A stretch of 64,000 bases of DNA from Candidatus Woesearchaeota archaeon. Lineage in GTDB: Archaea; Nanobdellota; Nanobdellia; Woesearchaeales; UBA10216. Positions within the stretch are counted from its first letter, which is position 1. The number at the start of each line of letters is the position of its first letter. The stretch covers positions 5,745 through 69,744 of the forward strand of contig JACPTG010000004.1 of the NCBI GenBank assembly GCA_016192905.1, in the 5' to 3' direction. Positions 1-64,000 of this stretch are shown here, piece by piece. The notes beneath the pieces are model-generated. The model saw nothing but the letters and a program-made list of their open reading frames with translations. It searched no databases and was not told the DNA's origin. The translations under genes were made by a program, and so were the position numbers.

Positions 1-3000
1 CAGCCCTGGCCAACAGTGCAGGTCTTGAACTCCAAAGCACAGGAGCCGCCGCAGTCAACATCAGTCTCCACAAACTGGTCCTTAACCCTGTTGCTGCATG
101 AAGACTCAGCCGAACTGCACCTTCCTGAGATGCACTTGCTCCCTAAAATGCAGTCGCCATCCTCAGAACAGGTCTGCGTGTCCTGGCACTTCCTGCCCAT
201 GCGGCTGCAGGAGCCGCCGCAATCCACGTCAGACTCGCCAACATCCCTGAACCCGTTAGAGCATGAATCTGTCTGGACTGAACACCGCTTGAACAGACAG
301 TAATTGGAAATGCAGTCAGCATTCTGGACGCAGGTGGCATTAAGCCTGCAGTCAGAGCAGGAGTTTCCGCCGCAGTCAACATCAGACTCGTTGCCATTCC
401 TAACATTATCGCTGCAGCTTCCACGCTTACAGGCACCTGAGCTGCAATAATAGCCGTCCCTGCAGTCTTCATTATCAGTGCAGCCTCCCCCGCCACCGCA
501 AGACCTGCAATCCCTGCCTCCGCAGTCAACGCCTGTCTCATCCGCATCCTTCTCCCTGTTATCGCAGTGATTGGACGAGCGGCCAAGCTCAACCTCAACA
601 TTCGCAGACCTGCCCTCAGCGCTTGTGTTCCCTGCATTGTTTGTTGCCTTTGCCTTCACGTAATAAAATGAATGGTTTGCGAAGCTAAGGCCTGTAACTG
701 TCTCCTCCTCGGCAGAAGTCCGCGTCCAGTTCACAATCAAAGTGTTATTCTCGGCGTAGTAAACAGAATATTCGTAATACTGGATGCCTGACTCATTATC
801 CACCGAATGCCAGCTTGCCCTTATCCTGTTTGAGAATGTTGAAACCTCGCCGTCCCTTGAGCCGTTCACAGACGGAGCAGACGGAGGAGTGGTGTCGACA
901 GTGAAGTCAGCCCTGGTGGTGGCGGTTGAGCCTGCAGCTGAAGTGCAGGTGAACTGGAACGAATACCTGCCCTCAGCGAGGCTAATCGTGGCCTGGTGTT
1001 GCCTTCCTGCCGGGCCGAAAGATGTCTGCTGCGAAGAGTTCTGAGAGTAAACGCACGAAGCCCGCTTGCTTGTCCTCGCGCCGAAAGCAACCTGCCTTGT
1101 CGGATAATACTGCCGGTAGTCAGGCTCAACCATGAAGGGAGCGCTTGTGTTCACCAATATGCCTATCTGGACCTTAGCTGAGAGGTTCCCGACCTTATTC
1201 ATGCACTGGAAGGTATAGTTGTTAACTGAATTGTCAACGAGGTCAGTGATGTTCTGCTTCCACAACGGCTTATAGGAGGAAGACTCTGACTCGTCTGAGC
1301 CAGCAAATGGAGTCATGGCGGAATAAGCCGCGTCAAAGGACTTTGAATAGCGGCAGACCACCTGCTGATTGGAAGTGACAGTGGCAGTGGAAATAAACGG
1401 AGTCTCGACAGAGACTGTGTCATAAAGGTTCTCCGCAGCCACCTGAATCTGCGGAGCATCGCTAATGACTGAGAGGGAAAAAGTGGATGCATTATTCTTG
1501 CCGCTGCCTGTACGGCAGGCAACGTGGACAACGCCACTGCCGATACCGTTAAGGCCGGAAACAGAATGACGCAAACCAGAAGAAGACGCGGAAAGCAACT
1601 GGCTCATAAGGTCGTAGTTGCGCTGGGTAAAGTCATACCTGCACGAAGCAGCCTGCAATGTCTCCACTGCAAGCGTGTACGGAATGCCTGTAAGCGCGCC
1701 AAGGGCAGGCTCAACAAGATAAACCGGGAAGGATGTATTCGCAACAATGGTTATGTTGGACTTCAAGGACAGATTACCGACCTTATTGACGCACTGCACT
1801 GTAAAGACGTTCACTGAATTATCAGCCAGGCCAGCCACCGGCTGCTCATGTGAAGCTGCGTAAGCAGACTCCAAGTCCTCATCATAACCAGCAAACCCGG
1901 ACATCTCGGCGAATAAATCCTGATAGACCCTTGTGTACCTGCACTGGACATCCTGGTCTGACTGAACCCTGATTGAAGAAGCAAGCGGAATAGCCGAGGC
2001 ATTGTCTGCTGTTAAGGTTATTGTTGCATTGTCTTTGAGAACTGTCAGGGCAAAGTCCTCCTCCACAGGCTGGCCGCCAGGAGCCTTGCAAGCCACATAC
2101 ACGTGGCCTGCGCCCAGGGATGTGAGGGGGGTGCCGTAGCTGTTTGGACCGGTAATTGACTGGTAAGGCACCAGGCCTTGAGTCATTGAATCATAATGCG
2201 GCTGAGTAAGGCTGTACCTACATCCATCAACAGGCACTGACGTGCCCACAGCAAAAATGAAATTATTGCCAGGCGTAAAGCCGAACCTCGGCTTGAGAAG
2301 TGCAATGGTCAAGTCGCCTGAAGGCGGGGTGACGCAGGCACCGTTATTATCGCAAACCCTGCCATCGGGACAGCGATTCTCAGCACTGCAAGGCACGCAC
2401 ACACCGGCAGAAGTGCAAACCCTGCCGCCAGTGCAGGGGTTTGAAGCGCTGCACTCGGGCTCGGATGAGCACACTCCATTATTGCACGCCTGACCAGAAG
2501 CGCAGCTAGTTCCTGAGTCCCACTCAAGACACGAATCCGAGTCATAATTGCCACAAGTCCGAACTTTACCATCAGAACTGCAAGACCTGGAGCCGGAGGG
2601 AGAACAACCATCAGAGCATTCAGCCACACACTGGCCATTCTGGCAAACCTGGCCAAGAGAACAGGCAGGGGTGCACGCATTCGGGTCAATGCACTGGCCG
2701 TTAACGCAGCTCCTGCCAGCAGGACAATCTGTGAAGAGCACGCAGCCAGAAGTGCACGCTCCATTTACACAGCGCTGGGCTGCCGGGCAGTGGGTATTGT
2801 CATAACAAAGGCCTGAGCACTGGCCGTTAACACAGCGCTGGCCCTGACTGCACTGGGAACTGTCAAGGCAGCCTGCAATGCAGCCGCCTCCAACACAAAT
2901 CTTTTGAGAGGGACAGTCACTGTTAATTGTGCATGCAGAAGTGCAGGCTCCGCTTACACACCTGCCTCCCTGGCACTGTGAATCCTGAGTGCAGCCAGTG

Positions 3001-6000
3001 CCTGCCGAAACGCAAGAGCCGTCAACACACCTCTGGCCTGAGCCGCAGTGCGAATTGCTGTAGCATGCAGAGGAGCAGACTCCTGCCACGCAACGAAGCA
3101 TCGGAGACTGGCAGCCTGAATCTGAGATGCACGCCGCGGAGCATACGCCATTTATGCAATTTTGCCCTGAAGGGCACTGGTTCTGGGAAGAGCCGAGTTC
3201 GCAGCTTCTGCCCTGGCAGATTCCATTCACGCATCGCTGATTATCCGGGCAGTTTGTATCAACCAGGCATGCAGATGTGCACTCGCCGCTGACGCATCTT
3301 GTATTCGGCGGGCAGTCATTTATGGATATGCAAGCAGAGCTGCAGACGCCATTGATGCAACGCCTCTCAACTGGGCACTGCGAATTCTGGCCGCAGCCAG
3401 GCGAGGGCACGCAAACACCCTGGATGCATCTCCCATTTGAACATTGGCTGTCAGAAGCACAGGCAGGAGCTGTGCAAACGCCATTCACGCAGCGCTGACC
3501 CTGCTGCTGGCAATTTGAATCAAATATGCAACTTGAGCTGCACTGGCCATTAACGCAGCGCGGCGTGCCAGCAGGACAGTCATTATCCACCATACACCCT
3601 GAAACGCAGCCGCCATTAACGCAAGGCTTACTGTTCAGACAGGGCCTTGAGTCGCTGCACTCTGAAAGGCATGCTCCGTAATAGCACCTCTGGTTTGCTC
3701 CGCAACCTGTATCTGACGTGCATCCGGTTCCTGCAGCAATGCAGGCTCCATTCAGGCACTTCTGAATGCCAGTGCAATGGGAATCAGAATAACATGCTGA
3801 CGAACAGGAGCCGCCAATACATCTGGTCCCCTGAACTGGGCAGCCAGAGTCTGAAGCGCAAGCAGCAGTGCACTGGCCACTAATGCAGTTCTGACTGTTC
3901 TGACAGTCACTCCTGGTAGAGCAGGAGCCGCCAGAGCAGATGCCATTGGAACACTGCTGGCCTGAAGAGCAATCGGATTGTGAAGTGCAAACAGCCACGC
4001 AAGCGCCGCCGGAAGAGCACTTTGTGCGGCTAGGACACTGAGTGTCTGAATTGCAGGCAGTAGTGCATGCGTTGTTTATGCAGCGGGGAACCGATGACGG
4101 GCAGTTTTCGGCAGACAGGCAGCCAGGAGCAGGAATGCAAAGGCCTGCAATGCATCTTTTATCAGACTCGCACTGGGCATCTGAAGCACAGGCAGCCTGG
4201 CACACTCCAGCCACACACTTCTGGCCGCTGCTGCACTGCGAATTATAGACACACGCTGAACTGCAGGCTCCGTTAAGACACCGCTGGTTTGAATTGCAAG
4301 CAGTGTCAGCAAGGCACCTCTGAACGCACGCGCCATCAACACACACCTGACCCTCCTGGCACGGACTGGCCTGACTGCAGGCAGGAGGAGCCACGCACTG
4401 ACCTGAGGGGCAAGGGTTGAGAGTCCCAGACCTGCCCTCAGCACTGACCAAGCCGCCCCTATTCGTTGCGCGAACCTTGGCATAAATCAGGTGATTGTCC
4501 GAAATGATGGTAAGCATAGTGGCACTGGCCTGCGCTGTCCTTGTCCAAGCAAGCAGCTCGGAATTGTTATTCGCATAATAAACAGAATACTCATAATACT
4601 GAATCCCTGACTCAGCATCCGATGAACTCCATGTTCCCCGTATTCCAACACCGGCGCTTATTCCCTGGCCACTAACAGCCTCAATAGTGACAGTGGGCGT
4701 TGACGGAGGGGTGGTATCCACCACAAACCGCTTGGTAAGCGAAGCTGACTGGCCTGAGGACGAAGTGCAGTCAACGGTGTGAGCATAAAGGCCGTCCTGA
4801 AGCTCAAGGCTGGCTGAATGAGCCAAACCAACCTCGCCGAAAGAAACTGGCTGGCCTGAGCCGGGAGTGTAAGTGCACGACGCCTTCTTTGTTGTGCGAA
4901 CGCCGAAAGAAACTGTGCGTGTCCTATAATAATCGCTGTATGAGGAAACAATGCCAAATGGCGCCTTTGTATTCACATCAATAGACTTTGTGACTTTGTT
5001 GGAAAATGTTCCGACCTTATTCATGCACTGGAACGTGAAGCTATTTACAGCCTCATCAACAAGGTCAGTTATATCCTGCTGCCACGAAGCCTTATACGAG
5101 GAAGCGGATGACTCGTCAGAGCCTTCAAATTGAGTCATGGCAGCATAAGCCGCATCCGCCTTCTTGGAATAACGGCAGACAACCTTCTGGGTTGAAGTGA
5201 CGGTGGCAGTGGCAAGCAGGGGAACCTCAGCAGAGAACGTGTCAGTAACATCATCAGCAGCCACGCTAATGGAAGGCTCGCCGCTCACAAGCTCCAAATC
5301 AAACGTCGTAACGTTAACCTTGCCAACAGGACCAGAGCAGCCAACCCTGACATAGCCGCTGCCAATCCCCTGAACATTAGCTGCCGAATGACTCAAACCA
5401 GAGGAACCAGCAGCAAACCTATTAGCCATCCGCTCATACCTCGTCTGCAAGAAATCATACCTGCACGAAGCTGGCTGATTGGTAGTTACCCTCAGAGTAT
5501 ACGGAACGCTTGGCAAGGCGCCAAACCTCGGCTCAACCAACGCTATAGGAATCGTGCTGTTAGCCAAAATCGAAACATTAGCCTTCATTGACAAATTGCC
5601 AACCTTATTCATGCACTGAACGGTATAAACATTCACAAAGCCATCCCTAAGGTCAGTAAACGGCTCAACATTAAGAGGCAACACATGCGCTTTCTTATAA
5701 GCAGACTCCAAATCCTCATCATAACCAGCAAACCGCGACATCTGAACGAATGAGTCCTCATACCGCTTAGTAAACCTACACTGAACATCCTGATCAGACA
5801 CAACAGAAATACTTGACTCAACAGGATAACTGGAAGTATCACGGCCAGTGAGGGTGATAGTTGCATTGGTGTTAAGGATGGCAAGGCTAAACCTCTGCTC
5901 ACTCAAAGCACCATCAGCAGCCCTGCAGCCAACATACACAAAGCCCTCCCCTACGCTGTTAAGGCTTATGCCATAATAGTTAATTGTGCCAGACTGCAAG

Positions 6001-8804
6001 GTGAGGGAAGCTGTCATGTCAGCATAACGCGGCGCAGTAAAGCTGTACTTACAGTCAGCACTCCTTGAAGTCGCCACTACCAAATTATAAGGAGTTCCTG
6101 AGGTAACGCCAAGCCTTGGGCTGACCAGCGTAATTCCCAAATCACCAGGTGAAACGCAGACACCTGCGGAATTGCAAATCTTTCCTCCGGTACAGGCAGG
6201 CCGGCCCTGGCCACACTCAGGAAGGCACTCGTTGTTCTCGCATACCTTCCCTCCGGTGCATGGCTGGTCAGCATAGCATTGCACGCAATATCCACCCACG
6301 CAGAACCTCTTAACTGCGTCGTTACAAGGATTGTTGCTGTCACAAGGAACTACGCAAGAGCCGCCCCTGCACTCCTGGCCAGCAGGACAGCGATTAGCAG
6401 TGGTGTCACAGGCAACGCAAGTGCCTGAGGAACTGCAAACCTTACCTCCGGTACACGACCTGGACTGGCTGCACTCAGGCCCTGCTGAACACACGCCATT
6501 ATTGCACAACTGGTCAGAAGCGCAACTGGCTCCTGAGTCCCACTCAAGACACGAATCCGAGTCGTAATTGCCGCAAGCCTGAACCTTACCATCAGAGCAA
6601 CGCTTCACGCCTTCGCTGCACTCATTCGTGCAGGGAACAAGCCGGGTGTCGCACTTCTTCGAATCCGGATTGCAGTAACCGGAAACGCAGTCACCATCTG
6701 AGCCGCAACCAGTATCAATCGGGCAGGCAGGGCACGGGCCGCCACAATTAAGGCCAACCTCGCCAGGGTCCTTTACCTCGTTGAAGCAGCTCTGCGGAGG
6801 CATGGGAGCGCACTGGCCTGAAGGATTGCAATAGCCTGTTGTACAGTCAGAGCCCTTACCACACTTCTGTGGAGGCGGGCACCTGGCGCAGAACTGGCCG
6901 CCGCAGTCAACATCTGTCTCGCTGTTGTCCTGGCCTGAGTTGCCGCAGCGAGGGTCAACCTCAACAAAGATTTCTGCTGTCTTGATGATTTCGAGATTCT
7001 TATTCCTGTCCTGGGCATAATAGAAAAGGAAATTCCTTCCCTGCGACAGGGTTTTGGCTGTAACAGCCTCGGGGATGTTAATCAGGTAGGAAGGAAGCTC
7101 CCTTGGAGTACAGGGGGTATTTGTTGCTGAGGAGCAGAAGAAAACCTTTGCGCCTGTAACATAGCCGCCATAACTTTCTTTGGAAACCCTGTCAAACACG
7201 CTGAACTGAAGATAATTAGAACCCTGCCTGAAGCTTGTACTTGGAGGATAAAAGTCAGCCTCACACTGACCTGAAGAGCAGTCAGCAGCCTGGTCAAAGT
7301 CAGCGTCCTTCTTACAAGCATCCTGAATCCACCTGCACACGTTAAGGCCGCAGAATGAATCAGGCGGGGAAACGAGCCGGTTTGAGGAGTCCTTAGACTG
7401 GGCAGAATGGGAGCTACAGGCAGCCTGGCCTGCAAGCCTTGTGCAGTCAACAGGACAATCCGCAGCCAGCCTTGTGCAGTCAAAAAGCGGAGTTGAAAGC
7501 GCAGCCAGCTTTGTGGAAGAGGGCGCATCGAATATTGAATTATAAGCGCTTCGAACGCCCTGAGTCCCTGCGCTGTCAAGCCACTGGCAGTTGTTCTTAG
7601 AACTGTCAATGCAGACTCCAGCCCCAATTTCATCATAAGTGGGCTTCCACTGGCAGTTTCCTGCCCTGCAATTGTTGGCTGTACAGGCGTCCCCTGACTT
7701 GTAGTCATAGCAGCTCATCTGGGGGGAACAGTCGTAGCAGGCATTGGCAGTGCTTTTTGACTTATCATAAAAGCAGTAATTTCCAGCAGCTTCGCAAGAG
7801 GAGCGGGTGGCAAATAGGCCGAAGGGCCTGCCAACAAGGCTGCAGGTTGAAGCCCGCACGCAGGAATAGCCCTCCCTTATTGATGAGTCAGGAGCGCACT
7901 GGGTGCCGGCAGCGCACTGTGTAGTTGTAAGCCTGTTCTGGAAGTCGCAGCTTCCCGCAGAATTGAACAAAGAGCGGAAGCTTGCAGAAACATACTCATC
8001 AAAAGACTGGGCGCCTCTTACCTCATCAATGTAAGGCTTGAATGGCGCCTGAGAGTAAAGCTGAGCGGAAATGCAGAATTTCCTGCCTGCAGCCCTGCCC
8101 CAGCAGGTCAAGTCGCCAGTATTGATGGACTTAACTGCGGGAAAGGACTGGCCTCCCTTGGAAGCAGTAACCCTGTAATTGTACACCTGCCCCCACCTCA
8201 GGCCCTGGTCCCTGTCAGAATAGCTGGTCCCCCTGGCAGTTGCGAGCTGCGCGAAATCAGTGCAGGAAACACCAGTGCAACGCTCAATATTAAAGCTGTC
8301 AGCAGCGCAGTCATCACTCCAAAGCAGCCTTACAAAGCGCTGCCCCTGGACATTCAAAAGCACAAGATTGGGGGTGCAGGAAACACCCTCAGGAGGCGTA
8401 ACCTCTCCACACAACACGCTGCAGGTCTTCCCAGCCACAGGCTCAACAGCAGCCTGGCCAGGCCTCTCGCAAAGCGCCTTCACAACCTTAGTACCCTCAG
8501 GGCAGCAGCAGACAACAGCACACTTCTGCTCAGCAGCGCAGGAAGACTCCTTGAAAAAGGCGCTGCGGCAAGCAGCCGGGGACTGCACCCGGTCAGAATA
8601 GAAGCGGGGGTATTCCTCAGGAGGAGAAGGGCAGCATTCTGAAGGCGAAACCTCAGTACTGGCACAAACCCTCTCAATGGCGTTGGGATTCAGGCAGCAT
8701 GCCTCTGCGCCATCAGCTGAATAAGCAGCCACCGCCAGAAAGGCCAGAGAAGCCAGTAACAAGTACAAAAATGCACCTTTTTTTGCTGCTCCAATACTTA
8801 ACAT
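1..8804 (-). CDS. Giant secreted Cys-rich surface protein (giant 1). Start codon is in the window and the 3' end runs off the left edge (2,934 codons visible)
   Basis: ATG at 8804 (atg tta agt att gga gca gca aaa aaa ggt...). Hand translation gives MLSIGAAKKGAFLYLLLASLAFLAVAAYSADGAEACCLNPNAIERVCASTEVSPSECCPSPPEEYPRFY... The minus frame with end mod 3 = 2 has no entry at all in the ORF track over 8.8 kb; every listed minus ORF here is in one of the other two frames (end mod 3 = 0 or 1). That fits one open frame with no stop inside the window. Spot translations at 6639-6659 (KKCDTRL) and 3-59 (VDCGGSCALEFKTCTVGQG) stay in frame. The N-terminus is paralogous to the heads of 10203..15041 and 15949..20634. 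Confidence 0.85.
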   Translation of the reverse strand, partial: MLSIGAAKKGAFLYLLLASLAFLAVAAYSADGAEACCLNPNAIERVCASTEVSPSECCPSPPEEYPRFYSDRVQSPAACRSAFFKESSCAAEQKCAVVCCCPEGTKVVKALCERPGQAAVEPVAGKTCSVLCGEVTPPEGVSCTPNLVLLNVQGQRFVRLLWSDDCAADSFNIERCTGVSCTDFAQLATARGTSYSDRDQGLRWGQVYNYRVTASKGGQSFPAVKSINTGDLTCWGRAAGRKFCISAQLYSQAPFKPYIDEVRGAQSFDEYVSASFRSLFNSAGSCDFQNRLTTTQCAAGTQCAPDSSIREGYSCVRASTCSLVGRPFGLFATRSSCEAAGNYCFYDKSKSTANACYDCSPQMSCYDYKSGDACTANNCRAGNCQWKPTYDEIGAGVCIDSSKNNCQWLDSAGTQGVRSAYNSIFDAPSSTKLAALSTPLFDCTRLAADCPVDCTRLAGQAACSSHSAQSKDSSNRLVSPPDSFCGLNVCRWIQDACKKDADFDQAADCSSGQCEADFYPPSTSFRQGSNYLQFSVFDRVSKESYGGYVTGAKVFFCSSATNTPCTPRELPSYLINIPEAVTAKTLSQGRNFLFYYAQDRNKNLEIIKTAEIFVEVDPRCGNSGQDNSETDVDCGGQFCARCPPPQKCGKGSDCTTGYCNPSGQCAPMPPQSCFNEVKDPGEVGLNCGGPCPACPIDTGCGSDGDCVSGYCNPDSKKCDTRLVPCTNECSEGVKRCSDGKVQACGNYDSDSCLEWDSGASCASDQLCNNGVCSAGPECSQSRSCTGGKVCSSSGTCVACDTTANRCPAGQECRGGSCVVPCDSNNPCNDAVKRFCVGGYCVQCYADQPCTGGKVCENNECLPECGQGRPACTGGKICNSAGVCVSPGDLGITLVSPRLGVTSGTPYNLVVATSRSADCKYSFTAPRYADMTASLTLQSGTINYYGISLNSVGEGFVYVGCRAADGALSEQRFSLAILNTNATITLTGRDTSSYPVESSISVVSDQDVQCRFTKRYEDSFVQMSRFAGYDEDLESAYKKAHVLPLNVEPFTDLRDGFVNVYTVQCMNKVGNLSMKANVSILANSTIPIALVEPRFGALPSVPYTLRVTTNQPASCRYDFLQTRYERMANRFAAGSSGLSHSAANVQGIGSGYVRVGCSGPVGKVNVTTFDLELVSGEPSISVAADDVTDTFSAEVPLLATATVTSTQKVVCRYSKKADAAYAAMTQFEGSDESSASSYKASWQQDITDLVDEAVNSFTFQCMNKVGTFSNKVTKSIDVNTKAPFGIVSSYSDYYRTRTVSFGVRTTKKASCTYTPGSGQPVSFGEVGLAHSASLELQDGLYAHTVDCTSSSGQSASLTKRFVVDTTPPSTPTVTIEAVSGQGISAGVGIRGTWSSSDAESGIQYYEYSVYYANNNSELLAWTRTAQASATMLTIISDNHLIYAKVRATNRGGLVSAEGRSGTLNPCPSGQCVAPPACSQASPCQEGQVCVDGACVQRCLADTACNSNQRCLNGACSSACVYNSQCSSGQKCVAGVCQAACASDAQCESDKRCIAGLCIPAPGCLSAENCPSSVPRCINNACTTACNSDTQCPSRTKCSSGGACVAVCTSQSDCSSGQQCSNGICSGGSCSTRSDCQNSQNCISGQCTAACASDSGCPVQGTRCIGGSCSSACYSDSHCTGIQKCLNGACIAAGTGCTSDTGCGANQRCYYGACLSECSDSRPCLNSKPCVNGGCVSGCMVDNDCPAGTPRCVNGQCSSSCIFDSNCQQQGQRCVNGVCTAPACASDSQCSNGRCIQGVCVPSPGCGQNSQCPVERRCINGVCSSACISINDCPPNTRCVSGECTSACLVDTNCPDNQRCVNGICQGRSCELGSSQNQCPSGQNCINGVCSAACISDSGCQSPMLRCVAGVCSSACYSNSHCGSGQRCVDGSCVSAGTGCTQDSQCQGGRCVSGACTSACTINSDCPSQKICVGGGCIAGCLDSSQCSQGQRCVNGQCSGLCYDNTHCPAAQRCVNGACTSGCVLFTDCPAGRSCVNGQCIDPNACTPACSLGQVCQNGQCVAECSDGCSPSGSRSCSSDGKVRTCGNYDSDSCLEWDSGTSCASGQACNNGVCSSEPECSASNPCTGGRVCTSAGVCVPCSAENRCPDGRVCDNNGACVTPPSGDLTIALLKPRFGFTPGNNFIFAVGTSVPVDGCRYSLTQPHYDSMTQGLVPYQSITGPNSYGTPLTSLGAGHVYVACKAPGGQPVEEDFALTVLKDNATITLTADNASAIPLASSIRVQSDQDVQCRYTRVYQDLFAEMSGFAGYDEDLESAYAASHEQPVAGLADNSVNVFTVQCVNKVGNLSLKSNITIVANTSFPVYLVEPALGALTGIPYTLAVETLQAASCRYDFTQRNYDLMSQLLSASSSGLRHSVSGLNGIGSGVVHVACRTGSGKNNASTFSLSVISDAPQIQVAAENLYDTVSVETPFISTATVTSNQQVVCRYSKSFDAAYSAMTPFAGSDESESSSYKPLWKQNITDLVDNSVNNYTFQCMNKVGNLSAKVQIGILVNTSAPFMVEPDYRQYYPTRQVAFGARTSKRASCVYSQNSSQQTSFGPAGRQHQATISLAEGRYSFQFTCTSAAGSTATTRADFTVDTTPPSAPSVNGSRDGEVSTFSNRIRASWHSVDNESGIQYYEYSVYYAENNTLIVNWTRTSAEEETVTGLSFANHSFYYVKAKATNNAGNTSAEGRSANVEVELGRSSNHCDNREKDADETGVDCGGRDCRSCGGGGGCTDNEDCRDGYYCSSGACKRGSCSDNVRNGNESDVDCGGNSCSDCRLNATCVQNADCISNYCLFKRCSVQTDSCSNGFRDVGESDVDCGGSCSRMGRKCQDTQTCSEDGDCILGSKCISGRCSSAESSCSNRVKDQFVETDVDCGGSCALEFKTCTVGQG

Positions 8805-8946
8805 CCCTTAAACAGCCTTTTAAAATTCACCCTTTATTATATTTTGCCTTATTCAAAGACTTAGGTGTAAATTTAACCGCCATTAAGTGGCTTATAAAAC
8901 TGTTAAACTAACCTTAATTTGTTCACTGCCTTTATTGGGTTGAACC

Positions 8947-9435
8947 CTACTCTGTCTTGCCGAACTCCTGGAGAATCTTGCGCTGCTCAGAATGCTTCTC
9001 CTTCAGCCGCTTCTCATAAATGTCGCGCTCATACCTGCTCATCACCATGTAAAGAGGGCTCTTCTGGGCCTCGGCATGGAGCTGCGCGGCCGCTGACAGG
9101 GGAACTGCCTTGGGCTGAGCCTTACCAGGCTTTGATTTCCTTAGAAGCATGAAAGCGGCGAAGCCAAGGCCAAGCACGCCGACTCCGATAAGAACAGGCA
9201 CGAGAAGGCCACCCAAAGGACTGCCAGCCTCCTCGGCCTCAGAAGAGGAACCTGAAGATGAAGAGGAGCCTGAAGATGGGGTACTGCCTGAGCCTGCTGC
9301 GGGTTGCTGGATGCTCCGGTCAGGCGGCGGCGGAGGCAGCGGAGGGCCATCATCTGCATCATGATAATTGGCAGCGGCAAATGAAGCCGACAAAACAGCC
9401 AGCGACGCTATCAGCACAATCAAAAAAGGCCTCAT
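8947..9435 (-). CDS. Small single-pass membrane protein (signal peptide, Pro/Ser-rich stalk, TM helix, charged tail)
   Basis: The track ORF 8947..9444 starts at GTG. The first ATG at 9435 gives MRPFLIVLIASLAVLSASFAAA. A PPPPPPD and SSGSSSSSGSSS low-complexity stretch is followed by a hydrophobic LLVPVLIGVGVLGLGFAAFMLL segment. No family recognised. Confidence 0.55.
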   Translation of the reverse strand: MRPFLIVLIASLAVLSASFAAANYHDADDGPPLPPPPPDRSIQQPAAGSGSTPSSGSSSSSGSSSEAEEAGSPLGGLLVPVLIGVGVLGLGFAAFMLLRKSKPGKAQPKAVPLSAAAQLHAEAQKSPLYMVMSRYERDIYEKRLKEKHSEQRKILQEFGKTE

Positions 9436-9502
9436 GATGGACACCTTTGCAAGGCATCAACAATCCTCATATATGAAGTTTGCGGTTGCGTTTTGGAAAG
9501 AC

Positions 9503-10147
9503 TCATTTCGCACCTTCAGAACCCTGGGGCCTGCGGCGGATGAAGATAAAGACGACAACCAGAGAGACAATGGCCACGGCAGCAACCACAGGCAGGACAG
9601 GGAATGAGGGCTTAACAGCAACTGGGATGAGCTTAACGCCTGCCGCGGCTTTTGGGCAGTCAGCCTCGCACTGCTCGCCCTCGGCGCAGATGGAGTCGCC
9701 ACAATAACTATTCAGATGCGCCACTCCAATATCAAAAATTTTTCTTCCACCGATGTCATAAACACGTACGAAAGAAGCATTCGGTGAGTATGGGAGATAT
9801 AGCTGGACAAATGTTGACTCCACTTCGGGCATTGGTTGAGCCTCGGGTACTATGATTTGATTTCCAGAGCGATCAAACCAAGAACCATTAGCCAGAAGCT
9901 GAATTTCGGTAGGAAATTCAAATGTGACTAAGTAAAGTTGGGAACCGTCTTGGCCAATCAACTCAGCTCTGTAACCATATTCAGGCCCCTTTTCAGGAAA
10001 AAAATATACTTGCATAGCATAAGGAAGCTTATATGAAATATTTCCATGAGAATACTCCAGTTCGATAACGTAAACCCTTTCATAAGCAGCATAAGCTACG
10101 GGGGCAAGTAAAAATGCCAGAAAAACGTACATTAAAACATTTTTCAT
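9503..10147 (-). CDS. Secreted, C-terminally anchored small protein, paralog of 15107..15952
   Basis: The ATG at 10147 (aa 43 of track ORF 9503..10273) gives a signal peptide, MKNVLMYVFLAFLLAPVAYAA. The protein ends ...CGDSICAEGEQCEADCPK...SFPVLPVVAAVAIVSLVVVFIFIRRRPQGSEGAK. The longer track start would overlap the end of the upstream giant gene. Confidence 0.75.
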   Translation of the reverse strand: MKNVLMYVFLAFLLAPVAYAAYERVYVIELEYSHGNISYKLPYAMQVYFFPEKGPEYGYRAELIGQDGSQLYLVTFEFPTEIQLLANGSWFDRSGNQIIVPEAQPMPEVESTFVQLYLPYSPNASFVRVYDIGGRKIFDIGVAHLNSYCGDSICAEGEQCEADCPKAAAGVKLIPVAVKPSFPVLPVVAAVAIVSLVVVFIFIRRRPQGSEGAK

Positions 10148-10202
10148 TTTATCCCCCCCAAGCTCCATCTCCGCAGAATACATCCATTCATGATTGGCAG
10201 GA

Positions 10203-13200
10203 TTAATGGCATTTCTTATCTGCTCCGCAAAGACCGCTAATGCAGTCGTTATTTTCACTGCATGACTTACCATTGGAGCATTTCAGGCAGTTACCACCAC
10301 AATCGACATCTGATTCAAAACCATCAAAAGCTCCATTTGTACACACAGTTGCGCATTTATTTGGAGTAGTATATGGGTTGCAGTAGCCTGTGGCGCAGTC
10401 TGTTGAAAACCTGCACAGCTTACCTTGCGCGCATGACACGCACGGACCGCCACAATCAGTATCTGTCTCATCACCATTCTTAATACCGTCGTTGCAGGGA
10501 TTAACAGAACATTTACCAGCGCTCCCGCAGTTACCAGATTCGCAATCAGTTGCAGTCCTGCAGGCCTTATTAAGCCCACACTTCACAGAACAAGAACCAC
10601 CACAGTCAGTGTCGCTTTCGCCGCCATTCTTAATGCCATCAGAACATGACGCGCCACTGAACTTATTCAGCTTATCCGTCAAAAGCTTCTTGTTCCACAG
10701 GCCAAAATCGTAAGTCCCGCACTCCAGGCAACTCATAATAGAAGTGTAAACAGAGCGAAACGCGCCAATTTCTTTCAACCCGCAGCCCTCATGACAATCG
10801 ACCTCAAGGCTGTAAAGCGGAGTACCTTTTTCGCAGTCCACAGTCCCTTCCTCACCGCAGCCATATCCAATAAGACCGTTCCAGGGAGCCTTTTCCCGAC
10901 ATTCCACTTTGGCCCCGCCTACATAGCAGTTGGGGATTGAATACTGAATTGAAGCGCCCTTTATCGCATACTCATCAGCAAGACGCCCAAAGCTGTGACC
11001 TATCTCGTGCACAACAACTTTGTTATCAGATGCGGCGGGAATGCAAGTTATTCCTCTATCGCACTGGAACGTACGGTGACAGGCTTTGAAAATTTCAAGA
11101 TCCACCTGATCTAATATTCCATCATCATTATAATCGTCCAACCCTCGGTCATAATACGCCCTACGATTCTCCTCACAGTCATTCTTTATGGGCACATTCT
11201 TGCAATAAGGCCTATATTTCCCATCGGCCATGCAGTAATCATAAATCCGTATGTAAGCTTGGTCCCCGATTGCAAACCCGGGATAAATGTTTCCATTTAC
11301 CAGTACGACCATCAGCTTGTTTGAGTAAGGGCACAGACCAAATAATCTAAATGCGTCCACCGTAAACAATTTTTCATCGAAGTGGTTACCGCCATAAACC
11401 GCATAGAAATTCATCTTATTCCTGTTGGACGTAAACGGCTCAACTGAGAGGAGGCCATAGTTGCTTCCTGAAGGATCAACAGCCATCTGTGCATATTTCA
11501 GAAACGATTCCTTTGATTCATAGCCTATGCCAACAAAAACGAAATTCACTCTGTCCGCAGACGCGTCATTGCCAGGTATCAGGTCCTCACATACTCCGGA
11601 AGATACAATTCTGAACGTCCTGATGTAGGTTTTTAATATTTTGGAACCGGCTAAATTTCCGGATAGAGTTGCCCTGATATAATATGATTCGGGAGGTGTT
11701 TTTGCGGAATTCCAGACTCCGCCATGGATATTATCCTGAGGGCTAAAATCGCCATGCTTGCCATCATTAAACATCTTAACATTTGCTATAACTTTTGATC
11801 TGCTGTCGAGAATATCCAGTCCAATTTCAGCATCGACAATCCTTGGATCAGTAGTAACTAAAATTGCGAATAATGTGCCTTCAATTATTTCTTGCGGTGC
11901 ATCAAGATACGCATATACTGACTTAGGCAGAATCTTGACTTTTCCCTTGTATACCTCCTTATTTCCTGGCGTGCATTTCACTCCACCCACACCAACGGGG
12001 CAATTCCAGCCTTCTACAGCTAATGTGTAGTCTCCAGGAGAAAATTTTTGAAGCGCATTGTCTAAAACGACCAATGATTCACCTTCTACTGATTCATAAC
12101 CCCATTTAAGTGTACTCCAGAGTTCCTCATCGTTTAAATAAGGGCTTATAACATTTGCGTAAGCATTCCTTTTAACCAGCACCTGAATGGATTCATCCTC
12201 CTCAATAATATCAGGAAAAACGTTGAGAAGTTCTACCTTCGGGCTTTCAATTTTTACACACTTTTTTGAAATGCAGTCCAAGCCAGCCCCACAGTCTGTG
12301 ATGCTGTCGCAATTCTTGCCCGTATAGCACTTAATGCAACTGCCCCCACAATCCACGTCAGACTCTGTACCGTCCTTGACACCATTGCTACAATGTTCAA
12401 CGGTGCAGATATTGCTGCCGCTACAATACTTGGTGCGGCAATCGCTGTATGAATTACATTTTTGGCCAAGTACGCACTTAACGCAAGAGCCTCCGCAGTC
12501 AACATCAGACTCAGAACCATCCTTTTGATTGTTATTGCAATGTCTTACGCACCTTGAATTATCACATATCTTGCCAGAAGGGCAAGGATTGGCGGCAGAG
12601 CACTCCGGCCTTTCACATTTCAGCAAGCTTGGATTGCAGTAGTTGCTCTGGCAGTCCGCTGATACCCTACATTCGTCATCATTTGCACAGCCATTGGGGC
12701 AAGAGCCCCCGCAGTCAATACCAGTCTCATCAGCGTTCTTTTCTCCATCATAACAAGAAGCTGCACAGACCAAGTTTGCACACATGCCCCTGCGGCAATC
12801 TAAGGGCGACCCGCACCTCTGATTATATTTGCAACCACCGCAGGTTCCGCCGCAATCGATGTCAGACTCTCGGCCATTTATAACGCCGTCCGTACAGGAA
12901 GGAATTGAACAAACCCCTGAAGATGATCCTGAAGAAACGCTACAATATCCAGTGCTGCAGTCGCGATACTCCTTACATGGAGACCCTGTCTCGCACGGAG
13001 GGCATGGACCTCCGCAGTTCAACCCTGTTTCCCCGCTATCCTGCACGTTGTTAAGGCAGCTGCTAAAAACAGCGCATTTTCCCTGATTACAGAAATTGCT
13101 CTGGCAGTCAGCCTTAGAAAGGCAAGCCTTATTAATAGGGCACTTGCCGCAGCGAAGGCCGCAATCAGTATCAGTCTCCATGTTGTAATCGAACTTCCCA

Positions 13201-15029
13201 TTGCTGCATGCGAAATCCTGCACAAAAATCCTCAGGGCTCCACTCCAAGGCATTATACCCTGCAACTCCGAATGCTCTGCAGAGGAAACAATATCCCTCC
13301 CGTCCATCGCATCTGAATTTTTGCCCTTATCATAAATCACGTTAGGAGGAAGATTATCCAAAGACATGCCAGCTGGAGGGGCAATGTAAACATTGCTCAC
13401 CTGCAAAACCCTTTTTTTACCAGTATTGTAATCAAAGACAAAGCTGTCAAAGCCCTGGAAGGCGCGGCTTGCTGACTGCAAAGGATTACCGCTGCCATCA
13501 CGCATATCATATTTATCCAGCTCATAAAGATACCACCTTGAGCAGCCATCAGGCTTATGGCTGAAGCCGTGAGCATCCTCAGGGTCAACATCGCAGATTC
13601 TCCTCCATGAACGCTTCCCGTCCTTATGCACGAAAGTCTGGACCAGATGCTTCTTTCCGTCATTGCCGTCAAAAGAATAAACATCAAAACCTGCGAAGCG
13701 ATGGTCCTCCCTGGGAATAACACTCCCATCAGCATAAGTCATCTCCTCCATGCTCAAGTCAACAAAGCGCCACACCTGCTCGCATGAGGCCTGGTTATAA
13801 GCATGAAAGCTCCCATCAAGAGTACAAACCCTATTCCACGCACGCCAGCCATCATGGTGGACAAAGGACTGCACAATCTTCTTGGTGCCATCTGACGAGT
13901 CAAAGATGTAGTCATCAAAGCCATAAAATGTTTTTTCAGAGTCTGCCAGCTTTCCTCCCAAAGAATCAGAAAAATCCTCATCCTTCAAATTCACAAAATT
14001 CCAGGCAGTGCAGCCATCAGGCTTATGGCTAAAGCCATGGTCATCATTCTCATCATAATTACATACCCGGTTCCAGGCACGCCAGCCATCCTTATGGACA
14101 AAACTCTGCAAAATTTTCTTAGTGCCATCGCTGCTGTCAAAAATGAATGTATCAAACCCTGAGAAAGTCTTATCATAAGAAGCAAGGTCAGCACCCCTAG
14201 AATTCTTAAACTCCTCAGCAGCCAAATCAACCCTCCTCCAGGGAGACTCACAGGAAGACTCATCATAACCCCAGTCAAGAAATCCCTTTATTTTGCAAAC
14301 CCGGTTCCAGGCGACATTGCCCTCCTTATTTACAAAAGACTGGACTACCAGCTTGTCAAAAACAGGCTCATCCCCGTTAGGAAAAACAACATCAACCTCC
14401 TGGCCAAGAGAGTAATCTGCCTGGGCGGTGTAAGTAAACCAGCCATCACCAACAGACCATTTTTGCACCTGCCGGCCATCAAGCCACAACTGCATCTCAG
14501 GCGAATTCTCGCCCTTGGCAGAAATCCTGAAACCAGTGCTCCCAACCTTGCCTGAACGGGTTGGAATAGTACCAGAGATAGGCGGAGTGCCTGCACCAGG
14601 AGGAGTTACAGTGCCTGATGGAGCAGCCTTCTCCCTGCAGAGCTGGTCGCACTTCTTCCCAGCCTCGGTCGGGTAATAGACGCTGCTGCCGCTGCACGCA
14701 GACTTCACCCTAACCGTGCCATCAGGACAGCAGCAGCCGACCACGCACTCATCAACCCCGCTGCAGCCTTGGCCCTGCCTGAAGTATAGATTGCTGCATG
14801 TCTGCTGGCTTTTTTCAATCCCTGTGTAAAACCTTGGATAATCCGACGGAGGGGAAGGACAGCATTCTGAAAGAGAAACATCAGTAGAGGCGCAAACCCT
14901 TTCAATCGCATTGGGATTCAGGCAGCAAGAGGCGGCGGAAACAGAACTTGCGCCAAGGGCAAGAAGCGCCAGAACAGCCAGTAATAAGTAAACAAGGACA
15001 CCCTTTTTTACAAATCCGGCACCAAACAT
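10203..15029 (-). CDS. Giant secreted mosaic protein (giant 2) with an M64-like HExxH metalloprotease domain
   Basis: The listed start at 15041 is TTG. The first ATG at 15029 gives MFGAGFVKKGVLVYLLLAVLALLALGASSVSAASCC. Domains seen: the Cys-rich head CCLNPNAIERVC...CCPSPPSDYPRFY...CCCPDGTVRVKSAC, a CBM-like module split by VQSFVHKDGWRAWNRVC repeats, about nine E(S/T)DxDCGGxC modules, and DRVNFVFVGIGY plus VVVHEIGHSFGRLADEY (HEIGH at 10995..11009). Confidence 0.9.
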   Translation of the reverse strand: MFGAGFVKKGVLVYLLLAVLALLALGASSVSAASCCLNPNAIERVCASTDVSLSECCPSPPSDYPRFYTGIEKSQQTCSNLYFRQGQGCSGVDECVVGCCCPDGTVRVKSACSGSSVYYPTEAGKKCDQLCREKAAPSGTVTPPGAGTPPISGTIPTRSGKVGSTGFRISAKGENSPEMQLWLDGRQVQKWSVGDGWFTYTAQADYSLGQEVDVVFPNGDEPVFDKLVVQSFVNKEGNVAWNRVCKIKGFLDWGYDESSCESPWRRVDLAAEEFKNSRGADLASYDKTFSGFDTFIFDSSDGTKKILQSFVHKDGWRAWNRVCNYDENDDHGFSHKPDGCTAWNFVNLKDEDFSDSLGGKLADSEKTFYGFDDYIFDSSDGTKKIVQSFVHHDGWRAWNRVCTLDGSFHAYNQASCEQVWRFVDLSMEEMTYADGSVIPREDHRFAGFDVYSFDGNDGKKHLVQTFVHKDGKRSWRRICDVDPEDAHGFSHKPDGCSRWYLYELDKYDMRDGSGNPLQSASRAFQGFDSFVFDYNTGKKRVLQVSNVYIAPPAGMSLDNLPPNVIYDKGKNSDAMDGRDIVSSAEHSELQGIMPWSGALRIFVQDFACSNGKFDYNMETDTDCGLRCGKCPINKACLSKADCQSNFCNQGKCAVFSSCLNNVQDSGETGLNCGGPCPPCETGSPCKEYRDCSTGYCSVSSGSSSGVCSIPSCTDGVINGRESDIDCGGTCGGCKYNQRCGSPLDCRRGMCANLVCAASCYDGEKNADETGIDCGGSCPNGCANDDECRVSADCQSNYCNPSLLKCERPECSAANPCPSGKICDNSRCVRHCNNNQKDGSESDVDCGGSCVKCVLGQKCNSYSDCRTKYCSGSNICTVEHCSNGVKDGTESDVDCGGSCIKCYTGKNCDSITDCGAGLDCISKKCVKIESPKVELLNVFPDIIEEDESIQVLVKRNAYANVISPYLNDEELWSTLKWGYESVEGESLVVLDNALQKFSPGDYTLAVEGWNCPVGVGGVKCTPGNKEVYKGKVKILPKSVYAYLDAPQEIIEGTLFAILVTTDPRIVDAEIGLDILDSRSKVIANVKMFNDGKHGDFSPQDNIHGGVWNSAKTPPESYYIRATLSGNLAGSKILKTYIRTFRIVSSGVCEDLIPGNDASADRVNFVFVGIGYESKESFLKYAQMAVDPSGSNYGLLSVEPFTSNRNKMNFYAVYGGNHFDEKLFTVDAFRLFGLCPYSNKLMVVLVNGNIYPGFAIGDQAYIRIYDYCMADGKYRPYCKNVPIKNDCEENRRAYYDRGLDDYNDDGILDQVDLEIFKACHRTFQCDRGITCIPAASDNKVVVHEIGHSFGRLADEYAIKGASIQYSIPNCYVGGAKVECREKAPWNGLIGYGCGEEGTVDCEKGTPLYSLEVDCHEGCGLKEIGAFRSVYTSIMSCLECGTYDFGLWNKKLLTDKLNKFSGASCSDGIKNGGESDTDCGGSCSVKCGLNKACRTATDCESGNCGSAGKCSVNPCNDGIKNGDETDTDCGGPCVSCAQGKLCRFSTDCATGYCNPYTTPNKCATVCTNGAFDGFESDVDCGGNCLKCSNGKSCSENNDCISGLCGADKKCH

Positions 15030-15057
15030 GTGTCTAAGCAACTAAATTTTAACCACC

Positions 15058-15065
15058 ATATATAT
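15058..15065 (-). promoter_or_regulatory. TATA-like box upstream of giant 2
   Basis: The minus strand reads gatatatatg, centred about 32 nt upstream of the ATG at 15029, in the 65-nt spacer after the stop of 15107..15952. Confidence 0.4.
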
Positions 15066-15106
15066 CTTGCTGTGATTGCTGTGAGCAATGCAGACTTATG
15101 GGAACC

Positions 15107-15952
15107 CTACTTCCTGTTATACCCATACTTCTGCTGAAGCTGCTGAAGGGCATAATACTCCTTCAGCTCCTCAGGGGACATCTGCCGCTTAATTGGCTGC
15201 TGCTGGGCGGATGGCTGACTTGGCTTTAGCTGCTGCGGCTGGGACTTGGCTGCGGCAGGAGCAGATGCCTGAGCCTGCTGCTGCCTGGCCGGAGCAGGGG
15301 CTTTGACGGCAGCCTTCTGAGGCCTGCGGCGGATGAAGATGAAGACGGCAGCGAGAGAGACAACAGCCACGGCAACAACCACAGGCAGGACAGGGAACGA
15401 TGACTGCTTTACCGCAAGTGGAATGAGCTTCGGCGATTCCTTCGGGCAGTCAACATCGCACTGCTCGCCTGGAGCGCAGACTGAGTCGCCGCAGAAACTG
15501 GTCAGATGAGATAATGGAATTTTAAGCAGCCTGATTCCGCCGGGCGAATAAACCTCAACTGAACCTGCTTCCTCAGAATATGGAAATAATACATCCTTAC
15601 TGGACTTTTGCAGTGTGACTGATGTTCCATTTGGAATCACCACCTGCCTGCCGGACTCATCAAACCATGATGGGTCGGCCAACCCCGCCAGGACAAGCGG
15701 AAAGTTGAACCGGACCTCCAAAAGAGGATCTGAATTTTTGTCAAGCAGCCTGGCAAGATAGCCGTCTGAAGGCTGATCCCGCTCAGGGTAATAAATGCCT
15801 TCCGCAACATAGGCGCCGCCGTCTGATATTGCGCCATTATCATAAAGCATTGTAACCACGAAAACCCTTCCTGAAGAGGGCGCTTCCAAAGCAACAGCAG
15901 CTACTGCCAGAAGCAGAATGGCCACTGATGCAAACAGGCAGATTCTTCTCAT
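15107..15952 (-). CDS. Secreted membrane-anchored small protein with Gln-rich tail, paralog of 9503..10147
   Basis: Signal peptide MRRICLFASVAILLLAVAAVALEA. The protein contains ...SFCGDSVCAPGEQCDVDCPK...SSFPVLPVVVAVAVVSLAAVFIFIRRRPQ followed by a Q/A/P-rich tail. Its ATG overlaps the giant 3 stop codon (ATGA at 15949-15952). Confidence 0.85.
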   Translation of the reverse strand: MRRICLFASVAILLLAVAAVALEAPSSGRVFVVTMLYDNGAISDGGAYVAEGIYYPERDQPSDGYLARLLDKNSDPLLEVRFNFPLVLAGLADPSWFDESGRQVVIPNGTSVTLQKSSKDVLFPYSEEAGSVEVYSPGGIRLLKIPLSHLTSFCGDSVCAPGEQCDVDCPKESPKLIPLAVKQSSFPVLPVVVAVAVVSLAAVFIFIRRRPQKAAVKAPAPARQQQAQASAPAAAKSQPQQLKPSQPSAQQQPIKRQMSPEELKEYYALQQLQQKYGYNRK

Positions 15953-18900
15953 GGTATGCTGAGTGTGAACTCAACCTCCAAGCTGGTTGGATTAATATTG
16001 CCTGAAATATCCTTGCACTTCACGAATTTCTTAATTTTCCCATTCCATTCCTTTGTGTAACTGTATGCCTTCAAATGAGTCTTCAGATCTGTATCCCTAT
16101 CCAAAACTGTAGCCATTTGATCAAAGGGAACATCTGAACCTCCCACCCTGCACGTTGCCGGTTCGTCTGTGGACACCTCGATTGTCACATCACCGGATGT
16201 AACCAGAGGGGCGGGTCTCACCAATGTGACAACCGGAGGGGTCTTGTCAGAAGCGCTTCCCCCAATAACATTGAAGTCCCTTGAGACGCCGTTATTCGGA
16301 TGGCGAAAAACCATCCCGATTTCAAAATCCGTGACAGTTGCATAAAAAGTGTGCCTGCCTGATGTGAATTTGCTCTCGTACTCACATGGCGCGGATGTAC
16401 ATGTTTTGACAGGTGTTGCACCAGCATCCACATATATCTTGTACCTATAGAGCCCTGTTAGGCTGCTTACAAGCCTGATTTTTACCTGGTCGGCAGTTGT
16501 GGGGGAGGCGGGGTTATTGACAAGGGTTAAAAGCCCCCCTCCACCGACTGATAGATATAATTCCTCGCTGGAGCCTGAGCCTAACCTTGCTGAGTCGGCT
16601 TTTCCAGATACAACAAACATATTTGGCTCTGGGAAAGTTACTGTCAAAGAACATGAGGCGCTGGAGCACTCCTTCACGCTGCGGTCATCAAGGCTGATTA
16701 TAGTGAGATCTGTGTCGGCAAGCTTGCTTCGAACATTTATTGTTACAGGCGAGCCTGCGACCGGCCTTTCAGGCGAATACGAAACATCAACCAAACTTAT
16801 TGCGGGAATTGATATAACTGCGTTACCCGCCGGGAACCTTACCTTATTGCCTGACTTGCCTGTGGCGACTGCATAATAATTCCTGTAAACATTCCGATTA
16901 GTCAGACGAAGAGCGTAACTGCAGGTATTGCTGAAACAGGTGGCCTCTGGGGAGTTATCCATGCCAACGAAAATATCTATCTTGTGCACATCAGGCGAGT
17001 CGCTGGCAGCAGTTATCGTAACTGACTGGCCAATAAACCCTGTTTCAGGGGTATGATAGGCGCTGACAGACAAAGCCTTTGGTCTCGCTGTTCCAGAGAA
17101 AGAGCCGAGGCGCGCGCCAAGCAGCTTCTCATTCCAGGAGCCAAAGGCGTAAGGGTTGGCAAAAACATTTCTCATAATGCTGTTAAATACGGAGCGGAAA
17201 ACCCCCTTATAATAAGCGCAGCCATCATGACACCCAACCTCCAAGTTATAGTTTGCATCAGACTCCTTACAGTCGACCACGCCATCGCTTCCACATCCGT
17301 TTCCAATCAGCCTAGACCACGGGGCTGCTGCCCTGCACTGGTCAGCTGTTACAGGCCTGGAAGGCACATCATAGCAGTTGCCACTTTGACGAATCGAGAA
17401 TAAAGGATTGCCGCGGTCTTCTTCATACTCATCCATAAGGCCTCCAAAGGCATGGCCGAACTCATGCACAACAACACGGGAGCACACAACCCCTGTCTCA
17501 CATTCCTTCCTCACCAGACTGCACGCAGGTTCATTACCATCAGCATAGGCCAAACAGCCCCGCCTTACATTCACCTTTAGACAGGACTCCACTTCGCTGC
17601 AAAGATCAGGATATGAGACGTAAGCATTCCCCTCCAAGTCAGCGAATGCCCGAAACTCGGCGTTTATGAGAAAAACTATATGGCTGTTTGGCATGGCACA
17701 CAAGCCGCCGAAACTATTTAACTCAGATTGCAGATCCTGACTGCCAGAATAACCCTTAAAGTCGCCCTTAAGGACGTCTATATACCAGAAGTTAAACTTG
17801 CCCTTCCCGGATTTAAACGGCTCCAATGACAACAGCCCCGCAGGCCCCTCGACAGAGTTCCGGGCGTACTTAATGAAGTTTTCCCTGCTCTTATATGCCA
17901 CTCCGGCAAAAACTATATTGGCCCTATCACCATCTGCAAGATTGTGGCCTGGAATAAGCTCCTTGCAGACGCCGCCCTGGACCAGGTTCAAAGTTTTTTG
18001 CTCAGACCTTCTGATAGGGCCACGCAACTCCCTCACATCAGCTGAAAACGCCACAGAATACTTCCCCGGAACCAACCCTAAAGTGCTGAAAACGCCGCCA
18101 AACACCTTATCATTCGCAGCCCCATCACCATGATTGCCATCATCAAAAATCTGGATGTTGCCCACCTTCCTGCCTGACTCATCAAACAGCGATGCCTCAG
18201 GCTTCTCAAAAGGCAATGACGAACTGACAGCAGCCCTTACAGAGGCAACAGTTCCAACAACTGCGGACTGGGGGTTTACATTCAACGCCACTGAATACTC
18301 AGAGGTATCAGTGCACTTTCCCTCAACACATTTCAGGCCTCCAAGGCACTTGGAATCTACATCGCATTCTGCCTGCAGGCATTTTCCGCCACTGCAGTAA
18401 TTGCTCTCGCAGTCTTGGGCTGAAAAGCATTGTTGATTGTAACTACATTTCCGCGGGCAGGCCGAGCCGCAGTCAGTATCTGACTCTGCCGGGTCTTTTG
18501 CCCTATTCCCGCATTTGGAAGCGTCAAAGGCGCATTTTCCAGAAGCGCAATAATCAGACAGGCAATCTGCGCCGGCAGAGCACGCCCTGCTGTTTGCACA
18601 CCGAGCCATGCATACTCCACCACAATCAACATCAGACTCGCCTGAATCCAAATTTCCATTGCCACAGCTAAAGCTGCGAAGCTTAAACCTCAGAGCCCCA
18701 TTATAGGGCATTCTCTTGCCGAGAGATGAGCGCTCGGAGTCGCTGACAATTTCGAGGCCGTCAAACGCAGCCTCTGCCTTTCCCTTATCATACACCAACT
18801 CTTTACTGTCTGCATTATAGACTTCGCCGTTTATGGCAACAGACTCCACAAAAAGCTCAGGAGGCTTGGTCTTGAAGATGTAATCATCAAAGCCTGCAAA

Positions 18901-20634
18901 GACCTTCTGGTCATAGGACAACGGAACGGTGTTGGACGAGAACTCCTCAGCAGAAATATCCACAAAATACCAGTCAGAGCAGCCGCCATGCTCGTAATCC
19001 ACGTCATGATAGAACCCATTCGGGTTGTTGGGGTCAACGCCGCAATTCCTGTTCCACGCCCTGCGGCCATCCTCATGGACGAACGACTGCACAAGCCTGA
19101 GCTCGTCCTTGTCATTCCTGAAAATGAAAGTGTCAAACCCTGCGAACTGCTTCTCCTCATCTGAAAGCAAGCCCTTAGCAGGGTCCCTGAACTCCTCAAG
19201 CTTAAGGTTAACAAACCTCCAGTCATCACAGCCGGGATAGTTGTGCTCAGGCCGCGGCGGGCCTGAAAATCCGTGGACATATCGGCCGTCAACAGGACAC
19301 CTCCTATTCCAGGCACGCCAGCCATCCTTATGGACAAAGCTCTGCACCAGCGTATACTTGCCCTTTGAATTAAGAAACTTCATGTCATCAAAGCCTGCAA
19401 AAGTCAAATCAGCCTGGGAAAGAAGCTGCCCAGGCTTAGCCGGGTCAGGAAACAACTCATCCCTCAGGCTTACCAGATTCCAAGATGAACAGGATGAAAG
19501 GTCAATCCCGCGCACTCCTGTACCATCCACAACACAGTCCCTGTTCCACGCACGCCAGCCATCAGAATTCACCACTGACTCAACAATGCGTAGCTTTCCT
19601 GTAGAGTCCTCAAAGACAAAGTTATCATAGCCGTAAAACTTCTGCTCGCCAGAACCCAGGGGCTGGCCTTCAAAAAGCATCCTTTCATTACTAAAAAAGG
19701 CCTCCTGCCAGCCTGTGCAGTCTGCGTTTCCACTTGGAAGCCTGGCAATCCCATTCCTGTCCTTGGCATCCATGCGGCAGGACCTGTAATAATATTTTGA
19801 AGAGTCCTTAAGGACAAATGTCTGGACAATGCGATCCTCTGCCTGATCTGCATTCACAAAAACAACAGCCACCTCCTTATCAGTCGAATAGTCTAAGTAT
19901 ACTGCCTTGTATTCCCTGTAATCAGCTGAATCCTCAACCACCCACTCCTTAATCTTGCTGCCTCCAACCCAAAGCTGCACCACAGCTCCACGCTGTCCCT
20001 TAGCCCTGACAACAAAATTTGCCGGGACCTTCCTGACAGGAACTGTCTCCTCTCCTGGAAGAACCCTCTCCCCCGTCCCCTGACCTGGCTCCGTACTTGT
20101 GGGAGGAGGTGTGCTTGTAGGAGGAACTGTGCCTGTTGGAGTGGATGAGCCCGGAGGTGTGGAAGACGCGGGCCCTGCGCCAGAGGAAGAAGCGCCTGTT
20201 GCAGGAGTAGTTCCTGTCGCTGGAGGAGGCGATGCAGGCTTCTCCCTGCAAAGCTGGTCGCACTTCTTTCCTGATTCTATCGGATAATACGTGTTGCTGC
20301 CTGTGCAAGCGGATTTAACCCGCACAGTGCCGTCAGGGCAGCAGCAACCCCTATTGCACTCCACCACACTGCTGTCGCTGCAATCCTTGCCTTCCTTAAA
20401 ATAAGGGGTCAGACAGGCCTGCTGGGTTTTCTCAATACCTGAATAAAACCTTGGGTAATCAGACGGAGGGGAAGGACAACATTGATTTGCGGTCACCCGG
20501 GATGTTGTGCACAAACGCTCAATGGCGTTAGGGTTCACGCAGCAGCCGTCAGCAGCCTGCACAGCCACTGCAATTACAAGAACAGGGGCTAAAATGGCGA
20601 GCAGCATTAGAATGCGGCGAATCAGCTTGTGCAT
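15949..20634 (-). CDS. Giant secreted mosaic protein (giant 3) with an M64-like HExxH metalloprotease domain and C-terminal Ig-like domains
   Basis: 1,561 aa with ATG at 20634. The signal peptide is followed by the same CCVNPNAIERLC...CCPSPPSDYPRFY...CCCPDGTVRVKSAC head and a P/T/S-rich linker. A split CBM-like module carries IVESVVNSDGWRAWNRDC, LVQSFVHKDGWRAWNRRC and LVQSFVHEDGRRAWNRNC repeats. DRANIVFAGVAY and VVVHEFGHAFGGLMDEY are present (HEFGH at 17452..17466). Confidence 0.9.
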   Translation of the reverse strand: MHKLIRRILMLLAILAPVLVIAVAVQAADGCCVNPNAIERLCTTSRVTANQCCPSPPSDYPRFYSGIEKTQQACLTPYFKEGKDCSDSSVVECNRGCCCPDGTVRVKSACTGSNTYYPIESGKKCDQLCREKPASPPPATGTTPATGASSSGAGPASSTPPGSSTPTGTVPPTSTPPPTSTEPGQGTGERVLPGEETVPVRKVPANFVVRAKGQRGAVVQLWVGGSKIKEWVVEDSADYREYKAVYLDYSTDKEVAVVFVNADQAEDRIVQTFVLKDSSKYYYRSCRMDAKDRNGIARLPSGNADCTGWQEAFFSNERMLFEGQPLGSGEQKFYGYDNFVFEDSTGKLRIVESVVNSDGWRAWNRDCVVDGTGVRGIDLSSCSSWNLVSLRDELFPDPAKPGQLLSQADLTFAGFDDMKFLNSKGKYTLVQSFVHKDGWRAWNRRCPVDGRYVHGFSGPPRPEHNYPGCDDWRFVNLKLEEFRDPAKGLLSDEEKQFAGFDTFIFRNDKDELRLVQSFVHEDGRRAWNRNCGVDPNNPNGFYHDVDYEHGGCSDWYFVDISAEEFSSNTVPLSYDQKVFAGFDDYIFKTKPPELFVESVAINGEVYNADSKELVYDKGKAEAAFDGLEIVSDSERSSLGKRMPYNGALRFKLRSFSCGNGNLDSGESDVDCGGVCMARCANSRACSAGADCLSDYCASGKCAFDASKCGNRAKDPAESDTDCGSACPRKCSYNQQCFSAQDCESNYCSGGKCLQAECDVDSKCLGGLKCVEGKCTDTSEYSVALNVNPQSAVVGTVASVRAAVSSSLPFEKPEASLFDESGRKVGNIQIFDDGNHGDGAANDKVFGGVFSTLGLVPGKYSVAFSADVRELRGPIRRSEQKTLNLVQGGVCKELIPGHNLADGDRANIVFAGVAYKSRENFIKYARNSVEGPAGLLSLEPFKSGKGKFNFWYIDVLKGDFKGYSGSQDLQSELNSFGGLCAMPNSHIVFLINAEFRAFADLEGNAYVSYPDLCSEVESCLKVNVRRGCLAYADGNEPACSLVRKECETGVVCSRVVVHEFGHAFGGLMDEYEEDRGNPLFSIRQSGNCYDVPSRPVTADQCRAAAPWSRLIGNGCGSDGVVDCKESDANYNLEVGCHDGCAYYKGVFRSVFNSIMRNVFANPYAFGSWNEKLLGARLGSFSGTARPKALSVSAYHTPETGFIGQSVTITAASDSPDVHKIDIFVGMDNSPEATCFSNTCSYALRLTNRNVYRNYYAVATGKSGNKVRFPAGNAVISIPAISLVDVSYSPERPVAGSPVTINVRSKLADTDLTIISLDDRSVKECSSASCSLTVTFPEPNMFVVSGKADSARLGSGSSEELYLSVGGGGLLTLVNNPASPTTADQVKIRLVSSLTGLYRYKIYVDAGATPVKTCTSAPCEYESKFTSGRHTFYATVTDFEIGMVFRHPNNGVSRDFNVIGGSASDKTPPVVTLVRPAPLVTSGDVTIEVSTDEPATCRVGGSDVPFDQMATVLDRDTDLKTHLKAYSYTKEWNGKIKKFVKCKDISGNINPTSLEVEFTLSIP

Positions 20635-21542
20635 ATCACTTCACCAGTATACTGTTTTTTTGAAGCAAATTTAAGGTAGCTTGAATCGGGAAGCCCGGGG
20701 TCAAGCGCAGGATTGTCCAGCGCAAACAGGTAGAGATTCTTGGTCACGCCGCTTACAGCCAAGATTTTCTCACCTTTTTTTCCCGGCTTAATTGTAATCT
20801 CTCCCTGACCGGACTTCTTATGCCTTGGCCCAGACCAGTCTGTACCCTGACAGTTATCTAGGATGGTCTGGGCGACCTTGGCCGCCTCATCATATGAAGC
20901 CATGAATGGGCTGTTTGAAGACCATGAAAAGTCAGAAAAAAGGTACTCTGAGGCACCGTCATGCACTGTCACGTTGGCCAAAAGCTGGACAAACATTTCC
21001 TTGTCGTTAAGGAGCGTGACTATATCAAAAGACTGCCGCTCAATTTCAACATCATAGCCTATGGCTTTCATTTTGGCAGCCACATCGCAAACCACTTTTG
21101 AATTTGCAGGCGGCGTGTAACCTGGACAAATATCGGCGTTTGCAGGCCTACTGCGAGGGTTCAACCGCATAGACAGGTATGCCTTCAGCCGCTCGGCGAG
21201 CCTTTCCTTATCCTGCCTGTGAACAACAAGCTCTATAGGCCTCTCGTCAAGAATATATGCGACCTTATAATCCCCATCATTAAACGCCTCTCCCTCAGTT
21301 ACGGGGTCTGAGGAATCACCGCCCTGACTGCAATAGATGTAGCCGCCCTGGCGTGCAGCCAGCTCAAGCCCTGCTGCAGCCGTGGATGCAATGCACTGCT
21401 CAACATAAGCCCTGACCGGCGCTGCGCTGTCATAACTCTTCAGCTTCACGCTGCTCTTTGGGGAAGTCACCCAGAAGACTATGCCTGCGGACACCATGAG
21501 TAGGACACCTATTATTATGAATACAGAGACCTGCGCCCTCAT
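20622..21542 (-). CDS. Membrane-anchored protein with pilin-like (class III-like) N-terminus
   Basis: 306 aa. The N-terminus is MRAQVSVFIIIGVLLMVSAGIVFWV (short basic N-terminus, then Q, then a hydrophobic helix). Its ATG overlaps the giant 4 stop (ATGA at 21539-21542) and its 3' end overlaps the giant 3 start by 13 nt. Confidence 0.8.
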   Translation of the reverse strand: MRAQVSVFIIIGVLLMVSAGIVFWVTSPKSSVKLKSYDSAAPVRAYVEQCIASTAAAGLELAARQGGYIYCSQGGDSSDPVTEGEAFNDGDYKVAYILDERPIELVVHRQDKERLAERLKAYLSMRLNPRSRPANADICPGYTPPANSKVVCDVAAKMKAIGYDVEIERQSFDIVTLLNDKEMFVQLLANVTVHDGASEYLFSDFSWSSNSPFMASYDEAAKVAQTILDNCQGTDWSGPRHKKSGQGEITIKPGKKGEKILAVSGVTKNLYLFALDNPALDPGLPDSSYLKFASKKQYTGEVICTS

Positions 21543-24500
21543 TTTACCCGTAAGCCTGAAGTAAGGGAAGTCCAGGCATCAAACAGCCTGCTGTCAGTGC
21601 CAGGAGACCTGCTGGCTGTTATTGACTGCCTTGAGCCTGACCTTGAGCAGCTGTTCTGCTGGATAGCGTTGGAGGCTGCGCAGAAGTCTGTGTTGAAGTT
21701 ATCGTATGACACTGAAAGCTGCTCTACCTGGGAACTGCCTGAGCAGCCTGAAGTTACAGAGCCCTCAATTTTCTTTCCTGATGCAGCGGACATTGAATAC
21801 AGCTTCTGCAGCCCAGAGCCCTTCTTCAGCTCTGAAGCAGCAGACCTTATGGAATTCCATTCTGAAGCAGGGCTGAAGCCAGCATTGTTATAAAAGAAAA
21901 TTCCTGTTGAGCTGTCGAAGTATAGATACTCGTAACCTGAGTAGCACTGGGTAAGGCCTGCTGGCTGTGATGAAGTGCAGGAGTATCCTTGCCTCTGCGC
22001 CTCATTAACAATGCTGTTAAGCTCTGCCACGACATCCGGAGATGAAACTGCGCCGCCAAATGCAACGAAACTTGCCCCCGAATCCTTGTGCTCAAGCACG
22101 CACAGGTCTGCAATGCATGGCTCGGGCTTATTGGAGAGCGGGCATGGCGACTTTAGCAGCGTTTCGGCAAGCCTGGACTCAGCGTAAAGATAATCATACC
22201 TGTTCAGAACCTCACCATACGGGCCGCAGACAAGGGCTGACTCAGGCCTCCTCTTAGCCTTGAAGTCAAGCAGCATGGAAGCGACAAATTTATTCTTTGA
22301 AACCCAGCTGCCTGAACTGCAGACAGCGCTGCCAAGCGAGCCGCCTGAAGCAACGCACCTGCTGGCCTGGCTGTCGTAACACTCACCAGCAGTGCAGCAG
22401 CCCTCCATGCAGCCGTCCTGACCCTTCCTTACGGTTTCACCATTATCGTCACCACAGCAAACTCCTCCAACAGTCCTGCACTGGGTAATCCTGAAGGCAC
22501 CAGCCCACTTCAGCCGCTCAGGCCCTATTGAACGCCTATCTGATTCGGGAACTATGTCATTGCCGTCGAATGCTGCCGCTGCGGCGCCCTTATCGTATAT
22601 CACCCTGCTGAAGTCCTCAGCCTCAATCTTATTGCCATCTATGGCTATGTAATCCACAAGCAGGTCCCGGTCTCCAGGCTGATTTGAAGTGAAGATGAAG
22701 TTGTCATTCGCAAACAGCTTCCCATCAGGAGCGCCCGAAGGCTCATCACCGATAGGAACGAACCTCCAGTCGTCACAGCCGCCTGCACCCCGCTTCAAGC
22801 CCTTTGGATCAGCAGGGTCAACACGACAAACCCTGTTCCACGAGCGCTGGCCGTCGCTATGTATCAGGGAGTGGATGAGGCTGTAAGAGCCGTCAGCCTT
22901 CTGCCACGCAAGTGTGTCAAATCCTGAGAAAACAGAATCGGCCGGGGAGATCTCATTTCCGGCTGCGTCCTTGAAACCCTCTCCCACCAGACTTCCGCCG
23001 CTGAAAGCAGAGCAGCCGCCGAAGCCGAACTCAGAGGAATCCTCAACGCAGAATCGGTTGAAATAACGCTTGCCATCCTGCTGAATAAGCGTCAGGACAA
23101 GCTGCTGCCTGCCCTGAGAGTTGGTAAAAACGTAATTGTCCAAGTCCCTGTACTTCCTTGCCGACGCGTCAAGCCCTGTGTCAAGCTCTGAGAGGTCCCA
23201 TGTTTTGAACTCGCCGCATTTTTGCACAGTGGTGCCGAACATGGAATCAGGAAGAACCTCGCACTTCCTCCTGAAGGCGAGCACGCCATCCTTGTCAATG
23301 AAAGTCTGCACAATATACTCCTTACCATTGACGGTATACACGTACTTGTCATGGCCTATGAATTCCTGATTCGCATCTGGAATTGAGTTTCCAGACTTAT
23401 CCTTAATGCTGATGCCGGTAACGTCCACAGCGCGGTAAGCCTCACAGTCAGCACCGTCAATGGGATGGTAGCCGTCATTGCGCAGCGGGCATCTCCTATG
23501 GTAAACAGTCCTCTTATCAGAGCCGACAAAGGACTGCACAACCCACTTCACCGCAGCGGTCTCATAGTCATCAGGAAATACGACTGCAATCTCCTGGCCT
23601 GGTGTATAAGAGAGGGGGACAGAGTAATCTGCATACTGGTCAGAATTCACAGACCACGACTGCAGGAATTGGTTGTTGACAAAGACTGCCATGTGAGGCC
23701 AGCCAGCGCCATTCTGGCCCTTGGCGCGGACAGTGAGCTGCCTGCCTGCACCAATGCGAAGCGAGCCAGCATAGCTAATCAGTTCCCTGGAGCTAAGAGT
23801 ATACAGATTATCAAACCACTCTGCCTCAGAGTTACCCTTATCATAAAAAACCCTAGCGGGGTCCTCAGCCTGAACTGTCTCAGAGCCGATTGTTATTGAA
23901 TCAACAATCAAATTGCGGTCAGTAGGCCCTGACAAGCTGAAGCTGAATGTGTCAAAGCCCGCGAACAAGCCTTGGCCTGCGTTAACTGTTCCATCGGCAT
24001 TATAGACTATTTCCTGGCTGAGGTCAACAAACCTCCAGCCTGTGCATTTTGCAGGGTCTATCCCGTGCAAGCCGACGCCCTCAACAGGGCAGACACGGTT
24101 CCAGCCCCGGCGGCCGTCATTATGAACCAGCGACTGGACCATCTGGAGCTTTGAAGATGAATCTGTGAAAAGGTAAGTGTCAATCCCTGCGAATACCTTG
24201 TCGCCTGCTGCGAGCTGGGCTCCATCAGCGCCCTTGACCTCCTCGTCAGCCATGTTCACCTGCCGCCAACTTGAACATGTGGAGGGGTTATAGCCATAAG
24301 CATTGGCGCCGTCATAATCACACTCCCGGTTGAAACCCAGGCTGCCTGACTTTGCGGACAATGACTGGACTATATGCTTCCGGCCGCCGGCATCTGCGAA
24401 GATGAAGTTGTCCATGTCTGAGTAAGCGCGGGCAGCGGAATCCACTTTTGTATCTTCAGAGGCTAAATTCCAAAGCTCCCAAGGGGTGCAAGTGGCAGGA

Positions 24501-25900
24501 TTAACAGAATGGGGAAAGGCACCGTCATACTGGCATTTGTTGCGCCAGGCACGCTTCCCATCCTGATGAATCATTGTCCTGACAAGGTACTTCTTTCCAT
24601 CCGAGCCATCATAAAAATATGCGTCAAAGCCGGCAAGCCTGTGATCTGCCGCAGAAAGAATGCTGCCTGCTGCATCAGTCACCCCTTCAGTTGTCAAGTC
24701 AACCTCATTCCATCTTGAGCAGGTCTGGCTCTCAAAGCCATGGAGGGAATCTGCCTTGAAAGAGCACCGCCTGTTCCAGGCCTTATCGCCAGTTTTAGAA
24801 TAGAAGGACTGCAAAACATACGAAGGGCTCTGCTCTGAATAGTAATCAATGGGAAACACCACTGCGACCTCATCACCCTGCGTGTACCCAGAGGGCAGCT
24901 TTGCCTCGTAAACAGCAGGCCTCCGGTAATTATCAACAGTCCACTCAGCGAACTTGACAAAGGAATTGCCTGACTTCCTGTAAGCCTGCATCAAAGGAAG
25001 GCCGTTGCCCTGGTCAGCAGATGCGACTATCCTGATTGTTGGAACAGCAGCTTCCTGGCCTATCCTGAAATTCCTGCCAGCAAGATTTCCAACGCCACAG
25101 GGCTTCCTCACATGAACCCACCAGCTGTAAGCAACCCCAGGCTGGACATTAACTGTAATTGAATTGGAATTGTAGCTGTTTATGCAGACAAAATGCTGGT
25201 TGCAGTTATTCCGGCTGTCCTTAGCAATATTCTTCCCTGGGGTGTCCACGTTTACCCTTATGTCATAGGTTGCGCCTGCCACAGGCTCCCACTCCAAAGT
25301 AACCTCCTGCGTGGAAGCTTGAAATGTCTGGGCCTCAGCAGGGCTTTTCGGGGTGGGCTGACTGGGGGAACAAGCGGATTCGCAAAGCCTATACTGCCTT
25401 ACCCTGTCGCCATGCAATTCCTTCAGCACGCCAAGGTCAACCTTGCCGTTCTCACACGCAGGGAGATTGCAGAGAGGAGATGCAGAACCTTCGCATGACT
25501 TAAGGCTTGGGGAATTCGCAGCACCCCCTTCCAAGGGATTAAGGCAAATCCTGTACTTCCTAACTATCTTGTTGTCATTGTGAAAGCCCTCATAAACGCC
25601 AGCCTCAAACATGCCTGAAGGGCAGGCAGGAGGATTGCAAGTGCCGCCGCCCCCTGTACTTCCCTCACAACCCCTGACCTCGCCGCCGGCACTGGAGCAC
25701 AAACGGTATCCAGTAACAGACTTATCAGCCGAGCCGTAGTTATCGTGAATGTTATTCGTAAGGCCGACTGAGCCTGAAGGGCACTGGCCTGGCTCGCAGG
25801 CAGCGCCATTATCAGAGCCGCATTCCACCACGGCTGCACTGGCTGAGAAAAGTGCCAGAAGAAGGATAAATGGCACCAAAATCAGCTTTATCGCACCCAT
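21539..25900 (-). CDS. Giant secreted mosaic protein (giant 4) with two tandem split CBM-like/WNR-repeat modules and no protease motif
   Basis: 1,453 aa with ATG at 25900 and signal peptide MGAIKLILVPFILLLALFSASAA. It has three ~50-aa Cys units and an Fn3-like segment. Two modules follow, each with four repeats (for example QMVQSLVHNDGRRGWNRVC and SLIHSLIHSDGQRSWNRVC), closed by DRNLIVDSITIGSETVQAED and DRDLLVDYIAIDGNKIEAED. Confidence 0.9.
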   Translation of the reverse strand: MGAIKLILVPFILLLALFSASAAVVECGSDNGAACEPGQCPSGSVGLTNNIHDNYGSADKSVTGYRLCSSAGGEVRGCEGSTGGGGTCNPPACPSGMFEAGVYEGFHNDNKIVRKYRICLNPLEGGAANSPSLKSCEGSASPLCNLPACENGKVDLGVLKELHGDRVRQYRLCESACSPSQPTPKSPAEAQTFQASTQEVTLEWEPVAGATYDIRVNVDTPGKNIAKDSRNNCNQHFVCINSYNSNSITVNVQPGVAYSWWVHVRKPCGVGNLAGRNFRIGQEAAVPTIRIVASADQGNGLPLMQAYRKSGNSFVKFAEWTVDNYRRPAVYEAKLPSGYTQGDEVAVVFPIDYYSEQSPSYVLQSFYSKTGDKAWNRRCSFKADSLHGFESQTCSRWNEVDLTTEGVTDAAGSILSAADHRLAGFDAYFYDGSDGKKYLVRTMIHQDGKRAWRNKCQYDGAFPHSVNPATCTPWELWNLASEDTKVDSAARAYSDMDNFIFADAGGRKHIVQSLSAKSGSLGFNRECDYDGANAYGYNPSTCSSWRQVNMADEEVKGADGAQLAAGDKVFAGIDTYLFTDSSSKLQMVQSLVHNDGRRGWNRVCPVEGVGLHGIDPAKCTGWRFVDLSQEIVYNADGTVNAGQGLFAGFDTFSFSLSGPTDRNLIVDSITIGSETVQAEDPARVFYDKGNSEAEWFDNLYTLSSRELISYAGSLRIGAGRQLTVRAKGQNGAGWPHMAVFVNNQFLQSWSVNSDQYADYSVPLSYTPGQEIAVVFPDDYETAAVKWVVQSFVGSDKRTVYHRRCPLRNDGYHPIDGADCEAYRAVDVTGISIKDKSGNSIPDANQEFIGHDKYVYTVNGKEYIVQTFIDKDGVLAFRRKCEVLPDSMFGTTVQKCGEFKTWDLSELDTGLDASARKYRDLDNYVFTNSQGRQQLVLTLIQQDGKRYFNRFCVEDSSEFGFGGCSAFSGGSLVGEGFKDAAGNEISPADSVFSGFDTLAWQKADGSYSLIHSLIHSDGQRSWNRVCRVDPADPKGLKRGAGGCDDWRFVPIGDEPSGAPDGKLFANDNFIFTSNQPGDRDLLVDYIAIDGNKIEAEDFSRVIYDKGAAAAAFDGNDIVPESDRRSIGPERLKWAGAFRITQCRTVGGVCCGDDNGETVRKGQDGCMEGCCTAGECYDSQASRCVASGGSLGSAVCSSGSWVSKNKFVASMLLDFKAKRRPESALVCGPYGEVLNRYDYLYAESRLAETLLKSPCPLSNKPEPCIADLCVLEHKDSGASFVAFGGAVSSPDVVAELNSIVNEAQRQGYSCTSSQPAGLTQCYSGYEYLYFDSSTGIFFYNNAGFSPASEWNSIRSAASELKKGSGLQKLYSMSAASGKKIEGSVTSGCSGSSQVEQLSVSYDNFNTDFCAASNAIQQNSCSRSGSRQSITASRSPGTDSRLFDAWTSLTSGLRVK

Positions 25901-25986
25901 TTTTTACAGCTTAAGCTACGCCTGAAAAACCGGCTGGCAGGTATATAAATGTTGCGAATGGGTTTTATCTTAACTTTAATGAAAAA

Positions 25987-26049
25987 TAGCAGGCTGTGGC
26001 TTCCTTGGATTCAGCAGCCCCTTTCAGGAGACCAGTAGCGTGAACCGCC
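25987..26049 (+). repeat. MITE-like intergenic repeat, copy A (L-arm type)
   Basis: Sequence is tagcaggctgtggcttccttggattcagcagcccctttcaggagaccagtagcgtgaaccgcc. It shares the identical 18-mer aaatagcaggctgtggct with copies B and F and ends with the same gtgaaccgcc as copy F. Confidence 0.8.
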
Positions 26050-26141
26050 TTGGCTTCTTGAAGGCAAGCTTAAAAGATTGGAAATCCGCCAGCCCACTCG
26101 CCAGGCCATGCAAAGGTTTTTATATTACTTACCTCCTTGAA

Positions 26142-26384
26142 ATGCCATTCAACGTTCAAAGGGGTGATAGATTGGCAGCTGACTTGCAGGTTGTTATCCT
26201 GTCCATAATCATCGGCACACTTGCCGCAATAGTGTATTCCCTGCGGATTCTTGTCCTGATGGAGAGGCGCATTGCCCGCATTGACGAGAACCTCTACAGG
26301 ATTGCCAAGCGGATTGTAAGGGAAGAGTTCAAGATTGAGAAGGAAGAGAGGCAGATTGCGGCAACGCTGAAGAGGAAAAAGTAA
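26142..26384 (+). CDS. Small single-TM protein with charged coiled tail
   Basis: The internal ATG at 26142 (MPFNVQRGD...) lies about 20 nt downstream of tttttatatt (26118-26127). A hydrophobic stretch VVILSIIIGTLAAIVYSLRILVL is present. The longer track start (26040) lies inside repeat copy A. Confidence 0.5.
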   Translation: MPFNVQRGDRLAADLQVVILSIIIGTLAAIVYSLRILVLMERRIARIDENLYRIAKRIVREEFKIEKEERQIAATLKRKK

Positions 26385-26772
26385 GCTTCTCGCCAGCAAG
26401 CTGATTAAGGCTAAGGCCCTTCATCCTTGCAAGCTCCTCTGTAACCAGCAAGTTCCTTCCAGTATCCTTAAGGTCTTCAAGCGAGAAGAAGTACCAGTCA
26501 GCGCCATACCTGAACCCAATCCAGGGCTCGCATGCAAACATCGCAGCGAACTGCCTGAGTTCCTCAACCTGCTGCTTCGTTATGTACCTTCTCGGGTCTG
26601 CGCTTGACTTGCACTCTATAGCCAGCCTTCTCAAGCCATTAGCCGCCATAATATCCGGGCAGGGATACTTTGTTGAGCCGCTGCCCGCAGCCCTGATGGA
26701 AAACCAGCCCCTGTCCCAAAGAAGATGTATGAGTTCCCTTTCTGCCGAGGTTCCCTTTGCCTTCCTGTCCAT
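26329..26772 (-). CDS. hjc: Holliday junction resolvase Hjc (archaeal)
   Basis: KGTSAERELIHLLWDRGWFSIRAAGSG...PDIMAANG...LAIECKSS is the Hjc-type PD-(D/E)XK pattern. The first ATG is at 26772 (the track start at 26781 is GTG), 5 nt after the RNase Z stop. Confidence 0.85.
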   Translation of the reverse strand: MDRKAKGTSAERELIHLLWDRGWFSIRAAGSGSTKYPCPDIMAANGLRRLAIECKSSADPRRYITKQQVEELRQFAAMFACEPWIGFRYGADWYFFSLEDLKDTGRNLLVTEELARMKGLSLNQLAGEKLTFSSSALPQSASLPSQS

Positions 26773-26777
26773 TTTCC

Positions 26778-27668
26778 TCACACCTTGAAGCGCATGAAAT
26801 CATCTGCGCCTGTTGAATTGCTAAAAACTGTCCTGGCGCTTTCCACAATCCGGCCTGTTTCCTTATAGCGCTGGGAGAAGTGCGTGAGTATGAGCCTTTT
26901 AACACCTGCCTGGTTTGCAATGCTGGCTGCCTGCCTGGCTGTAAGGTGCTTATACTTCCCAGCCTTCTCCTCCAAGTCATCATCATAAGTCGCCTCGCAA
27001 ATAAATGCGTCAGCCTCCATCGCAAGCTCCACAGCGTTATTGCAGACAGCAGTATCGGTCACGTAGCACAGCTTTTTCCCCTTCTGCAAATAGCTTACCT
27101 GCTCCGGGTTAACTGTTTCGCCCTTCCATTTTATGCCATGACCCTCAGCAAGCTGGCCGACCAATGGCCCTTCAGGAATCCCAAGGCTTTTTAGAGCCTC
27201 AACATTTATCCTTCGCCTATCCCTCTCAACAATGCTGAATCCAAGGCAAGGCGTTGAATGGTCCAATGGGAGGGCTTCCATAAAATATTCCCTGTCCTCA
27301 AAGAATACCCTCTTTGCAATGTCATGCACCTCTGTCTCAAAGCGGTCCTCAAACACAAGCGCCTTCTTCAGAAGCTCAAACCTCTTCCTGGTGCCTCTCG
27401 GGCCATAGATATGGAGAGTTCCAGGATAATCCATAGAGCCCATGGTCTGCACAAGCCCAGGCAATCCAAGAACATGGTCGCCATGCCAGTGGGTCAGGAG
27501 GATTTTTGTGATTTTCGTAAGGCTGATTCCAGCTGACTTAAGCTGCCTCTGCGTGCCCTCACCGCAGTCCAGAAGAATGCCCTGGTCCCTGTAAGTAACA
27601 AAGATGCCTGCATGGTTCCGCTCCTTAGTGGGAACCATTGAGCTTGTGCCAAGGAACAGGGCTTCCAT
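26778..27668 (-). CDS. rnz: Ribonuclease Z (tRNA 3' endonuclease, metallo-beta-lactamase fold)
   Basis: MEALFLGTSSMVPTKERNHAGIFV...LLDCGEGTQRQL...LTHWHGDHVLGLPGL carries the HxHxDH motif. Length is 296 aa. Confidence 0.9.
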   Translation of the reverse strand: MEALFLGTSSMVPTKERNHAGIFVTYRDQGILLDCGEGTQRQLKSAGISLTKITKILLTHWHGDHVLGLPGLVQTMGSMDYPGTLHIYGPRGTRKRFELLKKALVFEDRFETEVHDIAKRVFFEDREYFMEALPLDHSTPCLGFSIVERDRRRINVEALKSLGIPEGPLVGQLAEGHGIKWKGETVNPEQVSYLQKGKKLCYVTDTAVCNNAVELAMEADAFICEATYDDDLEEKAGKYKHLTARQAASIANQAGVKRLILTHFSQRYKETGRIVESARTVFSNSTGADDFMRFKV

Positions 27669-27753
27669 ACCGGATAGCGCAGCAGCCGGCTATTTAAGCA
27701 TTTGCCGAAAAAGCTGCAAAAGCTTTTAAACCGCATTGGTTCCCGGAAAGCGC

Positions 27754-28287
27754 ATGACCAAAGACATAGTGAAGGCATTCCTCTCCCATGAAAGAGTCAT
27801 AACCGAGAACACAGACTCGGCCAGGGAACTATACAACCAGGGAAGGTATGGAAAGCTTACGAAAGACGGGGCTGTGCAGCTATCGCTAATTGAAGCATAT
27901 TACCTGATGGAGAAGGAGCGCGTTGAAATAATTGATGGAAGGAACAAGCCTGTGCCTCCAGAAAAGCTGATGAAGAAGTCTTCCAAGATTGAGCCCAGCT
28001 TCTGGATAAGGCACTGCGTGTACAGGGACATAAGGGAGCGGGGATACATAATCAAGACAGCGCTGAAGTTTGGGGCAGACTTCAGGATTTACGACAGGGG
28101 CGTAAAGCCAGGAGAAGACCACGCCCGCTGGATAGTGTATCCAGTCCACGAGGCAGAGCACCTGACCTGGTATGAGTTCGCAGCCAAGAACAGGGTCGCG
28201 CACTCAACAAAGAAAAGACTTCTGATAGCGGTGGTTGATGACGAGGAAGATGTTTCTTACTGGGAGTGCAGGTGGCTGAGGCCTTAG
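27754..28287 (+). CDS. endA: tRNA-splicing endonuclease
   Basis: YRDIRERGYIIKTALKFGADFRIYDRG...HARWIVYPV is typical of the EndA catalytic domain. The first ATG is at 27754 (the track start at 27736 is TTG). A ttttaaa element lies about 25 nt upstream. Confidence 0.85.
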   Translation: MTKDIVKAFLSHERVITENTDSARELYNQGRYGKLTKDGAVQLSLIEAYYLMEKERVEIIDGRNKPVPPEKLMKKSSKIEPSFWIRHCVYRDIRERGYIIKTALKFGADFRIYDRGVKPGEDHARWIVYPVHEAEHLTWYEFAAKNRVAHSTKKRLLIAVVDDEEDVSYWECRWLRP

Positions 28288-28526
28288 ATTTTATTCAATC
28301 CTGAATTTCCGGCTGGCTCGAAAAATTTGCGAAAATGCCTGCGAAATTGAAGAAATTTCCGGCAATTACGAATATTCTGCAACTATTTCCGCAAATTTTT
28401 CGGAAAAAACCGGCATAATTTTATAAAGGATAATGCACCATATGATTTTGTGATTAACCAAATAGTAAAATTTGAGGGCTTCAAGGATTTCTTTACAGGC
28501 CCCTATGACGTAGCCCTCTTTTTGCT

Positions 28527-28847
28527 ATGGGTTCTTTCACTTGTTTACTGGTCAAAACAGGTGCTGTTTTCATGATAAGGATAACGCCTGACAGACTTAT
28601 CAAGGCAATTATCATATTTTTTGCAGCTTTCCTAATATACAATGTAATACTGAAACTGCTTGGAGGCAGCCTTACCAATGACCAGATATTGTTCTCCTTC
28701 CTTATAGCCGGGCTTTCCATACTTTATAATAATTCAAAGGGGCTGGCCAGGCTGGAGGCAAAATTTGACATGCTGGAAAAAAGCTTCAGAATGCTTGCCG
28801 ATGATTTCCGGAACCACTCCCATAAACACGGCAAAATAGGCTTTTAG
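28527..28847 (+). CDS. Small membrane protein, hypothetical
   Basis: Two hydrophobic segments (IIIFFAAFLIYNVILKLL and ILFSFLIAGLSILY) precede a charged C-terminal tail. No family recognised. Confidence 0.45.
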   Translation: MGSFTCLLVKTGAVFMIRITPDRLIKAIIIFFAAFLIYNVILKLLGGSLTNDQILFSFLIAGLSILYNNSKGLARLEAKFDMLEKSFRMLADDFRNHSHKHGKIGF

Positions 28848-28859
28848 GCGGCTGAGGCC

Positions 28860-29159
28860 TTAGCGCTTCGCAAGCTCCCCTATTGTGTAGCCTGCTATTA
28901 TTCCGAAGTATAATGGAGCAGCGCTGTGAAAGACTGCTTTTTCCAAGCTTCCACTTACCATATACCTGTTTAGGCCAATAGTTGCAGAAAATGCAAGACC
29001 TTCCAGCAATGTCTCAATGCCGCTGTTTTCAAATCTTGATTGCGAAACTCCCAAATAAAACCCTACTGAAAAGCAAATTGCATCCCCCGCATACATGCGC
29101 AGCCATTCCGATGCTTTTCCCCCCAGTTTGGGCATTTCATTAGGATGAACAACAGGCAT
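28860..29159 (-). CDS. Small membrane protein, hypothetical
   Basis: 99 aa with ATG at 29159 and Gly/Ala-rich hydrophobic segments. No family recognised. Confidence 0.45.
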   Translation of the reverse strand: MPVVHPNEMPKLGGKASEWLRMYAGDAICFSVGFYLGVSQSRFENSGIETLLEGLAFSATIGLNRYMVSGSLEKAVFHSAAPLYFGIIAGYTIGELAKR

Positions 29160-29216
29160 CTTCTTATTTTTTCCGCCTCAAAAGCTTTTTATAACATTCC
29201 AGCCCGCCTATAGCCT

Positions 29217-30137
29217 ATGAACCAGGAACAGGTGCTTGAGCTTGTCAAGGAGCGCGGGCCGGTCATACCCTCACAGATATCAAAGGACCTCAACACAAAC
29301 ATACTCCTGGCGTCAGCAATCCTTTCTGACTTCGCATCAAGGAACCTTGTGAAGGTGAGCAGCCTGAAGATTGGCGGCTCGCCGCTATACTACCTCACCG
29401 GGCAGGAAGTGAAGCTCCAGGACTACATGGCAAGGCTTAACCCTGTGGAAAAGCGGGCATGCGAGCTGCTGAGGGAAAAAGAAGTTTTGCGCGACAGCAC
29501 GCTTGACCCCCAGACAAGGGTTGCGCTTCGCCAGGCCAAAGACTTCGCCAGGCCGCTTGAGGTGACTTTTGACAAGCAAAAGGAAATATTCTGGAAATGG
29601 TACCTTGCCCCGAATGAAAAGGCAGAGGCCTCAATCAGGCGTGAGCTGGAAAGGCAGGAACTGGTTAAAAAGCCGGCTGCGGAGGTTGCCAAGGCAAGGG
29701 AACAAATGGCTGAAGTTGCCAAGCCAAAGCCAGCGAAGCCTGCGGCAAGACTGGAGCAGGAGATTTCAAGGCCCAGACCTGCTGTGAAGGCTGAGCAGCC
29801 TGAAGTCCTGAAAACCAAAGAATCGTCGGATAATTTCCAGCAAAAAGTGATGAAATTCCTTGAGGGGAAAGGAATCTCTGTCATTGAGCAAAAGGACGCC
29901 AGGGGCTCGGAACTCTCATGCACAGTCAAAGTCCCAAATCCAATCGGCGCGATTTCATACTTCTGCCATGCAAAGAACAAAAAGTCATGCACTGAAGCAG
30001 ACCTAAGCTATGCCTTAGTGCAGGGCCAGGTCAGGAAGATGCCTGTGTTATTCCTGACTTCAGGCGAGCCCACCAAGAAAGCCCAGGAGCTGCTACAAGC
30101 CCCTGAATTCAGCTCGCTGACTTTTGTAAAACTATAA
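29217..30137 (+). CDS. Putative winged-helix DNA-binding protein with charged linker, hypothetical
   Basis: The N-terminal EQVLELVKERGPVIPSQISKDLNTNILLASAILSDFASRNLVKV looks like a wHTH. A K/E/A-rich linker and a conserved-looking C-terminal domain follow. A TATA-like ttttataac lies about 25 nt upstream. Confidence 0.6.
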   Translation: MNQEQVLELVKERGPVIPSQISKDLNTNILLASAILSDFASRNLVKVSSLKIGGSPLYYLTGQEVKLQDYMARLNPVEKRACELLREKEVLRDSTLDPQTRVALRQAKDFARPLEVTFDKQKEIFWKWYLAPNEKAEASIRRELERQELVKKPAAEVAKAREQMAEVAKPKPAKPAARLEQEISRPRPAVKAEQPEVLKTKESSDNFQQKVMKFLEGKGISVIEQKDARGSELSCTVKVPNPIGAISYFCHAKNKKSCTEADLSYALVQGQVRKMPVLFLTSGEPTKKAQELLQAPEFSSLTFVKL

Positions 30138-30144
30138 TTACAAA

Positions 30145-30190
30145 TAGCAGGCTGTGGCTGCCTGGTTTGAGTTGCCCCTACCGGGAGTTA
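30145..30190 (+). repeat. MITE-like intergenic repeat, copy B (L-arm type, truncated)
   Basis: Sequence is tagcaggctgtggctgcctggtttgagttgcccctaccgggag. It begins 8 nt after the stop of 29217..30137. Confidence 0.7.
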
Positions 30191-30257
30191 TGCCACTAGG
30201 CTACACAACCAAGCAAATGCGACAAGCTTAATAAAAACAGCGTAATACTTCCCTAAC

Positions 30258-31283
30258 ATGGGAGTCCAGATAACTGAGATTCTTGAAGGGCACAAGATAA
30301 GCATTGACGAGCTCTCTGGACGGATACTGGCTGTTGACGCGCCAAACCACCTTTACCAGTTCCTGACCACAATAAGGGCAAGGGACGGCTCTGCATTCAC
30401 AGACTCCCATGGAAACATAACCTCGCACCTCATAGGGCTTTTCTCCAGGTCAGCCAACCTAATGCAAAAAGGGCTAAAGCTTGCGTATGTGTTCGACGGC
30501 CCGGCCCCCCACCTAAAGTTCAGGGAGCTTGAAAAAAGAAAGGCCCTAAAGCAGGAGGCTGAGAAAAAATACCAGGAAGCTGTGAGGCAGGGAGATGAGC
30601 AGGCAGCAAGGCAGCTTGCAGGACGCTTCTCCAGGCTGACTCCTGAAATGATAAAAGAGGCAAAGGCGCTCATGGAGGGACTCGGGATTCCACATGTTGA
30701 CTCCCCTTCAGAAGCCGAGGCACAGGCTTCCTTCATGGCTGCAAGAGGCGACGCCTTTGCTGTGGCTTCGCAGGACGCGGACTGCTTCCTGTTTGGAGCG
30801 CCAAGGCTTATAAGGAACCTTTCAGTAACAGGCAGAAGAAAGGCTGCCGGAAAGCTGGCGTACTCAACCATCAGCCCAGAGCTCTTTTCGCTGGAGGAGA
30901 ACCTAAGGCGGCTGAAAATCACAAGGGAACAGCTGATAGCGCTATGCATGCTTGTTGGCACTGACTACGATTCAGGAGGAATACGCGGCTACGGCCCGAA
31001 AAAGGCGCTGGAACTTGTAAGAAAATCCGGCACGGATTTTGAAACTGCATTCACGCAGGTGAAATGGAGCGATAATTTTGACGTGCCATGGAAGGACGTG
31101 TTCAGCCTATTCAAAAACGCAGAGGTTACAGGGAACTACAGGCTTTCATGGAAAACGCCTGACAGGGAACGCGTAATAAACCTGCTTTGCAATGAGCATG
31201 ATTTCTCACCAGAGCGCGTGAACTCAACCCTTGACACAATTGGCCGGGCCACGCCCCAAAAAGGCCTGGGGGACTTCTTCTGA
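30258..31283 (+). CDS. fen: Flap endonuclease 1
   Basis: MGVQITEILEGHKISIDELSGRILAVDAPNHLYQFLTTIRARDGSAFTDSHGNITSHLIGLFSRSANLMQKGLKLAYVFDG is a canonical FEN1/XPG N-domain. Length is 341 aa. Confidence 0.95.
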   Translation: MGVQITEILEGHKISIDELSGRILAVDAPNHLYQFLTTIRARDGSAFTDSHGNITSHLIGLFSRSANLMQKGLKLAYVFDGPAPHLKFRELEKRKALKQEAEKKYQEAVRQGDEQAARQLAGRFSRLTPEMIKEAKALMEGLGIPHVDSPSEAEAQASFMAARGDAFAVASQDADCFLFGAPRLIRNLSVTGRRKAAGKLAYSTISPELFSLEENLRRLKITREQLIALCMLVGTDYDSGGIRGYGPKKALELVRKSGTDFETAFTQVKWSDNFDVPWKDVFSLFKNAEVTGNYRLSWKTPDRERVINLLCNEHDFSPERVNSTLDTIGRATPQKGLGDFF

Positions 31284-32074
31284 TGGAATCACGGCGAAGC
31301 TTTGACGTGATAGGCAGCATAGCAATAATCGAAGTGCCGTACGGATTGCCCAGAAAGGATGCCGCGGCCTATGAGAAGAATGCTGGGCAGCTGATTCTGG
31401 CAGCGCACAAGAATGTAAAAACAGTTGTGGCCAGGACAGGGGCGCACACAGGCGTATTCAGGCTGCAAAGGCTGAAGCATCTTGCGGGCGAGAAAACAAA
31501 GGAAACAACGCATAAGGAGAATGGCGTCATGCTGAAGCTTGATGTTGGAAAAGTCTATTTTTCACCGAGACTGTCAGGAGAGAGGCTGAGGGTAGCAGGG
31601 CAAGTTAAGCCTGGTGAGAAAATCCTTGTGATGTTCTCAGGATGCGGGCCATACCCGCTTGTGATTGCCAGGAATTCAAAGGCTGCCGAGATTGTGGGCG
31701 TGGAGATAAACCCTGCCGCACACAAGTACGCTATGGAAAATGCCAAGCTGAACAAGATTACAAATGTACGCCTGCTTAAAGGAGATGCAGGAAAAACAGT
31801 TCCCAGGCTAAAAGGGAAATTTGACAGGATAGTCATGCCCCTTCCAAAAGGAGCCGAGGAGTTCCTTGCAACTGCAATAAAGGCGGCAAGGAAAGGGGCA
31901 GTAATCCACTACTACGACTTCCTGCCTGAAAATGACATTCCCAAAGCTTCCAATAAGAAAATAAAAGACGCCTGCCTGAAAGCAGGCAGAAAAGCAAGAA
32001 TCCTGAACGTCGTGAAATGCGGCCAGCTTGCGCCAAGGGCGTACAGGGTATGCGTGGATTTCAGAGTGGATTAA
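31283..32074 (+). CDS. Met-10+/Trm5-family SAM-dependent tRNA methyltransferase
   Basis: SFDVIGSIAIIEV...VMFSGCGPYPLVIA...VGVEINPAAHKYAMENAKLNK fits this family. The start overlaps the fen stop (TGATG). Confidence 0.8.
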   Translation: MESRRSFDVIGSIAIIEVPYGLPRKDAAAYEKNAGQLILAAHKNVKTVVARTGAHTGVFRLQRLKHLAGEKTKETTHKENGVMLKLDVGKVYFSPRLSGERLRVAGQVKPGEKILVMFSGCGPYPLVIARNSKAAEIVGVEINPAAHKYAMENAKLNKITNVRLLKGDAGKTVPRLKGKFDRIVMPLPKGAEEFLATAIKAARKGAVIHYYDFLPENDIPKASNKKIKDACLKAGRKARILNVVKCGQLAPRAYRVCVDFRVD

Positions 32075-32078
32075 TTAT

Positions 32079-32165
32079 TGCAGGCTAACCCTTCGTGTAC
32101 TAACGCAAAGAAATCCAAACGCAAATGAACGAGCACCGAACGAAGAAAACTATTCCTGCAGCCTG
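32079..32165 (+). repeat. MITE-like intergenic repeat, copy C (R-arm type, degenerate)
   Basis: Sequence runs tgcaggctaacccttcgtgtac...cgaacgaag...cctgcagcctg, with imperfect terminal inverted repeats. It starts 5 nt after the stop of the methyltransferase gene. Confidence 0.55.
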
Positions 32166-32309
32166 GCAACAAGTTTATATACGCCCGTTCCATCCCCTTT
32201 CAGCGCGCGATGATTTTGTGAACACCCGCTGAGGCTCACGCCTGTGAGGAACGGAAGTAACTTATGAGCGCGCATTAAAAATATAAGCCCTGATGCAAAC
32301 CCTCCTTCT

Positions 32310-32909
32310 ATGGCTGTTGACGCCGACAATATAACACGCCTTGTCTCAGCGCTCTATTCCCTAGCAAGGGGAACCTGGGGGAGGCATCTCCTGTACAGGC
32401 CTGCAATTGAAGAGGCCCTTGCGTACAGGGCAACTGTGAGTTTTTCAGTTATTCCTGAAGCCGCCCTTGAAGATGCTAAGCGCGCCATCGTTTCAGCATT
32501 TTGCCAGATTTCCAGCATCCGGACCTCAGAATATTACGCCCCTGATTTAGAGCACTGCCACCACCTGTTATTCTCAGCCTCAGCCGTCAGGAGAATTGCG
32601 CGCTGTCACTTTCCCGAAGCTGACTTCAGGCCGCAGATAATAGGCTACCTCCTTGACTTCGGCCTGCCTGACAGAAATGCAGAAATGCTTGCTGAGGTTC
32701 TTGTAGGGCCTCCAGTCCTCTACAATGGAGGGCCTGCGGATTTCAGGGCATTCTTAAACGGAAACGCGCATGGATTGGAACGCAGACTCCTCGCCTTTTT
32801 TTCGGCTGAGCTTAAGACCCTGAACACTGTCTTCAGGCAGGAAGCCTTCACAAAGCCATATGCCGCTGGCGCTGTGGAAGCGGCCCAGGCACTTATAAGA
32901 AACCCTTAG
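32310..32909 (+). CDS. Hypothetical protein
   Basis: 199-aa ORF with ATG at 32310 and aaaaatataa about 25 nt upstream. No motif recognised. Confidence 0.55.
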   Translation: MAVDADNITRLVSALYSLARGTWGRHLLYRPAIEEALAYRATVSFSVIPEAALEDAKRAIVSAFCQISSIRTSEYYAPDLEHCHHLLFSASAVRRIARCHFPEADFRPQIIGYLLDFGLPDRNAEMLAEVLVGPPVLYNGGPADFRAFLNGNAHGLERRLLAFFSAELKTLNTVFRQEAFTKPYAAGAVEAAQALIRNP

Positions 32910-34048
32910 CCAAACATCTGCCTGTAATCAGTATCCTCTGACTCGCCCCTCTGCCTTACCTTGCCAACCGCCGCAATAAAGTCCTGGTGGAATACTTTTG
33001 GCCTGCCAGCCCTTATCGCGAAATAGCCTGCCTCTGTGCAGACTGACTTGATATCAGCGCCTGACATTCCCTCTGACAGCTCAACCAGCTTGTCAAAATC
33101 TGTAGAAACCGCATTCATCCTCTTCGCATGTATCTGGTAAATCTCCTGCCTGCCTTTCCTGTCAGGAACTGGAACGTGTATCTGCCTTTCAAGCCTTCCC
33201 GGCCTCATCACAGCAGGGTCAAGAATATCCCTCCTGTTAGTGCAGCCAATCACCTTTATGTTCCCCAGGCTTTTGAAGCCGTCTATTTCAGCGAGAAGCT
33301 GCATGAAGGTCCTCTGTACCTCCCTTTCGCCGCTGGTCCCAAGCTCTATCCTCCTGGCTGCAATCGCATCCACCTCATCAATGAAAATTATGCTTGGCGC
33401 CCTTTCCCTCGCAAGCTGGAATATTTCCTTGACCATCTTAGCGCCCTCGCCTATGAACTTCTGCACGAGCTCAGAGCCGACAATCTCAATGAAAGTTGAG
33501 TTCGTACTGGACGCAACCGCCTTCGCAAGCATTGTCTTGCCTGTGCCAGGAGGGCCGTGGAGCAGAATCCCCTTTGGAGGCTCAATGCCGACCTGCTCAA
33601 ACAGCTCAGGCCTGAGAAGCGGAGTCTCAATAACCTCCCTTATCTCATCTATCTGGCCCTGCATGCCGCCTATATCCTGCCATGAAAGACTTGGCCGCTC
33701 CACTATCACAAATTTCTCAACATTGTGCCTCCTTGAGCTCCTGGCCTTCTTTACAATAGTAAGATTCTTTTGCTCCACAAAAACAGCGTCGCCAGGCCTC
33801 AGCTTCTCGCAGGCTGACGCCACCTCAACCAGGAACTGGTTTCCGTTCGGAATCTTGATTATTGCCTGAAGCCCGTGAACCTCGCGAATCTCGCACAGCA
33901 TCAATGGGGAGCGCCTGTACCTGTCTATCTCGCCCCGCAGCTGGCTTATGGTCTCCCTCAGCATCTGCCCCTCCTCCTCCAGCTGGTTGATGTCCACAGT
34001 ATAGCCATATATAATCTCGCTGAGCTTCTCCTCATTGGACTTCATCAT
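32906..34048 (-). CDS. pan: Proteasome-activating nucleotidase (AAA+ ATPase)
   Basis: Coiled-coil N-terminus, then GILLHGPPGTGKTMLAKA (Walker A), IIFIDEVDAI (Walker B) and a second region of homology. The ATG at 34048 forms an ATGA overlap with the pmbA stop. The longer track start (34303) would lie inside pmbA. Confidence 0.9.
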   Translation of the reverse strand: MMKSNEEKLSEIIYGYTVDINQLEEEGQMLRETISQLRGEIDRYRRSPLMLCEIREVHGLQAIIKIPNGNQFLVEVASACEKLRPGDAVFVEQKNLTIVKKARSSRRHNVEKFVIVERPSLSWQDIGGMQGQIDEIREVIETPLLRPELFEQVGIEPPKGILLHGPPGTGKTMLAKAVASSTNSTFIEIVGSELVQKFIGEGAKMVKEIFQLARERAPSIIFIDEVDAIAARRIELGTSGEREVQRTFMQLLAEIDGFKSLGNIKVIGCTNRRDILDPAVMRPGRLERQIHVPVPDRKGRQEIYQIHAKRMNAVSTDFDKLVELSEGMSGADIKSVCTEAGYFAIRAGRPKVFHQDFIAAVGKVRQRGESEDTDYRQMFG

Positions 34049-35367
34049 TCCGCTGACCTGGTTATCCTGACGTTGCCCACCAGAATTACCGGAGTTGTCA
34101 GCGGGGTTTCCATTTCCCAGCTCATTACCTGCCTGGACCTGTTCCCCAGGTGCCTGCTCTTCATGAGCATGTCCAGCATGTTGTCGCTGATCCTGACCCC
34201 CTTTACTGGCCTGGCTACCCTGCCCTTTTCTATCAAAAATGTTCCGTCCCTCGGTATTGTTGAAAATTCGCCTGTAGTGTAGTTCTGGAATCTGGTGTAC
34301 CATGTGTTGGTTACCAGAATTCCGCGCTTCACTTTTTCAACCAATTCATCTTTATTAAGGTTTCCTTTTTCAATAACCGGGTTAAAGGCGCGGGGAGCTA
34401 TAATGCCTGCGTTTCCTGTTGACTTTGCCCCATACCTTGCTGCGGTTGATGCGCTGTGCAGGTAGCTCCTCAGAATCCCATTCCTTATTATTTCAGTCCT
34501 CTGAGCCGGGAAGCCCTCCTCATCAAACTTTCTTGAGCCTGCACCGAAATCTGAAACAGGGTCATCTGCCATGCTGAATGACGTGTCAGCAACCCTCTTC
34601 CCAATCTTACCGCCAAAAAAGGAAAGGCCGGACTCCACATAAAACGGCGATGCGGAGTTTGCAACGGCCTCAAACAGGTTGGCGGCAGGCAAATGCTCTA
34701 AAATCACGTCATAAGTTCCTGGCGGCATGGACTTAGGCATTTTAGACTGTGTGGCTATTAGTGCGGATTCCTCTGCCGCCTCCCTGTAGTTGAATCCCTC
34801 CATGCCCGCAGAAACGCTTACTGAGTGGCCTGAGCCCTCATTTTCAGAAAAGCTGCGCATGGAGAAGTAAGCCCGGCTCATCCTGTCGCTGGCAGCCACG
34901 CCGCCTGATGTCAGCGTATGCAGGCTTACTGATGACTTCTCTGCAAGCCCGGCGGTTCTCTTTGCGCCATTAGCCAGTCCAATGTTAATTGACTCCCTGA
35001 CGCAATCCGCCAAATCTATGCTTTCAACAGCGGCATCGTAGTTTCTTACCTGCCTGTATTTGAATGGCCCCCTGGCAACCCCCCTAAATTCGCTGTTACC
35101 GCTTACAGCCTTTGAAAACTGCAGCAGCCTGGCAACAGCCCTGTCTGCTGACAGCCTGTCCGGCTGCGACTCAGTAAAAACTGTCCGCCTGTTTATGCAT
35201 GCAAAAACAGAAATTGAAGATGCCATCCACCTTTGGGTTATACTTACCTTGTTGTTCGCAAACTTCACCTGCGCCCTATCCTTCTGCTCGGCTGTTATGG
35301 CATAATCCTGCGCAATCGCCGAAAGCTTTTTCGCAATATACTCAGAAACGTCTATGGCCTTGTTCAT
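34045..35367 (-). CDS. pmbA: PmbA/TldE-family metalloprotease partner
   Basis: 440 aa with PmbA_TldD-family similarity throughout (for example GILVTNTWYTRF). There is an ATGA overlap with the tldD stop at 35364-35367. Confidence 0.85.
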   Translation of the reverse strand: MNKAIDVSEYIAKKLSAIAQDYAITAEQKDRAQVKFANNKVSITQRWMASSISVFACINRRTVFTESQPDRLSADRAVARLLQFSKAVSGNSEFRGVARGPFKYRQVRNYDAAVESIDLADCVRESINIGLANGAKRTAGLAEKSSVSLHTLTSGGVAASDRMSRAYFSMRSFSENEGSGHSVSVSAGMEGFNYREAAEESALIATQSKMPKSMPPGTYDVILEHLPAANLFEAVANSASPFYVESGLSFFGGKIGKRVADTSFSMADDPVSDFGAGSRKFDEEGFPAQRTEIIRNGILRSYLHSASTAARYGAKSTGNAGIIAPRAFNPVIEKGNLNKDELVEKVKRGILVTNTWYTRFQNYTTGEFSTIPRDGTFLIEKGRVARPVKGVRISDNMLDMLMKSRHLGNRSRQVMSWEMETPLTTPVILVGNVRITRSAE

Positions 35368-36782
35368 TTTAACTGGATACCCCTTATCCTCATTGAAGGC
35401 CCTCCAAACCAGACCGGAAGCGCCTGCATCGGCTCGCCCTTTCCGCAGCTTCCGGCATGGTATTCAGTGTTGTTTGCCGTGGCGTCAATAGCCTTGTAGA
35501 GGGCATATGTGCTGATTTCAATTGTAGGGCTCTTAACAGGCTGACCAAGCCTGCCTCCCTGAATCATGTATGCCTCTGCACCGACATATTTCTGGTGAAC
35601 CCGCCTGTCGTCTATATTCCACTCAGTGAAGCTCTTTATGTACACGCCTTTTTTTATGCCGGCGATTAACTCGTCCTCTGAATAATCGCCCTCCTCAACT
35701 ATCGTGTTCGCCATCCTCGGAATCGGCTCGCGGTCAAAGCCACTGGACCTTGCCGCGGCGTTGACTGGCTGATGCATTTCAGCCGCAGATTCCCTGCTGT
35801 GAAGGAATTCATTAACTTTTCCGGCCTTCATCAGCTGCCGGCTGCATGCCTTCACGCCCTCATCATCATACAAATAAAATCCGAAGCTGTTAGGAATTGT
35901 GGGGTCATCAATTATGCTTACTGCCTGGCTTCCAATCTGCAGGCCAATGCTTCCCCGGTCCAGGAAGGATTCGCCTGCCTGCGCAGCCTCCCTGCCAAGA
36001 ATCCTGTCTGCCTCATAAGGGTGGCCGCAGCTTTCATGGACGATTATGCCTGTAATCTGCGGGCCAACAACAACATCCAGCTTCCCTTTTGGAGGCTGGA
36101 TTCCCTTTTCAACGTTCCTTTTCATTGCAATGACTTCCTCTGCAAGCCTCTCATCCAGCCTGAACTCCCTGAATCCCTCGAATCCAGAAGCCTTTCCGTA
36201 CTGCCAGTACCTCTGGGCTGCATGCCTTCCCTGAACAAGCGTGGTGAAGTAATGGAAATTTACACGGGGGATGACTGAACTTATCCTTGCGCCCTCTGAG
36301 TTAACATAGAATTTTTCCTCAATGCAGTCATTATAGGAAAAGTACCTGTAAGGCACCCTAATCCGGGTGGCTAAAATGGACTTTTCAATCTGCATCAGCT
36401 CGCCAAGCTTTTCCTTAGGGCTCAGCTCGTCAAGCCTAATCCTCTGCCTCACCTCATACTTGGCCTTATGCGGCCTGTGCGCTGACAGCCTGGTCCTGTT
36501 CCTGAGCCGGCCAGCCTTCTTCGCATCAGCCACTGCCAGCTCAGCAGACTTCCTTACGGACTCCCCTGACAGACTGGTAGTTGCAGCAAACCCAAGCGTG
36601 CGGCCTACCAGAACCCTGATGCCCAATCCAGACCTCTCCTCAGAGCCGGAAAGCTCCGCAACACCGTTCTTAAGAAGAATCCCGCCGGAAACAGAACCCT
36701 CAAGCCTGGCGTCAGCGAACTTCGCCCCGCCTTTTAGAGCTGCATCAATCGCCAACTCAGCCAAGTCATGGTCCAATTGCAT
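35364..36782 (-). CDS. tldD: TldD-family zinc metalloprotease
   Basis: 472 aa. GIIVHESCGHPYEADR is the TldD HExxxH motif. Confidence 0.9.
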   Translation of the reverse strand: MQLDHDLAELAIDAALKGGAKFADARLEGSVSGGILLKNGVAELSGSEERSGLGIRVLVGRTLGFAATTSLSGESVRKSAELAVADAKKAGRLRNRTRLSAHRPHKAKYEVRQRIRLDELSPKEKLGELMQIEKSILATRIRVPYRYFSYNDCIEEKFYVNSEGARISSVIPRVNFHYFTTLVQGRHAAQRYWQYGKASGFEGFREFRLDERLAEEVIAMKRNVEKGIQPPKGKLDVVVGPQITGIIVHESCGHPYEADRILGREAAQAGESFLDRGSIGLQIGSQAVSIIDDPTIPNSFGFYLYDDEGVKACSRQLMKAGKVNEFLHSRESAAEMHQPVNAAARSSGFDREPIPRMANTIVEEGDYSEDELIAGIKKGVYIKSFTEWNIDDRRVHQKYVGAEAYMIQGGRLGQPVKSPTIEISTYALYKAIDATANNTEYHAGSCGKGEPMQALPVWFGGPSMRIRGIQLK

Positions 36783-36876
36783 CCCGGCTGGCTGACCTTG
36801 ATTCTTTTTAAATTAATCGGTGGGCTGATGCCTGATGTAAATGGTTTGTGGTTGGTAGTTAATAGTTGGTGGTTAT

Positions 36877-36947
36877 AGCAGCGGGCTAACTCTTCGTGCA
36901 CTGGCCTAGGGAAAGAACACCTAACTAAAAACGCAGAGTCAGCCTGC
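36877..36947 (+). repeat. MITE-like intergenic repeat, copy D (short palindromic R-arm form)
   Basis: Sequence runs agcagcgggctaactcttcgtgcac...gcagagtcagcctgc. The termini are inverted copies of the agcaggctgactct arm of copy E. Confidence 0.65.
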
Positions 36948-36974
36948 AACTTAAGGAAAACAGAAACGGCTTAT

Positions 36975-38030
36975 TTAGCCTACAACAGTAAACTCTCTCA
37001 TGTATTTTGTCAACAGCTCACCTCTCCCTTTTCTTATCAGCAAGTCATCCTCAATCCTTATCCCGGACTTTCCAGGGAAGTACATCCCTGGCTCTATTGT
37101 TATCGCCATCCCGCTTTTCAAAACGCCTTTGCTTCCAGGAGCTATCCTGAAGCCTGCATCATGCACCTCAATCCCGATGTGATGGCCAAGGCCATGTATA
37201 AAACTGCCGCTATGCCTTCCAAGCGCCTTTCTTGCGGCAGCGTCAACATCAGCCGCAACTGCACTGTCTTTTGCAGCGTCTATTCCCTTCTGCTGGGCGG
37301 CCCTCACCAGTTCATACATTTCCCTGTCCTTCCTTCCAGGCTTCCCGACATAAACTGTCCTTGTCATGTCCGAGCAGTACCCTTTATGCCTTATCCCGAA
37401 ATCAATCACGCAGAACCCATTCTGAAGTTTTCCGCTTCCTGAATAGTGGGGCATTGAGGCGTTTTTTCCTGATGCAACGATTGTATCGAAGCTGAGCTTA
37501 TCTCCAAACCTAATTACCTGCTCATGCAGGTGATTCTTTACCTCAAGCTCTGTCCTGAAGTCAAACTGGCTGATAGTTTTCCCTAAAATAACGTCTGTCC
37601 TTCTGCACGCCTCCCTGATAAGCTCAATTTCCCTACTGGTTTTAACCTGCCGCAGCATGCTGAGATTCCCAGAACAGTCAACAAGCTCATGAATGGGGGC
37701 AACAGACTTTAGATAATCAGAGTTTCGCAAGCTCAGGTAGTCCCTGTTTACTGCAATCCTCCTGAAATCCTTCAGAAGGCCTCTTAGGATTTTGTCCCTT
37801 TCAACTGCTGTGGAGAAAGAGAGGACACGCCCTATGCTTCCGTCAGCCTTTATGCGCTCCTCCTCAAGCATTACTGCAAGAATCGCAGGCTCTCCTTTGG
37901 AGGGAATAACCAGCGTGCACCTTTCAAGCTCCACGCCTGCGAAATAGAAGACATTTGGGTCGGTATCCATCAGGATGCATGCATCTAAATTAGCATCCCT
38001 GAGCCCATCCTGGAGCTCAGGAATCTTCAT
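36975..38030 (-). CDS. M24-family Xaa-Pro aminopeptidase/dipeptidase
   Basis: HYSGSG...IDFGIRHKGYCSDMTRT...HGLGHHIGIEVHD...ITIEPGMY...GIRIEDD are the metal ligands of the pita-bread fold. There is an ATGA overlap with the tyrS stop. Confidence 0.9.
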   Translation of the reverse strand: MKIPELQDGLRDANLDACILMDTDPNVFYFAGVELERCTLVIPSKGEPAILAVMLEEERIKADGSIGRVLSFSTAVERDKILRGLLKDFRRIAVNRDYLSLRNSDYLKSVAPIHELVDCSGNLSMLRQVKTSREIELIREACRRTDVILGKTISQFDFRTELEVKNHLHEQVIRFGDKLSFDTIVASGKNASMPHYSGSGKLQNGFCVIDFGIRHKGYCSDMTRTVYVGKPGRKDREMYELVRAAQQKGIDAAKDSAVAADVDAAARKALGRHSGSFIHGLGHHIGIEVHDAGFRIAPGSKGVLKSGMAITIEPGMYFPGKSGIRIEDDLLIRKGRGELLTKYMREFTVVG

Positions 38031-39103
38031 CTTGTTACCTCAAAACTCTTTACCTGCTCAAGAAGCTTCCTGGCCCTGCTGTCCTTTTCGAAGTGTTTTC
38101 TTGTAGGCTCGAGAAGCTCGTTGATTTTTTCAGCTACAGCAGCCTTCAGGTCAACAGGATGGATTTCGCCTGCAGAGTATGCTTTTTCAAGCTCTGCGAA
38201 GCTTTCCAAAACCCTGTTTCCCCCATGCTTCTCGCTCCTGCTGATGTCCAGCGAATCGAACCTTTCAAATATGATGTACTTGCAGTATTCCAGGATGGGG
38301 TTTTCAGCTGCCTGCCCCGGAGGGCAGTATGCCTTGGCTATCTTTCTCTTCACATCATCTGCTGTGTCTGTCATGAATATTGCAGAGTCCGGGATGGATT
38401 TGGACATTTTCATTGCAATCGCCCTTTCAGCCGCGTCTGTTATGCCTGTAACCGGCTGGCCAAGGCCCATAAGCATGTGATGGCTTACTATAACCGGCTT
38501 CCAGAAGCCAAGCGACGGGCCTATTTCCCTTGCCAGGACATTGACCTTCCGCTGATCCATCCCAAGCTGGCAGATGTCTGCCTTCAGCTCAAAAATGTCA
38601 GCAGCCTGCATGCAGGGGTAAAGAATCTGGGAAGCCTGCAGTGCATCAGACTCTGACCTTCCCATAATCTGCGCAGTCCGCAGAATCCTCTTAAGAGTAC
38701 TGTGCCTCGCCACCTGCATCACAGTCTTCCAATAACGTGTTTCCTTCAGAAGATCAGAAGCCCATACAAACTCAACGCTGTCAAGGTCCATGCCTGTTGT
38801 CTTCCACACCTCAACAAAGTACTTGCCAACAACCTGGATTTTTTCAAGGTCACCGCCCATCTTGTTGTTTGCCCAGCCATGCCAGTCAGCCACCAGCATC
38901 TTGAATTTTACACCTGCCTTCGTCATTTTGTTGACATTAATAGACCTCAGGATGCCCTGGGCGATATGAATAGTCCCTGAAGGCTCAAATCCGTCATAAG
39001 CGACCGGATGCTGCTTATCCCCAAGAAGCTGCAACAACTCTGCCTCTGTAACTATCTCCTCGCCAACCTCCTTAATCAGCGCGAGCCTACTTTCGGCATT
39101 CAT
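38027..39103 (-). CDS. tyrS: Tyrosyl-tRNA synthetase (archaeal/eukaryal type)
   Basis: AYDGFEPSGTIHIAQG (HIGH region), YPCMQAADIF and KMSKS are present. The first ATG is at 39103 (the track start at 39124 is GTG). Confidence 0.9.
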   Translation of the reverse strand: MNAESRLALIKEVGEEIVTEAELLQLLGDKQHPVAYDGFEPSGTIHIAQGILRSINVNKMTKAGVKFKMLVADWHGWANNKMGGDLEKIQVVGKYFVEVWKTTGMDLDSVEFVWASDLLKETRYWKTVMQVARHSTLKRILRTAQIMGRSESDALQASQILYPCMQAADIFELKADICQLGMDQRKVNVLAREIGPSLGFWKPVIVSHHMLMGLGQPVTGITDAAERAIAMKMSKSIPDSAIFMTDTADDVKRKIAKAYCPPGQAAENPILEYCKYIIFERFDSLDISRSEKHGGNRVLESFAELEKAYSAGEIHPVDLKAAVAEKINELLEPTRKHFEKDSRARKLLEQVKSFEVTR

Positions 39104-39159
39104 GCCAATAGCTTTGCAGGCCACGCTTAATAAGTTTACTCATTAAACTGACAATAAAC

Positions 39160-39271
39160 AGCAGGCTGACTCTTCGTGCACGGTACAAGATAAACGCCTC
39201 ACGAAGCCAGACAGTACACATTGGCGACCTCCCGAAAGGGACTGCTTAAACTAAGGACGCCACAGCCTGCT
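39160..39271 (-). repeat. MITE-like intergenic repeat, copy E (full-length, both arms, 9-nt perfect terminal inverted repeats)
   Basis: agcaggctg at 39160-39168 is matched by cagcctgct at 39263-39271. The reverse complement aligns with copies A, B and F (tagcaggctgtggcgtccttagtttaagcagtccctttcgggag...ggcttcgtga). The other end matches copies C and D (agcaggctgactcttcgtgcac). Confidence 0.85.
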
Positions 39272-39324
39272 ACTTGTTAACAGTCTTATAAGGGATTTCT
39301 GCGAATAAAAGAAATTTAATTAAG

Positions 39325-40176
39325 ATGACCTTTTCGCAAGCTTTCCGATTTTCCCGGGCAAATTATTTAAAACTGGCTTTTCCTGTTTTTGCGATGCTCA
39401 TAAGCGTCAGCGACCTGGCAGCATATGTTTATTGCCCAAGGAAGCTGTTCAATGAAAGGGTTCTGGGAATCACAGCAGCGCCATCACCGAGGATGACGCT
39501 TGGCTCGGTCAAGCACGCAGTATTCCAGCATGCAAACCTTGTTGAGAGAAGGGTGTTCATGTCATTCAAGGAAGGGATGACTGCCGAGGATGTGCACAGC
39601 CTGTTCCTGGACGCATACAAGTGGGCGCTGGAATGGCAACTTAAACGGAAGGCAGGCCAGCTTTCAGAACAGTCAATCAACCCTTCAGAGGCTTTCTCGT
39701 CACTGCTGCCTGTACTGGACGCCGAGGCGGGATTAAGGGCCTCGGCAGTGCACAAGTATGCATTGACAAATGGCTGCTACGGCTTTGACCTATGGCAGTC
39801 AGTTGTCCCGAAAATCTTTTCTGAGGTGAGGGTAAGGTCCAGGGAACTAAGCCTGCGGGGGGCGATTGACAGGATTGAGCTGTTTCCAGACAGATGCATA
39901 ACATATGAGCTTAAATCAGGCTCACCCCCCTCCTCAGGAGTATGGCCCTGGCACCGAATGCAGGTAGCCGCCTATTCCCTTCTTGCCCAGCGCAGGTTTA
40001 ATGTCCCTGCAAAGCAGATGGCTGTTGAGTACATTTCCTCAGGCGAGAAACGCGAACTGGCCATGAACCCCTTCCTGCAGCAGGAGGTTACTTCAACAAC
40101 TGCAAAAGTCCTTTCGCTTCTTGAATCAAAAGAACCGCCTTCTGCCTGCGGCAGGAAGTCCTGCAGCTGCGGCTAA
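39325..40176 (+). CDS. Cas4/RecB-like PD-(D/E)XK nuclease with Cys cluster (stand-alone)
   Basis: N-terminal SVSDLAAYVYCPRKLF, then RGAIDRIE...YELKSG (D...ExK), and C-terminal CGRKSCSCG. This is the Cas4-type 1+3 cysteine arrangement. An alternative start lies at 39394. Confidence 0.75.
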   Translation: MTFSQAFRFSRANYLKLAFPVFAMLISVSDLAAYVYCPRKLFNERVLGITAAPSPRMTLGSVKHAVFQHANLVERRVFMSFKEGMTAEDVHSLFLDAYKWALEWQLKRKAGQLSEQSINPSEAFSSLLPVLDAEAGLRASAVHKYALTNGCYGFDLWQSVVPKIFSEVRVRSRELSLRGAIDRIELFPDRCITYELKSGSPPSSGVWPWHRMQVAAYSLLAQRRFNVPAKQMAVEYISSGEKRELAMNPFLQQEVTSTTAKVLSLLESKEPPSACGRKSCSCG

Positions 40177-41249
40177 CCCTTGCTGGTATAAACCCTTCTC
40201 ACAGGCAGCGAAATCTCCAGGCCCTCCTTCCTAAACTCCTTCATCAGCTGCTTGATGAACTCATGATTCAGCACTCCCTTGTCCTTGCCATTGCCTGACA
40301 TTAAAACAACTGAGAACATGACGTTAGACTCGCCGAAGCCAGTGAACCTGAACGACGGCTCAAAATTTCTCACCCCTGCTGCCTTAAGCACTTCCCTTGC
40401 AACCTTCAAAGTGACCTGCTCCACCTTTTCAAGGTCATTCTTGTAGGATGTAGCGCAGCCAACGCTGAATGTAACCTCCTTAATCGGAAGGCTGTAGTTG
40501 ATTATCCTGCTCTGGGAAAGCTTGTTGTTCGGGACAATCAAAAGGTTCTGGCCAAGCTTCAGCCTGGTGCTCCTCCACCCGATGTCTGACACAACCCCTT
40601 CCTCGCCTGTCTCCAGCTTGACAAGGTCTCCTGGCTTGAAAGGCTTGTCAGCCATAATGTAAAAGCCGGCGAAAAAATTTGAAAGAGTGTCCTGAAGGGC
40701 CAAAGCCACTGCAAGGGAAACCACGCCGAGGCTCGCTATAAGGGCAGTGACCTTCACTCCGAGCTGGTCAAGGATGAATACGAAGCCAAGCGCATAAATG
40801 AAGATGTATATTATCTTCCTGATTGCAGGCATGAAATGCTCGCTGACCCTTGTTCCTGTACGCTGCGAAACCTCCTTGTCGTACCAGCCCAGCACAGCGA
40901 CAAGAAGCCTTGCCACAGTGTAAGTTGCAAGGATTATCAGGAATATGAGCAGTATCCTGCGCATAAGCTCCCTGTATGCCAAAAGAACCTCTACCTGGAG
41001 AAGCGAGAAATATACTCCAAGCGTGATTGCCAGGAAGTAAATCGGCCTTTGAAGGGCTGCGACCAACTCATCATCAAGTGTTGTCTTTGTGGCTTTTGTA
41101 AGCTGCGTTACATACCTCATTATTATGAAATACAGTATTTTCGCGCCAATTACAGAGGCTATCAGAAGCGCGCCTGCTGTCAAAAGGTCATTCCGCAATA
41201 TTACATCAAGATACTGCCCTGCCCATGAAAGGCTGTCAGGAAGCGCCAT
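40173..41249 (-). CDS. mscS: Small-conductance mechanosensitive channel (MscS family)
   Basis: Multiple N-terminal TM helices are followed by LQDTLSNFFAGFYIMADKPFKPGDLV...GVVSDIGWRSTRL, the MscS beta-domain signature. Confidence 0.85.
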   Translation of the reverse strand: MALPDSLSWAGQYLDVILRNDLLTAGALLIASVIGAKILYFIIMRYVTQLTKATKTTLDDELVAALQRPIYFLAITLGVYFSLLQVEVLLAYRELMRRILLIFLIILATYTVARLLVAVLGWYDKEVSQRTGTRVSEHFMPAIRKIIYIFIYALGFVFILDQLGVKVTALIASLGVVSLAVALALQDTLSNFFAGFYIMADKPFKPGDLVKLETGEEGVVSDIGWRSTRLKLGQNLLIVPNNKLSQSRIINYSLPIKEVTFSVGCATSYKNDLEKVEQVTLKVAREVLKAAGVRNFEPSFRFTGFGESNVMFSVVLMSGNGKDKGVLNHEFIKQLMKEFRKEGLEISLPVRRVYTSKG

Positions 41250-41360
41250 TGGAAGGGTTACAGGCAGTCAGTATTAATACTTTTCTGCGGCAAAAAATTT
41301 ATATATTCAGCTGTTTTGAACTCACTCTTCAGGAATTAAAAAAATTTGCGGGTGTTGCTT

Positions 41361-41624
41361 ATGGCTGATGAGGAAAAGAAGTTTTCAAGGCAGATAATCG
41401 GCAAGACAGTTGTCAGCAAGACCGGCAAGCGCTTCGGAGAAGTGGGAGACATAATCTTTGAGTCAAAGTCCGGCGAGCTCATACACATGGTATTAGCCAA
41501 GCCCACTGCCTACACTGAGAAGCTGCAGCTTGAAAGGGACAAAGACGGAAATATCCTGATACCATACAGCGCCGTAATAGCAATAGGCGACTTCATGGTC
41601 GTGGCAGAAGAGGACATTGTCTAG
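41361..41624 (+). CDS. PRC-barrel domain protein
   Basis: IIGKTVVSKTGKRFGEVGDIIFESKSGELIHMVL...IPYSAVIAIGDFMVV fits the PRC barrel. The ATG is at 41361 (the track start at 41346 is TTG). aatttatatatt lies upstream. Confidence 0.7.
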   Translation: MADEEKKFSRQIIGKTVVSKTGKRFGEVGDIIFESKSGELIHMVLAKPTAYTEKLQLERDKDGNILIPYSAVIAIGDFMVVAEEDIV

Positions 41625-41688
41625 CTTATTGAAAAGCCTGTGTTTAAACTAACAAAATTTATAACCATTCCATTACTGCTTTTTTTCG

Positions 41689-42636
41689 ATGAGCTCTTTA
41701 TGGACAGAGAAGTACAGGCCTGCTGATTTCTCACAGGTTGTCGGCCAGGAGGAGACAGTGCGGAGGATAAAGTCGTTTGTCGAGCAAAAAAACCTCCCCC
41801 ATATCATGTTCTCAGGGCCTGCAGGAACCGGAAAAACAACCCTTGCAATGCTCATAGCCAGGAAGCTCTTTGGAGAAGGTTGGAGGCAGAACTTCTTGGA
41901 TTTAAACGCCAGCGATGAGCGCGGGATTGACGTGATAAGGAACAAGGTCAAGGACTTCGCAAGGACAAAGGCCATCGGCAACGTACCCTTCAAGATAATA
42001 TACCTGGACGAGTCTGACTCACTCACAAAGGAAGCACAGCAGGCACTAAGGAGAACAATGGAAAATTATGCAGGAACCTGCCGCTTTATCCTCAGCAACA
42101 ATTATTCCAGCAAGATAATAGAGCCCATCCAGTCAAGGTGCGCTGTATTCAGGTTCAGGCCCCTAAACGAGGCTGAGCTTGGCACGCTGGCTGACAGGAT
42201 TTCAGCAGGCGAAGGCCTGACTGTTGACCAAGGGGCAAAAAAAGCCCTGGTTGACTCAAGCGAGGGTGACTGCAGGAAGCTTGCGAACATCATGCAGAGC
42301 GCAGCTGCCAGCTCAGAGGCCATTACTGAGGAGCTTGTCTACAGGCATGCGGGGGTTGCAAAACCAAAAGAAATAAAAGAGGTGCTTGCGCTGGCTATAG
42401 CCGGAAAGTTTGTTGAAGCGCGGGACAGGCTTTTCAACGCAATGGCTGCCCAAGGGCTGTCAGGGCTGGACGTGATAAGGCAGATACAGAAGGAGACTGC
42501 TGCGCTGGACTGCGAACCTGCCAGGAAGCTAAGGCTAATAGACAGGTGCGGAGAGATAGAGTTCAGGATGGTTGAAGGCGCTGACGAGTTTATCCAGCTC
42601 GAGGCGCTGCTCAGCAACTACGCCTTGCCAAGATGA
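41689..42636 (+). CDS. rfcS: Replication factor C small subunit
   Basis: LWTEKYRPADFSQVVGQEETVRRIKSFVEQKNLPHIMFSGPAGTGKTT...IIYLDESDSLT...SRC motifs are present. No intein. Confidence 0.95.
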   Translation: MSSLWTEKYRPADFSQVVGQEETVRRIKSFVEQKNLPHIMFSGPAGTGKTTLAMLIARKLFGEGWRQNFLDLNASDERGIDVIRNKVKDFARTKAIGNVPFKIIYLDESDSLTKEAQQALRRTMENYAGTCRFILSNNYSSKIIEPIQSRCAVFRFRPLNEAELGTLADRISAGEGLTVDQGAKKALVDSSEGDCRKLANIMQSAAASSEAITEELVYRHAGVAKPKEIKEVLALAIAGKFVEARDRLFNAMAAQGLSGLDVIRQIQKETAALDCEPARKLRLIDRCGEIEFRMVEGADEFIQLEALLSNYALPR

Positions 42637-44813
42637 AAAATAAGCTTGAATCCAATGAGCCCCCTGAAGAGCTTTTCAGCTCCATAAACAGGAGGCGGGC
42701 AAAGGAGCTTGAAGCCCTCAACAAAAGGCTGCGCGACCACATACTTCTAAGGGATTCTGCCCAGCGCGGCCTTGTTGATGAGTTCAAGAGGCAGATTGCG
42801 GAGAAGGACTCCATGATTCACAGGCTCACCAGCGAGCTTGACAACGCGCTGGCTGGCTCAGGGGAAAAGGACTCATTAAAACTGAGAGTTGCCAGCCTTG
42901 AATCTGAGAACAAAAAGCTCGCCTCAAAAGGAAGAGCCCTCGAGTCAGGGCTTGAATTGATGCAGCATGTAAAGGAAAAGGATTCCCAGTCAAGGGTGCA
43001 GGCCCTCTCTGCACGAATTGCAGAACTGGAGCGGCTCAACTCAGAGCTAAGCCAACGTACAGACTCCTTCAGGCCGGTAATGCAGCCCAAAAAACCTGAC
43101 GTAGAGGTTCTGGCGCTGAGGAACAAGGTGGCTGAACTGGAAGGCCTCAACAGAAAACTCCGCGACCACATACTCCTAAGGGACTCTGCCGAAAGGGCAA
43201 TGATCGAAGAATACAGGCAACAGATGGCCCAGAAGGATGAGCTGCTCAAGGCACTTGACTCCTCAAAGCTGGAATCAGACTCAGCCAGATTCTCTGAAAA
43301 TTCAGCCCTGTTCGCAACAGGCCTCCAAAAGGCCCAGCAGGCGTCCTCAATACTCAAGGCCCAGATTGAAACGAAAGAGGATGAAATTGAAAAGCTCAAG
43401 CAGGCCCATGATTCAAAAGAAAAATCATACGAAGCGTTGTGCACCCAGCTTACAGCCCAGCTGAAAGAGCGCAGCTTTGAGGTTGAAAGGCTGAAGGCAT
43501 TCGTATCCCAAAGGGAGGCGCTATACCAGAGCGTGGAGGCTGAGCTTGAGAAGGAAATCGCAAAAAAGGATGCACTGCTCAGGAAGCATGAGGTTTCCAG
43601 GCCAGCAGAGCACGTCATAGAGCTTGAAGAGCAGATAGCCCATTCAAGACAGGTCATAACACTAAAGGAGGCAGCAGCCAAAAGGGCATTCCTAGACTCG
43701 GTCAGGCTAAGAGAGAAAAACTCGGGCCTGGAAGCAGACCTCAAGGAGGTTAAAACAGCATTTGAATCCTCAAAGCAGGATTATGAGAGGCTGCTCTCAC
43801 GCCTGAAGGCAGAGTCAGACCGCTCCATCAAAGCACTCATAACCGACTATTCATCCAGAGAGGCTATGTTAAGGGCTGAAAATGAAAAGCTCAAGTCAGA
43901 GGTTTCAAGAAAACAGCTTGAGCTTGGAGAGCAGTCAAGGAAAATTGACGCAGCCATAACCGAATTCAGGGCCAGGTCAGACCAAATAATACAGCTCAGG
44001 CCAATAACGCAGGTTACGCCTGCTCCAGAGCCAGCTGCGCCGGATACAACGGTCCAGAGCCAGACTCCAAGGCATATACAGACAGAAGAACAGCTTAACG
44101 ACTACGCAAAGAAAGCCAGGGCCCTGAGAGAGAGCCTCTTCAAGAAGGACAGGGAGCTAATAAGCCGGGAAAATGAGATGAAACGCCGCGAAGAACAGCT
44201 CAGCCTTAAGGACAGCGAACTGAACACAATGCTTGGCGTTGTTGAGCGGAGGTTTGCCGAACTCCAGCAGCGTGAGGAAAGCCTGTCAAGGCAGGAACAA
44301 ATCCTGCTCAAGCAACAGGAAGCCCTAAACAAGGAGCTAAACTCCATGCCTGAGGCAAAGCCAGCTGAAATGCGGCCTGCTATTGCATCAATTAAAGCAG
44401 AGCCTGAAATTAAGATAGCAGGGCCTGAACCTAAACAAAGGCCAAAGCCCATTGTAAAGCCAGCCATAATCAAACAGGCTGTAAGCGTGGTTGCCCAGGA
44501 GCAGCCGGTACAACAGCTACCAAAGGAGCAGCCCAAAGACAGAGGGCCCCTGCTCATGGAGGAACTTGAAACAGTCCAAAGGATTATCCCAATAAAAGCC
44601 TCAAGCCAGAAGGTTGTTCCAGCGCCAAAGCAGGACGCAGAGATAGACCTGGCAAGCCAGTCCATAGGATACCATGAAGTTGACGAAATCGCAGCAATGG
44701 CTGACGTTGCCCTGCAGCACAATACCTCTGTGGAACAGATAAGAAAGAGCCTGGCAGCATCAGGCTACTCAAAAGAAAGCATCGAAAAGGCGTTCAAGAA
44801 GATGGGGCTTTAG
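42633..44813 (+). CDS. Long coiled-coil protein with small globular C-terminal domain, hypothetical
   Basis: 726 aa, E/K/L/Q/R-rich heptad-like sequence. A ~40-aa motif is duplicated internally (LNKRLRDHILLRDSAQRGLVDEFKRQIAEKD and LNRKLRDHILLRDSAERAMIEEYRQQMAQKD). There is an ATGA overlap with the rfcS stop. Confidence 0.75.
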   Translation: MKNKLESNEPPEELFSSINRRRAKELEALNKRLRDHILLRDSAQRGLVDEFKRQIAEKDSMIHRLTSELDNALAGSGEKDSLKLRVASLESENKKLASKGRALESGLELMQHVKEKDSQSRVQALSARIAELERLNSELSQRTDSFRPVMQPKKPDVEVLALRNKVAELEGLNRKLRDHILLRDSAERAMIEEYRQQMAQKDELLKALDSSKLESDSARFSENSALFATGLQKAQQASSILKAQIETKEDEIEKLKQAHDSKEKSYEALCTQLTAQLKERSFEVERLKAFVSQREALYQSVEAELEKEIAKKDALLRKHEVSRPAEHVIELEEQIAHSRQVITLKEAAAKRAFLDSVRLREKNSGLEADLKEVKTAFESSKQDYERLLSRLKAESDRSIKALITDYSSREAMLRAENEKLKSEVSRKQLELGEQSRKIDAAITEFRARSDQIIQLRPITQVTPAPEPAAPDTTVQSQTPRHIQTEEQLNDYAKKARALRESLFKKDRELISRENEMKRREEQLSLKDSELNTMLGVVERRFAELQQREESLSRQEQILLKQQEALNKELNSMPEAKPAEMRPAIASIKAEPEIKIAGPEPKQRPKPIVKPAIIKQAVSVVAQEQPVQQLPKEQPKDRGPLLMEELETVQRIIPIKASSQKVVPAPKQDAEIDLASQSIGYHEVDEIAAMADVALQHNTSVEQIRKSLAASGYSKESIEKAFKKMGL

Positions 44814-44816
44814 ATT

Positions 44817-45623
44817 ATGGAAAAGAGACTTGCAGTGGTTGCAGGAATTCTGATTCTATTGGCGCCTTTGGCAGTGCTTGGCCTGCCAAGAATAGACAAG
44901 GCATTGTTCCCAGCAAACCAAGCTCCTGGGCCAATTACAATCTTCGGAGTAGGGCTTGTCTTTACAGCGCTTACAGTAATAATCCTGATTAACTACACCA
45001 GGGAAAAAAACATGGGCAAGGCCTTTCTCTTTGCAGCCATTAGCTATAACATTCTGCTGGTGATTACCCGGTTTATATCATCGCCCTTAAGCCTATACGA
45101 GGCAAATAAGTTTAAAACCTTTGACTGCACAATCTGGGACAGTCCTATACTTATCGGGATTATTGCCATTTATGTCTTCATGCTCTACTTTGCCGTGTTC
45201 CTGCTTTTTTACCTATTTAGCAGAAACATAGTGAGCGCAAAGATAGGCCCACAAGACATAAAACCCCTCTTCAGCCTTAAAATTCCTGCATTCATCGGGA
45301 TTGCACTCCTGGCGATGCTGATATTAGGGGGTGGCAGTATGGTCTTGATACTAGTATTTTTCCCTCTACTTGACTATCTCAGGATAATTTTCTCAACACT
45401 GATGGGGGCTGCCATTGCGCTTGCACTGCTTGGAGCCGTCCTATTCCTAAAGGCTGCCTTTAAGGAGGCTGCTGAGCAGGCAATAGCAATAAGAGATGCA
45501 GGGGTCCTGGCAGGGTTCTTCTGGCTCGGCGCCGGGCTGCTGGTCCTGTATTCTTCAATGTGGCTGGTTTACATATTAACAGTCATTGCCATTTGGCCGC
45601 TTAAGACAGTCTGCCCAAAATGA
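44817..45623 (+). CDS. Polytopic membrane protein, hypothetical
   Basis: 268 aa with at least six hydrophobic segments. There is an ATGA overlap with the next gene. Confidence 0.7.
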   Translation: MEKRLAVVAGILILLAPLAVLGLPRIDKALFPANQAPGPITIFGVGLVFTALTVIILINYTREKNMGKAFLFAAISYNILLVITRFISSPLSLYEANKFKTFDCTIWDSPILIGIIAIYVFMLYFAVFLLFYLFSRNIVSAKIGPQDIKPLFSLKIPAFIGIALLAMLILGGGSMVLILVFFPLLDYLRIIFSTLMGAAIALALLGAVLFLKAAFKEAAEQAIAIRDAGVLAGFFWLGAGLLVLYSSMWLVYILTVIAIWPLKTVCPK

Positions 45624-46612
45624 GGCTGCTCAAGCTTCCAAAGCTATTTTTCCAGCTGCTCAGGTATCGCGTGGCTGTGATGCTGCTGATGTTCCTGCTT
45701 CTCGGAATTGCAGTTCACGACGGGCTCACAGGATTCAGCGTTTATTATCTGTACGCGGCGATTTCAGTCATTTGCGGGTATGTGGCGGCAACAAGCATCA
45801 ACGACATCGCAGACGAGAAGATAGACAAAGTAAACCATCCTGGCAGCGAAGGGAGGCCCCTGGTTTCAGGCGAAGCATCTGTGGCTGACCTGTATACATT
45901 AAATGGCCTCTCGGCTGCTGCCTCAGTTTTATTTGCATTTATCATTGGAAACACGGCACTTGTTATAGCCCTGATATCTGTTACCATAAGCTATGCTTAT
46001 TCCCTTCGGCCTGCTGCCATTTCGCACAGGACGCACGGAGCATACTTTCTCCTGGCTGTAGCATACGTGCTGCTGCCATACTGGCTTGGCGTTGCAGCCA
46101 CAGGCGCAGTATTCGGGATTTCAGACCTGTACCTTACGGCTTCCCTTATGGCCCTTTTTTTTGGAAGGATACTGCTCAAGGATTTCAGGGACAGAAAAGG
46201 AGACACCGCCTATGGAAAGCCAACCTTCCTTCTAAAGTACGGCAAACGTGCCACGGTAACTTTAAGCGCAATATCAATTCTTGCCGGAAATGCCCTTCTC
46301 CTCCTTTCGCTCAGGGAAAACGGAATTATCAAGTTGCTGCTGCTTGAAATCCTTTTTGTCCTTATCTACGCATCCGGCTATATGCTCCTAAAAGCAAGGA
46401 GCTTCAAGTCTGAGCAGGTGGCCATAGGACTTGGTGCAAAGCTTGGCAACGGAGTTGTCCTAAGCCTTCTTGGCCTTTTCATACTAAAAGGGTATAATGC
46501 TCCTGAAGGGCACGCCCTCTTTTTTCAGGCAGCAATAACCATGCTTTTTGCCGCAAGTTTCGCCTACCTGGCACAAAGGCCAAAGATTGCCATAATAGGC
46601 TACAGGGGTTAG
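45620..46612 (+). CDS. UbiA-family prenyltransferase (possibly DGGGP synthase)
   Basis: NDIADEKIDKVNHPGSEGRPLVSGE is the NDxxDxxxD motif. The protein is polytopic and sits next to a polyprenyl synthase gene. Confidence 0.8.
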   Translation: MRLLKLPKLFFQLLRYRVAVMLLMFLLLGIAVHDGLTGFSVYYLYAAISVICGYVAATSINDIADEKIDKVNHPGSEGRPLVSGEASVADLYTLNGLSAAASVLFAFIIGNTALVIALISVTISYAYSLRPAAISHRTHGAYFLLAVAYVLLPYWLGVAATGAVFGISDLYLTASLMALFFGRILLKDFRDRKGDTAYGKPTFLLKYGKRATVTLSAISILAGNALLLLSLRENGIIKLLLLEILFVLIYASGYMLLKARSFKSEQVAIGLGAKLGNGVVLSLLGLFILKGYNAPEGHALFFQAAITMLFAASFAYLAQRPKIAIIGYRG

Positions 46613-46617
46613 GCAAG

Positions 46618-46627
46618 AATTTTATAT
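46618..46627 (+). promoter_or_regulatory. TATA-like box upstream of the polyprenyl synthase gene
   Basis: aattttatat is centred about 25 nt upstream of the ATG at 46649. Confidence 0.45.
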
Positions 46628-46648
46628 GCCCTGGAATCACCTTATGCC

Positions 46649-47683
46649 ATGGAGGAGTATGTAAGGACTGCTGTATCCAGAGTTGAGTCAGAAATCAGGA
46701 GCTTCCTTCCCAAAGAGTCTTCTGGCGAATGGTGCAAAGGCATTGTTGATGGACTGGCTGATCCAGACTCCCTGATCCAAGTGTCCAGCAAACCCTTCTA
46801 TGAGCTTTTTGAAAGGGGAGGAAAGCGACTGAGACCTGTATTTGCATGCCTGGCGCATGATGCCCTGGGAGGCGAAAGCCCTGACATTTACAGGCTTGCA
46901 GGCATGATAGAGGTAGTCCACACAGGCACCTTAATTTTGGACGATATCGAGGACAAATCCGAGATAAGAAGGGGAAAGCCTGCTGTCCACAGAATTTTCG
47001 GCACAGAATTATCCATAAACACAGGCGTGCTTCTTGCATTTCTGCCGCAATTGCTGATTCAGAGAACCAGCCTGAGCATGGCTCAGAAGGCCTCCATGCA
47101 TGAGGCCATGGTACAGCACTTGACCAAGGTCATTGCAGGCCAAGGGCTTGATTTGTACTGGAGCAAAAGCCTCAAATTCGATGTCGGGCTGGATGACCAC
47201 CTTATCATGTGCAGGCTTAAGACCGGCTCCCTGTTTGCTGCTGCTGCAAAAATCGGAGCAATAGCCGCGGGCGCAGAACAACAGGTTATTGACAGGCTCG
47301 CGACTGCAGCTGAAGATGCCGGAGAAGCATTTCAAGTTCAGGACGACCTCCTCAATTTAAGGCCTTCTGCCAGCCTCGGCAAGGCGTTTGCAGAGGATAT
47401 TACAGAAGGCAAGGTCACATTCCCTGTTTTATTTTCAATGGCCAGAGCAGGCACTGAGGACAGGCTTAGGCTTCTGGGAATCCTCACTTCTGGAACCAGG
47501 CAGCCCGGCGAGCTCCAGGCCGCGATTAAGATTATTCAGGAGACAGGCGCTATTGCTGAAGCCAAGTCACACGCCGACAAGCTATTCAGAAGCGCAAAAC
47601 AAGGGTTTTCAGAGGCCTTGCCTGATGGCCGGCACAGGGAGATTCTGCTTACGCTCATAGACTCAATCGCGGCAAGAGGATAG
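46649..47683 (+). CDS. Polyprenyl (probably geranylgeranyl) diphosphate synthase
   Basis: LILDDIED (first DDxxD) and FQVQDDLLN (second DDxxD) are present. Confidence 0.9.
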   Translation: MEEYVRTAVSRVESEIRSFLPKESSGEWCKGIVDGLADPDSLIQVSSKPFYELFERGGKRLRPVFACLAHDALGGESPDIYRLAGMIEVVHTGTLILDDIEDKSEIRRGKPAVHRIFGTELSINTGVLLAFLPQLLIQRTSLSMAQKASMHEAMVQHLTKVIAGQGLDLYWSKSLKFDVGLDDHLIMCRLKTGSLFAAAAKIGAIAAGAEQQVIDRLATAAEDAGEAFQVQDDLLNLRPSASLGKAFAEDITEGKVTFPVLFSMARAGTEDRLRLLGILTSGTRQPGELQAAIKIIQETGAIAEAKSHADKLFRSAKQGFSEALPDGRHREILLTLIDSIAARG

Positions 47684-47687
47684 AAAT

Positions 47688-48629
47688 TTATCTCAAATGC
47701 TTGACAAGAATAGCTGTGTCCTCATGCTGCTTGTAGTTGTAGGAAAGCTCTATGCTGATTGGAGTCTGGAACTCCCTCTGGCCTGACACTGAGGCGGTAT
47801 TCATTGAGCAGGTGACAGGCCTCTTGTTCTCAGTAAGAACCACGTCGCCCTCGTTTGTGCCGCCAAGGGTTGAGCAGGTGATTGCGCCAACGCTTGCAGA
47901 CACCTTGACATGCACCTTGTTCTTGTTCTGGAAAGCCGTGTCGCAAAGGGCTCCTGAATGCACTGCGCCTGTTCCCTTATGGACCACATCAAATGAAAAA
48001 GTGAGCTTATTCTCTCCGCCGGGGTCCTGCTTGAAGTTTGCAACCTGCACAGGCGAGCCTGAATTTGAAACTGTCTTTGCCTCATCTATCTTGCAAGTCG
48101 GCTCGCGGTCAAACCTTGGAAGGAGCTTGTCAACGCAGAACTGGGTCGTGGAGAGCGTCTTATACCTGTAGCAGATATCTGCCCTTAAAGTGAATGGCGT
48201 GTTCCCAGGCAGGGAATGCTTATACTTGAAAGGCTCATCAGGGCTGACGCCGAAAGACACGTGTATCGGGCTGCCCTCTGTGCACTTGCCATCCTGATCC
48301 TTCTGCCTGGAGGGAACTGCCTCTGCAACTATTTTGCTGTATGACGGGCCGCCAAAGTCTGACTGGCTAATCCCTGACAACTCTATTTTCGTATCTGACG
48401 GCTGAACTGTGAACTCACCCTTGTTCAGGAGCCGCAGGGTCACCTCAAATGGGAACTGGTTGTTGTCAAACACCTCTGCCGGAGGGCCGCCCTCAACAAA
48501 CTTCATCTCGATGCCATCAATGCCTCCGCAAAATGGGCTCCCGCCAGAGCCTGGCTGAGTCTGGGTGCATCCTGCAAGTATTAAAGAAACAAGTATAATG
48601 ACAAGAGGAAGCACCTGTTTTGACTTCAT
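47688..48629 (-). CDS. Lipobox-bearing secreted protein, paralog 1 of 3
   Basis: MKSKQVLPLVIILVSLILAGCTQ carries a LAGC lipobox. It shares blocks with the next two genes: GIEMKFVEGGPP, ADICYRYKTLSTTQFCVD, SGSPVQVANF and ELSYNYKQ. Confidence 0.8.
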   Translation of the reverse strand: MKSKQVLPLVIILVSLILAGCTQTQPGSGGSPFCGGIDGIEMKFVEGGPPAEVFDNNQFPFEVTLRLLNKGEFTVQPSDTKIELSGISQSDFGGPSYSKIVAEAVPSRQKDQDGKCTEGSPIHVSFGVSPDEPFKYKHSLPGNTPFTLRADICYRYKTLSTTQFCVDKLLPRFDREPTCKIDEAKTVSNSGSPVQVANFKQDPGGENKLTFSFDVVHKGTGAVHSGALCDTAFQNKNKVHVKVSASVGAITCSTLGGTNEGDVVLTENKRPVTCSMNTASVSGQREFQTPISIELSYNYKQHEDTAILVKHLR

Positions 48630-48670
48630 ACCGGGCTGGCCTTGTGAATGGTGTTTTATAAATCTTTCTT

Positions 48671-49588
48671 TTACCTGGGTATCTTGGCGATTTCCAGGTC
48701 CTTGCTGACACTGTCCCTGTAACCATACCTGAGCCTGATGATTATCGGAGAGTTGAATGCAGCATTCTGGCCTCCTGGAATGCTATACGTGCAGAGGAAG
48801 CTCTTCCTGCCGTCTATAAGCTTAATGAAGCCCTCATTGTTGCCAAGGTCGACATTGCACGGCTGGCCGCCAATTGTAACTGACTCCACCCTTATCTGGT
48901 TAAGCTCCTCAAACTTCAGGCCAGGGCCGTAAGGCTGGCAACCATCCTCATGATCCACCTGGTAAACCAGGCCAGGGCCTACATTCTGGACGTGTATTGT
49001 AAACCTTATCTTGCCTGCGGCATTGCTCGGCTCTATCCTGGTTACAGCAACAGGCGCGCCCTGGCTGGACAAGCTTACTGGAGCTGACGTGCACACTTTC
49101 TGCCTCTCTGTAACGCCAAAGGGGGTTGGATCAACGCAAACCATTGTCGAGGCTATGGTCTCGTAATTGTAACAGGCAGTTGCCAGTATCCTTGTCCTGT
49201 AAACATCCACCTCGTCACTCAGCCTGGCATTCACCTTGAAATCCTTCCATGCAATCTCACCCTGCGAGTCTCCCACAGACTTTCCCCTAATGCCAAGCCC
49301 ATCATAAGGGATTCCTGCGCCGTTGGGGTTGCGCAGGTCACTGAGCACGCTTGGGTCAAACCCGCTAAGGTATACGTTGCCCTCTGCGGTCGCCCAGCCA
49401 GTGTTCTTTATCTGCAGGCTGATGCCCATCTCGCCTGGAACGATAAACCTGTCCGGGGGATTACCCTGGATAAAGCTCATCTCCAATCCGCGAGTACCAG
49501 ACCTTGTGTCAGGGGCTGACTGCTGCCCGCAGCCGGCAATCGCAATCGCGGCAAATACAAGAATTATGGCGGCTGCTCCTTTGCTCAT
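48671..49588 (-). CDS. Lipobox-bearing secreted protein, paralog 2 of 3
   Basis: MSKGAAAIILVFAAIAIAGCGQ carries the lipobox. Shared blocks are GLEMSFIQGNPP, ATACYNYETIASTMVCVD, QGAPVAVTRIEP and RLRYGYRD. Confidence 0.8.
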   Translation of the reverse strand: MSKGAAAIILVFAAIAIAGCGQQSAPDTRSGTRGLEMSFIQGNPPDRFIVPGEMGISLQIKNTGWATAEGNVYLSGFDPSVLSDLRNPNGAGIPYDGLGIRGKSVGDSQGEIAWKDFKVNARLSDEVDVYRTRILATACYNYETIASTMVCVDPTPFGVTERQKVCTSAPVSLSSQGAPVAVTRIEPSNAAGKIRFTIHVQNVGPGLVYQVDHEDGCQPYGPGLKFEELNQIRVESVTIGGQPCNVDLGNNEGFIKLIDGRKSFLCTYSIPGGQNAAFNSPIIIRLRYGYRDSVSKDLEIAKIPR

Positions 49589-49618
49589 TCCTGCGATTCC
49601 CCAACTTTCGTATATAAA

Positions 49619-50557
49619 TTATTCGGTCTTTGTTATCGTGACCTTTTTGGACTCGCTTGACATGTACCCGTAGCTCAGCTTTACAAGAAGCGGGGTGTTG
49701 TAGCTTGGAGTGGATGCCGGAACAGCCTCTGAAGCGATGCACCTCACCTTACCCTCGCCTGACTCCAGCCTGACAGGGTTCGGGCTGCAATCAAGCCCTT
49801 TTTCCGAAAGGCTGGCTGTTATGCCCACCATATTCAGCGCCCTTGGCTCAAGGATAGCCTCTGTGCACAGGGCTTGTACTGCCTCGCCGCTGACAACCTG
49901 GCCCAAGCCAACATTCTTGATATGAACAGTATATTGGGGCCTTACTGCTGTAATTGAACTTCCGCTTCCATCAGGAAGCATTTCAGGCTCAATCTTTACA
50001 ACAGCAACAGGCGCGCCCTGGCCGCTAAAGGCTAAGGATTTTGGAACACATGCCTTCTGCTTCATGTTGATGTTCAGCAGGTCAGCATCTATGCATGTAT
50101 CTGACAATGATTCTGTCGAGTACCTGTAGCAGGCTACAGCAGTTATCTTTGTTTCCCTCTTCTTTGACTGAACCTCAGTAAACGGCAGTGTCTGCGATGA
50201 GAAAAATTCGAATATGACTGTGCCAGGCGGGTTTGCCGGGCCCCTTCCAAGGAGTGAAACCTCACGTGAAGCATCCTCAACCCGAATATAATCCGGATTG
50301 TATATTATTGCCAGAAGGCCGCTGTCCACATCCGCAGCACCCTTATTGCTGATTTTCAGGCTGATTTTATAATCAACTCCCGCCTCCTCGCCTGCCTGCA
50401 GGTTTTCAGGGGGCCCGTTGGGAAGGAACTCTATCTTAATGCCCTCTGTACCTGAATGAATTGCCGAGTAGGAGACAGGCAAGCTTGGGCTTCCATCCCC
50501 TGACTTGCAGCCTGCCAGGGTCATCAGCGCAAGTATCGCGAATGCAGGCCATTTCAT
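49619..50557 (-). CDS. Lipobox-bearing secreted protein, paralog 3 of 3
   Basis: MKWPAFAILALMTLAGCKS carries the lipobox. Shared blocks are GIKIEFLPNGPP, AVACYRYSTESLSDTCID, QGAPVAVVKIEP and KLSYGYMS. There is an ATGA overlap with the upstream gene. Confidence 0.8.
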   Translation of the reverse strand: MKWPAFAILALMTLAGCKSGDGSPSLPVSYSAIHSGTEGIKIEFLPNGPPENLQAGEEAGVDYKISLKISNKGAADVDSGLLAIIYNPDYIRVEDASREVSLLGRGPANPPGTVIFEFFSSQTLPFTEVQSKKRETKITAVACYRYSTESLSDTCIDADLLNINMKQKACVPKSLAFSGQGAPVAVVKIEPEMLPDGSGSSITAVRPQYTVHIKNVGLGQVVSGEAVQALCTEAILEPRALNMVGITASLSEKGLDCSPNPVRLESGEGKVRCIASEAVPASTPSYNTPLLVKLSYGYMSSESKKVTITKTE

Positions 50558-52212
50558 GGAGAGACCTCAGGAACGGCCTCGCCAGCCTCACTGGAGCCCT
50601 CACCTGCACTTCCTTCCTCAACCGGAGCTGCTTCCTCAGGCGGCTGTGCGGGCGGTTCAGAGCCTGCTTTTTCAGGAACCTTCCTTTTTTCCTTTAAGTC
50701 AAGGGAAAGGTCCTTCTCAACAGAATAAACATAGCGGGCGTTAACCTTGAAGTTCCTGATGGCGAAAGGCTTTCCAGCCAAAAGCAAGGTATTATCAGTA
50801 ACCAGCAGGCTGCACCTGAAACTCTGATACTTGTCAATCTTAGTGAATTTTTCAGAGTCATCCTCGCGCTCTGCGGCTATGTCCAGAGAGTACAGGCTGT
50901 TTCCTGAAGAGTCCTCGCCAGCGTGGATGAACTTATGCGTACATCCCTCAGTTTCATACAGCTCTATTCCCCTTGGGAGGGTAATCACAACCTCTTCAAT
51001 GTCCTCAATCCTGCCTGACCACCTGTTGCTTATAGTTATCCCCAGTGACATCCTTGAGGCATCCTCCAGCCCGATTGGAGGCTCTGGAGCGCTAATGCCT
51101 ATCATGACAGGCCCGGGAGTGTGCACTGCAACAGGCTTTGGATCAGGCGCATCGTAAAGCCTCAACGGGTCTAAGCCATCCCTACCCAGAGACTTTAAAG
51201 TCTCTTTTTTCATGAAGTAACTGAGGAGCTCAGCCTGTGTTGTGAACCTGAACTGCGCAGCTGCCTTAATAGGATGAGTCCCTCTCTTAAGCCCCTTCAA
51301 CCTGCAGTCGAAGACAATGGTCTCTGAGCCAAGGATCTCAAAGGCCTCAGGCTGCGCCTGTCCTTCTGTCTCATCTGTCTTCTCCCTGTCAGACCAGCAG
51401 CGCGGGCTGGCGGAAATTGGCCTTGTCCTGTCAAGATTCGCGGCCTTGACTGTTGCCAGAAGCAAAACATCCTGGCCCTCCCTGTATTCCTGGTCTGCGG
51501 TCTTAAGCTCTGTAATGGACAGACTTATGGCAGAGCCAGACTCCTCTTTTCCAGGGTAAAATGCCTGGGTCGCAGAGTTGATATAATTATCCCAAGCCTT
51601 CTGCACTGTAACTGGAAGATTGACAATAGCGCGGCCAGTCTTCTGCAGCCCACCAATCAAAGTCCCCAAAGAATCCTGCGGGCCTGCCTGCACCCTTGTT
51701 TCAGCAAGGCCCAGCCGCTCAAGGACAAGGGAAAGCTGAGGGTAAATTATTCCAAAGACCAGCAAAAGGACAAGACAAACCCTTAGAAGCTCACCAAAAA
51801 AGCTCTTTGGAATATAGCTCTTGATGAACACCCAGGCCCAAACAGGGGCGAGCATGAGCAGGGACATGTTCAAAAGGAGCGTAAAGTCGCCCTGCGGCAG
51901 CTTTGAAACCTGCAGCCAAAGGTATGGTATGCCAAGGGAAAGCAGGGAGATGAAAATGGCTGGCTTAAGCTCAATTACCCTGAACAGGTAGGCGAATGTC
52001 ACAATAAGAAAATAAGCAAGAACCCTTGCCTCCAGGCTGATGTTATACCTGACTATCAGCTCATAGAACTGGTACAGGACCACAAACAGTATGAAGATTG
52101 CAGGAACCTCTGCCTTAGGCTTCAGAAAGTCAGGCCACCTCATAGTTATGCTTGTGCGCTGCGGCGGAGAATTCTCCCTTGCCAGAAGGTTATACGTTGG
52201 GTCTGGAGCCAT
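50554..52212 (-). CDS. Polytopic membrane protein with large extracytoplasmic domain and acidic tail
   Basis: 552 aa. About six N-terminal hydrophobic helices precede a soluble domain with features resembling the lipoprotein paralogs (GPVMIGISAPEPP, FKVNARYVYSVEKD). The tail is E/A/P-rich. Confidence 0.8.
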   Translation of the reverse strand: MAPDPTYNLLARENSPPQRTSITMRWPDFLKPKAEVPAIFILFVVLYQFYELIVRYNISLEARVLAYFLIVTFAYLFRVIELKPAIFISLLSLGIPYLWLQVSKLPQGDFTLLLNMSLLMLAPVWAWVFIKSYIPKSFFGELLRVCLVLLLVFGIIYPQLSLVLERLGLAETRVQAGPQDSLGTLIGGLQKTGRAIVNLPVTVQKAWDNYINSATQAFYPGKEESGSAISLSITELKTADQEYREGQDVLLLATVKAANLDRTRPISASPRCWSDREKTDETEGQAQPEAFEILGSETIVFDCRLKGLKRGTHPIKAAAQFRFTTQAELLSYFMKKETLKSLGRDGLDPLRLYDAPDPKPVAVHTPGPVMIGISAPEPPIGLEDASRMSLGITISNRWSGRIEDIEEVVITLPRGIELYETEGCTHKFIHAGEDSSGNSLYSLDIAAEREDDSEKFTKIDKYQSFRCSLLVTDNTLLLAGKPFAIRNFKVNARYVYSVEKDLSLDLKEKRKVPEKAGSEPPAQPPEEAAPVEEGSAGEGSSEAGEAVPEVSP

Positions 52213-52281
52213 CTATCCCTGAGCCTCTTTGTTTAAAGGAACTTAATCGCCCAGGCGCATTTAAATCTTTCTAGAAGCAAT

Positions 52282-53445
52282 TTACTCAAGCTGAATCCTC
52301 AGCTCAATGACATTAAGCGTTGTCTCAGGGGCTATCCTAATGAAGTTGTTCCCCCGCACTATATACTGGTCTATGTTCCTTGTGAAGTTAGCAGTCCTCC
52401 TCGTGTCCATAGACAGCTTCCTGTTGTTGATGGTAAGCTCTGCCCTCTTCTCCTCACCATCATCAACAAAGCCCATCCTTAGGAAAGTATCAAAAGTGTT
52501 GTTGTTAATCCACGCATACTGGGTATCGTTAACCTCAAAAAAGTATATCGGGTCAATCGGCTGCCTCAGCTTTGTCTTAACCTGCACCTGATCCATCAGG
52601 TAGCTTCCCGAGTCAGCTGAAAACCTGACAGTGTTAACTCCCCTGCTCAGCAGCCCAGCGTCAATAGGAAGCTTAACAGGGCTGCCACAATCCGGAACCC
52701 CGGAATGCACAAGCCCGTCATTCACAAAGACCCTCAGACTCCCTGCCTCAGTAACCCTGCAATACACGAAATACAGAAGATTTGCGCTTTCCAGCCCATT
52801 AATCTCCTCTGTGCCAATAATGAACGTCTGCTTGGCCTCCAAGCCCTCTGTCTGGCTTACCGTAGCAGTTATCTTAGCATCGGTCATCTCATAGAAGTTC
52901 CTCTGCCAGAAGGCAAATCCTGTCTCAGGCGCTGAAAATTCCAGCACATTGTCATCCTGAAGATTGTCCAGGCCAATCAGCTGCGCTCCTGATGCCTCGC
53001 CGTTAAAAATCTCCTGGTCGTTAAGCGAGACAATCAGCCTGCCGCTATGATCCTTTACCTGGAAGCTTAGCTGGGCATTCCCGGTCTTCCCGGGCTCTGC
53101 TGAGAATGCCACAGTCCTTTTCTTTGTGCTTCCGCTCTTGGACTCGACAAACACAGAGCCTATGGACTTCATCACGCGGTCTTCAGACTTCGCATAAAGG
53201 TTAAAAGCGTTAAGGTTATGTTCAAACTGGTCCTGCTTTGCCCTGAAGACTGTCCCGGGCTTCTCCAGCAGAAGAATCCTTGAAGGCTCTGAAATCCCCT
53301 TTACCTCGCCTGTGGTAGTGTTAGTGCCCAGCAGCTCCTCCCTTGCCTCAGGAGGCAGGAAAAGTATGTAAAGGAGCATAAGGCCAAGTATCGCCGCTAT
53401 AAGCGAAGCTGCCCCGCCTGCGCTCTGACCCTTTTTCGCGTGCAT
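52282..53445 (-). CDS. Pilin-like (class III signal peptide-like) secreted protein with repeated jelly-roll-like modules
   Basis: The N-terminus is MHAKKGQSAGGAASLIAAILGLMLLYILFL. Three similar segments follow (GRLIVSLNDQEIF..., GSLRVFVNDGLVH..., AELTINNRKLS...). Confidence 0.75.
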   Translation of the reverse strand: MHAKKGQSAGGAASLIAAILGLMLLYILFLPPEAREELLGTNTTTGEVKGISEPSRILLLEKPGTVFRAKQDQFEHNLNAFNLYAKSEDRVMKSIGSVFVESKSGSTKKRTVAFSAEPGKTGNAQLSFQVKDHSGRLIVSLNDQEIFNGEASGAQLIGLDNLQDDNVLEFSAPETGFAFWQRNFYEMTDAKITATVSQTEGLEAKQTFIIGTEEINGLESANLLYFVYCRVTEAGSLRVFVNDGLVHSGVPDCGSPVKLPIDAGLLSRGVNTVRFSADSGSYLMDQVQVKTKLRQPIDPIYFFEVNDTQYAWINNNTFDTFLRMGFVDDGEEKRAELTINNRKLSMDTRRTANFTRNIDQYIVRGNNFIRIAPETTLNVIELRIQLE

Positions 53446-53468
53446 TAAGAAGCCTAGAATCGCACAAC

Positions 53469-53480
53469 TTTATATATAAA
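53469..53480 (+). promoter_or_regulatory. TATA box upstream of pelota (divergent spacer)
   Basis: tttatatataaa is centred about 25 nt upstream of the ATG at 53499. Confidence 0.5.
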
Positions 53481-53498
53481 TCTTTCTTAGTGTTCCAA

Positions 53499-54548
53499 AT
53501 GCGCATCCTAAAGTCTTTCCTGAAGCATGGCGAAATCACTGTTGAGGTAACCTCACTTGATGACCTGTGGGCCCTGAGCCAGGTTATAGAGCCCGGCGAC
53601 CATGTCAAGGGAAGAACCCTGAGAAGGATAAAGGTAGGAGACCGCGACTCCACTGAAACCGTGAGGAAGCCTGTATGGATAAAGCTCACGGTTGAAAACG
53701 TGGAGTTCCACAAGTATTCAAACGTGCTGAGGGTTGGCGGAATGATAACAGAAGCGCCTGAAGACGTTCCCAAGGCGCACCACACATTCAGCTTTGAAGA
53801 GGGCACTGTAGCCATGATAACCAAGGAAAAATGGCTGAATTACCAGCTTTCCAGAATCAGGGAAGCGTCTCAAGAAAGGAATGAAAGGATTGTAGTGTGC
53901 GCATTTGACAGGGAGGAAGCGGTTTTCGCGCTCCTGCTCTCCCAGGGGTATAAGGTGCTGGCTGAAATCAGGGGCCAGGTTGAAAAAAAAGGGCAGAAGT
54001 CAGAGTCGAGGAACTTCTACAAGGAGATAATCAAACTCCTGGCAGAATATTCCGAAAGGTTCAATGCCCAGCACCTGATAGTTGCGTCGCCATCATTCTG
54101 GAAGGATGAGCTCCTCAAGGAGCTTGGAAGAAACGAATTAAAAACAAAAATAGTCACAGCCACATGCAGCAGCGTGACAAAAGGCATTGATGAAGTGCTG
54201 AAAAGCAGCGAGCTCAAGGGCGTGCTAAGGCAGGAACGCACTGCAAAGGAATCAAGGCTTGTTGAAGAGCTGTTCCTCGAGATTTCAAGACAGGGCAACG
54301 CCAGCTACGGGCTTGCCGAGACAGAAAACGCATCGCAGGCAGGGGCAGTCAGGATACTGATGGTAACGGACGGCCTTATCCAGAAGACAAGGCAGGATGG
54401 GAGCTTTGGAAGGATAGAAAAGATTATGCGCAGCGCCGACACAGCCGCAGGGGAAGTGGCAATCCTCAACAGCGACAACGACCCTGGAAAAAAGCTGGAC
54501 GGCCTCGGAGGGATTGCTGCGCTGCTGAGGTATAAGACGGGGTATTAG
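53499..54548 (+). CDS. pelA: Pelota (mRNA surveillance / ribosome rescue factor)
   Basis: MRILKSFLKHGEITVEVTSLDDLWALSQVIEPGDHVKGRTLRRIK... shows the eRF1-like domain order. The first ATG is at 53499 (the track start at 53490 is GTG). Confidence 0.9.
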   Translation: MRILKSFLKHGEITVEVTSLDDLWALSQVIEPGDHVKGRTLRRIKVGDRDSTETVRKPVWIKLTVENVEFHKYSNVLRVGGMITEAPEDVPKAHHTFSFEEGTVAMITKEKWLNYQLSRIREASQERNERIVVCAFDREEAVFALLLSQGYKVLAEIRGQVEKKGQKSESRNFYKEIIKLLAEYSERFNAQHLIVASPSFWKDELLKELGRNELKTKIVTATCSSVTKGIDEVLKSSELKGVLRQERTAKESRLVEELFLEISRQGNASYGLAETENASQAGAVRILMVTDGLIQKTRQDGSFGRIEKIMRSADTAAGEVAILNSDNDPGKKLDGLGGIAALLRYKTGY

Positions 54549-54558
54549 TTTTCAACGA

Positions 54559-55122
54559 TTAATTTTTTAATGCTTTAGGGTCATCTGAAAACATTATTTT
54601 ACTAATGAGTTTAGCCACATTTTCATGAGATTTATTCACGGCTTCTACAACGGTCTTGCCTTTAATTAATTCTTCTGCTATTATGTTAGAAGTTTCTATC
54701 ACTGGTTTTGCGAGAGGGTCTTGCAAAGGTCGGGACTCCATTTCATTTAAATGCGCAATCCAAAACTCATTCTTATAGCCAATGAACGCCTTACAACCAT
54801 ATTTAACAGCCTCTTTACCTAGTTCTTTAAGGCAATCGCAAGCTCTAGCAAAGGTGACTGAATTGGAAAAGCAATCCTTATCATTAAGTCCCAAAAGTTC
54901 TTCGTCCTCATTTTTCATCATACTTGATGAGGTTCCGTGACCGTTAAAAAAAATGAAGGACGGCCCGTGTTTTTTAATTCTATTCTTAACATTCTCCTTA
55001 TTAAGCTCTTTACATTCAAGAACAACTACATCAAATTTCTTCTTAGCTTGTTCAATTACAGACTGCGTATATTTTTTGAGGTATCGGCTGCCTATATCAT
55101 GATCGGTGAGAATCGTTATCAT
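54559..55122 (-). CDS. Minimal caspase-fold-like (clan CD-like His/Cys dyad) protein, hypothetical
   Basis: 187 aa. A hydrophobic strand plus His-Gly (SFIFFNGHG, His62) and a hydrophobic strand plus Ala-Cys (SVTFARAC, Cys95) lie 33 residues apart. The gene sits in the AT-rich island. Confidence 0.55.
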   Translation of the reverse strand: MITILTDHDIGSRYLKKYTQSVIEQAKKKFDVVVLECKELNKENVKNRIKKHGPSFIFFNGHGTSSSMMKNEDEELLGLNDKDCFSNSVTFARACDCLKELGKEAVKYGCKAFIGYKNEFWIAHLNEMESRPLQDPLAKPVIETSNIIAEELIKGKTVVEAVNKSHENVAKLISKIMFSDDPKALKN

Positions 55123-55330
55123 AGTTGCTCAGTGTAACCATTTTCCTTATAAAATTCAATTGAAATTCTATTGCTGCTTTTCCAATTGATGTCTCATTAT
55201 CAACTTCATCTATTAGCTGATCTCTTGTAAAATCGCCAAATTTTCCTATTGAAAAGCTTACGTTTGGCGGGATTGCGGCTAAACGCTTTTTTACAAGTAT
55301 TTTTATTTCTTCGGTATAATCTTTTTCCAT
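55097..55330 (-). CDS. Small hypothetical protein (island gene 3)
   Basis: The ATG at 55330 (MEKDYTEEIK...) lies 1 nt after the stop of the upstream gene. The 3' end overlaps the start of the 187-aa gene by 26 nt. Confidence 0.55.
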   Translation of the reverse strand: MEKDYTEEIKILVKKRLAAIPPNVSFSIGKFGDFTRDQLIDEVDNETSIGKAAIEFQLNFIRKMVTLSNYDNDSHRS

Positions 55331-55331
55331 A

Positions 55332-55526
55332 TTAAAGCACACCTATATGTTTCAGCTGATCGAGTATTTTTGGGGCCCTTTTTGTGTTATTTTCTATTTC
55401 CCCTCTACAAGCCGCCCATGATAAAGACTCATCATCTATCACTGCCACAATCTCTACCCTTAAAGGTATAGGTATGTTAGCGTAAATTTTTAAAAATTTC
55501 GATTTAGACATTTCATATTCATTCAT
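55332..55526 (-). CDS. Small hypothetical protein (island gene 2)
   Basis: 64 aa. Its ATG at 55526 forms an ATGA overlap with the stop of the unlisted micro-ORF upstream. Confidence 0.55.
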   Translation of the reverse strand: MNEYEMSKSKFLKIYANIPIPLRVEIVAVIDDESLSWAACRGEIENNTKRAPKILDQLKHIGVL

Positions 55527-55642
55527 TCTAACAGCACCGCCCTAACTTTTTTGCCAACCCAATGCTTAGGCACGTAAACCCTACCACTATTCCCGCTAAC
55601 CTGAACTACTTTTTCAACCACTTCATAGCCTTCCATTCGCAT
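55523..55642 (-). CDS. AbrB/SpoVT-like micro-protein resembling DUF2080 (not in ORF track, 39 aa)
   Basis: Hand translation from the ATG at 55642 gives MRMEGYEVVEKVVQVSGNSGRVYVPKHWVGKKVRAVLLE, then TGA at 55525-55523. An in-frame GTG at 55660 is an alternative start. The G-N-S-x-x-V-x-V-P-K-x-W-x-G-K-K-V string matches my memory of archaeal DUF2080 proteins. Confidence 0.6.
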   Translation of the reverse strand: MRMEGYEVVEKVVQVSGNSGRVYVPKHWVGKKVRAVLLE

Positions 55643-55684
55643 CTCGACAGGCTTAACCACAATTTAGCTATATTGTAGCCACCT

Positions 55685-55718
55685 ATATTAATGGATTTCT
55701 GATATTAATGGATTTCTG
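55685..55718. promoter_or_regulatory. Perfect 17-nt tandem direct repeat (x2) upstream of the island operon, candidate operator
   Basis: atattaatggatttctg at 55685-55701 is repeated exactly at 55702-55718, just upstream (minus-strand sense) of TATA-like tatattg/tatatta elements at 55663-55690. Confidence 0.5.
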
Positions 55719-55736
55719 TATTGCAAAATACGCTTC

Positions 55737-56381
55737 CTAAATTAGTTCTTCAGGAATGCCTTTCTGCATTATCTCAACCCTTGAGTGCGCCACTGACTTC
55801 TCAAACTTCTCAGCGTCATCAGCACTCCCTACTATGCTGCCGTAATGCATCGGTACAGCAATTTTCGGCCTTATGATGGCGGCTGCATGGGCTGCCTCAC
55901 GCGCATCCATCGTGTATGTCCCGCCCACAGGAAGAAATGCGACATCAGCCTTAATGCCCGCCATCTCATTGATGAAATCGGTATCCCCTGCATGGTAGAA
56001 CCTTTTCCCATCAAGCTCAATCACATAGCCAACCCAATCATCATGCCTGTTGTGGAATTTTTTCCCTATGTTATAGGCCGGCACTGCCGAGATAACTGCG
56101 CCATAAATGCTTACCTTCCCGCCCGGCTGGATGTTCCTGAACTCAGCGTAATGGAACCTGCCTGCCGCTATCTTGCTCTGGCAGCCAATGGGGGCAATGA
56201 TTACAGTCTCCGGGCCTGCAATTTTCTTCAGGTCAGCAGGGCTGCAGTGGTCATAATGCGGGTGGGTAATCAGAACCAAGTCTGCCTTTTCCCCCTCCTG
56301 CATCTGGAAAGGGTCAATGCAAACAGTCCTTGACCCTGCTATCCTAAACCCAGCGTGGCCCAGCCATTCGATATTCATCAT
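55737..56381 (-). CDS. Metallo-beta-lactamase-fold hydrolase (UPF0173-like)
   Basis: LVLITHPHYDHCSP carries the HxHxDH motif. Length is 214 aa. Confidence 0.85.
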   Translation of the reverse strand: MMNIEWLGHAGFRIAGSRTVCIDPFQMQEGEKADLVLITHPHYDHCSPADLKKIAGPETVIIAPIGCQSKIAAGRFHYAEFRNIQPGGKVSIYGAVISAVPAYNIGKKFHNRHDDWVGYVIELDGKRFYHAGDTDFINEMAGIKADVAFLPVGGTYTMDAREAAHAAAIIRPKIAVPMHYGSIVGSADDAEKFEKSVAHSRVEIMQKGIPEELI

Positions 56382-56399
56382 TTACACCCTGTCCATACT

Positions 56400-57728
56400 T
56401 CACACCGCTGCCATTGCGCTTATCAGAATGTCTTCCCTGAATGCAGGCGCGATTACCTGAAGTCCTACAGGGATATTGTCTATCTTACCTATTGGAACTG
56501 TTCCTGCGCAGACACCCGCAAGGTTTGCCGGAACTGTGAGCGCATCATAACCGTACATACTCAGGGGGTCTATCCTTTCGCCAATCCTGTGGGGCAGCCT
56601 TGGAGTGGTGGGCATCATTATCACATCAGCGTCCTTAAACGCCTCTTCAAAATCCTTAGTTATAAGAGCCTTAGCCTTAAGCGCCTTCCTGTAATAAGCG
56701 CCATGATGCTCTGCCCTGGAAATTTCCAGCCCTCCAAGTATCCTCCTCAGCACCTCCTCCCCGCAGCTCTCCTCAATCTTCCTCCCATACTTCCTTCCGT
56801 CAAATTTTCTTGTGGCTGAGAAAAACTCGACATACTGAATCGGGTAATATGCCTGCACAGCCAGGTCTGCGTGCTTCAGCCTGACATTGACCAACGATGA
56901 ACCGGTCTTTTCCGCGACACCTGCAATTGCCTTCAGGCACATCTCATAAATCCTTTTATCCGTGCATAGATGCCTTATCTCATCACTAACGCCAATCCTC
57001 AGAGATTTTGGCTTTGCATTGAAGCCAGCCTTGGCCTGCATTGTTACAGGGTCATGCCTGCTTTTGCCTGAGATTACCTCAAGAAGAGCAGAGCAGGACT
57101 CAATGTCCTTCCCCAACGGGCCTATCTGGTCAAAGCTCATCGCGCTGTCCACAAGCCCGAATCTTGACACCCTGCCGTAGCTGGGCTTTATCCCGACAAT
57201 GCCGCAGTGCGAAGCAGGGTTCCGTATAGAACCCCCTGTATCCGAGCCAAGCGCAACATCACAAAGCCCTGCGGCAACAGCAGCAGCGCTTCCTGAACTT
57301 GTGCCGCCAGGAATCCTGCCAGGCGCACTGGGATTTTGCGTGGGGCCGAATGCAGATGTCTCGCCTGAGCTTCCGCACGCAAACTCATCCATGTTTGTAA
57401 TGCCCAGGATTATCCCGTCCTCCTGCCTTATCTTCTGTATAACGTCAGCGTCAAAGGTCCCCTGATAGTCCTCAAGAGTCCTTGACGCGCAGCTTATATT
57501 CATGCCCTCCACGCTGATGTTTGCCTTAACAGCTATCGCAAGGCCAGCCAGCCTTCCTGCCCTGCCCTTCCCCAGCTTCCTGTCAACAGCCTCAGCCTCA
57601 CTTAGGGCGCTGCTGTTCAACCGCAAGAATGCATTAAGGTCCTTTTTCCGCCTGGCCTCGTCCAGGAATTTCTGCACGTTTTCTTCTGCTGATACCTCGC
57701 CCTTCATCAGCATTGAGAGCTTCTGCAT
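56400..57728 (-). CDS. gatA: Glutamyl/aspartyl-tRNA amidotransferase subunit A (amidase signature)
   Basis: GGTSSGSAAAVAAGLCDVALGSDTGGSIRNPASHCGIVGIKPSYGRVSR is the amidase signature. The gene follows gatC after 1 nt. Confidence 0.9.
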   Translation of the reverse strand: MQKLSMLMKGEVSAEENVQKFLDEARRKKDLNAFLRLNSSALSEAEAVDRKLGKGRAGRLAGLAIAVKANISVEGMNISCASRTLEDYQGTFDADVIQKIRQEDGIILGITNMDEFACGSSGETSAFGPTQNPSAPGRIPGGTSSGSAAAVAAGLCDVALGSDTGGSIRNPASHCGIVGIKPSYGRVSRFGLVDSAMSFDQIGPLGKDIESCSALLEVISGKSRHDPVTMQAKAGFNAKPKSLRIGVSDEIRHLCTDKRIYEMCLKAIAGVAEKTGSSLVNVRLKHADLAVQAYYPIQYVEFFSATRKFDGRKYGRKIEESCGEEVLRRILGGLEISRAEHHGAYYRKALKAKALITKDFEEAFKDADVIMMPTTPRLPHRIGERIDPLSMYGYDALTVPANLAGVCAGTVPIGKIDNIPVGLQVIAPAFREDILISAMAAV

Positions 57729-57729
57729 T

Positions 57730-57954
57730 TCACCAGCCCTTTTTTTCAGCTATGATATAAGATGAGTTCTTTTTTGGGGCATTCCTGAACATCCGCTCCC
57801 TGAAACCAGGCCAAGCCTCCGGCTTTTCCCCGCTTGTCTGCTCAGCCCTCTCGGTCCCATATTCCTCCTGCTCCACTTCAACCTTTTCCAGGGCAAGCAT
57901 GAACTGGTCCATTATCTGCTTGGCCTCTGCCCTTATCTTTTCATGGTCGGTCAT
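57730..57954 (-). CDS. gatC: Amidotransferase subunit C-like small protein
   Basis: 74 aa, acidic, immediately upstream of gatA. The assignment rests on position and size rather than on a strong motif. Confidence 0.6.
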   Translation of the reverse strand: MTDHEKIRAEAKQIMDQFMLALEKVEVEQEEYGTERAEQTSGEKPEAWPGFRERMFRNAPKKNSSYIIAEKKGW

Positions 57955-58511
57955 TTTCTACCTGAAAGCTCAAAGGCAAGGTCCTCCAGCTTCTGAAGGT
58001 CATATTTAATCCCGTCAAACTTCCTTCTCAGGTCGCCATTCCTGAAGTCGAAGTTCAACAGCTCGCCATACAACTCATTGAGGAAATCCTTAATGAACAT
58101 CGCCTTATCGGCATCACCCTTCACCGCGCTGTTAATCGCCAGCCGCACAAGCTCGCCTGACAAGTCGCATATGCCGAGCAGGTAATGCTCTGCCTCAACG
58201 GCGAGCTGGACTTTTGTAGGCAGCCTTTTTGACTCGGCAAATGAAAACAGGCAGGCGGCCTCAACATATTCCTGCATCGCGGTCCGGAAGTGGCCCTCTG
58301 AAGCGTCGCCCTTTTCCTTCAGCAGCCTGACTTTAGACCTAATTTCACTGATGCCGCTCCTGGCAGCCGCCAAGTCATCCCTGTGGACGCTGTAAATTAT
58401 CCTCTTCGAAAGCCTGATAATCTCCCTTGACAGGGCAATTGTCTGCTCCCTGACCTCATCAGCCCTCTGCAGCTCCTTTGCCATATTTGAGAAATCCTTC
58501 CGGTCAATCAT
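57951..58511 (-). CDS. Translin-family protein
   Basis: EHYLLGICDLSGELVRLAINSAVKGDADKAMFIKDFLNELYGELLNFDFRNGDLRRKFDGIKYDLQKLEDLAFEL parallels human translin EDYLSGVLILASELSRLSVNSVTAGDY...INELDSGFRLLNLKNDSLRKRYDGLKYDVKKVEEVVYDL. Confidence 0.8.
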   Translation of the reverse strand: MIDRKDFSNMAKELQRADEVREQTIALSREIIRLSKRIIYSVHRDDLAAARSGISEIRSKVRLLKEKGDASEGHFRTAMQEYVEAACLFSFAESKRLPTKVQLAVEAEHYLLGICDLSGELVRLAINSAVKGDADKAMFIKDFLNELYGELLNFDFRNGDLRRKFDGIKYDLQKLEDLAFELSGRK

Positions 58512-58642
58512 AACGCAGAGAACCTCAACGCTGTTTATAAATATTTTTAATGAAGCCTATGCGCAGTTAAACTGTTTTCCTTGCAGGCCCACATTTAAAT
58601 TAGAAGCGATACAACTGATAAACTACCATTAGCTTACACAAA

Positions 58643-58722
58643 TAGCAGGCTGTGGCTACCTTGGATTTAACAGCCCCTTTCGGGAGACTCGTGGCGTGTA
58701 CGGCCAGGCTTCGTGAACCGCC
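58643..58722 (+). repeat. MITE-like intergenic repeat, copy F (L-arm type)
   Basis: Sequence is tagcaggctgtggctaccttggatttaacagcccctttcgggagactcgtggcgtgtacggccaggcttcgtgaaccgcc. It aligns with copy A and with the reverse complement of copy E. Confidence 0.8.
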
Positions 58723-58861
58723 CCCTGTTTACTTCCTCTTGCTTGATGAACTCTTTCAATTGTACAGCTTACATTGTACCGTACACCAAAAAAAGGGCCT
58801 TTCAATAACTCGCATCCGCATCGGGATAAATTTTTATAGCTCAAATTTCAGAATTTGCCGC

Positions 58862-61429
58862 ATGTATGAGATAATGATTGGCCGGAACGAGGCTGACAAG
58901 CGGAGATTCGGGGACAAGGGCGCGTTTCTCCTTGCGCGGCATTATGTGAAGATGGGCCAGACAACCTCCCTCTCGGCCAACATCCACATGGATGCGCTCA
59001 GGCCGCACGTCGTATTTGTAGTGGGCAAACGCGGAAGCGGGAAATGCGTAACAGGAGACACTCTGGTACCCCTGTCAGATGGCCGCATTGTTCAGGTAAA
59101 AGACTTGGAAAATGATACTGGCCAGGTTTTGGCGCTCAATAGCGAGCTCAAGATGACTGCTGCCGGCAAATCAGCTTTTTTCAGGCGAACTGTTAATAAA
59201 ATCCTTAAGGTGATTCTTAAGAGCGGCAAGGAAATAAAATTGACTCCTGAACACCCGTTGCTGACTATCAGCGGCTGGCAGAAGGCTTCTGACCTTTCAG
59301 GAGGCAGCAGGATTGCTACCCCTCGCAGGCTCGATAATTTTGGGAACAAGCCTGTGCCTGAAAGTGAGGTTAAACTGCTGGCCTATTTGATAGCTGAAGG
59401 CCATCTTAAGCAAGGTGTTTTGTTTGCCAACATGGATGACAAAATAATTGCAGAGTTTAAGGAAGCCCTGCATGAGTTCGATCCCTTCTGTGAGCTTGTT
59501 AAATTAAAGGAGGGGGATTATCGGGTTTATACCCGGGGCAGGGTTTCAGGCAAGACAAGAATAAGGGAGTTTCTTGAATTGCACGGTCTCAAGGGAAAGT
59601 TGTCAGGCGACAAGTTCATCCCCGAGAAAATAATGCAGCTTCCCAGGAAATTGCTGGCGGTCTTCCTGAACAGGCTATTTACCTGTGACGGAAGTATTTA
59701 CAAGTCAAGAAAGGGCAAAAGGGTCATGTGGCAGATTTCGTACTCCTCCAAGTCTGAGAGGCTGATAAGGGAGGTCCAGCATCTTCTGTTAAGGTTTGAT
59801 GTCGTCGCCCGTTTACGAAATAAGATAACAAGGATTAATGACAAGGAAATCCCTTCCTTTGAGTTGGTCTTTGATGGTGAAAACCTGCTTAACTTCTGCG
59901 AGCAGATTGGCTTTATCAGCCACAAGGCTGTAAGGGAGGAGATAGCTATTGAGGAGACAGTTGTGGTAAAGCGGAATCCTAATGTAGATACAGTGCCTAA
60001 AGGCATTTGGAATTTATACAGGCCTGAAAGCTGGGCGCAGGTTGGAAGGGAAATGGGTTACAAGCATCCCAAGAGCTTAAGGGAAAGCGTAAGATACTCG
60101 CCTGGCAGGGCAAAGTTACTGCAGATTGCCTCTGTGGTGAAAGATGATTATCTGTACAAGCTTGCAACATCAGACATCTTCTGGGATGAAATCCGCTCTA
60201 TTGAGGAAATTTCAGGGTCTTTTGAGGTTTTTGATTTGAGTGTCCCAGAATATCATAATTTTGTGGCTAATGATATTATTGTTCACAACAGCTACACATC
60301 AGGCGCCATGGCTGAAAGCATGATGCTGCTCCCCCCTGAGGTTACGGAAAACCTGTCAATAATAATGCTTGACACAATGGGGATTTTCTGGACAATGAAG
60401 TACGAGAACAGGGAGGATGCAGCCCTCCTGAAGCAGTGGCACATCGGCTACCAGCCGCTTAACATCCAGATTTACACCCCTGCAGGCTTCTATCCCTCCT
60501 ACAAGGAGAAGGGAATAAGCGACTTCCCATTTTCCATAAGGACCTCCGAGCTTTCTGTAAACGACTGGCTGATGACATTCGGCCTTGGAATGAACGACCC
60601 TGTTTCAATAGTGATTTCAAGGGCGGTAAGCGCGCTGCAGGAAAAAGGGAGTGATTACTCCGTAAAGGAAATTATAGGCGCTGTCAATGCCGATGCAAGG
60701 GCAGGCAAGAATGAGCGGGAAGCAGCCGAGAACCTTTTTGGAGGGGCTGACAAGTGGGGGCTGTTTGACGAGAAAGGGACGAAATTCGGTGACCTCGTGT
60801 CCGGAGGCCAGATTACCATACTGGATGTCAGCTGCTATGCCTCGCTCACAGGGGTTGAAAGCATCAGGTCCCTGGTCATAGGGCTTGTCTCAAAGAAGCT
60901 GTTTGAGGAGCGAATGTCTGTCCGCAAATTTGAGGAGCTTGCAATGATAAAGTCAAAGCTCACCCTGGAATCGCAGAGGGCTGAAAAGAGAAAGCTGCCC
61001 CTCATCTGGATAATGGTGGATGAAGCGCATGAGTTCCTCCCGTTCCAGGGGCACACCGCAGCAACAGACGCGCTGCTCACGCTCCTCAGGGAGGGAAGGC
61101 AGCCGGGAATAAGCCTCGTGCTGGCAACCCAGCAGCCGGGAAAGATACACACAGACGTAATGACTCAATCAGACATTATCATCGCCCACAGGCTCACCTC
61201 CAAGATAGACATAGACTCGCTCGGCCTCCTCATGCAGAGCTACATGAGGGAGAACGTTGACAAACTGCTGGCAGAGCTTCCTGACGTCAAGGGCGCTGCC
61301 CTGATTTTTGATGACACAAACGAAAGGATGTACAATTCGCAGATAAGGCCGAAGATGACCTGGCACGGCGGCTCCAGCCCGATTGCCCTAAGCGAAAGGA
61401 AAGAGCTCTGGAGCAGCATCAAGATTTAG
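58862..61429 (+). CDS. HerA/FtsK-superfamily (DUF87-like) P-loop ATPase, interrupted by an intein
   Basis: The ATG at 58862 gives MYEIMIGRNE... The Walker A motif GKRGSGK|S is split by the intein. The C-extein begins SYTSGAMAE and carries LIWIMVDEAHEF (Walker B) and LATQQPG. The track start at 58652 (GTG) lies inside repeat copy F. Confidence 0.85.
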   Translation: MYEIMIGRNEADKRRFGDKGAFLLARHYVKMGQTTSLSANIHMDALRPHVVFVVGKRGSGKCVTGDTLVPLSDGRIVQVKDLENDTGQVLALNSELKMTAAGKSAFFRRTVNKILKVILKSGKEIKLTPEHPLLTISGWQKASDLSGGSRIATPRRLDNFGNKPVPESEVKLLAYLIAEGHLKQGVLFANMDDKIIAEFKEALHEFDPFCELVKLKEGDYRVYTRGRVSGKTRIREFLELHGLKGKLSGDKFIPEKIMQLPRKLLAVFLNRLFTCDGSIYKSRKGKRVMWQISYSSKSERLIREVQHLLLRFDVVARLRNKITRINDKEIPSFELVFDGENLLNFCEQIGFISHKAVREEIAIEETVVVKRNPNVDTVPKGIWNLYRPESWAQVGREMGYKHPKSLRESVRYSPGRAKLLQIASVVKDDYLYKLATSDIFWDEIRSIEEISGSFEVFDLSVPEYHNFVANDIIVHNSYTSGAMAESMMLLPPEVTENLSIIMLDTMGIFWTMKYENREDAALLKQWHIGYQPLNIQIYTPAGFYPSYKEKGISDFPFSIRTSELSVNDWLMTFGLGMNDPVSIVISRAVSALQEKGSDYSVKEIIGAVNADARAGKNEREAAENLFGGADKWGLFDEKGTKFGDLVSGGQITILDVSCYASLTGVESIRSLVIGLVSKKLFEERMSVRKFEELAMIKSKLTLESQRAEKRKLPLIWIMVDEAHEFLPFQGHTAATDALLTLLREGRQPGISLVLATQQPGKIHTDVMTQSDIIIAHRLTSKIDIDSLGLLMQSYMRENVDKLLAELPDVKGAALIFDDTNERMYNSQIRPKMTWHGGSSPIALSERKELWSSIKI
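59045..60289 (+). mobile_element. Intein (415 aa) with LAGLIDADG homing-endonuclease domain
   Basis: It starts with Cys (CVTGDTLVPLSDGRIV) and ends IIVHN, followed by Ser +1. The two LAGLIDADG-like blocks are LLAYLIAEGHL and FLNRLFTCDGSI. Confidence 0.9.
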
Positions 61430-61432
61430 GGG

Positions 61433-63616
61433 CTACTTGACAGGGTTTTTCAGCTTTTCAATATTCCTGCACTTGGGAAAGCGGTTGCAGGCGAGGAATC
61501 CCCCATAGATGCTTGTCCTCAGCACCATAGTCCCTTCACTGCACTTCTGGCACGGCTTCTCCTTAACATCAGCCGGAGTGTTTTTTGACGGGCATAAAGG
61601 ATTAATGCACAGCGGCTGGGGCTGCTTGCCCCTTCTTATCATTAGCACAATTGGATGACTGCACTCCTTGCATGTGTCCTGGGTGGGCTTAAGCAGCCCG
61701 GTGGACGGTATTTTGAATGTTGCGCTACACTCAGGATAGCGGCTGCATGCAATGAACCTTCCAAATTTCCCCCTCTTGATCATAAGAGTGCCCTGACTGC
61801 AGGCTATGCACTGGCCGACGGTGTTTGCCTTCTCCTCTGATTCCCTTGTTGCCGTTATAAGCTCTTCCCCGACTTCCTTTTGTTTCTTCCTGAATTCCTC
61901 CAGAGTTTTCTCCAGAACTTTCTTTGCCTTTTCAAGCACTACTTCGCCTGTTTTCTGCTTTGCCTGGATTTCCTCCATTTCCAGCTCAAAATGCCGCGTC
62001 AATTCTTCGTCGATTATTTCCGGGCAATATTTTCCAAGCGTAGTCACTGTCTGAATCCCAAGGTCTGTCGCCTCCAATGCCTGCCCCTGGATGTAGCCTC
62101 TCTTATAGAGGGTTTCTATTATTTCGCTCCTCGTGGCCTTCGTGCCGAGATTCTTCTTTTCCAACTCCCTGATTATTGAGGCAGGCGTATACCTCTTCGG
62201 CGGCTGGGTTTCCCGGTCATGCATATCAATTCCCTTGTTCCTGATGTGATCTCCTTTGCTTATTTTAGGGAGTTCCTCCTCTTTCATTTTGGCATATTGC
62301 CCATAGAACAGGTGCCAGCCTTTTTCCAGCGTGGTTGTTCCTTTTGCAACGAACATTTCCCCATTAACATCAATCTTCAATGTGACTGTCTGCCGTGTTG
62401 CAGGCTCTGCAAATGTTGCAAGGAACCTTCTGACAATCAAATCATACGCTCTTCTCTTCTGCCCGTCCAGACCCTTCGGAGGAATCCCTGTCGGGAATAT
62501 GGCGGGATGCGCAGGGTCGGTTTTCTTCCCGTTGTTCGGCTGGAGCTTTCCCTTCAGCAATTCGCTGCAAAGTTCAGAATATTCCTTCTGCTTGGACAGG
62601 TTCTTGAGTATTCCGCTGTACCCAATGCCTGGCGGCAGCTGCTGCGAGGATGTTCGCGGGTATGAGATGTATCCGCTGGTGTAAAGGTCCTGCGCTATTT
62701 CAAGCGTTCTGCTAGGGTTTATCCTCAGGCATCTGTATGCTTCGGTCTGCAAGGTTGTAAGGTCGAATGGGCTTGGAGGAGCCTGCTTGAATTCTGATTT
62801 CTCAGCTTCTGCAACAGCTCCATCCTTTCCTTTCGTCCTATCCAAAACCCCCTCTGCTTCCTCTTTCTTCCAGAACTTGTCTTTTTCATGCCAGGCTATG
62901 AATTCGCCCCCATGGCTTTGCGCTTTGAGTTCAAGCATCCAGAAGGGCTCTGGCCTGAATGCCCTGATTTCCTTTTCCCTGTCCACAATTATCTTCAGGG
63001 CAGGCCCCTGGACCCTTCCTGCGCTAAGTATCTTGAAAAAGCCTGCTTCTTTTACTGCCGATGTGAGGGCTCTCGACAGGTTTATTCCGTAGAACCAGTC
63101 GAGCTCATGCCTTGTCAAGCCTGCGTTTGCCTGCCCCCAGTCAAGATGGCTGCTTGCATGCTCATATGCGCTTACTAGCTCATCCTTTGTAAGCGTTGAG
63201 AATTTCATCCTCCTTGCATCCTTCTGCCCGCATATGAACCTTATAATGTTGAGCCCTATAGTCTCGCCCTCCACATCATAATCTGTGGCGACTGTGAATG
63301 AGTCTGCATGCCTGCTCAGCTCCTTGAGAGTGTTCAGGTATTTTATTGAGAAGGCCGCTGACCTGTCTATCTCTGATATCGGCTTCCACTCAATATCAAA
63401 TACAGGATATGTCCATCCTTTCCTCTTCTTGTCCTTTTTCTCAGCAAGGCCATAAAGATGGCCGACAGCGCATCCAACAATTATCTTTCGGCTCTTATGC
63501 TTAAGCTCATAATAAGGGACTCCAGCATTGCTTTTCTTGACAGGCTTTTCGTCTGCCAAGGCGCCAGCTATCATCTGCGCTGCCTTTGGCTTTTCTGTGA
63601 TGACCAGCTCAACCAT
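61433..63616 (-). CDS. topA: Type IA DNA topoisomerase with C-terminal zinc fingers
   Basis: TOPRIM N-terminus (VELVITEKPKAA...DYDVEGE), active-site GYISYPRTSS, and three to four C-terminal CxxC...C zinc-ribbon units. Confidence 0.9.
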   Translation of the reverse strand: MVELVITEKPKAAQMIAGALADEKPVKKSNAGVPYYELKHKSRKIIVGCAVGHLYGLAEKKDKKRKGWTYPVFDIEWKPISEIDRSAAFSIKYLNTLKELSRHADSFTVATDYDVEGETIGLNIIRFICGQKDARRMKFSTLTKDELVSAYEHASSHLDWGQANAGLTRHELDWFYGINLSRALTSAVKEAGFFKILSAGRVQGPALKIIVDREKEIRAFRPEPFWMLELKAQSHGGEFIAWHEKDKFWKKEEAEGVLDRTKGKDGAVAEAEKSEFKQAPPSPFDLTTLQTEAYRCLRINPSRTLEIAQDLYTSGYISYPRTSSQQLPPGIGYSGILKNLSKQKEYSELCSELLKGKLQPNNGKKTDPAHPAIFPTGIPPKGLDGQKRRAYDLIVRRFLATFAEPATRQTVTLKIDVNGEMFVAKGTTTLEKGWHLFYGQYAKMKEEELPKISKGDHIRNKGIDMHDRETQPPKRYTPASIIRELEKKNLGTKATRSEIIETLYKRGYIQGQALEATDLGIQTVTTLGKYCPEIIDEELTRHFELEMEEIQAKQKTGEVVLEKAKKVLEKTLEEFRKKQKEVGEELITATRESEEKANTVGQCIACSQGTLMIKRGKFGRFIACSRYPECSATFKIPSTGLLKPTQDTCKECSHPIVLMIRRGKQPQPLCINPLCPSKNTPADVKEKPCQKCSEGTMVLRTSIYGGFLACNRFPKCRNIEKLKNPVK

Positions 63617-63676
63617 TTCCGGTGCAGAATCCCGGCGGTTATATAAAACTTTGTTGAGCTATTTGCATTCAAAACC

Positions 63677-63686
63677 TTTAAAAAAA
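63677..63686 (+). promoter_or_regulatory. TATA-like box upstream of SRP RNA
   Basis: tttaaaaaaa is centred about 24 nt upstream of the proposed RNA 5' end at 63705. Confidence 0.4.
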
Positions 63687-63704
63687 GCCAGATATTCGCC
63701 TTTA

Positions 63705-63976
63705 CGGCAAGCTAGGCTGGCGCGTTAGCCCTGCGCTGTTACCATAAATGGGCTTCATGATGGGGCTGAAGCGGGATGAGGCTTCGTCCTGCGGCTTTGG
63801 TCCTGGTCACTACTGTGAGGCTCTGTCCTGTCGGGCAGTCATCTTTGAAAACCACGTCAGGTCCGGAAGGAAGCAGCGTTAATTGATTTTGGCTGTGCTC
63901 TCAGGGAGCGGAGCTGAGGAACAGCCAGGGGAAACCCTAACCGTATGACGCTGCCGATTCCCTGCGGCTTGCCGCT
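63705..63976 (+). ncRNA. ffs: Signal recognition particle RNA (7S/SRP RNA)
   Basis: It contains gtcaggtccggaaggaagcagc, the universally conserved SRP domain IV 5'-side motif. The 5' ggcaagc (63706-63712) can pair with the 3' gcttgcc (63968-63974). A ttttc run follows. No ORF covers the region. Confidence 0.85.
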
Positions 63977-64000
63977 TTTCCCCAAAAGTTTTATATAAGA

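Follow-up and report, generated by a model that had tools for sequence, protein, structure and literature searches.

Positions 1-25900 of the window (the 64,000-nt stretch of archaeal DNA analysed here) are filled, according to the ORF list, by eight minus-strand genes, four encoding giant proteins (1453 to more than 2934 aa) and four encoding small ones. This arrangement raises two questions: whether the locus is a genuine, dedicated cell-surface apparatus, and whether anything comparable exists elsewhere. A sequence-only reading had proposed an adhesion and proteolysis super-locus that it could match to no described system.

Gene structure and assembly support

The predicted frames lay at the expected places (Table 1), and all eight products possessed an N-terminal hydrophobic segment, in line with the signal peptides that had been described; a second, C-terminal segment was found only in p281, p256, and p165, with G1 read without its C-terminus. 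Direct reading of the junction DNA showed that G4 and p306, like G3 and p281, overlap by ATGA and that p306 and G3 share 13 nt, exactly where overlap chaining had been claimed; TATA-like boxes precede G4, G2, p165, and G1. The genes sit in tightly coupled operons of an archaeon.

Table 1. Coordinates of the locus genes and of the split-CBM60 modules of G4 within the window
Feature	Position	Strand	Details
G4	21539-25900	-	1453 aa
Two split-CBM60 modules of G4	22481-25054	-	alignment and repeat HMM
p306	20622-21542	-	306 aa
G3	15949-20634	-	1561 aa
p281	15107-15952	-	281 aa
G2	10203-15029	-	1608 aa from first Met; ORF 1612 aa from TTG
p256	9503-10147	-	214 aa counted from internal Met ahead of signal peptide
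p165	8947-9435	-	162 aa
G1	3-8804	-	at least 2934 aa; frame runs off the left edge of the window, C-terminus beyond it

The proteins are highly repetitive, as would be expected if chimeric or collapsed repeats had yielded false giant ORFs or if the genes were decaying pseudogenes. Three Logan unitigs all stop at position 6534, inside G1, and the G1 interior (1-6534) and positions 14100-19309 (the N-terminal part of G2, p281, and most of G3) lie outside the independent assemblies retrieved. Against this explanation, Logan assemblies from other sequencing runs were 100% identical to the window at 19309-27501 and 6534-14100 (15.7 kb together), with an exact copy of G4 in one assembly and exact copies of p165 in contigs of at least four sequencing runs. 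DNA repeats inside the locus were at most 88% identical, and stop-free frames of 1453 to 2934 codons were confined to its minus strand. A sister MAG was collinear: its frames are intact, equal or close in length, and 88-95% identical at the protein level (88% for the G3 orthologue P0001; the G1 orthologue has 3192 aa). Distant orthologues were full length. Because the independent assemblies are identical, the internal repeats do not exceed 88% identity, and the sister frames are intact, the locus is not an assembly artefact; the artefact or pseudogene explanation, now largely refuted, keeps only a vanishing probability.

Comparison with the sister strain also revealed two hypervariable islands between genomes that are 94-96% identical in DNA elsewhere. 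The first is p306, only 42% identical to its sister copy, whereas the flanking genes show 88-95%. The second comprises the C-terminal part of G2 and p256: the G2 proteins could be aligned over the first ~660 residues only, the sister carrying an NHL propeller in the C-terminal region where the window G2 has an M64-like domain and terminal DxDCGG modules, and p256 showed only 47% identity. Such strain-level hypervariability is typical of interaction surfaces.

Domain composition of the giant and small proteins

G4 is a secreted giant without a membrane anchor. After its signal peptide (residues 1-23) come three Cys repeats of ~50 aa (24-178), then an Fn3-like stretch (179-282) and a pair of split-CBM60 modules (283-722 and 719-1140). 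The chain closes with a conserved Cys-rich C-terminal domain (1141-1453), for which the structural model was poor (pLDDT 63.6) and no fold match was obtained. Alignment showed that each module runs from a CBM60 N-part through four 78-aa repeats to a CBM60 C-part, and a repeat HMM counted 8 units in G4. The Pfam CBM60 score in G4 was 53 bits, and the stitched halves covered positions 2-88 and 1-89 of the 91 in the Pfam model and matched vCBM60 2xfd (E=8e-6). Joining the halves restores a full-length match, and what had been described as a split CBM-like module is, on these alignments, a true CBM60 with one loop interrupted by about 330 aa of four 78-aa repeats. The repeat, previously called unrecognised, indeed matched no Pfam family. 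CBM60 is a Ca-dependent family binding xylan, galactan, and cellulose (Pfam description; PDB 2xfd), and the insertion inside its loop may have led to loss of canonical binding.

An AF2 model of the split module of G2 (residues 165-612; pLDDT 85.7, pTM 0.79) confidently folded the insert into all-beta, blade-like units of four strands. The best Foldseek matches of this model were beta-propeller fucose lectins and glycosidase propellers, together with vCBM60 (probability 1.0 against 2xfd and 2xhh). The TM-scores for the repeat domain were low (0.25-0.34), so the label "lectin-like propeller" denotes a resemblance and not an assignment. About 50 further secreted proteins contain this four-repeat domain in free-standing form, in some cases together with dockerin, TIG, or Ig domains; P0023 is a dockerin-bearing example.

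The secreted giants G3 and G2 combine a split CBM60 with a putative protease. G3 opens with a signal peptide and a CC-rich head (28-135). Beyond a P/T/S linker lie a split-CBM60 module (195-655) and two DxDCGG modules, then a choice-of-anchor-X motif (828-861) ahead of the HExxH domain (about 885-1186), with beta-rich repeats at the C-terminus. In G2, a signal peptide, a CC-rich head, and the split-CBM60 module precede six DxDCGG modules and beta domains, and the HExxH domain (about 1151-1470) is followed by three further DxDCGG modules. The HExxH domain, with the motif HEFGHxFGGLxDEY, is predicted to be an M64-like metalloprotease, as Pfam M64 scores at or above the cut-off (30.0 bits against 26 in G3) and a profile match to PDB 3p1v (E=1.4e-8) suggest. 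G1 begins with a signal peptide, a CC-rich head (33-135), a conserved Cys-rich N-domain (136-612), and DxDCGG modules, continues with two diverged ~740-aa blocks of Ig/Fn3-like domains that are mutually 47% identical, and ends, as far as it could be read, with a stretch of Cys hairpin repeats (about 640 aa) and a terminal set of DxDCGG modules. The Ig/Fn3 labels on the giants denote sub-threshold Pfam hits only.

All-against-all BLAST confirmed that domains are shared among the giants, so the toolkit ascribed to them is real, but its distribution is narrower than had been proposed. G1, G2, G3, and G4 contain 6, 9, 2, and 0 DxDCGG modules, respectively; G4 also lacks the CC-rich head, and the HExxH domain is found in G3 and G2 but neither in G4 nor in G1, the latter being without a split CBM as well.

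This domain content bears on a possible role in nutrition, in which the giants, instead of serving attachment, would be tethered to the cell surface like a cellulosome, bind polymers (CBM60, xylan/glucan), degrade proteins (M64), and so feed the cell on plant or microbial detritus. The ligands of CBM60, the M64-like protease, the dockerin of P0023, and the peptidases TldD/PmbA and M24 encoded elsewhere in the window would all fit such scavenging. However, no glycoside hydrolase, lyase, or esterase domain was detected in more than 9,000 residues with Pfam and NCBIfam, the conserved core giants G4 and G1 have no catalytic domain at all, and the hypervariability and pilin-like partners suit recognition better than bulk degradation; we regard scavenging as unlikely.

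The description of the small proteins as anchored was supported. p281 is a type I membrane protein: a signal peptide is followed by a beta-rich ectodomain with CGDSVCxxGExCxxDC at its end, and a TM helix leads into a Q/P-rich cytoplasmic tail. It had no match in Pfam, NCBIfam, or PDB and no homologue in the Woesearchaeota loci, its family having no homologue outside the lineage of the window; p256 is its anchored paralogue (46% identity). p165 consists of a signal peptide, a Pro/Ser-rich stalk, a TM helix, and a charged cytoplasmic tail resembling the tails of the Woesearchaeota G1 orthologues.

A conserved three-gene core and its proposed function

The locus is not unique: G4, p306, and G1 form a core kept in distant Candidatus Woesearchaeota loci, and the window carries an expansion of this core, which is found in Woesearchaeota MAGs. 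Full-length homologues of G4 are P0006 (41%), P0007, and P0008, of which the last bears the name of a Candidatus Woesearchaeota protein. In loci L006 and L007 and on the P0006 contig, a small gene comes directly after a G4-like gene. The downstream order was established for L006 and L007, whose DNA could be read: a p306-like gene follows the G4-like gene, then come a G1-like gene and four small prepilin-like proteins opening with K[AGS]Q and a hydrophobic segment. The gene order of the core and overlaps of the ATGA/GTGA kind are seen again in the loci of the sister and of the Woesearchaeota. G3, p281, G2, p256, and p165 are, by this comparison, lineage-specific insertions into it.

Of the G1 orthologues, that of L006 has 2166 aa and that of L007 1560 aa; phmmer recovered them with E=0 and 2e-286, respectively. 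They share 36-39% identity with G1 over the first 640 aa and end with a TM helix and a cytoplasmic tail. Such an anchor, seen in many archaeal S-layer proteins, together with the large size, the cysteines, and the signal peptides, would be compatible with giants that form an S-layer, sheath, or cell-wall matrix and have no specific adhesive role. In T4P loci, Makarova et al. interpret the large protein with an anchor as S-layer-like (PMC4858521). Nevertheless, no S-layer domain was matched in the locus products, there are four mosaic paralogues instead of one dominant protein, and three of the giants have no anchor. For a lattice protein one would not expect a domain swap, or partner identities of 42-47%, between strains sharing 94-96% identity elsewhere, and a purely structural role is improbable.

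The pilin-like character attributed to p306 was upheld at its N-terminus, which is prepilin-like, of the class III type (MRAQ-VSVFIIIGVLLMV), and conserved in the distant homologues L006_14134 (RKSQVTIFIIAG) and L007_13852 (KKSQITIFIIAG), with phmmer E-values of 8e-19 and 2e-16, respectively. p306 and its homologues open with [KR][AGS]Q and then a run of about 20 hydrophobic residues. In profile searches p306 matched no Pfam or NCBIfam model, those for pilins included. These termini, the four small proteins after the G1 orthologue in L006 and L007, the similar N-terminus of one giant upstream in those loci, the conserved gene order with overlapping start and stop codons, and reports of large adhesins, PilY-like ones among them, from archaeal T4P loci make a more specific version of attachment possible. 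In it, p306 and the small prepilin-like proteins would form a short (pseudo)pilus or the tip and priming complex of a type IV filament displaying G4, in the way that minor pilins of bacteria display PilY1, and G1 would be an envelope-spanning, S-layer-like companion. However, the window, and up to 10 kb around the related loci L006 and L007, contained no type IV filament ATPase, platform protein (TadC), or prepilin peptidase, and no PilY1 or DUF2341 domain was detected by Pfam in the locus products. The four small genes are known from L006 and L007 and are not in the window, which stops inside G1, and class III signal peptides are known on non-pilus surface proteins too. We therefore hold the filament-tip version only tentatively.

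With fair rather than strong confidence, we favour the broader reading that the locus equips an uncultured archaeon for surface attachment and proteolysis, with an apparatus built on the three-gene core. The proposed dedicated surface apparatus gains from the secreted and anchored mosaics with CBM60 and M64-like domains; it is not a one-off locus. Alongside the gene structure, domain identities, conserved synteny, and strain-level hypervariability observed directly, the adhesion and proteolysis roles are inferred from domains only. In this attachment and proteolysis apparatus, G4 would be a secreted, unanchored giant displaying two lectin-like modules (CBM60 with the four-repeat beta insert), p306 its small prepilin-type partner, translated from a start overlapping the G4 stop, and G1 a fibrillar, Cys-rich giant whose orthologues are tethered by the C-terminal TM helix and cytoplasmic tail. 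Duplication and domain shuffling would have expanded the core in the lineage of the window, G3 and G2 joining a G1-type CC-rich head to one lectin-like module and an M64-type zinc protease. p281 after G3 and p256 after G2 would act as type I membrane partners, a role that for the p281 family is purely conjectural, and p165 as an additional stalk or anchor. The giants would be exported via Sec and stabilised by disulfides, and each giant may be held at the surface by the partner that the next, translationally coupled gene encodes. Glycans of the targeted surface, for example a host envelope or a polymer, may be bound by the CBM60/repeat modules, and the M64 domains may cleave surface glycoproteins there.

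The archaeon itself is probably a DPANN/Woesearchaeota-like episymbiont; the sister MAG carries the label Methanosarcinales, which, if correct, would weaken the episymbiont context. Pili-mediated attachment of ultrasmall cells has been described in DPANN-rich agricultural groundwater, possibly the aquifer of the sister MAG (PMC7906910, PMC5383146).

Comparison with known systems

The organisation appears broadly comparable to, and analogous with, that of the large adhesins of archaeal type IV pilus loci. In some of these loci, a large secreted protein is encoded together with another large protein that has a C-terminal anchor and with small Cys-rich, minor-pilin-like proteins (PMC4858521; 10.64898/2026.04.22.720090). 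Such operons specify many conserved cysteines and evolve rapidly (Makarova et al. 2016, PMC4858521), and large PilY-like or Ig-rich adhesins have been noted in several archaeal TFF subsystems (bioRxiv 10.64898/2026.04.22.720090). The present locus shares a large signal-peptide protein, a large protein with a C-terminal TM anchor, several small proteins with class III-type N-termini, and many conserved cysteines. It differs in having no secretion ATPase, platform protein, or peptidase in or near it and no DUF2341/PilY domain, in its content (split CBM60, four-repeat domain, CC-rich head, DxDCGG modules, and M64), and in the two further giants and p281-type anchors added in the lineage of the window.

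Bacterial PilY1 is a large beta-propeller adhesin encoded in an operon with minor pilins (FimU-PilVWXE) and predicted at the distal end of the filament. A large adhesin with a propeller-like unit beside small prepilin-like proteins would recall this arrangement, although there is no sequence or Pfam relation, the unit here consists of four 78-aa repeats inside CBM60, and the likeness would be a functional analogy across domains of life only.

At the domain level, the CBM60 modules resemble CBM60/CBM36 (vCBM60 2xfd, 2xhh) in their above-threshold Pfam match, the alignment of both halves, and the Foldseek probability of 1.0, but they carry the insertion of about 330 aa at the loop equivalent to FTNDA-TGRD and no attached glycoside hydrolase. 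The protease domain shares HExxHxxGxxDEY and an upstream EPF-S-K-N motif with peptidase M64 (IgA protease of the Clostridium ramosum type; Bacteroides 3p1v and 4df9), whereas it is embedded in 1600-aa mosaics, has extra Cys-rich insertions, and scores marginally. In the model, the four-stranded, blade-like repeats would be similar to AAL-type six-bladed fucose lectins (AOL 5eo7, FleA 6z6c, AofleA 7c3e; Foldseek E about 1e-5, probability about 1), but there are four 78-aa repeats, each with a Cys pair, instead of six blades of about 50 aa, and the low TM-scores are accompanied by no sequence similarity.

At the level of the locus, the VARTIG modules of Thermococcales (PMC8416519) and polymorphic surface loci likewise combine a large surface protein, a C-terminal part swapped between close strains, and variable small downstream genes. 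The families, domains, and lineage are unrelated, and no toxin or immunity signature is present; unlike in VARTIG, the downstream genes here encode paralogous membrane anchors whatever the upstream C-terminal domain.

Gene organization, assembly support, and strain variation

Open reading frame inspection of window 1-25900 revealed eight successive reading frames, all on the minus strand, and no credible plus-strand gene, in agreement with the sequence-only reading, which had described a run of minus-strand genes for signal-peptide proteins; all eight products begin with a hydrophobic segment. Four are giant secreted proteins (G1 to G4) and four are small proteins (p306, p281, p256, and p165). 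The genes show operon structure with tight coupling: the G4 stop and p306 start overlap in ATGA, p306 and G3 overlap by 13 nt, and ATGA is also common to G3 and p281, which are the chained junctions previously proposed. TATA-like A/T-rich boxes were found upstream of G4, G2, p165, and G1. A second hydrophobic segment, near the C-terminus, was present only in p281, p256, and p165, leaving G2, G3, and G4 without an anchor of their own. The Cys content of the giants was 3.4-9.0%.

Positions of the features described in the text and source records of the G4 relatives
Feature	Sequence record	Positions	Strand	Remark
G4	window	21539-25900	minus	1453 aa
p306	window	20622-21542	minus	
G3	window	15949-20634	minus	1561 aa
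p281	window	15107-15952	minus	
G2	window	10203-15029	minus	1608 aa counted from first Met
p256	window	9503-10147	minus	214 aa counted from Met preceding signal peptide
p165	window	8947-9435	minus	162 aa
G1	window	3-8804	minus	2934 aa, frame still open at window edge
Archaeal signal recognition particle RNA	window	63705-63974	plus	112.8 bits, gathering cut-off 96.5
Tail motif I[IY]xKR…[QK]Rx[EK][IL]Lx[ES]F in p165	window	8947-9100		
Same tail motif	L006	~21150-21449		
Same tail motif	L007	~19250-19531		
P0006	ENA contig			
P0007	GCA_053533195.1			
P0008	GCA_016192945.1			named in NCBI as a protein of Candidatus Woesearchaeota archaeon

Where Logan assemblies from other sequencing runs cover the window, at 19309-27501 and 6534-14100, they match it with 100% identity, and direct DNA repeats within the locus were at most 88% identical (mostly 60-80%), which makes repeat collapse unlikely. 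A collinear contig from a close strain (hereafter the sister; GCA_964504135.1, CAZDCW010000001.1) showed the same flanks (EndA, RNase Z, and Hjc), the same gene order, and intact frames, with protein identities of 95% for G4, 88% for G3, and 90% for p165; its G1 comprises 3192 aa in total and is 91% identical to the window G1 over the 2038 visible residues. An artefactual origin is therefore refuted for most of the locus by the identical independent assemblies and the low repeat identity; among the contigs retrieved, the sister contig is the one that supports, by collinearity, the G1 interior left of 6534. Three independent Logan unitigs (L008, L009, and L010) all terminated exactly at window 6534, inside G1, and a repeated k-mer or a strain branch point may be the cause.

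Comparison with the sister DNA revealed hypervariable islands in a near-identical background. Identity was 94-96.5% in the flanks, G4, and p165, 92-95% in G1, and 89% in G3 and p281, and two stretches gave no blastn match: window 20350-21369, spanning the p306 body and the start of G3, and window 9721-13405, spanning the C-terminal two thirds of G2 plus p256. At the protein level, p306 was 42% identical to its sister counterpart, with almost identical N-terminal ~35 residues, and p256 was 47% identical. The C-terminal region of the sister G2 carries an NHL beta-propeller where the window G2 has an M64 (peptidase family) domain and terminal DxDCGG modules. Such islands point to recombination and diversifying selection on particular parts, a pattern common in interaction surfaces. 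The sister locus contained three extra genes: an additional paralogue of the p281 type, an IS-like gene, and a gene of the DUF2080 family. The last two form an insert between the p281-type paralogues and the p165 orthologue (17236-18477 of the sister piece L003); the IS/transposase-like gene encodes 340 aa on the opposite strand, and the insert is absent from the window.

Shared modules and the split CBM60

All-against-all BLAST of the giants agreed with the claim that they reuse a common toolkit. A CC-rich head of ~105 aa is common to G1, G2, and G3, and six-Cys DxDCGGxC modules occur in 6, 9, 2, and 0 copies in G1, G2, G3, and G4, respectively. A Deltaproteobacteria MAG encodes a protein, P0004, with similar arrays (38% identity across 330 aa), so these modules are not specific to archaea. 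G1 contains long arrays of Ig/Fn3-like and Cys repeats, includes a pair of ~740-aa blocks with 47% mutual identity, and has its C-terminus beyond the window. The Ig/Fn3-like domains named in the sequence-only reading were matched in G1 at scores below the Pfam threshold (Big_13, 26.6 bits against 27; fn3, 17.8 bits).

Pfam searches with E up to 1 returned no match for the CC-rich head, the DxDCGG array, the G4 head, the G4 C-terminal domain, G1 residues 136-612, or p281. Searches of NCBIfam with every product but G1 contributed a single further match, a choice-of-anchor-X motif at G3 residues 828-861, and PDB profile searches found no structure for the G1 N-domain or the p281 family. P0006, P0007, and P0008, all related to G4, conserve its C-terminal domain; the AF2 model of this domain was poor (pLDDT 63.6) and a Foldseek search with this model gave nothing below E=0.01, for which reasons no assignment was made.

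The HExxH domain, earlier read as a protease, is M64-like and a predicted protease. PF09471 (Peptidase M64) matched G3 with 30.0 bits and G2 with 26.4 bits against a cut-off of 26, both matches being marginal and local, and a two-sequence G2/G3 profile matched the Bacteroides M64-like PDB entry 3p1v (E=1.4e-8) as well as 4df9 (6e-8). The zinc motif HExxH is followed by a G-x-x-DEY segment (VVVHEFGHAFGGLMDEY in G3 and VVVHEIGHSFGRLADEY in G2), with an M64-like motif consensus of VVVHE(F/I)GH(A/S)FG(G/R)L(M/A)DEY.

The split CBM-like module, of which the window holds four occurrences, was confirmed and identified as CBM60 by matching its stitched halves. In native G4, Pfam CBM60 (PF16841) matched residues 722-779 with 53.3 bits (cut-off 28.2) at profile positions 2-60 of 91 only; rather than the contiguous ~90-110-aa beta-jelly-roll of the family, the domain is split by an insertion of ~330 aa. 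When these ~330 aa were removed, the flanks joined, and the search repeated, the match covered profile positions 2-88 of 91 for G4b (50.9 bits), 1-89 for G4a (33.7 bits), 6-78 for the G2 module (29.4 bits), and 2-87 for the G3 module (24.0 bits, below the cut-off). The stitched sequence also matched vCBM60 (2xfd) with E=8e-6, the alignment running straight across the junction (AVVFPDDYET/GDRDLLVDYIAIDG with RVAFTNDA-TG-RDVQVDYIVVNG of vCBM60; the slash marks the junction), which places the insertion in the loop aligned to vCBM60 NDATGRD. Because the match spans the junction, the module is a genuine CBM60 that carries the extra domain within one of its loops. Ca-dependent binding of xylan, galactan, or cellulose is a family trait and is putative here.

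The inserted domain is built from a ~78-aa unit repeated four times, so that the window has 16 units in all, with the consensus LVQSFVHKDGxRAWNRxC ... HG ... CxxWxFVxL ... FxGFDxFxF, and it is absent from Pfam, in line with the earlier description of the repeat as unrecognised. Given a six-sequence alignment, AlphaFold2 modelled G2 residues 165-612 with confidence as all-beta with four-strand units (pLDDT 85.7, pTM 0.79). The best PDB neighbours of this model in Foldseek were beta-propeller fucose lectins (AOL, FleA, AofleA, and Kordia lectin), glycosidase and sialidase propellers, and vCBM60 itself. The match to the AAL-type lectin reached E=1.4e-5 with probability 1.0, but TM-scores were 0.25-0.34 with an rmsd of ~20 Å, and four repeats per module compare with six blades in the AAL-type propeller. 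Given such TM-scores, we call the inserted domain lectin/propeller-like and not a member of a known family.

An exhaustive profile search against 1.84 billion representative proteins yielded 345 matches. The whole split module was restricted to the window proteins, their sister orthologues, and P0006, and the four-repeat domain occurred alone in ~50 of the best 150 of the 345 matches, nearly always in four copies. Its carriers include ~320-aa proteins without a Pfam domain and others with dockerin, TIG, Ig-like, or DUF922 domains. With two Cys per unit, the four-repeat beta domain thus exists as a free-standing ~320-aa secreted or lipoprotein-like family (P0017, P0018, P0025, and about 50 others) for which there is no Pfam model, and it seems to be a separate domain family that has not been described. 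A word-indexed homologue search gave at least four matches with G3 and none with the module alignment, and a metagenome contig scan with the G4/P0006 alignment gave no matches.

A conserved core with pilin-like proteins

Three matches of the exhaustive search are related to G4: P0006 is a full-length G4 homologue (41% identity in a MAFFT alignment), and P0007 and P0008 are G4-like relatives (27-31% identity) that have the four-repeat and C-terminal domains in common with G4. In all three loci, the G4-like gene is followed by an overlapping or abutting gene for a protein of 250-331 aa. The identities of the following genes were read from the DNA of two of the three, the 24-kb loci L006 and L007. 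In both, this small protein is homologous to p306 (phmmer E=8e-19 and 2e-16), and the next gene encodes a giant with a CC-rich head that is the orthologue of G1 and not of G3 (E=0 and 2e-286); its identity to G1 is 36-39% in the first 640 residues and likewise in the Ig/DxDCGG part. The C-terminal end of these G1 orthologues is made up of DxDxD repeats of the TSP3-like kind, a transmembrane helix, and a charged tail of ~110 aa. They are followed by four small proteins of 171-195, 340-351, 156-172, and 177-178 aa, most of which have K-[AGS]-Q at the start, ahead of a hydrophobic stretch; in the pair of 340-351 aa, KKG-x-IGEQ takes that place. ATGA or GTGA start-stop overlaps recur throughout both loci.

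No window ORF matched the four small prepilin-like proteins, which, if present in the window organism, lie beyond the left window edge; an exact 40-mer from the window end was not found in the metagenome contig scan. No homologue of the p281 family or p165 was detected in the distant loci, and G2 and G3 carry a head of the G1 type. From the gene content of L006 and L007, we conclude that the ancestral unit comprised G4, p306, G1, and the small prepilin-like set, and that G3, p281, G2, p256, and p165 were inserted only in the window lineage, where they expand the conserved core. Two more giants, one of them Cys-rich, are encoded upstream on the same strand in L006 (1-7352) and L007 (1-8118) and have no counterpart in the window; the other (1266-1389 aa) starts in a prepilin-like manner (KRGQITLFIIAG or KKAQITIFIIAA). 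The cytoplasmic tail of p165 (IYEKRLKEKHSEQRKILQEFGKT) resembles, by eye, those of the distant G1 orthologues (IIRKRETGLASQRSEILSEFEAK and IIKKREKDLSTKRKELLKSFETE), and this common tail motif of p165 and the Woesearchaeota G1 orthologues hints at a possible common intracellular docking site.

The pilin-like nature ascribed to p306 was borne out by its N-terminus, MRA/QVSVFIIIGVLLMVSAGIVFWV, which shows the class III signal peptide pattern (short basic segment, G/A/S at -1, ~20 hydrophobic residues). Its homologues start RKS/QVTIFIIAG and KKS/QITIFIIAG, and the N-termini in L006 and L007 read RKSQVTIFIIAG or KKSQITIFIIAG, against MRAQVSVFIIIG in p306 itself. The other half of the comparison failed: p306 matched no pilin or archaellin model in Pfam or NCBIfam, even with E up to 1, and no pilus machinery was found nearby. 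By analogy, it is attractive to read the locus as a pilus tip or pseudopilus, in which p306 and the small prepilin-like proteins would present G4 as minor pilins present PilY1. Against this stand the adjacent genes, since no secretion ATPase, TadC/FlaJ platform protein, or prepilin peptidase was found in the window, L006, or L007; in addition, no giant had a Pfam match to a PilY1/PilC propeller or DUF2341 domain.

Lineage, proposed function, and comparison with known systems

The window is archaeal, with an SRP RNA and genes for Hjc, tRNA-intron endonuclease, FEN1, Trm5/Taw2, a PAN-type AAA ATPase, RFC, aRF1, and topoisomerase I; genes other than the surface genes serve mainly information processing, and no tRNA gene was found in the 64 kb. 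The database labels conflict, the sister record being named 'uncultured Methanosarcinales archaeon' and the named homologues P0008 and P0010 Candidatus Woesearchaeota. Of ten housekeeping proteins looked up, eight fell into 90% clusters without any named member; one of these clusters consists of short fragments, and the others comprise just this genome and the sister. EndA (window 27736-28287) is a short, single-unit enzyme of 183 aa, presumably not the form expected in Methanosarcinales, and the lineage is probably DPANN rather than Methanosarcinales. The run series of the sister MAG (SRP090828) comes from agricultural groundwater rich in Woesearchaeota and Pacearchaeota (PMC5383146), and a separate agricultural groundwater study imaged ultrasmall cells attached to hosts by pili-like appendages (PMC7906910).

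Elsewhere in the window, a second envelope-type cluster without Pfam matches (47688-53445, minus strand) encodes three paralogous ~310-aa proteins with lipobox-like N-termini (…LAGC, …IAGC, and …LAGC), a 552-aa protein whose hydrophobic N-terminal region suggests a membrane protein, and a 387-aa protein starting MHAKKGQSAGGAASLIAAILGLML, which resembles a class III signal peptide. A 925-aa ORF at 58652-61429 (plus strand) contains an intein with a LAGLIDADG homing-endonuclease domain.

As a mechanism, the giants would be exported by Sec and stabilised by disulfides, and the unanchored ones would be retained at the surface by the protein encoded directly after them (G4/p306, G3/p281, and G2/p256), with G1 forming a putative membrane-anchored fibril. 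The CBM60/four-repeat modules would then bind glycans on a target surface, where the M64 domains of G2 and G3 may cut surface glycoproteins. Polymer scavenging fits less well, as no glycoside hydrolase domains are present. Likewise, an S-layer role fits less well and was rejected, because no S-layer family was among the Pfam and NCBIfam matches (NCBIfam on all but G1) and strain variability counts against it. Polymorphic toxin/immunity pairs were also considered and rejected, since no toxin domain was found and the downstream small proteins are paralogous whatever the upstream C-terminal domain.

The observations of the sequence-only reading were thus confirmed, and its interpretation as a dedicated surface adhesion and proteolysis apparatus is partly supported. 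Taking the adhesion reading further, G4, p306, G1, and the four small prepilin-like proteins could together represent an undescribed attachment organelle of Woesearchaeota-type (DPANN) archaea, in which a short pilin-based stalk holds giant heads of the lectin/protease type against the host envelope, the disulfide-stapled beta insert of four repeats in CBM60 is a new glycan-recognition fold, and swapping of p306 and of the G2 C-terminal part plus p256 sets host range; as a whole, we consider this combination speculative and rather unlikely.

The means by which ultrasmall archaea that depend on a host recognise their partners and stay attached to them are largely obscure, and most of their giant surface proteins are unannotated. 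The G4, p306, and G1 core provides a recognisable search handle for other genomes, and the locus links giant adhesins to prepilin-like proteins without an adjacent pilus motor. The repeat domain is new and well defined: its model is confident, its point of insertion into a known sugar-binding module is precise, and it is directly testable as a recombinant protein. Two strains with 94-96% DNA identity but marked divergence in p306 and in the C-terminal part of G2 plus p256 constitute a natural experiment, and their contrast points to these as the specificity-determining parts. If the organism is truly a methanogen relative, the locus would bear on consortium or surface attachment instead.

Compared with described families, the CBM60 modules are true but atypical members in being split, the M64 domains are true but marginal, and no PilY1, S-layer, or SPEARE signatures were found in the locus. 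In the SPEARE giants of Nanohaloarchaeota (>5000 aa), a single protein combines a serine protease with adhesion and restriction-endonuclease domains; Pfam detected no serine protease or endonuclease domain in the present giants. Set against a fibrillar adhesin (repetitive stalk, adhesive domain, and cell anchor), G1 shows the long repeat arrays, a terminal TM helix plus tail was seen in its distant orthologues, and G2, G3, and G4 show no anchor. The sequence-only reading could not match the architecture as a whole to a described system; related G4-p306-G1 loci exist, and the nearest described organization is that of some archaeal type IV pilus loci, which encode one large secreted and one large C-terminally anchored protein together with small minor-pilin-like proteins and have abundant conserved cysteines (PMC4858521). 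Large PilY-like or Ig-rich adhesins also occur in several archaeal TFF subsystems (2026 census, 10.64898/2026.04.22.720090), and the VARTIG modules of Thermococcales (PMC8416519) are an analogue of the C-terminal swapping with variable downstream genes seen here. None of these three has the domains of this locus, which is a putative giant adhesin locus linked to pilin-like genes. What is new in it is the interruption of CBM60 by a four-repeat domain that Pfam lacks, together with the conserved core of G4, p306, and G1 and the islands that differ between strains.

Follow-up and report, generated by a model that had tools for sequence, protein, structure and literature searches.

How DPANN archaea take hold of partner cells is an open question, and in one imaged case the attachment organelle has yet to have its proteins named: the Nanobdellota archaeon YN1 carries an envelope-embedded organelle with a host-contacting filament, the proteins of which are stated by the authors to be unknown (Johnson et al. 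2024, PMC11420986). Giant, surface-exposed proteins with a proposed role in host contact, named SPEARE, have been described in the DPANN group Nanohaloarchaeota (Hamm et al. 2019, PMC6642349). At the level of gene neighborhoods, type IV pilus loci of Thermoproteales are predicted to encode a large "S-layer-like" protein with conserved Cys that is held by a single TM helix at its C-terminus, a second large protein with a signal peptide ("adhesin or minor pilin"), and several Cys-containing small pilin-like proteins (Makarova, Koonin & Albers 2016, PMC4858521).

The locus reported here, at one end of a 64,000-nucleotide stretch of Woesearchaeal DNA (the window), leads to a conserved operon, almost without annotation and present in dozens of Woesearchaeota/Nanoarchaeota genomes, that encodes a giant anchored surface protein (the giant), another secreted protein rich in Cys, and six families of pilin-like proteins. 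The Thermoproteales loci show the same combination of genes, with computational predictions on both sides. However, the lineages differ (Thermoproteales and DPANN/Woesearchaeota), and the two are likened by description; the Thermoproteales loci are defined around a secretion ATPase and TadC, neither of which lies in the mapped flanks of the Woesearchaeal cluster, and nothing in the Thermoproteales description corresponds to the head module, the DxDCGG modules, or the Cys array of the giant. The bacterial fimU-pilVWXY1E cluster has one large, Sec-signal, non-pilin protein among minor-pilin genes, with a proposed role in adhesion. PilY1 has vWA-like and beta-propeller domains and is without a membrane anchor, whereas the giant has a transmembrane (TM) helix, a cytoplasmic tail, and, as far as a comparison by Pfam goes, no PilY1 domain. 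SPEARE proteins reportedly combine protease, adhesion, and restriction-endonuclease-type domains; none of these is present in the giant, and no SPEARE protein was matched among its homologs. As for YN1, its phylum (Nanoarchaeota/Nanobdellota) also appears in the titles of the genomes that hold several of the related loci, but the organelle comes from imaging of thermophilic Nanobdellales only, and any link of the Woesearchaeal operon to those species or to that structure would be conjecture.

On balance, and with moderate confidence, we favor the view that the giant is a stalk-like anchored surface adhesin or spacer of a Woesearchaeota (DPANN) archaeon, working with type-IV-filament-like operon partners. 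The operon offers a testable candidate list of envelope and attachment components, along with three candidate domain families outside Pfam, namely, the ~600-aa head, the DxDCGG module, and a short cytoplasmic tail motif.

Extent and reality of the gene

The first-pass annotation had pointed to a minus-strand frame, missing from the supplied ORF list, that starts with the ATG at 8804 and meets no stop before the edge of the window. Translation of positions 3 to 8804 bore this out: the frame comprises 2,934 codons with no stop (P ~1e-53 from base composition), compared with 62 to 227 stops in each of the remaining five frames (62 and 227 in the other minus frames, 93 to 119 in the plus frames). 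The ATG is the first possible start, with an in-frame TAA two codons upstream. Listed ORFs of at least 150 aa within 1-8804 (143-637, 2309-2764, and 7082-7708) all lie, by their coordinates, within a single different minus frame, each of them overlapping the giant frame. The giant itself was indeed unlisted, for the sole reason that the ORF tool omits ORFs running off an end, and it runs past the end of the window. The missing entry is by itself a listing artifact and no new biology, the gene being already public as a hypothetical protein.

Extension past the window, as had been suggested, located the true 3' end in L081, a Logan contig (run SRR12113429) that matches window positions 1-2540 at 2540/2540 bases and supplies 592 further bases of the gene, ending at a stop codon. 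The full gene measures 9,396 nt (3,131 aa plus the stop); the public gene call, P0001, is shorter (3,119 aa) because it was called from a TTG at codon 13. A putative promoter, the AT-rich element TGAATAAGGCAAAATATAATAAAGGG with a TATA-like core at 8833-8845, occupies 8830..8855 on the minus strand (as do all features below), 26 to 51 nt 5' of the ATG. Upstream of the gene, conservation between the window and the ortholog-bearing locus L001 is confined to the last ~55 nt before the ATG, the remaining intergenic region being diverged, with an ~150-nt indel, and the element may act as an archaeal promoter.

That the gene is non-functional (a frame open by chance, a pseudogene in decay, or repeats joined into a chimera during assembly), as its highly repetitive, low-complexity product and its origin in a metagenome assembly might suggest, is scarcely credible. 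Besides the improbability of so long a stop-free frame, dN/dS relative to a 91%-identical ortholog was 0.0 to 0.47 in 19 of 20 blocks of ~150 codons each (the one other block, barely diverged from the ortholog, gave 1.16), a sign of purifying selection against an independent assembly that supports the reality of the protein. The Logan contig, identical over 2,540 nt and in agreement on the stop codon, stems from a separate read set, no tandem repeats were found at the DNA level in the gene, and homologs match the architecture end to end.

A conserved head on a conserved base

The domain series that the first-pass annotation had read from the sequence was recovered in full and in the order given there. 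It begins with the start codon and a Sec-type signal peptide (aa 1-29; 8718..8804), MLSIGAAKKGAFLYLLLASLAFLAVAAYSA followed by DG, the hydrophobic segment of which spans aa 9-31. The L001 ortholog has the same N-terminus, and the Sec-like N-termini of homologs end in ..VNA|Q or ..VSA|E; cleavage in the giant would fall at AYSA|DG. A type IV pilin or class III signal protein, which would have a short basic leader ending in [KR][GAS] and then a retained hydrophobic stretch of ~20 aa, was considered and rejected, as the signals of the giant and its homologs appear to be of the Sec type, with a small-x-small site before the first Cys.

The CC head that follows (aa 30-139; 8388..8717; CCLNPNA..C..ECCPSPP..CCCP..) matched no Pfam family but is conserved across family heads and common to two neighboring giants, with 50% identity to the N-terminus of the 1,612-aa neighbor (G2) and 42% to that of the 1,561-aa neighbor (G3). 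In the Cys-rich globular region (aa 230-517; 7254..8117; CYDCSPQMSCYDYKS..NNC..GNCQW.. and KDADFD..DC..CEADFYPP), about 25 Cys are invariant across 14 homologs, as are Tyr, Trp, and Asp columns. This region had no match in Pfam, NCBIfam, or PDB, and no recognizable binding or catalytic fold was found for the globular head with Pfam, Foldseek, and PDB sequences. The conserved N-terminal module ends in a beta-sandwich domain (aa 518-615; 6960..7253), modeled as all beta, with strands at model residues 493-585 and the conserved motif ..YYS.D..KNLE..K. Among the 50 Foldseek matches listed for the head model, only Fn3 and beta-sandwich parts were matched. The CC head is separated from the globular region by an extra Fn3 domain (aa 140-229; 8118..8387), overlooked earlier: AlphaFold model me6fad8b7b07a (pLDDT 75.6 overall) reaches about 85-91 across this segment, which Foldseek matched to Fn3 structures (Tencon 3tes_A, prob 1.0, TM 0.72).

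This N-terminal module of ~600 aa, with almost no Pfam coverage, defines a large family. The giant had 29 homologs, the best ones from Ca. Woesearchaeota, and GTDB species genomes yielded 92 matches, nearly all from Woesearchaeota or Nanoarchaeota. At E<=1e-30 the head profile retrieved 564 cluster representatives, a count that takes in multi-Fn3 proteins matching the Fn3 part of the profile only; among the best 150 of the 564, most match the whole head in one stretch. The giant matches profile positions 3-628 in one stretch (595 bits), carries the Cys framework CYDYKS..C, C.KDAD..DC..CE.D.FPP, and shares 39 invariant columns with 13 homologs in alignment A1. At the opposite end, the family base consists of three or more DxDCGG modules (four in the giant), one TM helix near the C-terminus, and a basic cytoplasmic tail, a layout repeated in P0002-P0028. 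Bacterial-type, Ca-binding TSP3 repeats, which many though not all family members carry between the DxDCGG modules and the TM helix, occur in relatives P0003-P0007 (TSP3_bac, 30-47 bits) and are absent from P0001. Family middles differ between members, with, for example, PEGA repeats or Cys arrays, and lengths run from about 1,550 to >4,000 aa (median, ~1,700 aa). Judged by these features, the giant is an enlarged version of a family plan in which the head and the membrane-proximal base stay constant and the middle varies.

Such a plan could also belong to an S-layer or outer canopy protein without any specific adhesive role. The heads would then form a lattice that the stalk, as a mere spacer, keeps at a constant height above the membrane, and the pilin-like neighbors would be a separate system that is co-encoded by chance. 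The C-terminal TM anchor and the large, glycosylatable, beta-rich ectodomain would suit this role, as would the highly conserved head, which a lattice former would have, and a family gene that is mostly single per locus (72/80 loci). Makarova et al. named analogous archaeal pilus-locus proteins "S-layer-like" (PMC4858521), and S-layer genes, which may or may not belong to the giant's family, are reported to be among the most expressed in Woesearchaeota (PMC11606122). We nevertheless hold this reading to be doubtful. Pfam, NCBIfam, and PDB sequences gave no match between the giant and any S-layer family known so far, the family's length range arises from different middle modules, so that layer heights would differ greatly in close relatives, and the overlapping stop and start codons, together with a downstream gene order kept in 40-56 of 80 genomes, argue that the giant and the pilin-like genes are functionally linked.

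Modules of the stalk

DxDCGG modules, noted earlier on either side of the repeats, number two after the head (aa 616-720; 6645..6959, from motif positions) and four at the C-terminal end (aa 2743-2952; 3..578, the fourth being interrupted by the window edge at aa 2934). Their consensus is C-x-[ND]-x3-[DN]-x2-E-[TS]-D-x-D-C-G-G-x-C-x2-C-x5-C-x3-D-C-x-S-G-x-C-x4-C. C-terminal modules 2-4 were modeled by AlphaFold with a pLDDT of 87.4; the module had no significant match in PDB, and its C-terminal half gave local matches over 20-30 residues (rmsd 0.4-1.2) to EETI-II, atracotoxin, and Dkk4, of the inhibitor cystine knot and colipase-Dickkopf type, which are weak in Foldseek (E>=1.3, prob<=0.6). 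The CxNGxxDxGExDxDCGG of the giant resembles the disintegrin/ADAM CGNGxxExGEECDCG. An identity with disintegrin/ADAM was rejected: neither segment had a Pfam match at E<=5, the DxDCGG profile found nothing relevant to disintegrin among PDB sequences, and the sole Foldseek match to ADAM had an E value of 8.8.

Two sets of Cys-hairpin repeats emerged from self-comparison, A (aa 721-886; 6147..6644), with a weak DUF7107 match, and B (aa 2061-2162; 2319..2624); they are 61% identical (aa 725-820 versus about 2059-2160), and the L001 ortholog has a 65-aa insertion within set A (indel at aa 776). Each set is followed by a block of five Ig-like units of ~80-105 aa, block A at aa 887-1360 (4725..6146) and block B at aa 2163-2634 (903..2318), as delimited by a ten-unit alignment. 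The second Ig/Fn3 block is, as proposed, a copy of the first, with 48% identity over 716 aa. Block B is also the most strain-variable part of the giant, with 80-84% identity to the L001 ortholog, compared with 97-99% elsewhere. Of the claim that these blocks hold Ig-like domains with a C(R/K)Y motif, the ten units stood, two Cys being invariant in every one (C[RK]Y ... hxhxC), whereas the fold went unconfirmed by sequence: Big_13 matched one unit only, at 26.6 bits and under the cutoff of 27, the other units gave weak matches to assorted beta-sandwich Pfam families, and a profile of all ten had no match among PDB sequences. Ig-like is thus the putative fold of these units.

Fn3 domains close both blocks, domain A at aa 1361-1461 (4422..4724; VVDTTPPSTP...ESGIQYYEYSVYYA...) and domain B at aa 2635-2742 (579..902; Pfam fn3 E=0.0039 at aa 2658-2729). 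The single-sequence Pfam fn3 score of the giant is 17.8 bits, below the cutoff of 25, and Pfam fn3 matches 5/12 family members; profile A3, of which domain B is a member, matched titin Fn3 (E=1.1e-16) and contactin-1 (E=2.6e-6) among PDB sequences, which confirms the Fn3 (TTPPS) label given earlier.

Between Fn3 domain A and hairpin set B runs the long Cys array (aa 1462-2060; 2625..4421): its 113 Cys fall into 28 units of ~21 aa, four Cys each, with a strict x3-x5-x5-x4 spacing (C-x5-C-x5-C-x4-C-x3). Scanned alone, 290 aa of it matched Pfam DUF7107 (PF23416) in 6 stretches at 59.2 bits (cutoff, 24.6), compared with 20.2 bits on the entire protein; Dickkopf_N (26 bits) was matched as well and, weakly, the DPY module (E=2.6e-4; PDB entry 1oig, E=0.099). 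Drosophila Dumpy and similar eukaryotic matrix proteins, built of Cys-hairpin/EGF-type arrays, are, like the giant, membrane anchored and giant, with long arrays of disulfide hairpins of ~21-24 aa. However, the organism here is an archaeon, the array is without EGF modules, and the likeness goes no further than how the Cys of a single repeat type are spaced; small-disulfide folds that have converged, or that are only very distantly related, are its probable source.

Anchor, tail, and proposed arrangement

Beyond the window, the giant completes its last DxDCGG module and passes through a Pro-rich linker into its one TM helix (about aa 2966-2993), after which comes a basic, Lys-rich C-terminal tail of 138 aa with the motif QRKDLMRQFEV. 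Only two hydrophobic segments are present (aa 9-31 and about aa 2962-2995), none of the 268 Cys lies after the TM helix, and the 25 N-x-S/T sequons are confined to the Ig-like/Fn3 blocks and the C-terminal DxDCGG region, with 17 in block B including its Fn3 domain (aa 2179-2745) versus 7.6 expected (P<0.002). Taken together, these features give the topology of a type I membrane protein with ~2,900 residues outside and the 138-aa tail in the cytoplasm; we assume disulfides in the extracellular part, in what is likely an anaerobe. A tail motif of the form [KR]..(L/I/M)F..F occurs in 22/57 family tails, against 2.0 expected, and lies 43-62 aa past the TM helix in 18/22 of the tails that carry it.

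On this basis, the arrangement that we favor can be drawn as follows. The Sec signal peptide would export the giant and the single C-terminal helix would anchor it in the membrane, leaving an ectodomain in the shape of a long, disulfide-stapled stalk. Outward from the membrane, the stalk would open with the four DxDCGG modules and continue through an Fn3 domain and its five Ig-like units to the 28-unit Cys-hairpin array, followed beyond the array by the second Ig-like/Fn3 block and two DxDCGG modules; at the far end would stand the head of ~600 aa, with its CC head, Fn3 domain, Cys-rich globular domain, and beta-sandwich. The operon partners would make a type-IV-filament-like structure with which the giant may cooperate in holding the cell to a surface or a partner cell, and the tail motif might tie the giant to a partner in the cytoplasm. 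No part is better conserved than the head (97-98% identity to the ortholog, 22-43% across the family), and conservation this high fits a structural or self-binding role better than the recognition of varied hosts.

An operon of pilin-like genes

In 40-72 of 80 related loci, genes on the same strand follow the order F3-F0-giant-F5-F2-F4-F6-(F8). At our locus, F0 lies 5' of the giant, and F5, F2, F4, and F6 come directly 3' of its stop codon in L081, on the same strand; the stop codon of the giant overlaps the start of F5, and there are overlaps between F2 and F4 and between F4 and F6 as well. The clustered family F0 (~430 aa) is found directly upstream of the giant in 72/80 loci, and the window's F0 protein, a 306-aa member (20622..21542) with the type-IV-prepilin-like N-terminus MRAQVSVFIIIGVLLMVSAGIVFWV, has BLAST homologs in 48/80. 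F3, which has a fixed place 5' of F0 in maps of related genomes, is represented by the C-terminal ~270 aa of a secreted, Cys-rich protein of 1,453 aa (G4; 21539..25900) with a CBM60 match (53 bits); its C-terminal 274 aa have matches in 35 related loci.

A basic leader ending in [KR][GAS]Q and followed by 20-25 hydrophobic residues is found at the N-termini of F0 (70/74 members), F5 (41/42), F2 (54/56), F4 (47/47), F6 (40/40), and F8 (35/35), which we accordingly describe as type-IV-prepilin-like by leader pattern. In Pfam, no pilin or class III signal model matched the operon partners, and no assembly ATPase, TadC-like platform, or prepilin peptidase was found beside the cluster in the 80 loci or in the window. 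The literature searched contained no description of such an operon of pilus-subunit-like genes.

In the window lineage, lineage-specific genes are inserted between F0 and the giant. Two of them encode secreted paralogs with a CC head and an HExxH/M64-like region, G2 (1,612 aa; 10203..15041), which also has repeat modules and DxDCGG, and G3 (1,561 aa; 15949..20634). These neighbors might suggest that the giant acts as an enzyme or in toxin delivery after secretion (for instance, as a polymorphic-toxin-like or cell wall-degrading protein) and has no structural or adhesive role, and giant proteins of other ultra-small or predatory microbes have reportedly been tied to cell wall degradation (bioRxiv 10.1101/2023.11.21.568195). 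We consider this very improbable for the giant itself, in which no catalytic or toxin domain was detected with Pfam, NCBIfam, and PDB, the invariant head residues are mainly Cys, aromatics, Gly, and Asp, and the C-terminus is a membrane anchor and no toxin module.

The same paralogs bear on whether the giant might be a PilY1-like filament adhesin, freed or carried by minor pilin-like proteins, with its CC head docking on the pilin complex and the secreted proteases G2 and G3 docking through the same head. An operon with several minor-pilin-like genes does resemble the bacterial fimU-pilVWXY1E cluster. Moreover, the CC head is common to proteins of otherwise different architecture in the window lineage and L001 (three in the window), two of them without any anchor, which suggests a common docking function. 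However, a filament-borne adhesin would need neither a TM helix of its own nor a conserved tail motif, Pfam found no vWA, beta-propeller, or DUF2341 domain in the giant, and the anchorless, co-encoded F3 protein is the better candidate for a tip adhesin; we therefore rate this reading as improbable.

Returning to the anchored stalk, we speculate, as a tentative and rather unlikely extension of it, that the cluster F3-F0-giant-F5-F2-F4-F6-F8 is a cell-contact apparatus of Woesearchaeales that combines a filament-like fiber with the stalk. The fiber would be made of pilin-like proteins that Pfam families do not describe, the conserved head would engage the partner or the fiber, and the [KR]..LF..F motif might couple outside contact to an intracellular partner; the shared CC head might also recruit the secreted M64-like proteases G2 and G3 to the site, and the apparatus possibly extends to Nanobdellota more widely.

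Finally, just 5' of the giant lies a small type I membrane protein with two hydrophobic segments, s165 (8947..9444), confined among the 80 related loci to the window lineage and L001. The tail motif recurs in this protein, the cytoplasmic tail of which terminates in QRKILQEFGKTE, a match to the motif in the tail of the giant.

An open frame that continues past the window edge

The minus-strand frame that the first-pass annotation had described as open from the ATG at 8804 to the window edge is indeed uninterrupted: translation of the reverse complement of 3-8804 gave 0 stops in 2,934 codons, against 62 to 227 stops in each of the five alternative frames over that interval. Given the base composition, a frame of this length would stay open by chance with a computed probability of approximately 1e-53. 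Its absence from the ORF track is a listing artefact, arising solely from the omission of ORFs that extend past an end, and the gene had already been called in public data. Three ORFs of at least 150 amino acids are listed inside 1-8804 (143-637, 2309-2764, and 7082-7708), all of which, by arithmetic on their coordinates, share one of the two remaining minus frames, where they overlap the giant gene.

Extension past the window edge located the true 3' end. A Logan contig (L081; SRR12113429), reached via the downstream neighbor P0151 ([quoted passage not shown]), is identical to window 1-2540 (2540/2540 bases) and provides 592 further bases to the stop codon. Counted from the ATG, the full gene therefore measures 9,396 nt and encodes 3,131 amino acids. 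The public entry for the full product (P0001), encoded on a contig of 283,780 bp, has 3,119 amino acids, its start being a TTG at codon 13. Since an in-frame TAA lies two codons 5' of the ATG at 8804, this ATG is the first possible start, and we consider it the better one: it gives the signal peptide a basic n-region (..AAKKGA..), the ortholog in the GTDB representative locus L001 begins in the same way, and the approximately 55 nt preceding the ATG, which include a AAAATATAATAAA element, are the sole part of the intergenic region conserved between the window and L001. In L001, an insertion of approximately 150 nt (L001:9614-9905) lies in this intergenic region. The N terminus (..KKGAFLYLLL..) was also considered as a class III signal, a reading rejected in view of the ordinary Sec signals of the homologs.

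Constraint and mosaic divergence

The L001 ortholog has 3,192 amino acids and is 91% identical to the giant. When the two genes were compared in 20 blocks of approximately 150 codons, dN/dS was 0.0 to 0.47 in 19 of them; the remaining block (dN/dS of 1.16) contains almost no substitutions, so that its ratio carries no weight. The giant is a real gene, and the alternative, that this long frame is not a gene at all, is very unlikely.

Divergence between the two orthologs is a mosaic, with dS varying between 0.01 and 0.8 within the gene (window 903-2318 and 5600-7000 versus L001:9905-19483). Amino acids 602-1054 and 2105-2554 of the giant are 80 to 90% identical to the L001 ortholog (dS of 0.25 to 0.8), and the remainder is 93 to 100% identical (dS of 0.01 to 0.2). 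At amino acid 776, the L001 ortholog additionally carries a 65-amino-acid insertion of Cys hairpins. This pattern, together with the hairpin indel, suggests recombination, with either different strains or the two internal copies described below as the partners. Positive selection as the source of the variable segments was rejected, since dS rises together with dN (0.25 to 0.8). Tandem Repeats Finder detected no DNA-level tandem repeats, and a recent repeat expansion or a repeat misassembly was rejected on that ground.

Anatomy of the 3,131-residue protein

The product is a Sec-exported type I membrane protein with a very large, Cys-rich, and partly glycosylatable ectodomain. A signal peptide (aa 1-29) is followed by the CC head (aa 30-139); an Fn3 domain (aa 140-229) that the first-pass annotation had not listed and that Foldseek matched to Tencon (TM of 0.72, prob of 1.0); a Cys-rich globular region (aa 230-517) with many invariant Cys, aromatic, and acidic residues and no detectable relative; and, according to the structure model, a beta-sandwich (aa 518-615). 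Two DxDCGG modules (aa 616-720), Cys hairpins (aa 721-886), and five units of approximately 80 to 105 residues with two invariant Cys each (aa 887-1360) lead to a second Fn3 domain (aa 1361-1461). The Cys array that comes next (aa 1462-2060) contains 113 Cys with strict x3-x5-x5-x4 spacing, arranged in 28 four-Cys units of approximately 21 residues (DUF7107, 59 bits). The hairpins, five units, and Fn3 domain then recur as a second copy (aa 2061-2742; 48% identity to the first over 716 residues), followed by four more DxDCGG modules (aa 2743-2952) and a stretch (aa 2953-3131) composed of a Pro-rich linker, one transmembrane (TM) helix (approximately aa 2966-2993), and a 138-residue Lys-rich tail. 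The early and late DxDCGG modules, the long Cys array, and the duplicated block had thus all been read correctly from the translation, as had the Fn3-like TTPPS domain, whose profile matches titin Fn3 (E=1e-16).

For the domains previously called Ig-like, that label is tentative. Ten repeated two-Cys units are present, and they may be Ig-like, given their length, their two-Cys pattern, and weak matches that are all to beta-sandwich families; Big_13 scored 26.6 bits on one unit, against a cutoff of 27, and a profile of the ten units found no match among PDB sequences.

All 268 Cys of the giant (8.6%) lie N-terminal to or within the TM helix. The 25 N-x-S/T sequons are all located outside the head and the Cys arrays, and 17 of them fall in the second Ig-like/Fn3 block (7.6 expected). 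Over window 7500-7650 (approximately aa 405-430), the giant lacks two Cys that nearly all other family members have (NNCxWC to NNCQWL and FDxC to FDAP), which looks like a paired loss of one disulfide; the L001 ortholog is approximately 97% identical to the giant over this stretch.

An alignment of 15 DxDCGG module triples yielded an eight-Cys consensus, and the AlphaFold model of a triple reached a pLDDT of 87.4. Neither a PDB profile search nor Foldseek returned a significant relative of the module. Only the C-terminal half of each module shows a local, non-significant resemblance to knottin or Dickkopf-type hairpins (E of at least 1.3). A suspected likeness of the acidic first half to a disintegrin Ca-binding loop was dropped, as it found no support in Pfam, PDB profile, or Foldseek searches.

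Pfam, run on the whole giant and on ten segments, gave nothing beyond DUF7107, weak Big_13 and fn3 matches, and Dickkopf_N/WAP noise; an NCBIfam scan gave no match; and a PDB sequence search gave nothing but a 24-residue Dumpy peptide (E=0.099). The 50 matches that Foldseek listed for a 593-residue head model were all to Fn3 domains or beta-sandwiches, with no analog of the Cys-rich globular domain among them. An enzymatic or toxin role for the giant is among the less likely readings.

A family with a constant head and base

The window contains archaeal housekeeping genes, read from their translations (tRNA-splicing endonuclease, RNase Z, Hjc, RFC, FEN1, and PAN), and the best named matches of its RFC small subunit are from Ca. 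Woesearchaeota (65 to 77% identity). The proteins that match the giant best come from Woesearchaeota and are labeled hypothetical, "PEGA domain-containing," or "thrombospondin type 3 repeat-containing." The head module of approximately 600 residues aligns end to end with 13 homologs (22 to 43% identity) and occurs in 92 GTDB species genomes, nearly all of them Woesearchaeota or Nanoarchaeota. A head profile search of 1.84 billion representatives returned 564 proteins at E<=1e-30, a count that takes in multi-Fn3 proteins matching the Fn3 part of the profile only; most of the best 150 of these 564 cover the whole head in one stretch.

Head and base are constant in this family. In a typical member of approximately 1,700 residues, the head leads into several beta-sandwich domains and three two-Cys units; an Fn3 domain and three DxDCGG modules come next, and TSP3 repeats precede the TM helix and tail. 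The middles differ (PEGA repeats, Ig-like units, or Cys arrays), and lengths vary between about 1,550 and over 4,000 residues. The giant is an enlarged member, which, compared to a typical one, lacks TSP3 repeats and has acquired the Cys array, a duplicated block, and two additional DxDCGG modules.

Among related loci L008 to L078, many come from one third-party assembly series and bear the title "uncultured Methanosarcinales archaeon," and a few individual loci carry the names Binatia, Saccharibacteria, or Aenigmatarchaeota. As the gene content of these loci matches Woesearchaeota-type loci, the odd titles look like labeling or binning errors; the Methanosarcinales titles, which conflict with the Woesearchaeota placement of the window RFC, were not relied on.

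A conserved operon with pilin-like genes

The main new result of our analysis is the genomic context of the giant. ORFs from 80 related loci were clustered into families, revealing a fixed same-strand order: F3, F0, the giant (F1), F5, F2, F4, F6, often F8, and then F15 or F24. F3 is a Cys-rich secreted protein of 600 to 1,300 residues (51 of 80 loci). Apart from the giant, the others up to F8 are prepilin-like: F0 (~430 residues; 72 of 80 loci), F5 (~180; 42 of 80), F2 (~350; 56 of 80), F4 (~170; 47 of 80), F6 (~170; 40 of 80), and F8 (~110). Their N termini consist of a short basic leader ending in [KR][GAS]Q and 20 to 25 hydrophobic residues, a pattern present in 35/35 to 70/74 members per family. 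Such a leader with a hydrophobic stretch is the class III signal pattern of archaeal type IV prepilins. None of these six families matches a Pfam family.

In the window organism, the giant gene and F5 overlap, stop codon on start, and there are two further overlaps, F2/F4 and F4/F6. F0 is a 306-residue ORF at 20622-21542 (-), and F3 forms the C-terminal part of a 1,453-residue ORF at 21539-25900 (-). Housekeeping genes, among them those for RNase P p30, MCM, TBP, and PheRS, lie on either side of the cluster. Of the ORFs in these mapped flanks, many of which had no assignment, none was recognized as a pilus ATPase or platform gene.

Annotation is essentially lacking for this family, for its head and DxDCGG modules, and for the operon as a whole, and no description of the family or operon was found in the literature searched. 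The closest precedent, itself computational, is a set of archaeal pilus loci encoding a large, C-terminally anchored, Cys-containing "S-layer-like" protein, accompanied by minor pilins that contain Cys and by one large protein with a signal peptide (Makarova et al. 2016; PMC4858521). The giant is probably of this known kind, a large surface protein encoded in an archaeal type IV pilus-like locus.

We propose that the modules form an extended, disulfide-stabilized stalk holding the head far from the membrane and that the giant probably serves as an adhesin or spacer, acting with a type IV filament-like structure built by its operon partners; the anchorless F3 may be the filament-associated adhesin. 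The chief alternative, in which the giant is purely structural, as an S-layer or canopy, would fit the very conserved head but sits poorly with the strongly variable family length and the tight operon with pilin-like genes. A PilY1-like role, with the giant borne on the filament, is less likely than an anchored adhesin or spacer. For the attachment apparatus that has been imaged in Nanobdellota, the constituent proteins were reported as unknown (PMC11420986). This operon of a giant anchored surface protein and pilin-like proteins, from what genome titles indicate is the same phylum, therefore offers a useful list of possible candidates.

A shared cytoplasmic tail motif

Approximately 43 to 62 residues past the TM helix, some family members carry a tail motif, [KR]..(L/I/M)F..F(G/E) (e.g., KEREKLFEAFGKE), found across loci L004 to L078. 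Of 57 family tails, 22 have the motif, versus 2.0 expected from shuffles (maximum of 7 in 300), although the tails are related and the count is therefore not independent. The giant carries the variant QRKDLMRQFEV at approximately aa 3040-3055, beyond the window. A small membrane protein of 165 residues, encoded directly before the giant (s165; 8947-9444), ends with QRKILQEFGKTE and contains the same motif (QRKILQEFG). That both proteins have this motif suggests a shared, conserved cytoplasmic binding partner, to which the giant tail may report or by which it may be held.

Apparent lineage-specific insertions and other loci

Between F0 and the giant, the window organism has lineage-specific extra genes: two CC-head giants, two small membrane-protein paralogs, and s165. 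The CC-head giants, of 1,612 residues (10203-15041, minus strand; 50% head identity to the giant) and 1,561 residues (15949-20634, minus strand; 42%), both contain DxDCGG modules and HExxH, are secreted without a membrane anchor, and match Peptidase_M64 weakly (26 to 30 bits). Their repeat and protease regions had detected relatives in L001 and L002 only, and the two genes therefore appear to have entered the operon specifically in this lineage. In L001, an ORF whose translation reads like a transposase (L001:7805-8827, minus strand) lies two genes upstream of the giant ortholog, with s165 between them.

A repeat of approximately 65 residues (consensus like ..VQSFVHKDGWRAWNRVC..), for which no Pfam family matched, occurs in 4 to 8 copies in each of the proteins encoded at 10203-15041, 15949-20634, and 21539-25900 (-); in the last of these, the 1,453-residue protein, it adjoins a CBM60 match (53 bits). 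Three small type I membrane proteins are encoded among the giants (8947-9444, 9503-10273, and 15107-15952, minus strand), two of which, of 256 and 281 residues, are paralogs (46% identity), each following a CC-head protease giant.

A second cluster of uncharacterized envelope genes, none with a Pfam family, is located at 47688-53445 (-). It comprises three paralogs of approximately 310 residues with lipobox-like N termini (..LAGC), a 552-residue membrane protein, and a 387-residue protein with a prepilin-like N terminus (KKGQ plus a hydrophobic stretch). Finally, a 925-residue ATPase-like ORF at 58652-61429 (+) has its P-loop split by an intein (GSGK|C...HN|S; Intein_splicing, 91 bits) with a LAGLIDADG homing-endonuclease domain (LAGLIDADG_3, 76 bits).

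Follow-up and report, generated by a model that had tools for sequence, protein, structure and literature searches.

A putatively propeller-like array of four repeats nested in a CBM60-type domain of giant secreted archaeal proteins

CBM60 (vCBM60, PDB 2xfd/2xhh) is a Ca-dependent beta-sandwich that binds xylan, glucan and galactan and is a circular permutant of CBM36. Four-bladed extracellular propellers are represented by the hemopexin-like domains of hemopexin itself and of the MMP C-termini, and the hemopexin fold is found in plant seed proteins, e.g., a Dolichos protein (PMC6934871). Sandwich and propeller can be joined by insertion rather than in tandem, as in the sialidases of Clostridium perfringens, where a beta-sandwich CBM or inserted domain lies within the propeller (PMC11525138).

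Here, we analysed three giant secreted archaeal proteins (g2, g3, and g4) encoded in a 64,000-nucleotide stretch of Woesearchaeota DNA, hereafter the window, in which a propeller-like array appears to be nested within a CBM60-type sandwich. Within a limited search of the literature, the nearest arrangement encountered was the inverse one of the C. perfringens sialidases, with which the window modules share the joining of the two folds by insertion and an extracellular, apparently carbohydrate-directed setting. Unlike the sialidases, the window proteins would carry the propeller-like array inside the sandwich, and no signature of a catalytic family is recognisable in the array. It resembles the hemopexin-like propellers in its putative four blades and extracellular location, whereas its repeat length and motifs are unrelated; membership in that group was rejected, with no hemopexin Pfam match in any scan and no hemopexin-type four-bladed propeller in the Foldseek top 50. 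Among the best Foldseek matches to the array were the Kordia fucose lectin 6htn, AofleA 7c38 (AAL-type), the GH33 sialidases 2f0z/3h6j, and the GH43 arabinanases 5c0p/3a71. These propeller lectins and glycosidases likewise consist of sequential four-stranded antiparallel blades and are extracellular and carbohydrate-directed. However, their blades number five to seven and measure 40-50 aa, compared to four blades of ~78 aa here with a loop bracketed by Cys, and they share no sequence similarity with the array (no Pfam match; PDB sequence E > 0.1).

The minus-strand open reading frames of the giants were confirmed at 10203..15041 (g2), 15949..20634 (g3), and 21539..25900 (g4), and signal peptides are present. 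Adhesion-type modules, both Cys-rich and Ig-like, are plentiful in these proteins, and g2 and g3 contain a weak M64-type HExxH metalloprotease signature. The original prediction that all three share a composite module was borne out: every motif quoted for it is present, its coordinates were correct within 1-2 bases, and the four modules (two of them in g4) are colinear end to end with pairwise identities of 31-39%. Each consists of an N-terminal CBM60 half, a ~300-aa array of four ~78-aa repeats and a C-terminal CBM60 half, and the insertion point is identical in all modules. The features are as follows.

13218-14540, minus strand: composite module of g2 (aa 168-608)
14373..14540, minus strand: N-terminal CBM60-like half of g2 (aa 168-223), ending ...EVDVVFPNG; Pfam CBM60 positions 6-57
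13419..14372, minus strand: nested four-unit array of g2 (aa 224-541); register B'CD-(A'B'CD)x3-A', 16 strands, two conserved Cys per unit
14166..14354, minus strand: g2 unit 1 (aa 230-292), without an A' strand of its own; HMM positions 16-79, E 2.4e-13
13929..14165, minus strand: g2 unit 2 (aa 293-371); HMM positions 1-79, E 1.2e-44 (seed sequence)
13698..13928, minus strand: g2 unit 3 (aa 372-448); HMM positions 1-79, E 5e-40 (seed sequence)
13461..13697, minus strand: g2 unit 4 (aa 449-527); HMM positions 1-78, E 1.2e-44 (seed sequence)
13419..13460, minus strand: trailing A' strand of g2, FQGFDSFVFDYNTG (aa 528-541); HMM positions 1-20, E 0.0015; A' PSSM score 11.3
13218..13418, minus strand: C-terminal CBM60-like half of g2 (aa 542-608), KKRVLQVSNVYI...IYDKG...GALRIFVQ; Ca/ligand-type motifs degenerate
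18670..20022, minus strand: composite module of g3; opening half 19849-20022, array about 18859-19848, closing half 18670-18858
23750..25042, minus strand: module A of g4 (g4A); opening half 24833-25042, array 23921-24832, closing half 23750-23920; DRNLIVDSITIG..AED kept
22478..23740, minus strand: module B of g4 (g4B); opening half 23567-23740, array 22676-23566, closing half 22478-22675; GDRDLLVDYIAIDG..AED kept

A unit HMM built from three g2 units and run on the six-frame ORFs of the window matched only the three giants. It detected four cores of the form VQSFVHxDGxRAWNRxC...C..W.FV.L in each of the four modules (domain E 1e-44 to 2e-5). The N-terminal 'FxGFDxYxF' strand is absent from the first core of each module, and a lone extra copy comes after the fourth; each module thus has exactly four repeats, and not the 'four to five' originally proposed. 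Conservation in the unit is highest at C32 (99%), C45 (96%), and R30 (93%), followed by G24 (88%), Q17 (84%), and W48 (80%), and the two conserved cysteines of each unit probably form a disulfide. At the DNA level, no tandem repeat with the period of the unit was found, which together with the 31-39% identity among modules indicates old protein repeats rather than an assembly or recent-duplication artefact.

The repeat had initially been described as unrecognised, and this held up against the family databases: neither Pfam-A nor NCBIfam models matched single units, three units together, whole giants, or 10 stand-alone relatives. A PDB sequence search with the repeat likewise returned no similarity (E > 0.1). 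We define the family here by the pattern 'QS(L/F)xxxDGxxxWxRxC...C..W...(D)L' in four tandem units with two conserved Cys each, to which all four window modules conform with four units apiece. The repeat represents an extracellular family that is unlisted in Pfam-A and NCBIfam and is without a close solved structure.

As for the flanks, they had been thought to form a single CBM36/CBM60-type domain with the repeats inserted into it. The assignment to CBM60 stood; that to CBM36 did not, with no Pfam match to the latter in any scan. As encoded, g4 scores 53.3 bits on Pfam CBM60 (PF16841, a 91-position profile with a gathering cut-off of 28.2 bits) in three separate stretches. When the array was deleted in silico, the joined flanks gave one continuous match covering positions 2-88 of 91, with scores of 51.2 for g4B, 33.3 for g4A, a marginal 28.5 for g2, and a sub-threshold 23.8 for g3. 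The joined flanks of g4B, which has the best CBM60 signature among the modules, also align with residues 4-80 of the solved vCBM60 chain 2xfd_A (E 3e-6). In g2, the opening half forms five strands in the AlphaFold2 (AF2) model and is contiguous with the closing half after removal of the array.

Further substantiating the insertion, the relative P0006 has an unbroken CBM60 of this subtype. Its residues 1-65 and 67-127 each correspond to one of the g4B flanks, the alignment being opened at a single point by ~292 aa, and the CBM60 and array of P0006 lie side by side instead of being nested. In each split copy detected, the halves are 267-300 aa apart with four units between them, rather than forming a single contiguous domain of ~90-110 aa. 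The g3 module has the same split layout according to the unit HMM and the module alignment and was not picked up as split in the CBM60 survey of representatives. In that survey, uninterrupted CBM60 domains were present in 80 proteins, so that all 80 CBM60-like domains seen besides the split copies were contiguous. At the sequence level, these results support that the two flanks are one CBM60-type domain interrupted by the array, and not independent domains unrelated to CBM36/60.

The sequence matches and a pTM of 0.78 for the module model suggest that both flanks pack into one sandwich, of which the closing segment is modelled with a pLDDT of only 57-71. Foldseek matched the g2 module model to 2xfd_A with a probability of 1.00, a target TM of 0.41, and an rmsd of 19.6, in a comparison where the sequential aligner cannot bridge the insert. 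In common with CBM60, both g4 copies keep ...VxFxxD...DRxLxVDYIxIDG...AED. The closing motif DRxLxVDYI...AED that had been assigned to the module in general thus holds for g4A and g4B and is lost in g2 and g3, where the CBM60 lobe, given its degenerate motifs, may be a scaffold only. Apart from this degeneration, the window domain differs from CBM60 in being broken at the central hairpin by ~300 aa and in a longer C-terminal tail (IYDKG...FDG.DIV...GALRI), which it has in common with P0006.

A profile search of 1.84 billion representatives yielded 310 matches at E <= 0.001, of which the best 150 were analysed. Among these best 150 of 310 matches, the repeat is present in 59 other representative proteins, the majority being hypothetical proteins of uncultured archaea (Woesearchaeota) and bacteria (Microgenomates). 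A word-index homology search with the g2 module, 84 single units, and 30 arrays found no relatives; the exhaustive profile search did recover the family. The array occurs without CBM60 in at least 50 representative proteins, and its nesting in CBM60 is restricted to a small archaeal clade, the nested layout being kept in P0004 (36% identical to g4). In other proteins, the array neighbours Dockerin_1, Cohesin, Sulfatase/SGSH_C, right-handed beta-helix, BNR_4, and TIG domains, company that is only suggestive of an extracellular binding role.

We regard glycan binding by the composite module as possible, at somewhat under even chances. Alternatively, the module might be a protein-protein adhesion or structural element, e.g., for cell-cell attachment or S-layer anchoring, in which CBM60 persists as a relic scaffold without a carbohydrate role. 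Propellers are common protein-interaction platforms, the giants abound in Cys-rich and Ig-like adhesion-type modules, and the flanks of g2 and g3 have lost DRxLxVDYI/AED and score at or below the Pfam cut-off, all of which would fit such a function. However, both g4 copies retain a strong CBM60 signature, the array keeps typical polysaccharide-degrading company elsewhere (dockerin, sulfatase, beta-helix, BNR_4), and fucose lectins, sialidases, and GH43 enzymes are among its better structural neighbours. We therefore consider a purely adhesive or structural role unlikely.

Regarding the fold of the array, the early guess of a small propeller gained support from AlphaFold2, Foldseek, and a strand-register analysis. 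The AF2 model of the g2 module (pLDDT 85.3) and that of the array only (321 residues, pLDDT 93.6, pTM 0.90) agree in DSSP on 16 strands, with three long ones and a short one in every unit, so that each repeat contributes a four-stranded antiparallel sheet to a compact 16-strand domain. In the array-only model, the trailing A' strand spans 10 residues within pLDDT blocks that average 90-93; in the module model, the two terminal strands, the first B' with 13 residues and the last A' with 16, exceed their internal counterparts in length. Foldseek searches with the models retrieved mainly beta-propellers, with probabilities up to 1.00 and none close. No solved propeller superposed globally at a TM of at least 0.5: the best query-normalised value was 0.34 (5c0p), and the highest target-normalised values, 0.52-0.53 (6htn, 0.52), were normalised to a 143-aa target. 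A BFVD fold search gave weak propeller-type matches only.

The number and register of the repeats are informative in this respect. Exactly four units were counted in 51 of the 62 carriers, comprising those among the best 150 of 310 matches and the three window giants, and the two eight-unit carriers consist of two arrays of four each. Arrays occur in two registers, one strand apart. In 52 four-unit arrays, the terminal A' strand was located at the N-terminus only in 22 and at the C-terminus only in 15, was detected at neither end in 15, and never occurred at both (Fisher p = 3.7e-5, a value that overstates independence as the arrays are related). The absence of an extra strand at both ends (0/52) argues for a closed four-bladed ring.

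The array could instead be an open beta-solenoid or an elongated stack of three-stranded meanders, acting as a spacer or stalk within CBM60. Consistent with this, the query TM to real propellers is 0.34 or less, no four-bladed propeller in the PDB was matched, and ring closure is something we infer. Yet arrays of differing length would be expected of an open solenoid, whereas the count of four is nearly fixed (51/62, with eight units as two fours), and a pTM of 0.90 over 321 residues indicates a compact globule. Circular permutation by one strand, with terminal strands that exclude each other, is moreover typical of closed rings, and insertion into a hairpin requires the two ends to be adjacent. 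An open array is thus quite improbable; from the fixed count, the register analysis, and the models, it is likely that the array closes into a four-bladed, propeller-like ring.

A third explanation, that the unit is a duplicated CBM60 central hairpin and the array an expanded CBM60 segment rather than a foreign insert, draws on the hydrophobic pattern shared by 'VxVVFxND-RDLxVDYI' and 'FDxYxFDSSDG-KKIVQSF' and on a PDB search in which CBM60 residues 55-79 aligned both to the opening half plus first B' and to the last A' plus closing half, but it is very improbable given the at least 50 representative proteins with the array and without CBM60, the 80 with CBM60 and without the expansion, and the side-by-side elements of P0006. 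Derivation of the repeat from the hairpin was rejected after hhalign of the unit profile against the joined-flank profile (probability 0.1, E 0.54).

Returning to the ring inserted into CBM60, the ~300-aa domain would be placed at the tip of the central beta-hairpin, between ...VVFPxxD and DRxLxVDYI..., with each repeat supplying strands A', B', C, and D. In the nested register B'CD...A', pairing of the final strand with the first would close blade 1 in the manner of a 'velcro' and place the two ends of the insert next to each other. As a domain within a hairpin needs adjacent ends, this register fits the geometry; the A'5-B'1 pairing, like the contact between the flanks, is predicted. The composite module may then act as a rigid two-lobed extracellular binding unit that anchors or targets the secreted giants to a surface or polymer decorated with glycans. 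Overall, we favour, with moderate confidence, an extracellular binding module, with glycans as its most plausible ligands, in which a CBM60 sandwich holds a nested propeller-like ring of four repeats. More tentative than glycan binding by the module itself is the broader proposal that the ~78-aa unit represents a new family of disulfide-stapled, four-bladed propeller lectins or CBMs across uncultured archaea and candidate-phyla bacteria with no solved relative, which the lineage of the window would have nested in CBM60 as a rigid bivalent glycan-recognition unit.

If confirmed, these modules would add a family to the carbohydrate-binding and lectin modules, with a large-bladed four-bladed propeller lacking a solved homologue, and would offer a clear natural example of a ring-shaped repeat domain inserted into a beta-hairpin via a one-strand register shift. 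They would also provide a handle on the binding targets of giant surface proteins in poorly known archaea. This would be useful for the engineering of domain insertions and for protein-family annotation, since the members recovered here are labelled 'hypothetical' or named after an adjacent domain. No concept is overturned, as domain insertion, CBMs, and propellers are already familiar.

Several further resemblances of the unit were considered and set aside. A weak likeness to the disulfide D-region of the type IV pilin PpdD (E 0.11; NF007862 E 9e-4 for P0047) was judged to reflect chance or convergence, and FG-GAP/VCBS-type DxDxDG loops differ in motif spacing and gave no Pfam match to the unit. 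The B'-C hairpin of the array, S-x-D-G-x-x-x-W (consensus SKDGKTAW), recalls the Asp-box (BNR) motif SxDxGxTW with a spacing that is off by one residue; as no BNR Pfam model matched the unit at E <= 10, we treat this as a resemblance and not as membership. Asp-box sialidases were among the top fold matches to the array.

Four giant secreted proteins (g1-g4) are encoded on the minus strand of the window, with small ORFs of 256-306 aa alternating between them:

off the window start to 8807, minus strand: g1, giant secreted protein
8400-8700, minus strand: Cys-rich N-terminal domain of g1, shared with g2 and g3
9503-10273, minus strand: small ORF
10203..15041, minus strand: g2, giant secreted protein
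14640-14930, minus strand: Cys-rich N-terminal domain of g2
15107-15952, minus strand: small ORF
15949..20634, minus strand: g3, giant secreted protein
20270-20560, minus strand: Cys-rich N-terminal domain of g3
20622-21542, minus strand: small ORF
21539..25900, minus strand: g4, giant secreted protein

An HMM built from three g2 repeat units was run on all six-frame ORFs of the window and matched g2, g3 and g4 only, the proteins in which the original prediction had placed repeat modules; g1 holds no copy of the nested module. The four modules (one each in g2 and g3, g4A and g4B in g4) are colinear over their full length, which bears that claim out, and are 31-39% identical to one another. Each contains four cores, the first lacking the N-terminal strand A' ('FxGFDxYxF') of the unit, and a further A' stands after the fourth. 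Of the 'four to five' repeats proposed, four therefore stand. At the DNA level, no tandem repeat with the period of the unit was found. The repeat is real and ancient, with exactly four copies per module.

The array is flanked by the two halves of what appears to be a single CBM60. On g4, Pfam CBM60 scored 53.3 bits spread over three separate stretches. When the array was deleted in silico, each flank pair gave a single continuous match (profile positions 2-88/91), at 51.2 bits for g4B, 33.3 for g4A, 28.5 for g2 and 23.8 for g3 (cut-off 28.2 bits). Residues 4-80 of the vCBM60 chain 2xfd_A align with the joined g4B flanks (E 3e-6), and with a whole-module profile the opening and closing segments both matched this same solved CBM60 chain. 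A natural control is provided by the g4-like archaeal protein P0006, which carries the same subtype uninterrupted: its CBM60 residues 1-65 correspond to g4B module positions 2-62 and residues 67-127 to positions 355-415. Together with the continuous joined-flank matches, this places the insertion point at the turn that links ...VVFPxxD to DRxLxVDYI.... The motifs DRxLxVDYI and AED are kept in both g4 copies and lost in g2 and g3. The predicted insertion of repeats into one CBM domain is thus upheld, and its 'CBM36/CBM60-type' assignment narrows to CBM60 specifically, with degenerate flanks in g2 and g3; apart from this and the unit count, the observation and its interpretation hold. In P0006 itself (locus L005, gene 8001-11855), a ~240-aa interruption separates unit 2 of the array (aa 333-828) from unit 3, and the CBM60 that comes after the array (aa 842-972) is intact, the converse of the window layout.

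AlphaFold2 modelled the whole g2 module with pLDDT 85.3 and pTM 0.78 from an alignment of four sequences only, and the array alone with pLDDT 93.6 and pTM 0.90 from 30 sequences. In each modelled unit, three strands are 8-10 residues long and a fourth is short, giving 16 per array. Foldseek searches of PDB and BFVD returned mainly beta-propellers (GH43 enzymes, sialidases, fucose lectins, PON1, WD40 proteins), at E ~1e-4 or weaker and query TM <= 0.34; no hemopexin-type four-bladed propeller was among the top 50 matches. The modelled blades are propeller-like, in agreement with the earlier guess of a small propeller, and match no solved structure globally.

We scored A' before the first and after the last core of 52 four-unit arrays. 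It was found at the N-terminus only in 22, at the C-terminus only in 15, at both ends in none and at neither in 15 (Fisher p = 3.7e-5 for exclusivity, which is optimistic because the arrays are not phylogenetically independent). The arrays seem always to have 16 strands in one of two registers that lie one strand apart, the pattern that a closed ring, whether 'velcro'-closed or not, would be predicted to show. Every nested array is in the B'...A' register, which would make the insert ends neighbouring antiparallel strands and so supply the adjacent ends that insertion into a hairpin requires. The trailing A' of the array-only model is a full 10-residue strand (pLDDT blocks averaging 90-93). 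The first B' (13 residues) and last A' (16 residues) of the module model exceed their internal counterparts in length, which would fit a two-stranded ribbon joining ring to sandwich.

The repeat had gone unrecognised at first reading, and no Pfam-A or NCBIfam model matched one unit, three units together, the arrays of the giants or any of ten stand-alone relatives; no PDB sequence matched the array profile below E 0.1; by these searches, the repeat appears to be a family unlisted in both collections. Searching 1.84 billion representative proteins with a profile yielded 310 matches at E <= 0.001. Of the best 150, 80 contain contiguous CBM60 domains of the ordinary kind and 59 carry the repeat (62 including the three window giants). 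Exactly four units occur in 51 of these 62, and in eight-unit carriers the units form two such arrays. Across the family, the consensus of the unit is GYDAYVYTSNGKQKLVQSLISKDGKTAWSRTCPIDPTGGVDWSSCSAWSEVDLSN, in which R30, C32 and C45 are 93-99% conserved. Members include secreted or lipoprotein-like proteins of ~330 aa as well as large multidomain proteins, named, where at all, 'hypothetical protein' or after a neighbouring domain; organisms given are Candidatus Woesearchaeota and Microgenomates. Nesting is rare: beyond the window proteins and copies nearly identical to them, it occurs among the best 150 in P0004 (36% identical to g4) and P0005 only. Both the propeller class and the sandwich are kinds already known; new here, as variants, are the repeat family and the probable propeller-in-sandwich nesting. 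P0009 (Candidatus Woesearchaeota, aa 184-395) has three cores only plus a trailing A'; this array is a variant with three blades, or else it has degenerated or been truncated.

The array is indicated to be an extracellular domain, probably disulfide-bonded, by signal peptides and by the two Cys conserved in each unit. Its companions in other proteins include Dockerin_1 (P0018, P0020, P0025, P0037), Cohesin (P0018), Sulfatase with SGSH_C (P0037), right-handed beta-helix (P0026, P0038), BNR_4 (P0050), TIG, DUF922 and, by source name, PEGA, which are the usual company of carbohydrate-binding modules. Our best reading is that the module would be a rigid two-lobed glycan-binding or adhesion unit targeting the giants; a protein-binding role is possible. 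The core 'DG...W.R.C....C' (e.g. g2 aa 318-345) weakly resembles the disulfide-bonded C-terminal region of the type IV pilin PpdD (PDB 6gms, E 0.11; NF007862, E 9e-4 for P0047), probably by chance.

The small ORFs overlap the giants by 4-13 nt, an arrangement suggestive of translational coupling, and none has a Pfam match; that at 9503-10273 starts with a signal-like hydrophobic stretch and ends in a hydrophobic C-terminal tail. The alternation is kept in the related MAG contig L001. A syntenic cluster lies on a contig labelled 'uncultured Methanosarcinales archaeon' (GCA_964504135.1), with identities of 95% for g4, 88% for g3 and 67% for g2 (N-terminal ~660 aa only). The TTG start of g2 (15041) is probably too far upstream; its database copy P0002 begins at an ATG that lies four codons further downstream (15029).

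The N-terminal domain of g1-g3, directly after the signal peptide, has the pattern 'CC(L/V)NPNAIER(V/L)C...ECCPSPP.(D/E)YPRFY' and no Pfam match. Many ~40-aa Cys-rich modules ('SD.DCGG.C..C...C....C...YC') occupy g2 aa ~610-925 and 1470-1612; g1 and g3 contain similar segments, and no Pfam or NCBIfam model assigns the modules. Weak M64-type HExxH matches occur in g2 (aa 1340-1363) and g3 (aa 1053-1080); they are limited to the HExxH stretch of Peptidase_M64 (24-28 residues, 26-30 bits), and any protease domain there would be very divergent from IgA-peptidase M64. Running off the window start, g1 (3-8807, minus strand) exceeds 2935 aa and contains long tracts of Cys-rich repeats as well as segments of ~330 aa that recur. 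Elsewhere, an Archaea_SRP RNA at 63705-63974 marks the window as archaeal, and a 925-aa ORF (58652-61429, plus strand) carries an intein that includes a LAGLIDADG homing-endonuclease domain.
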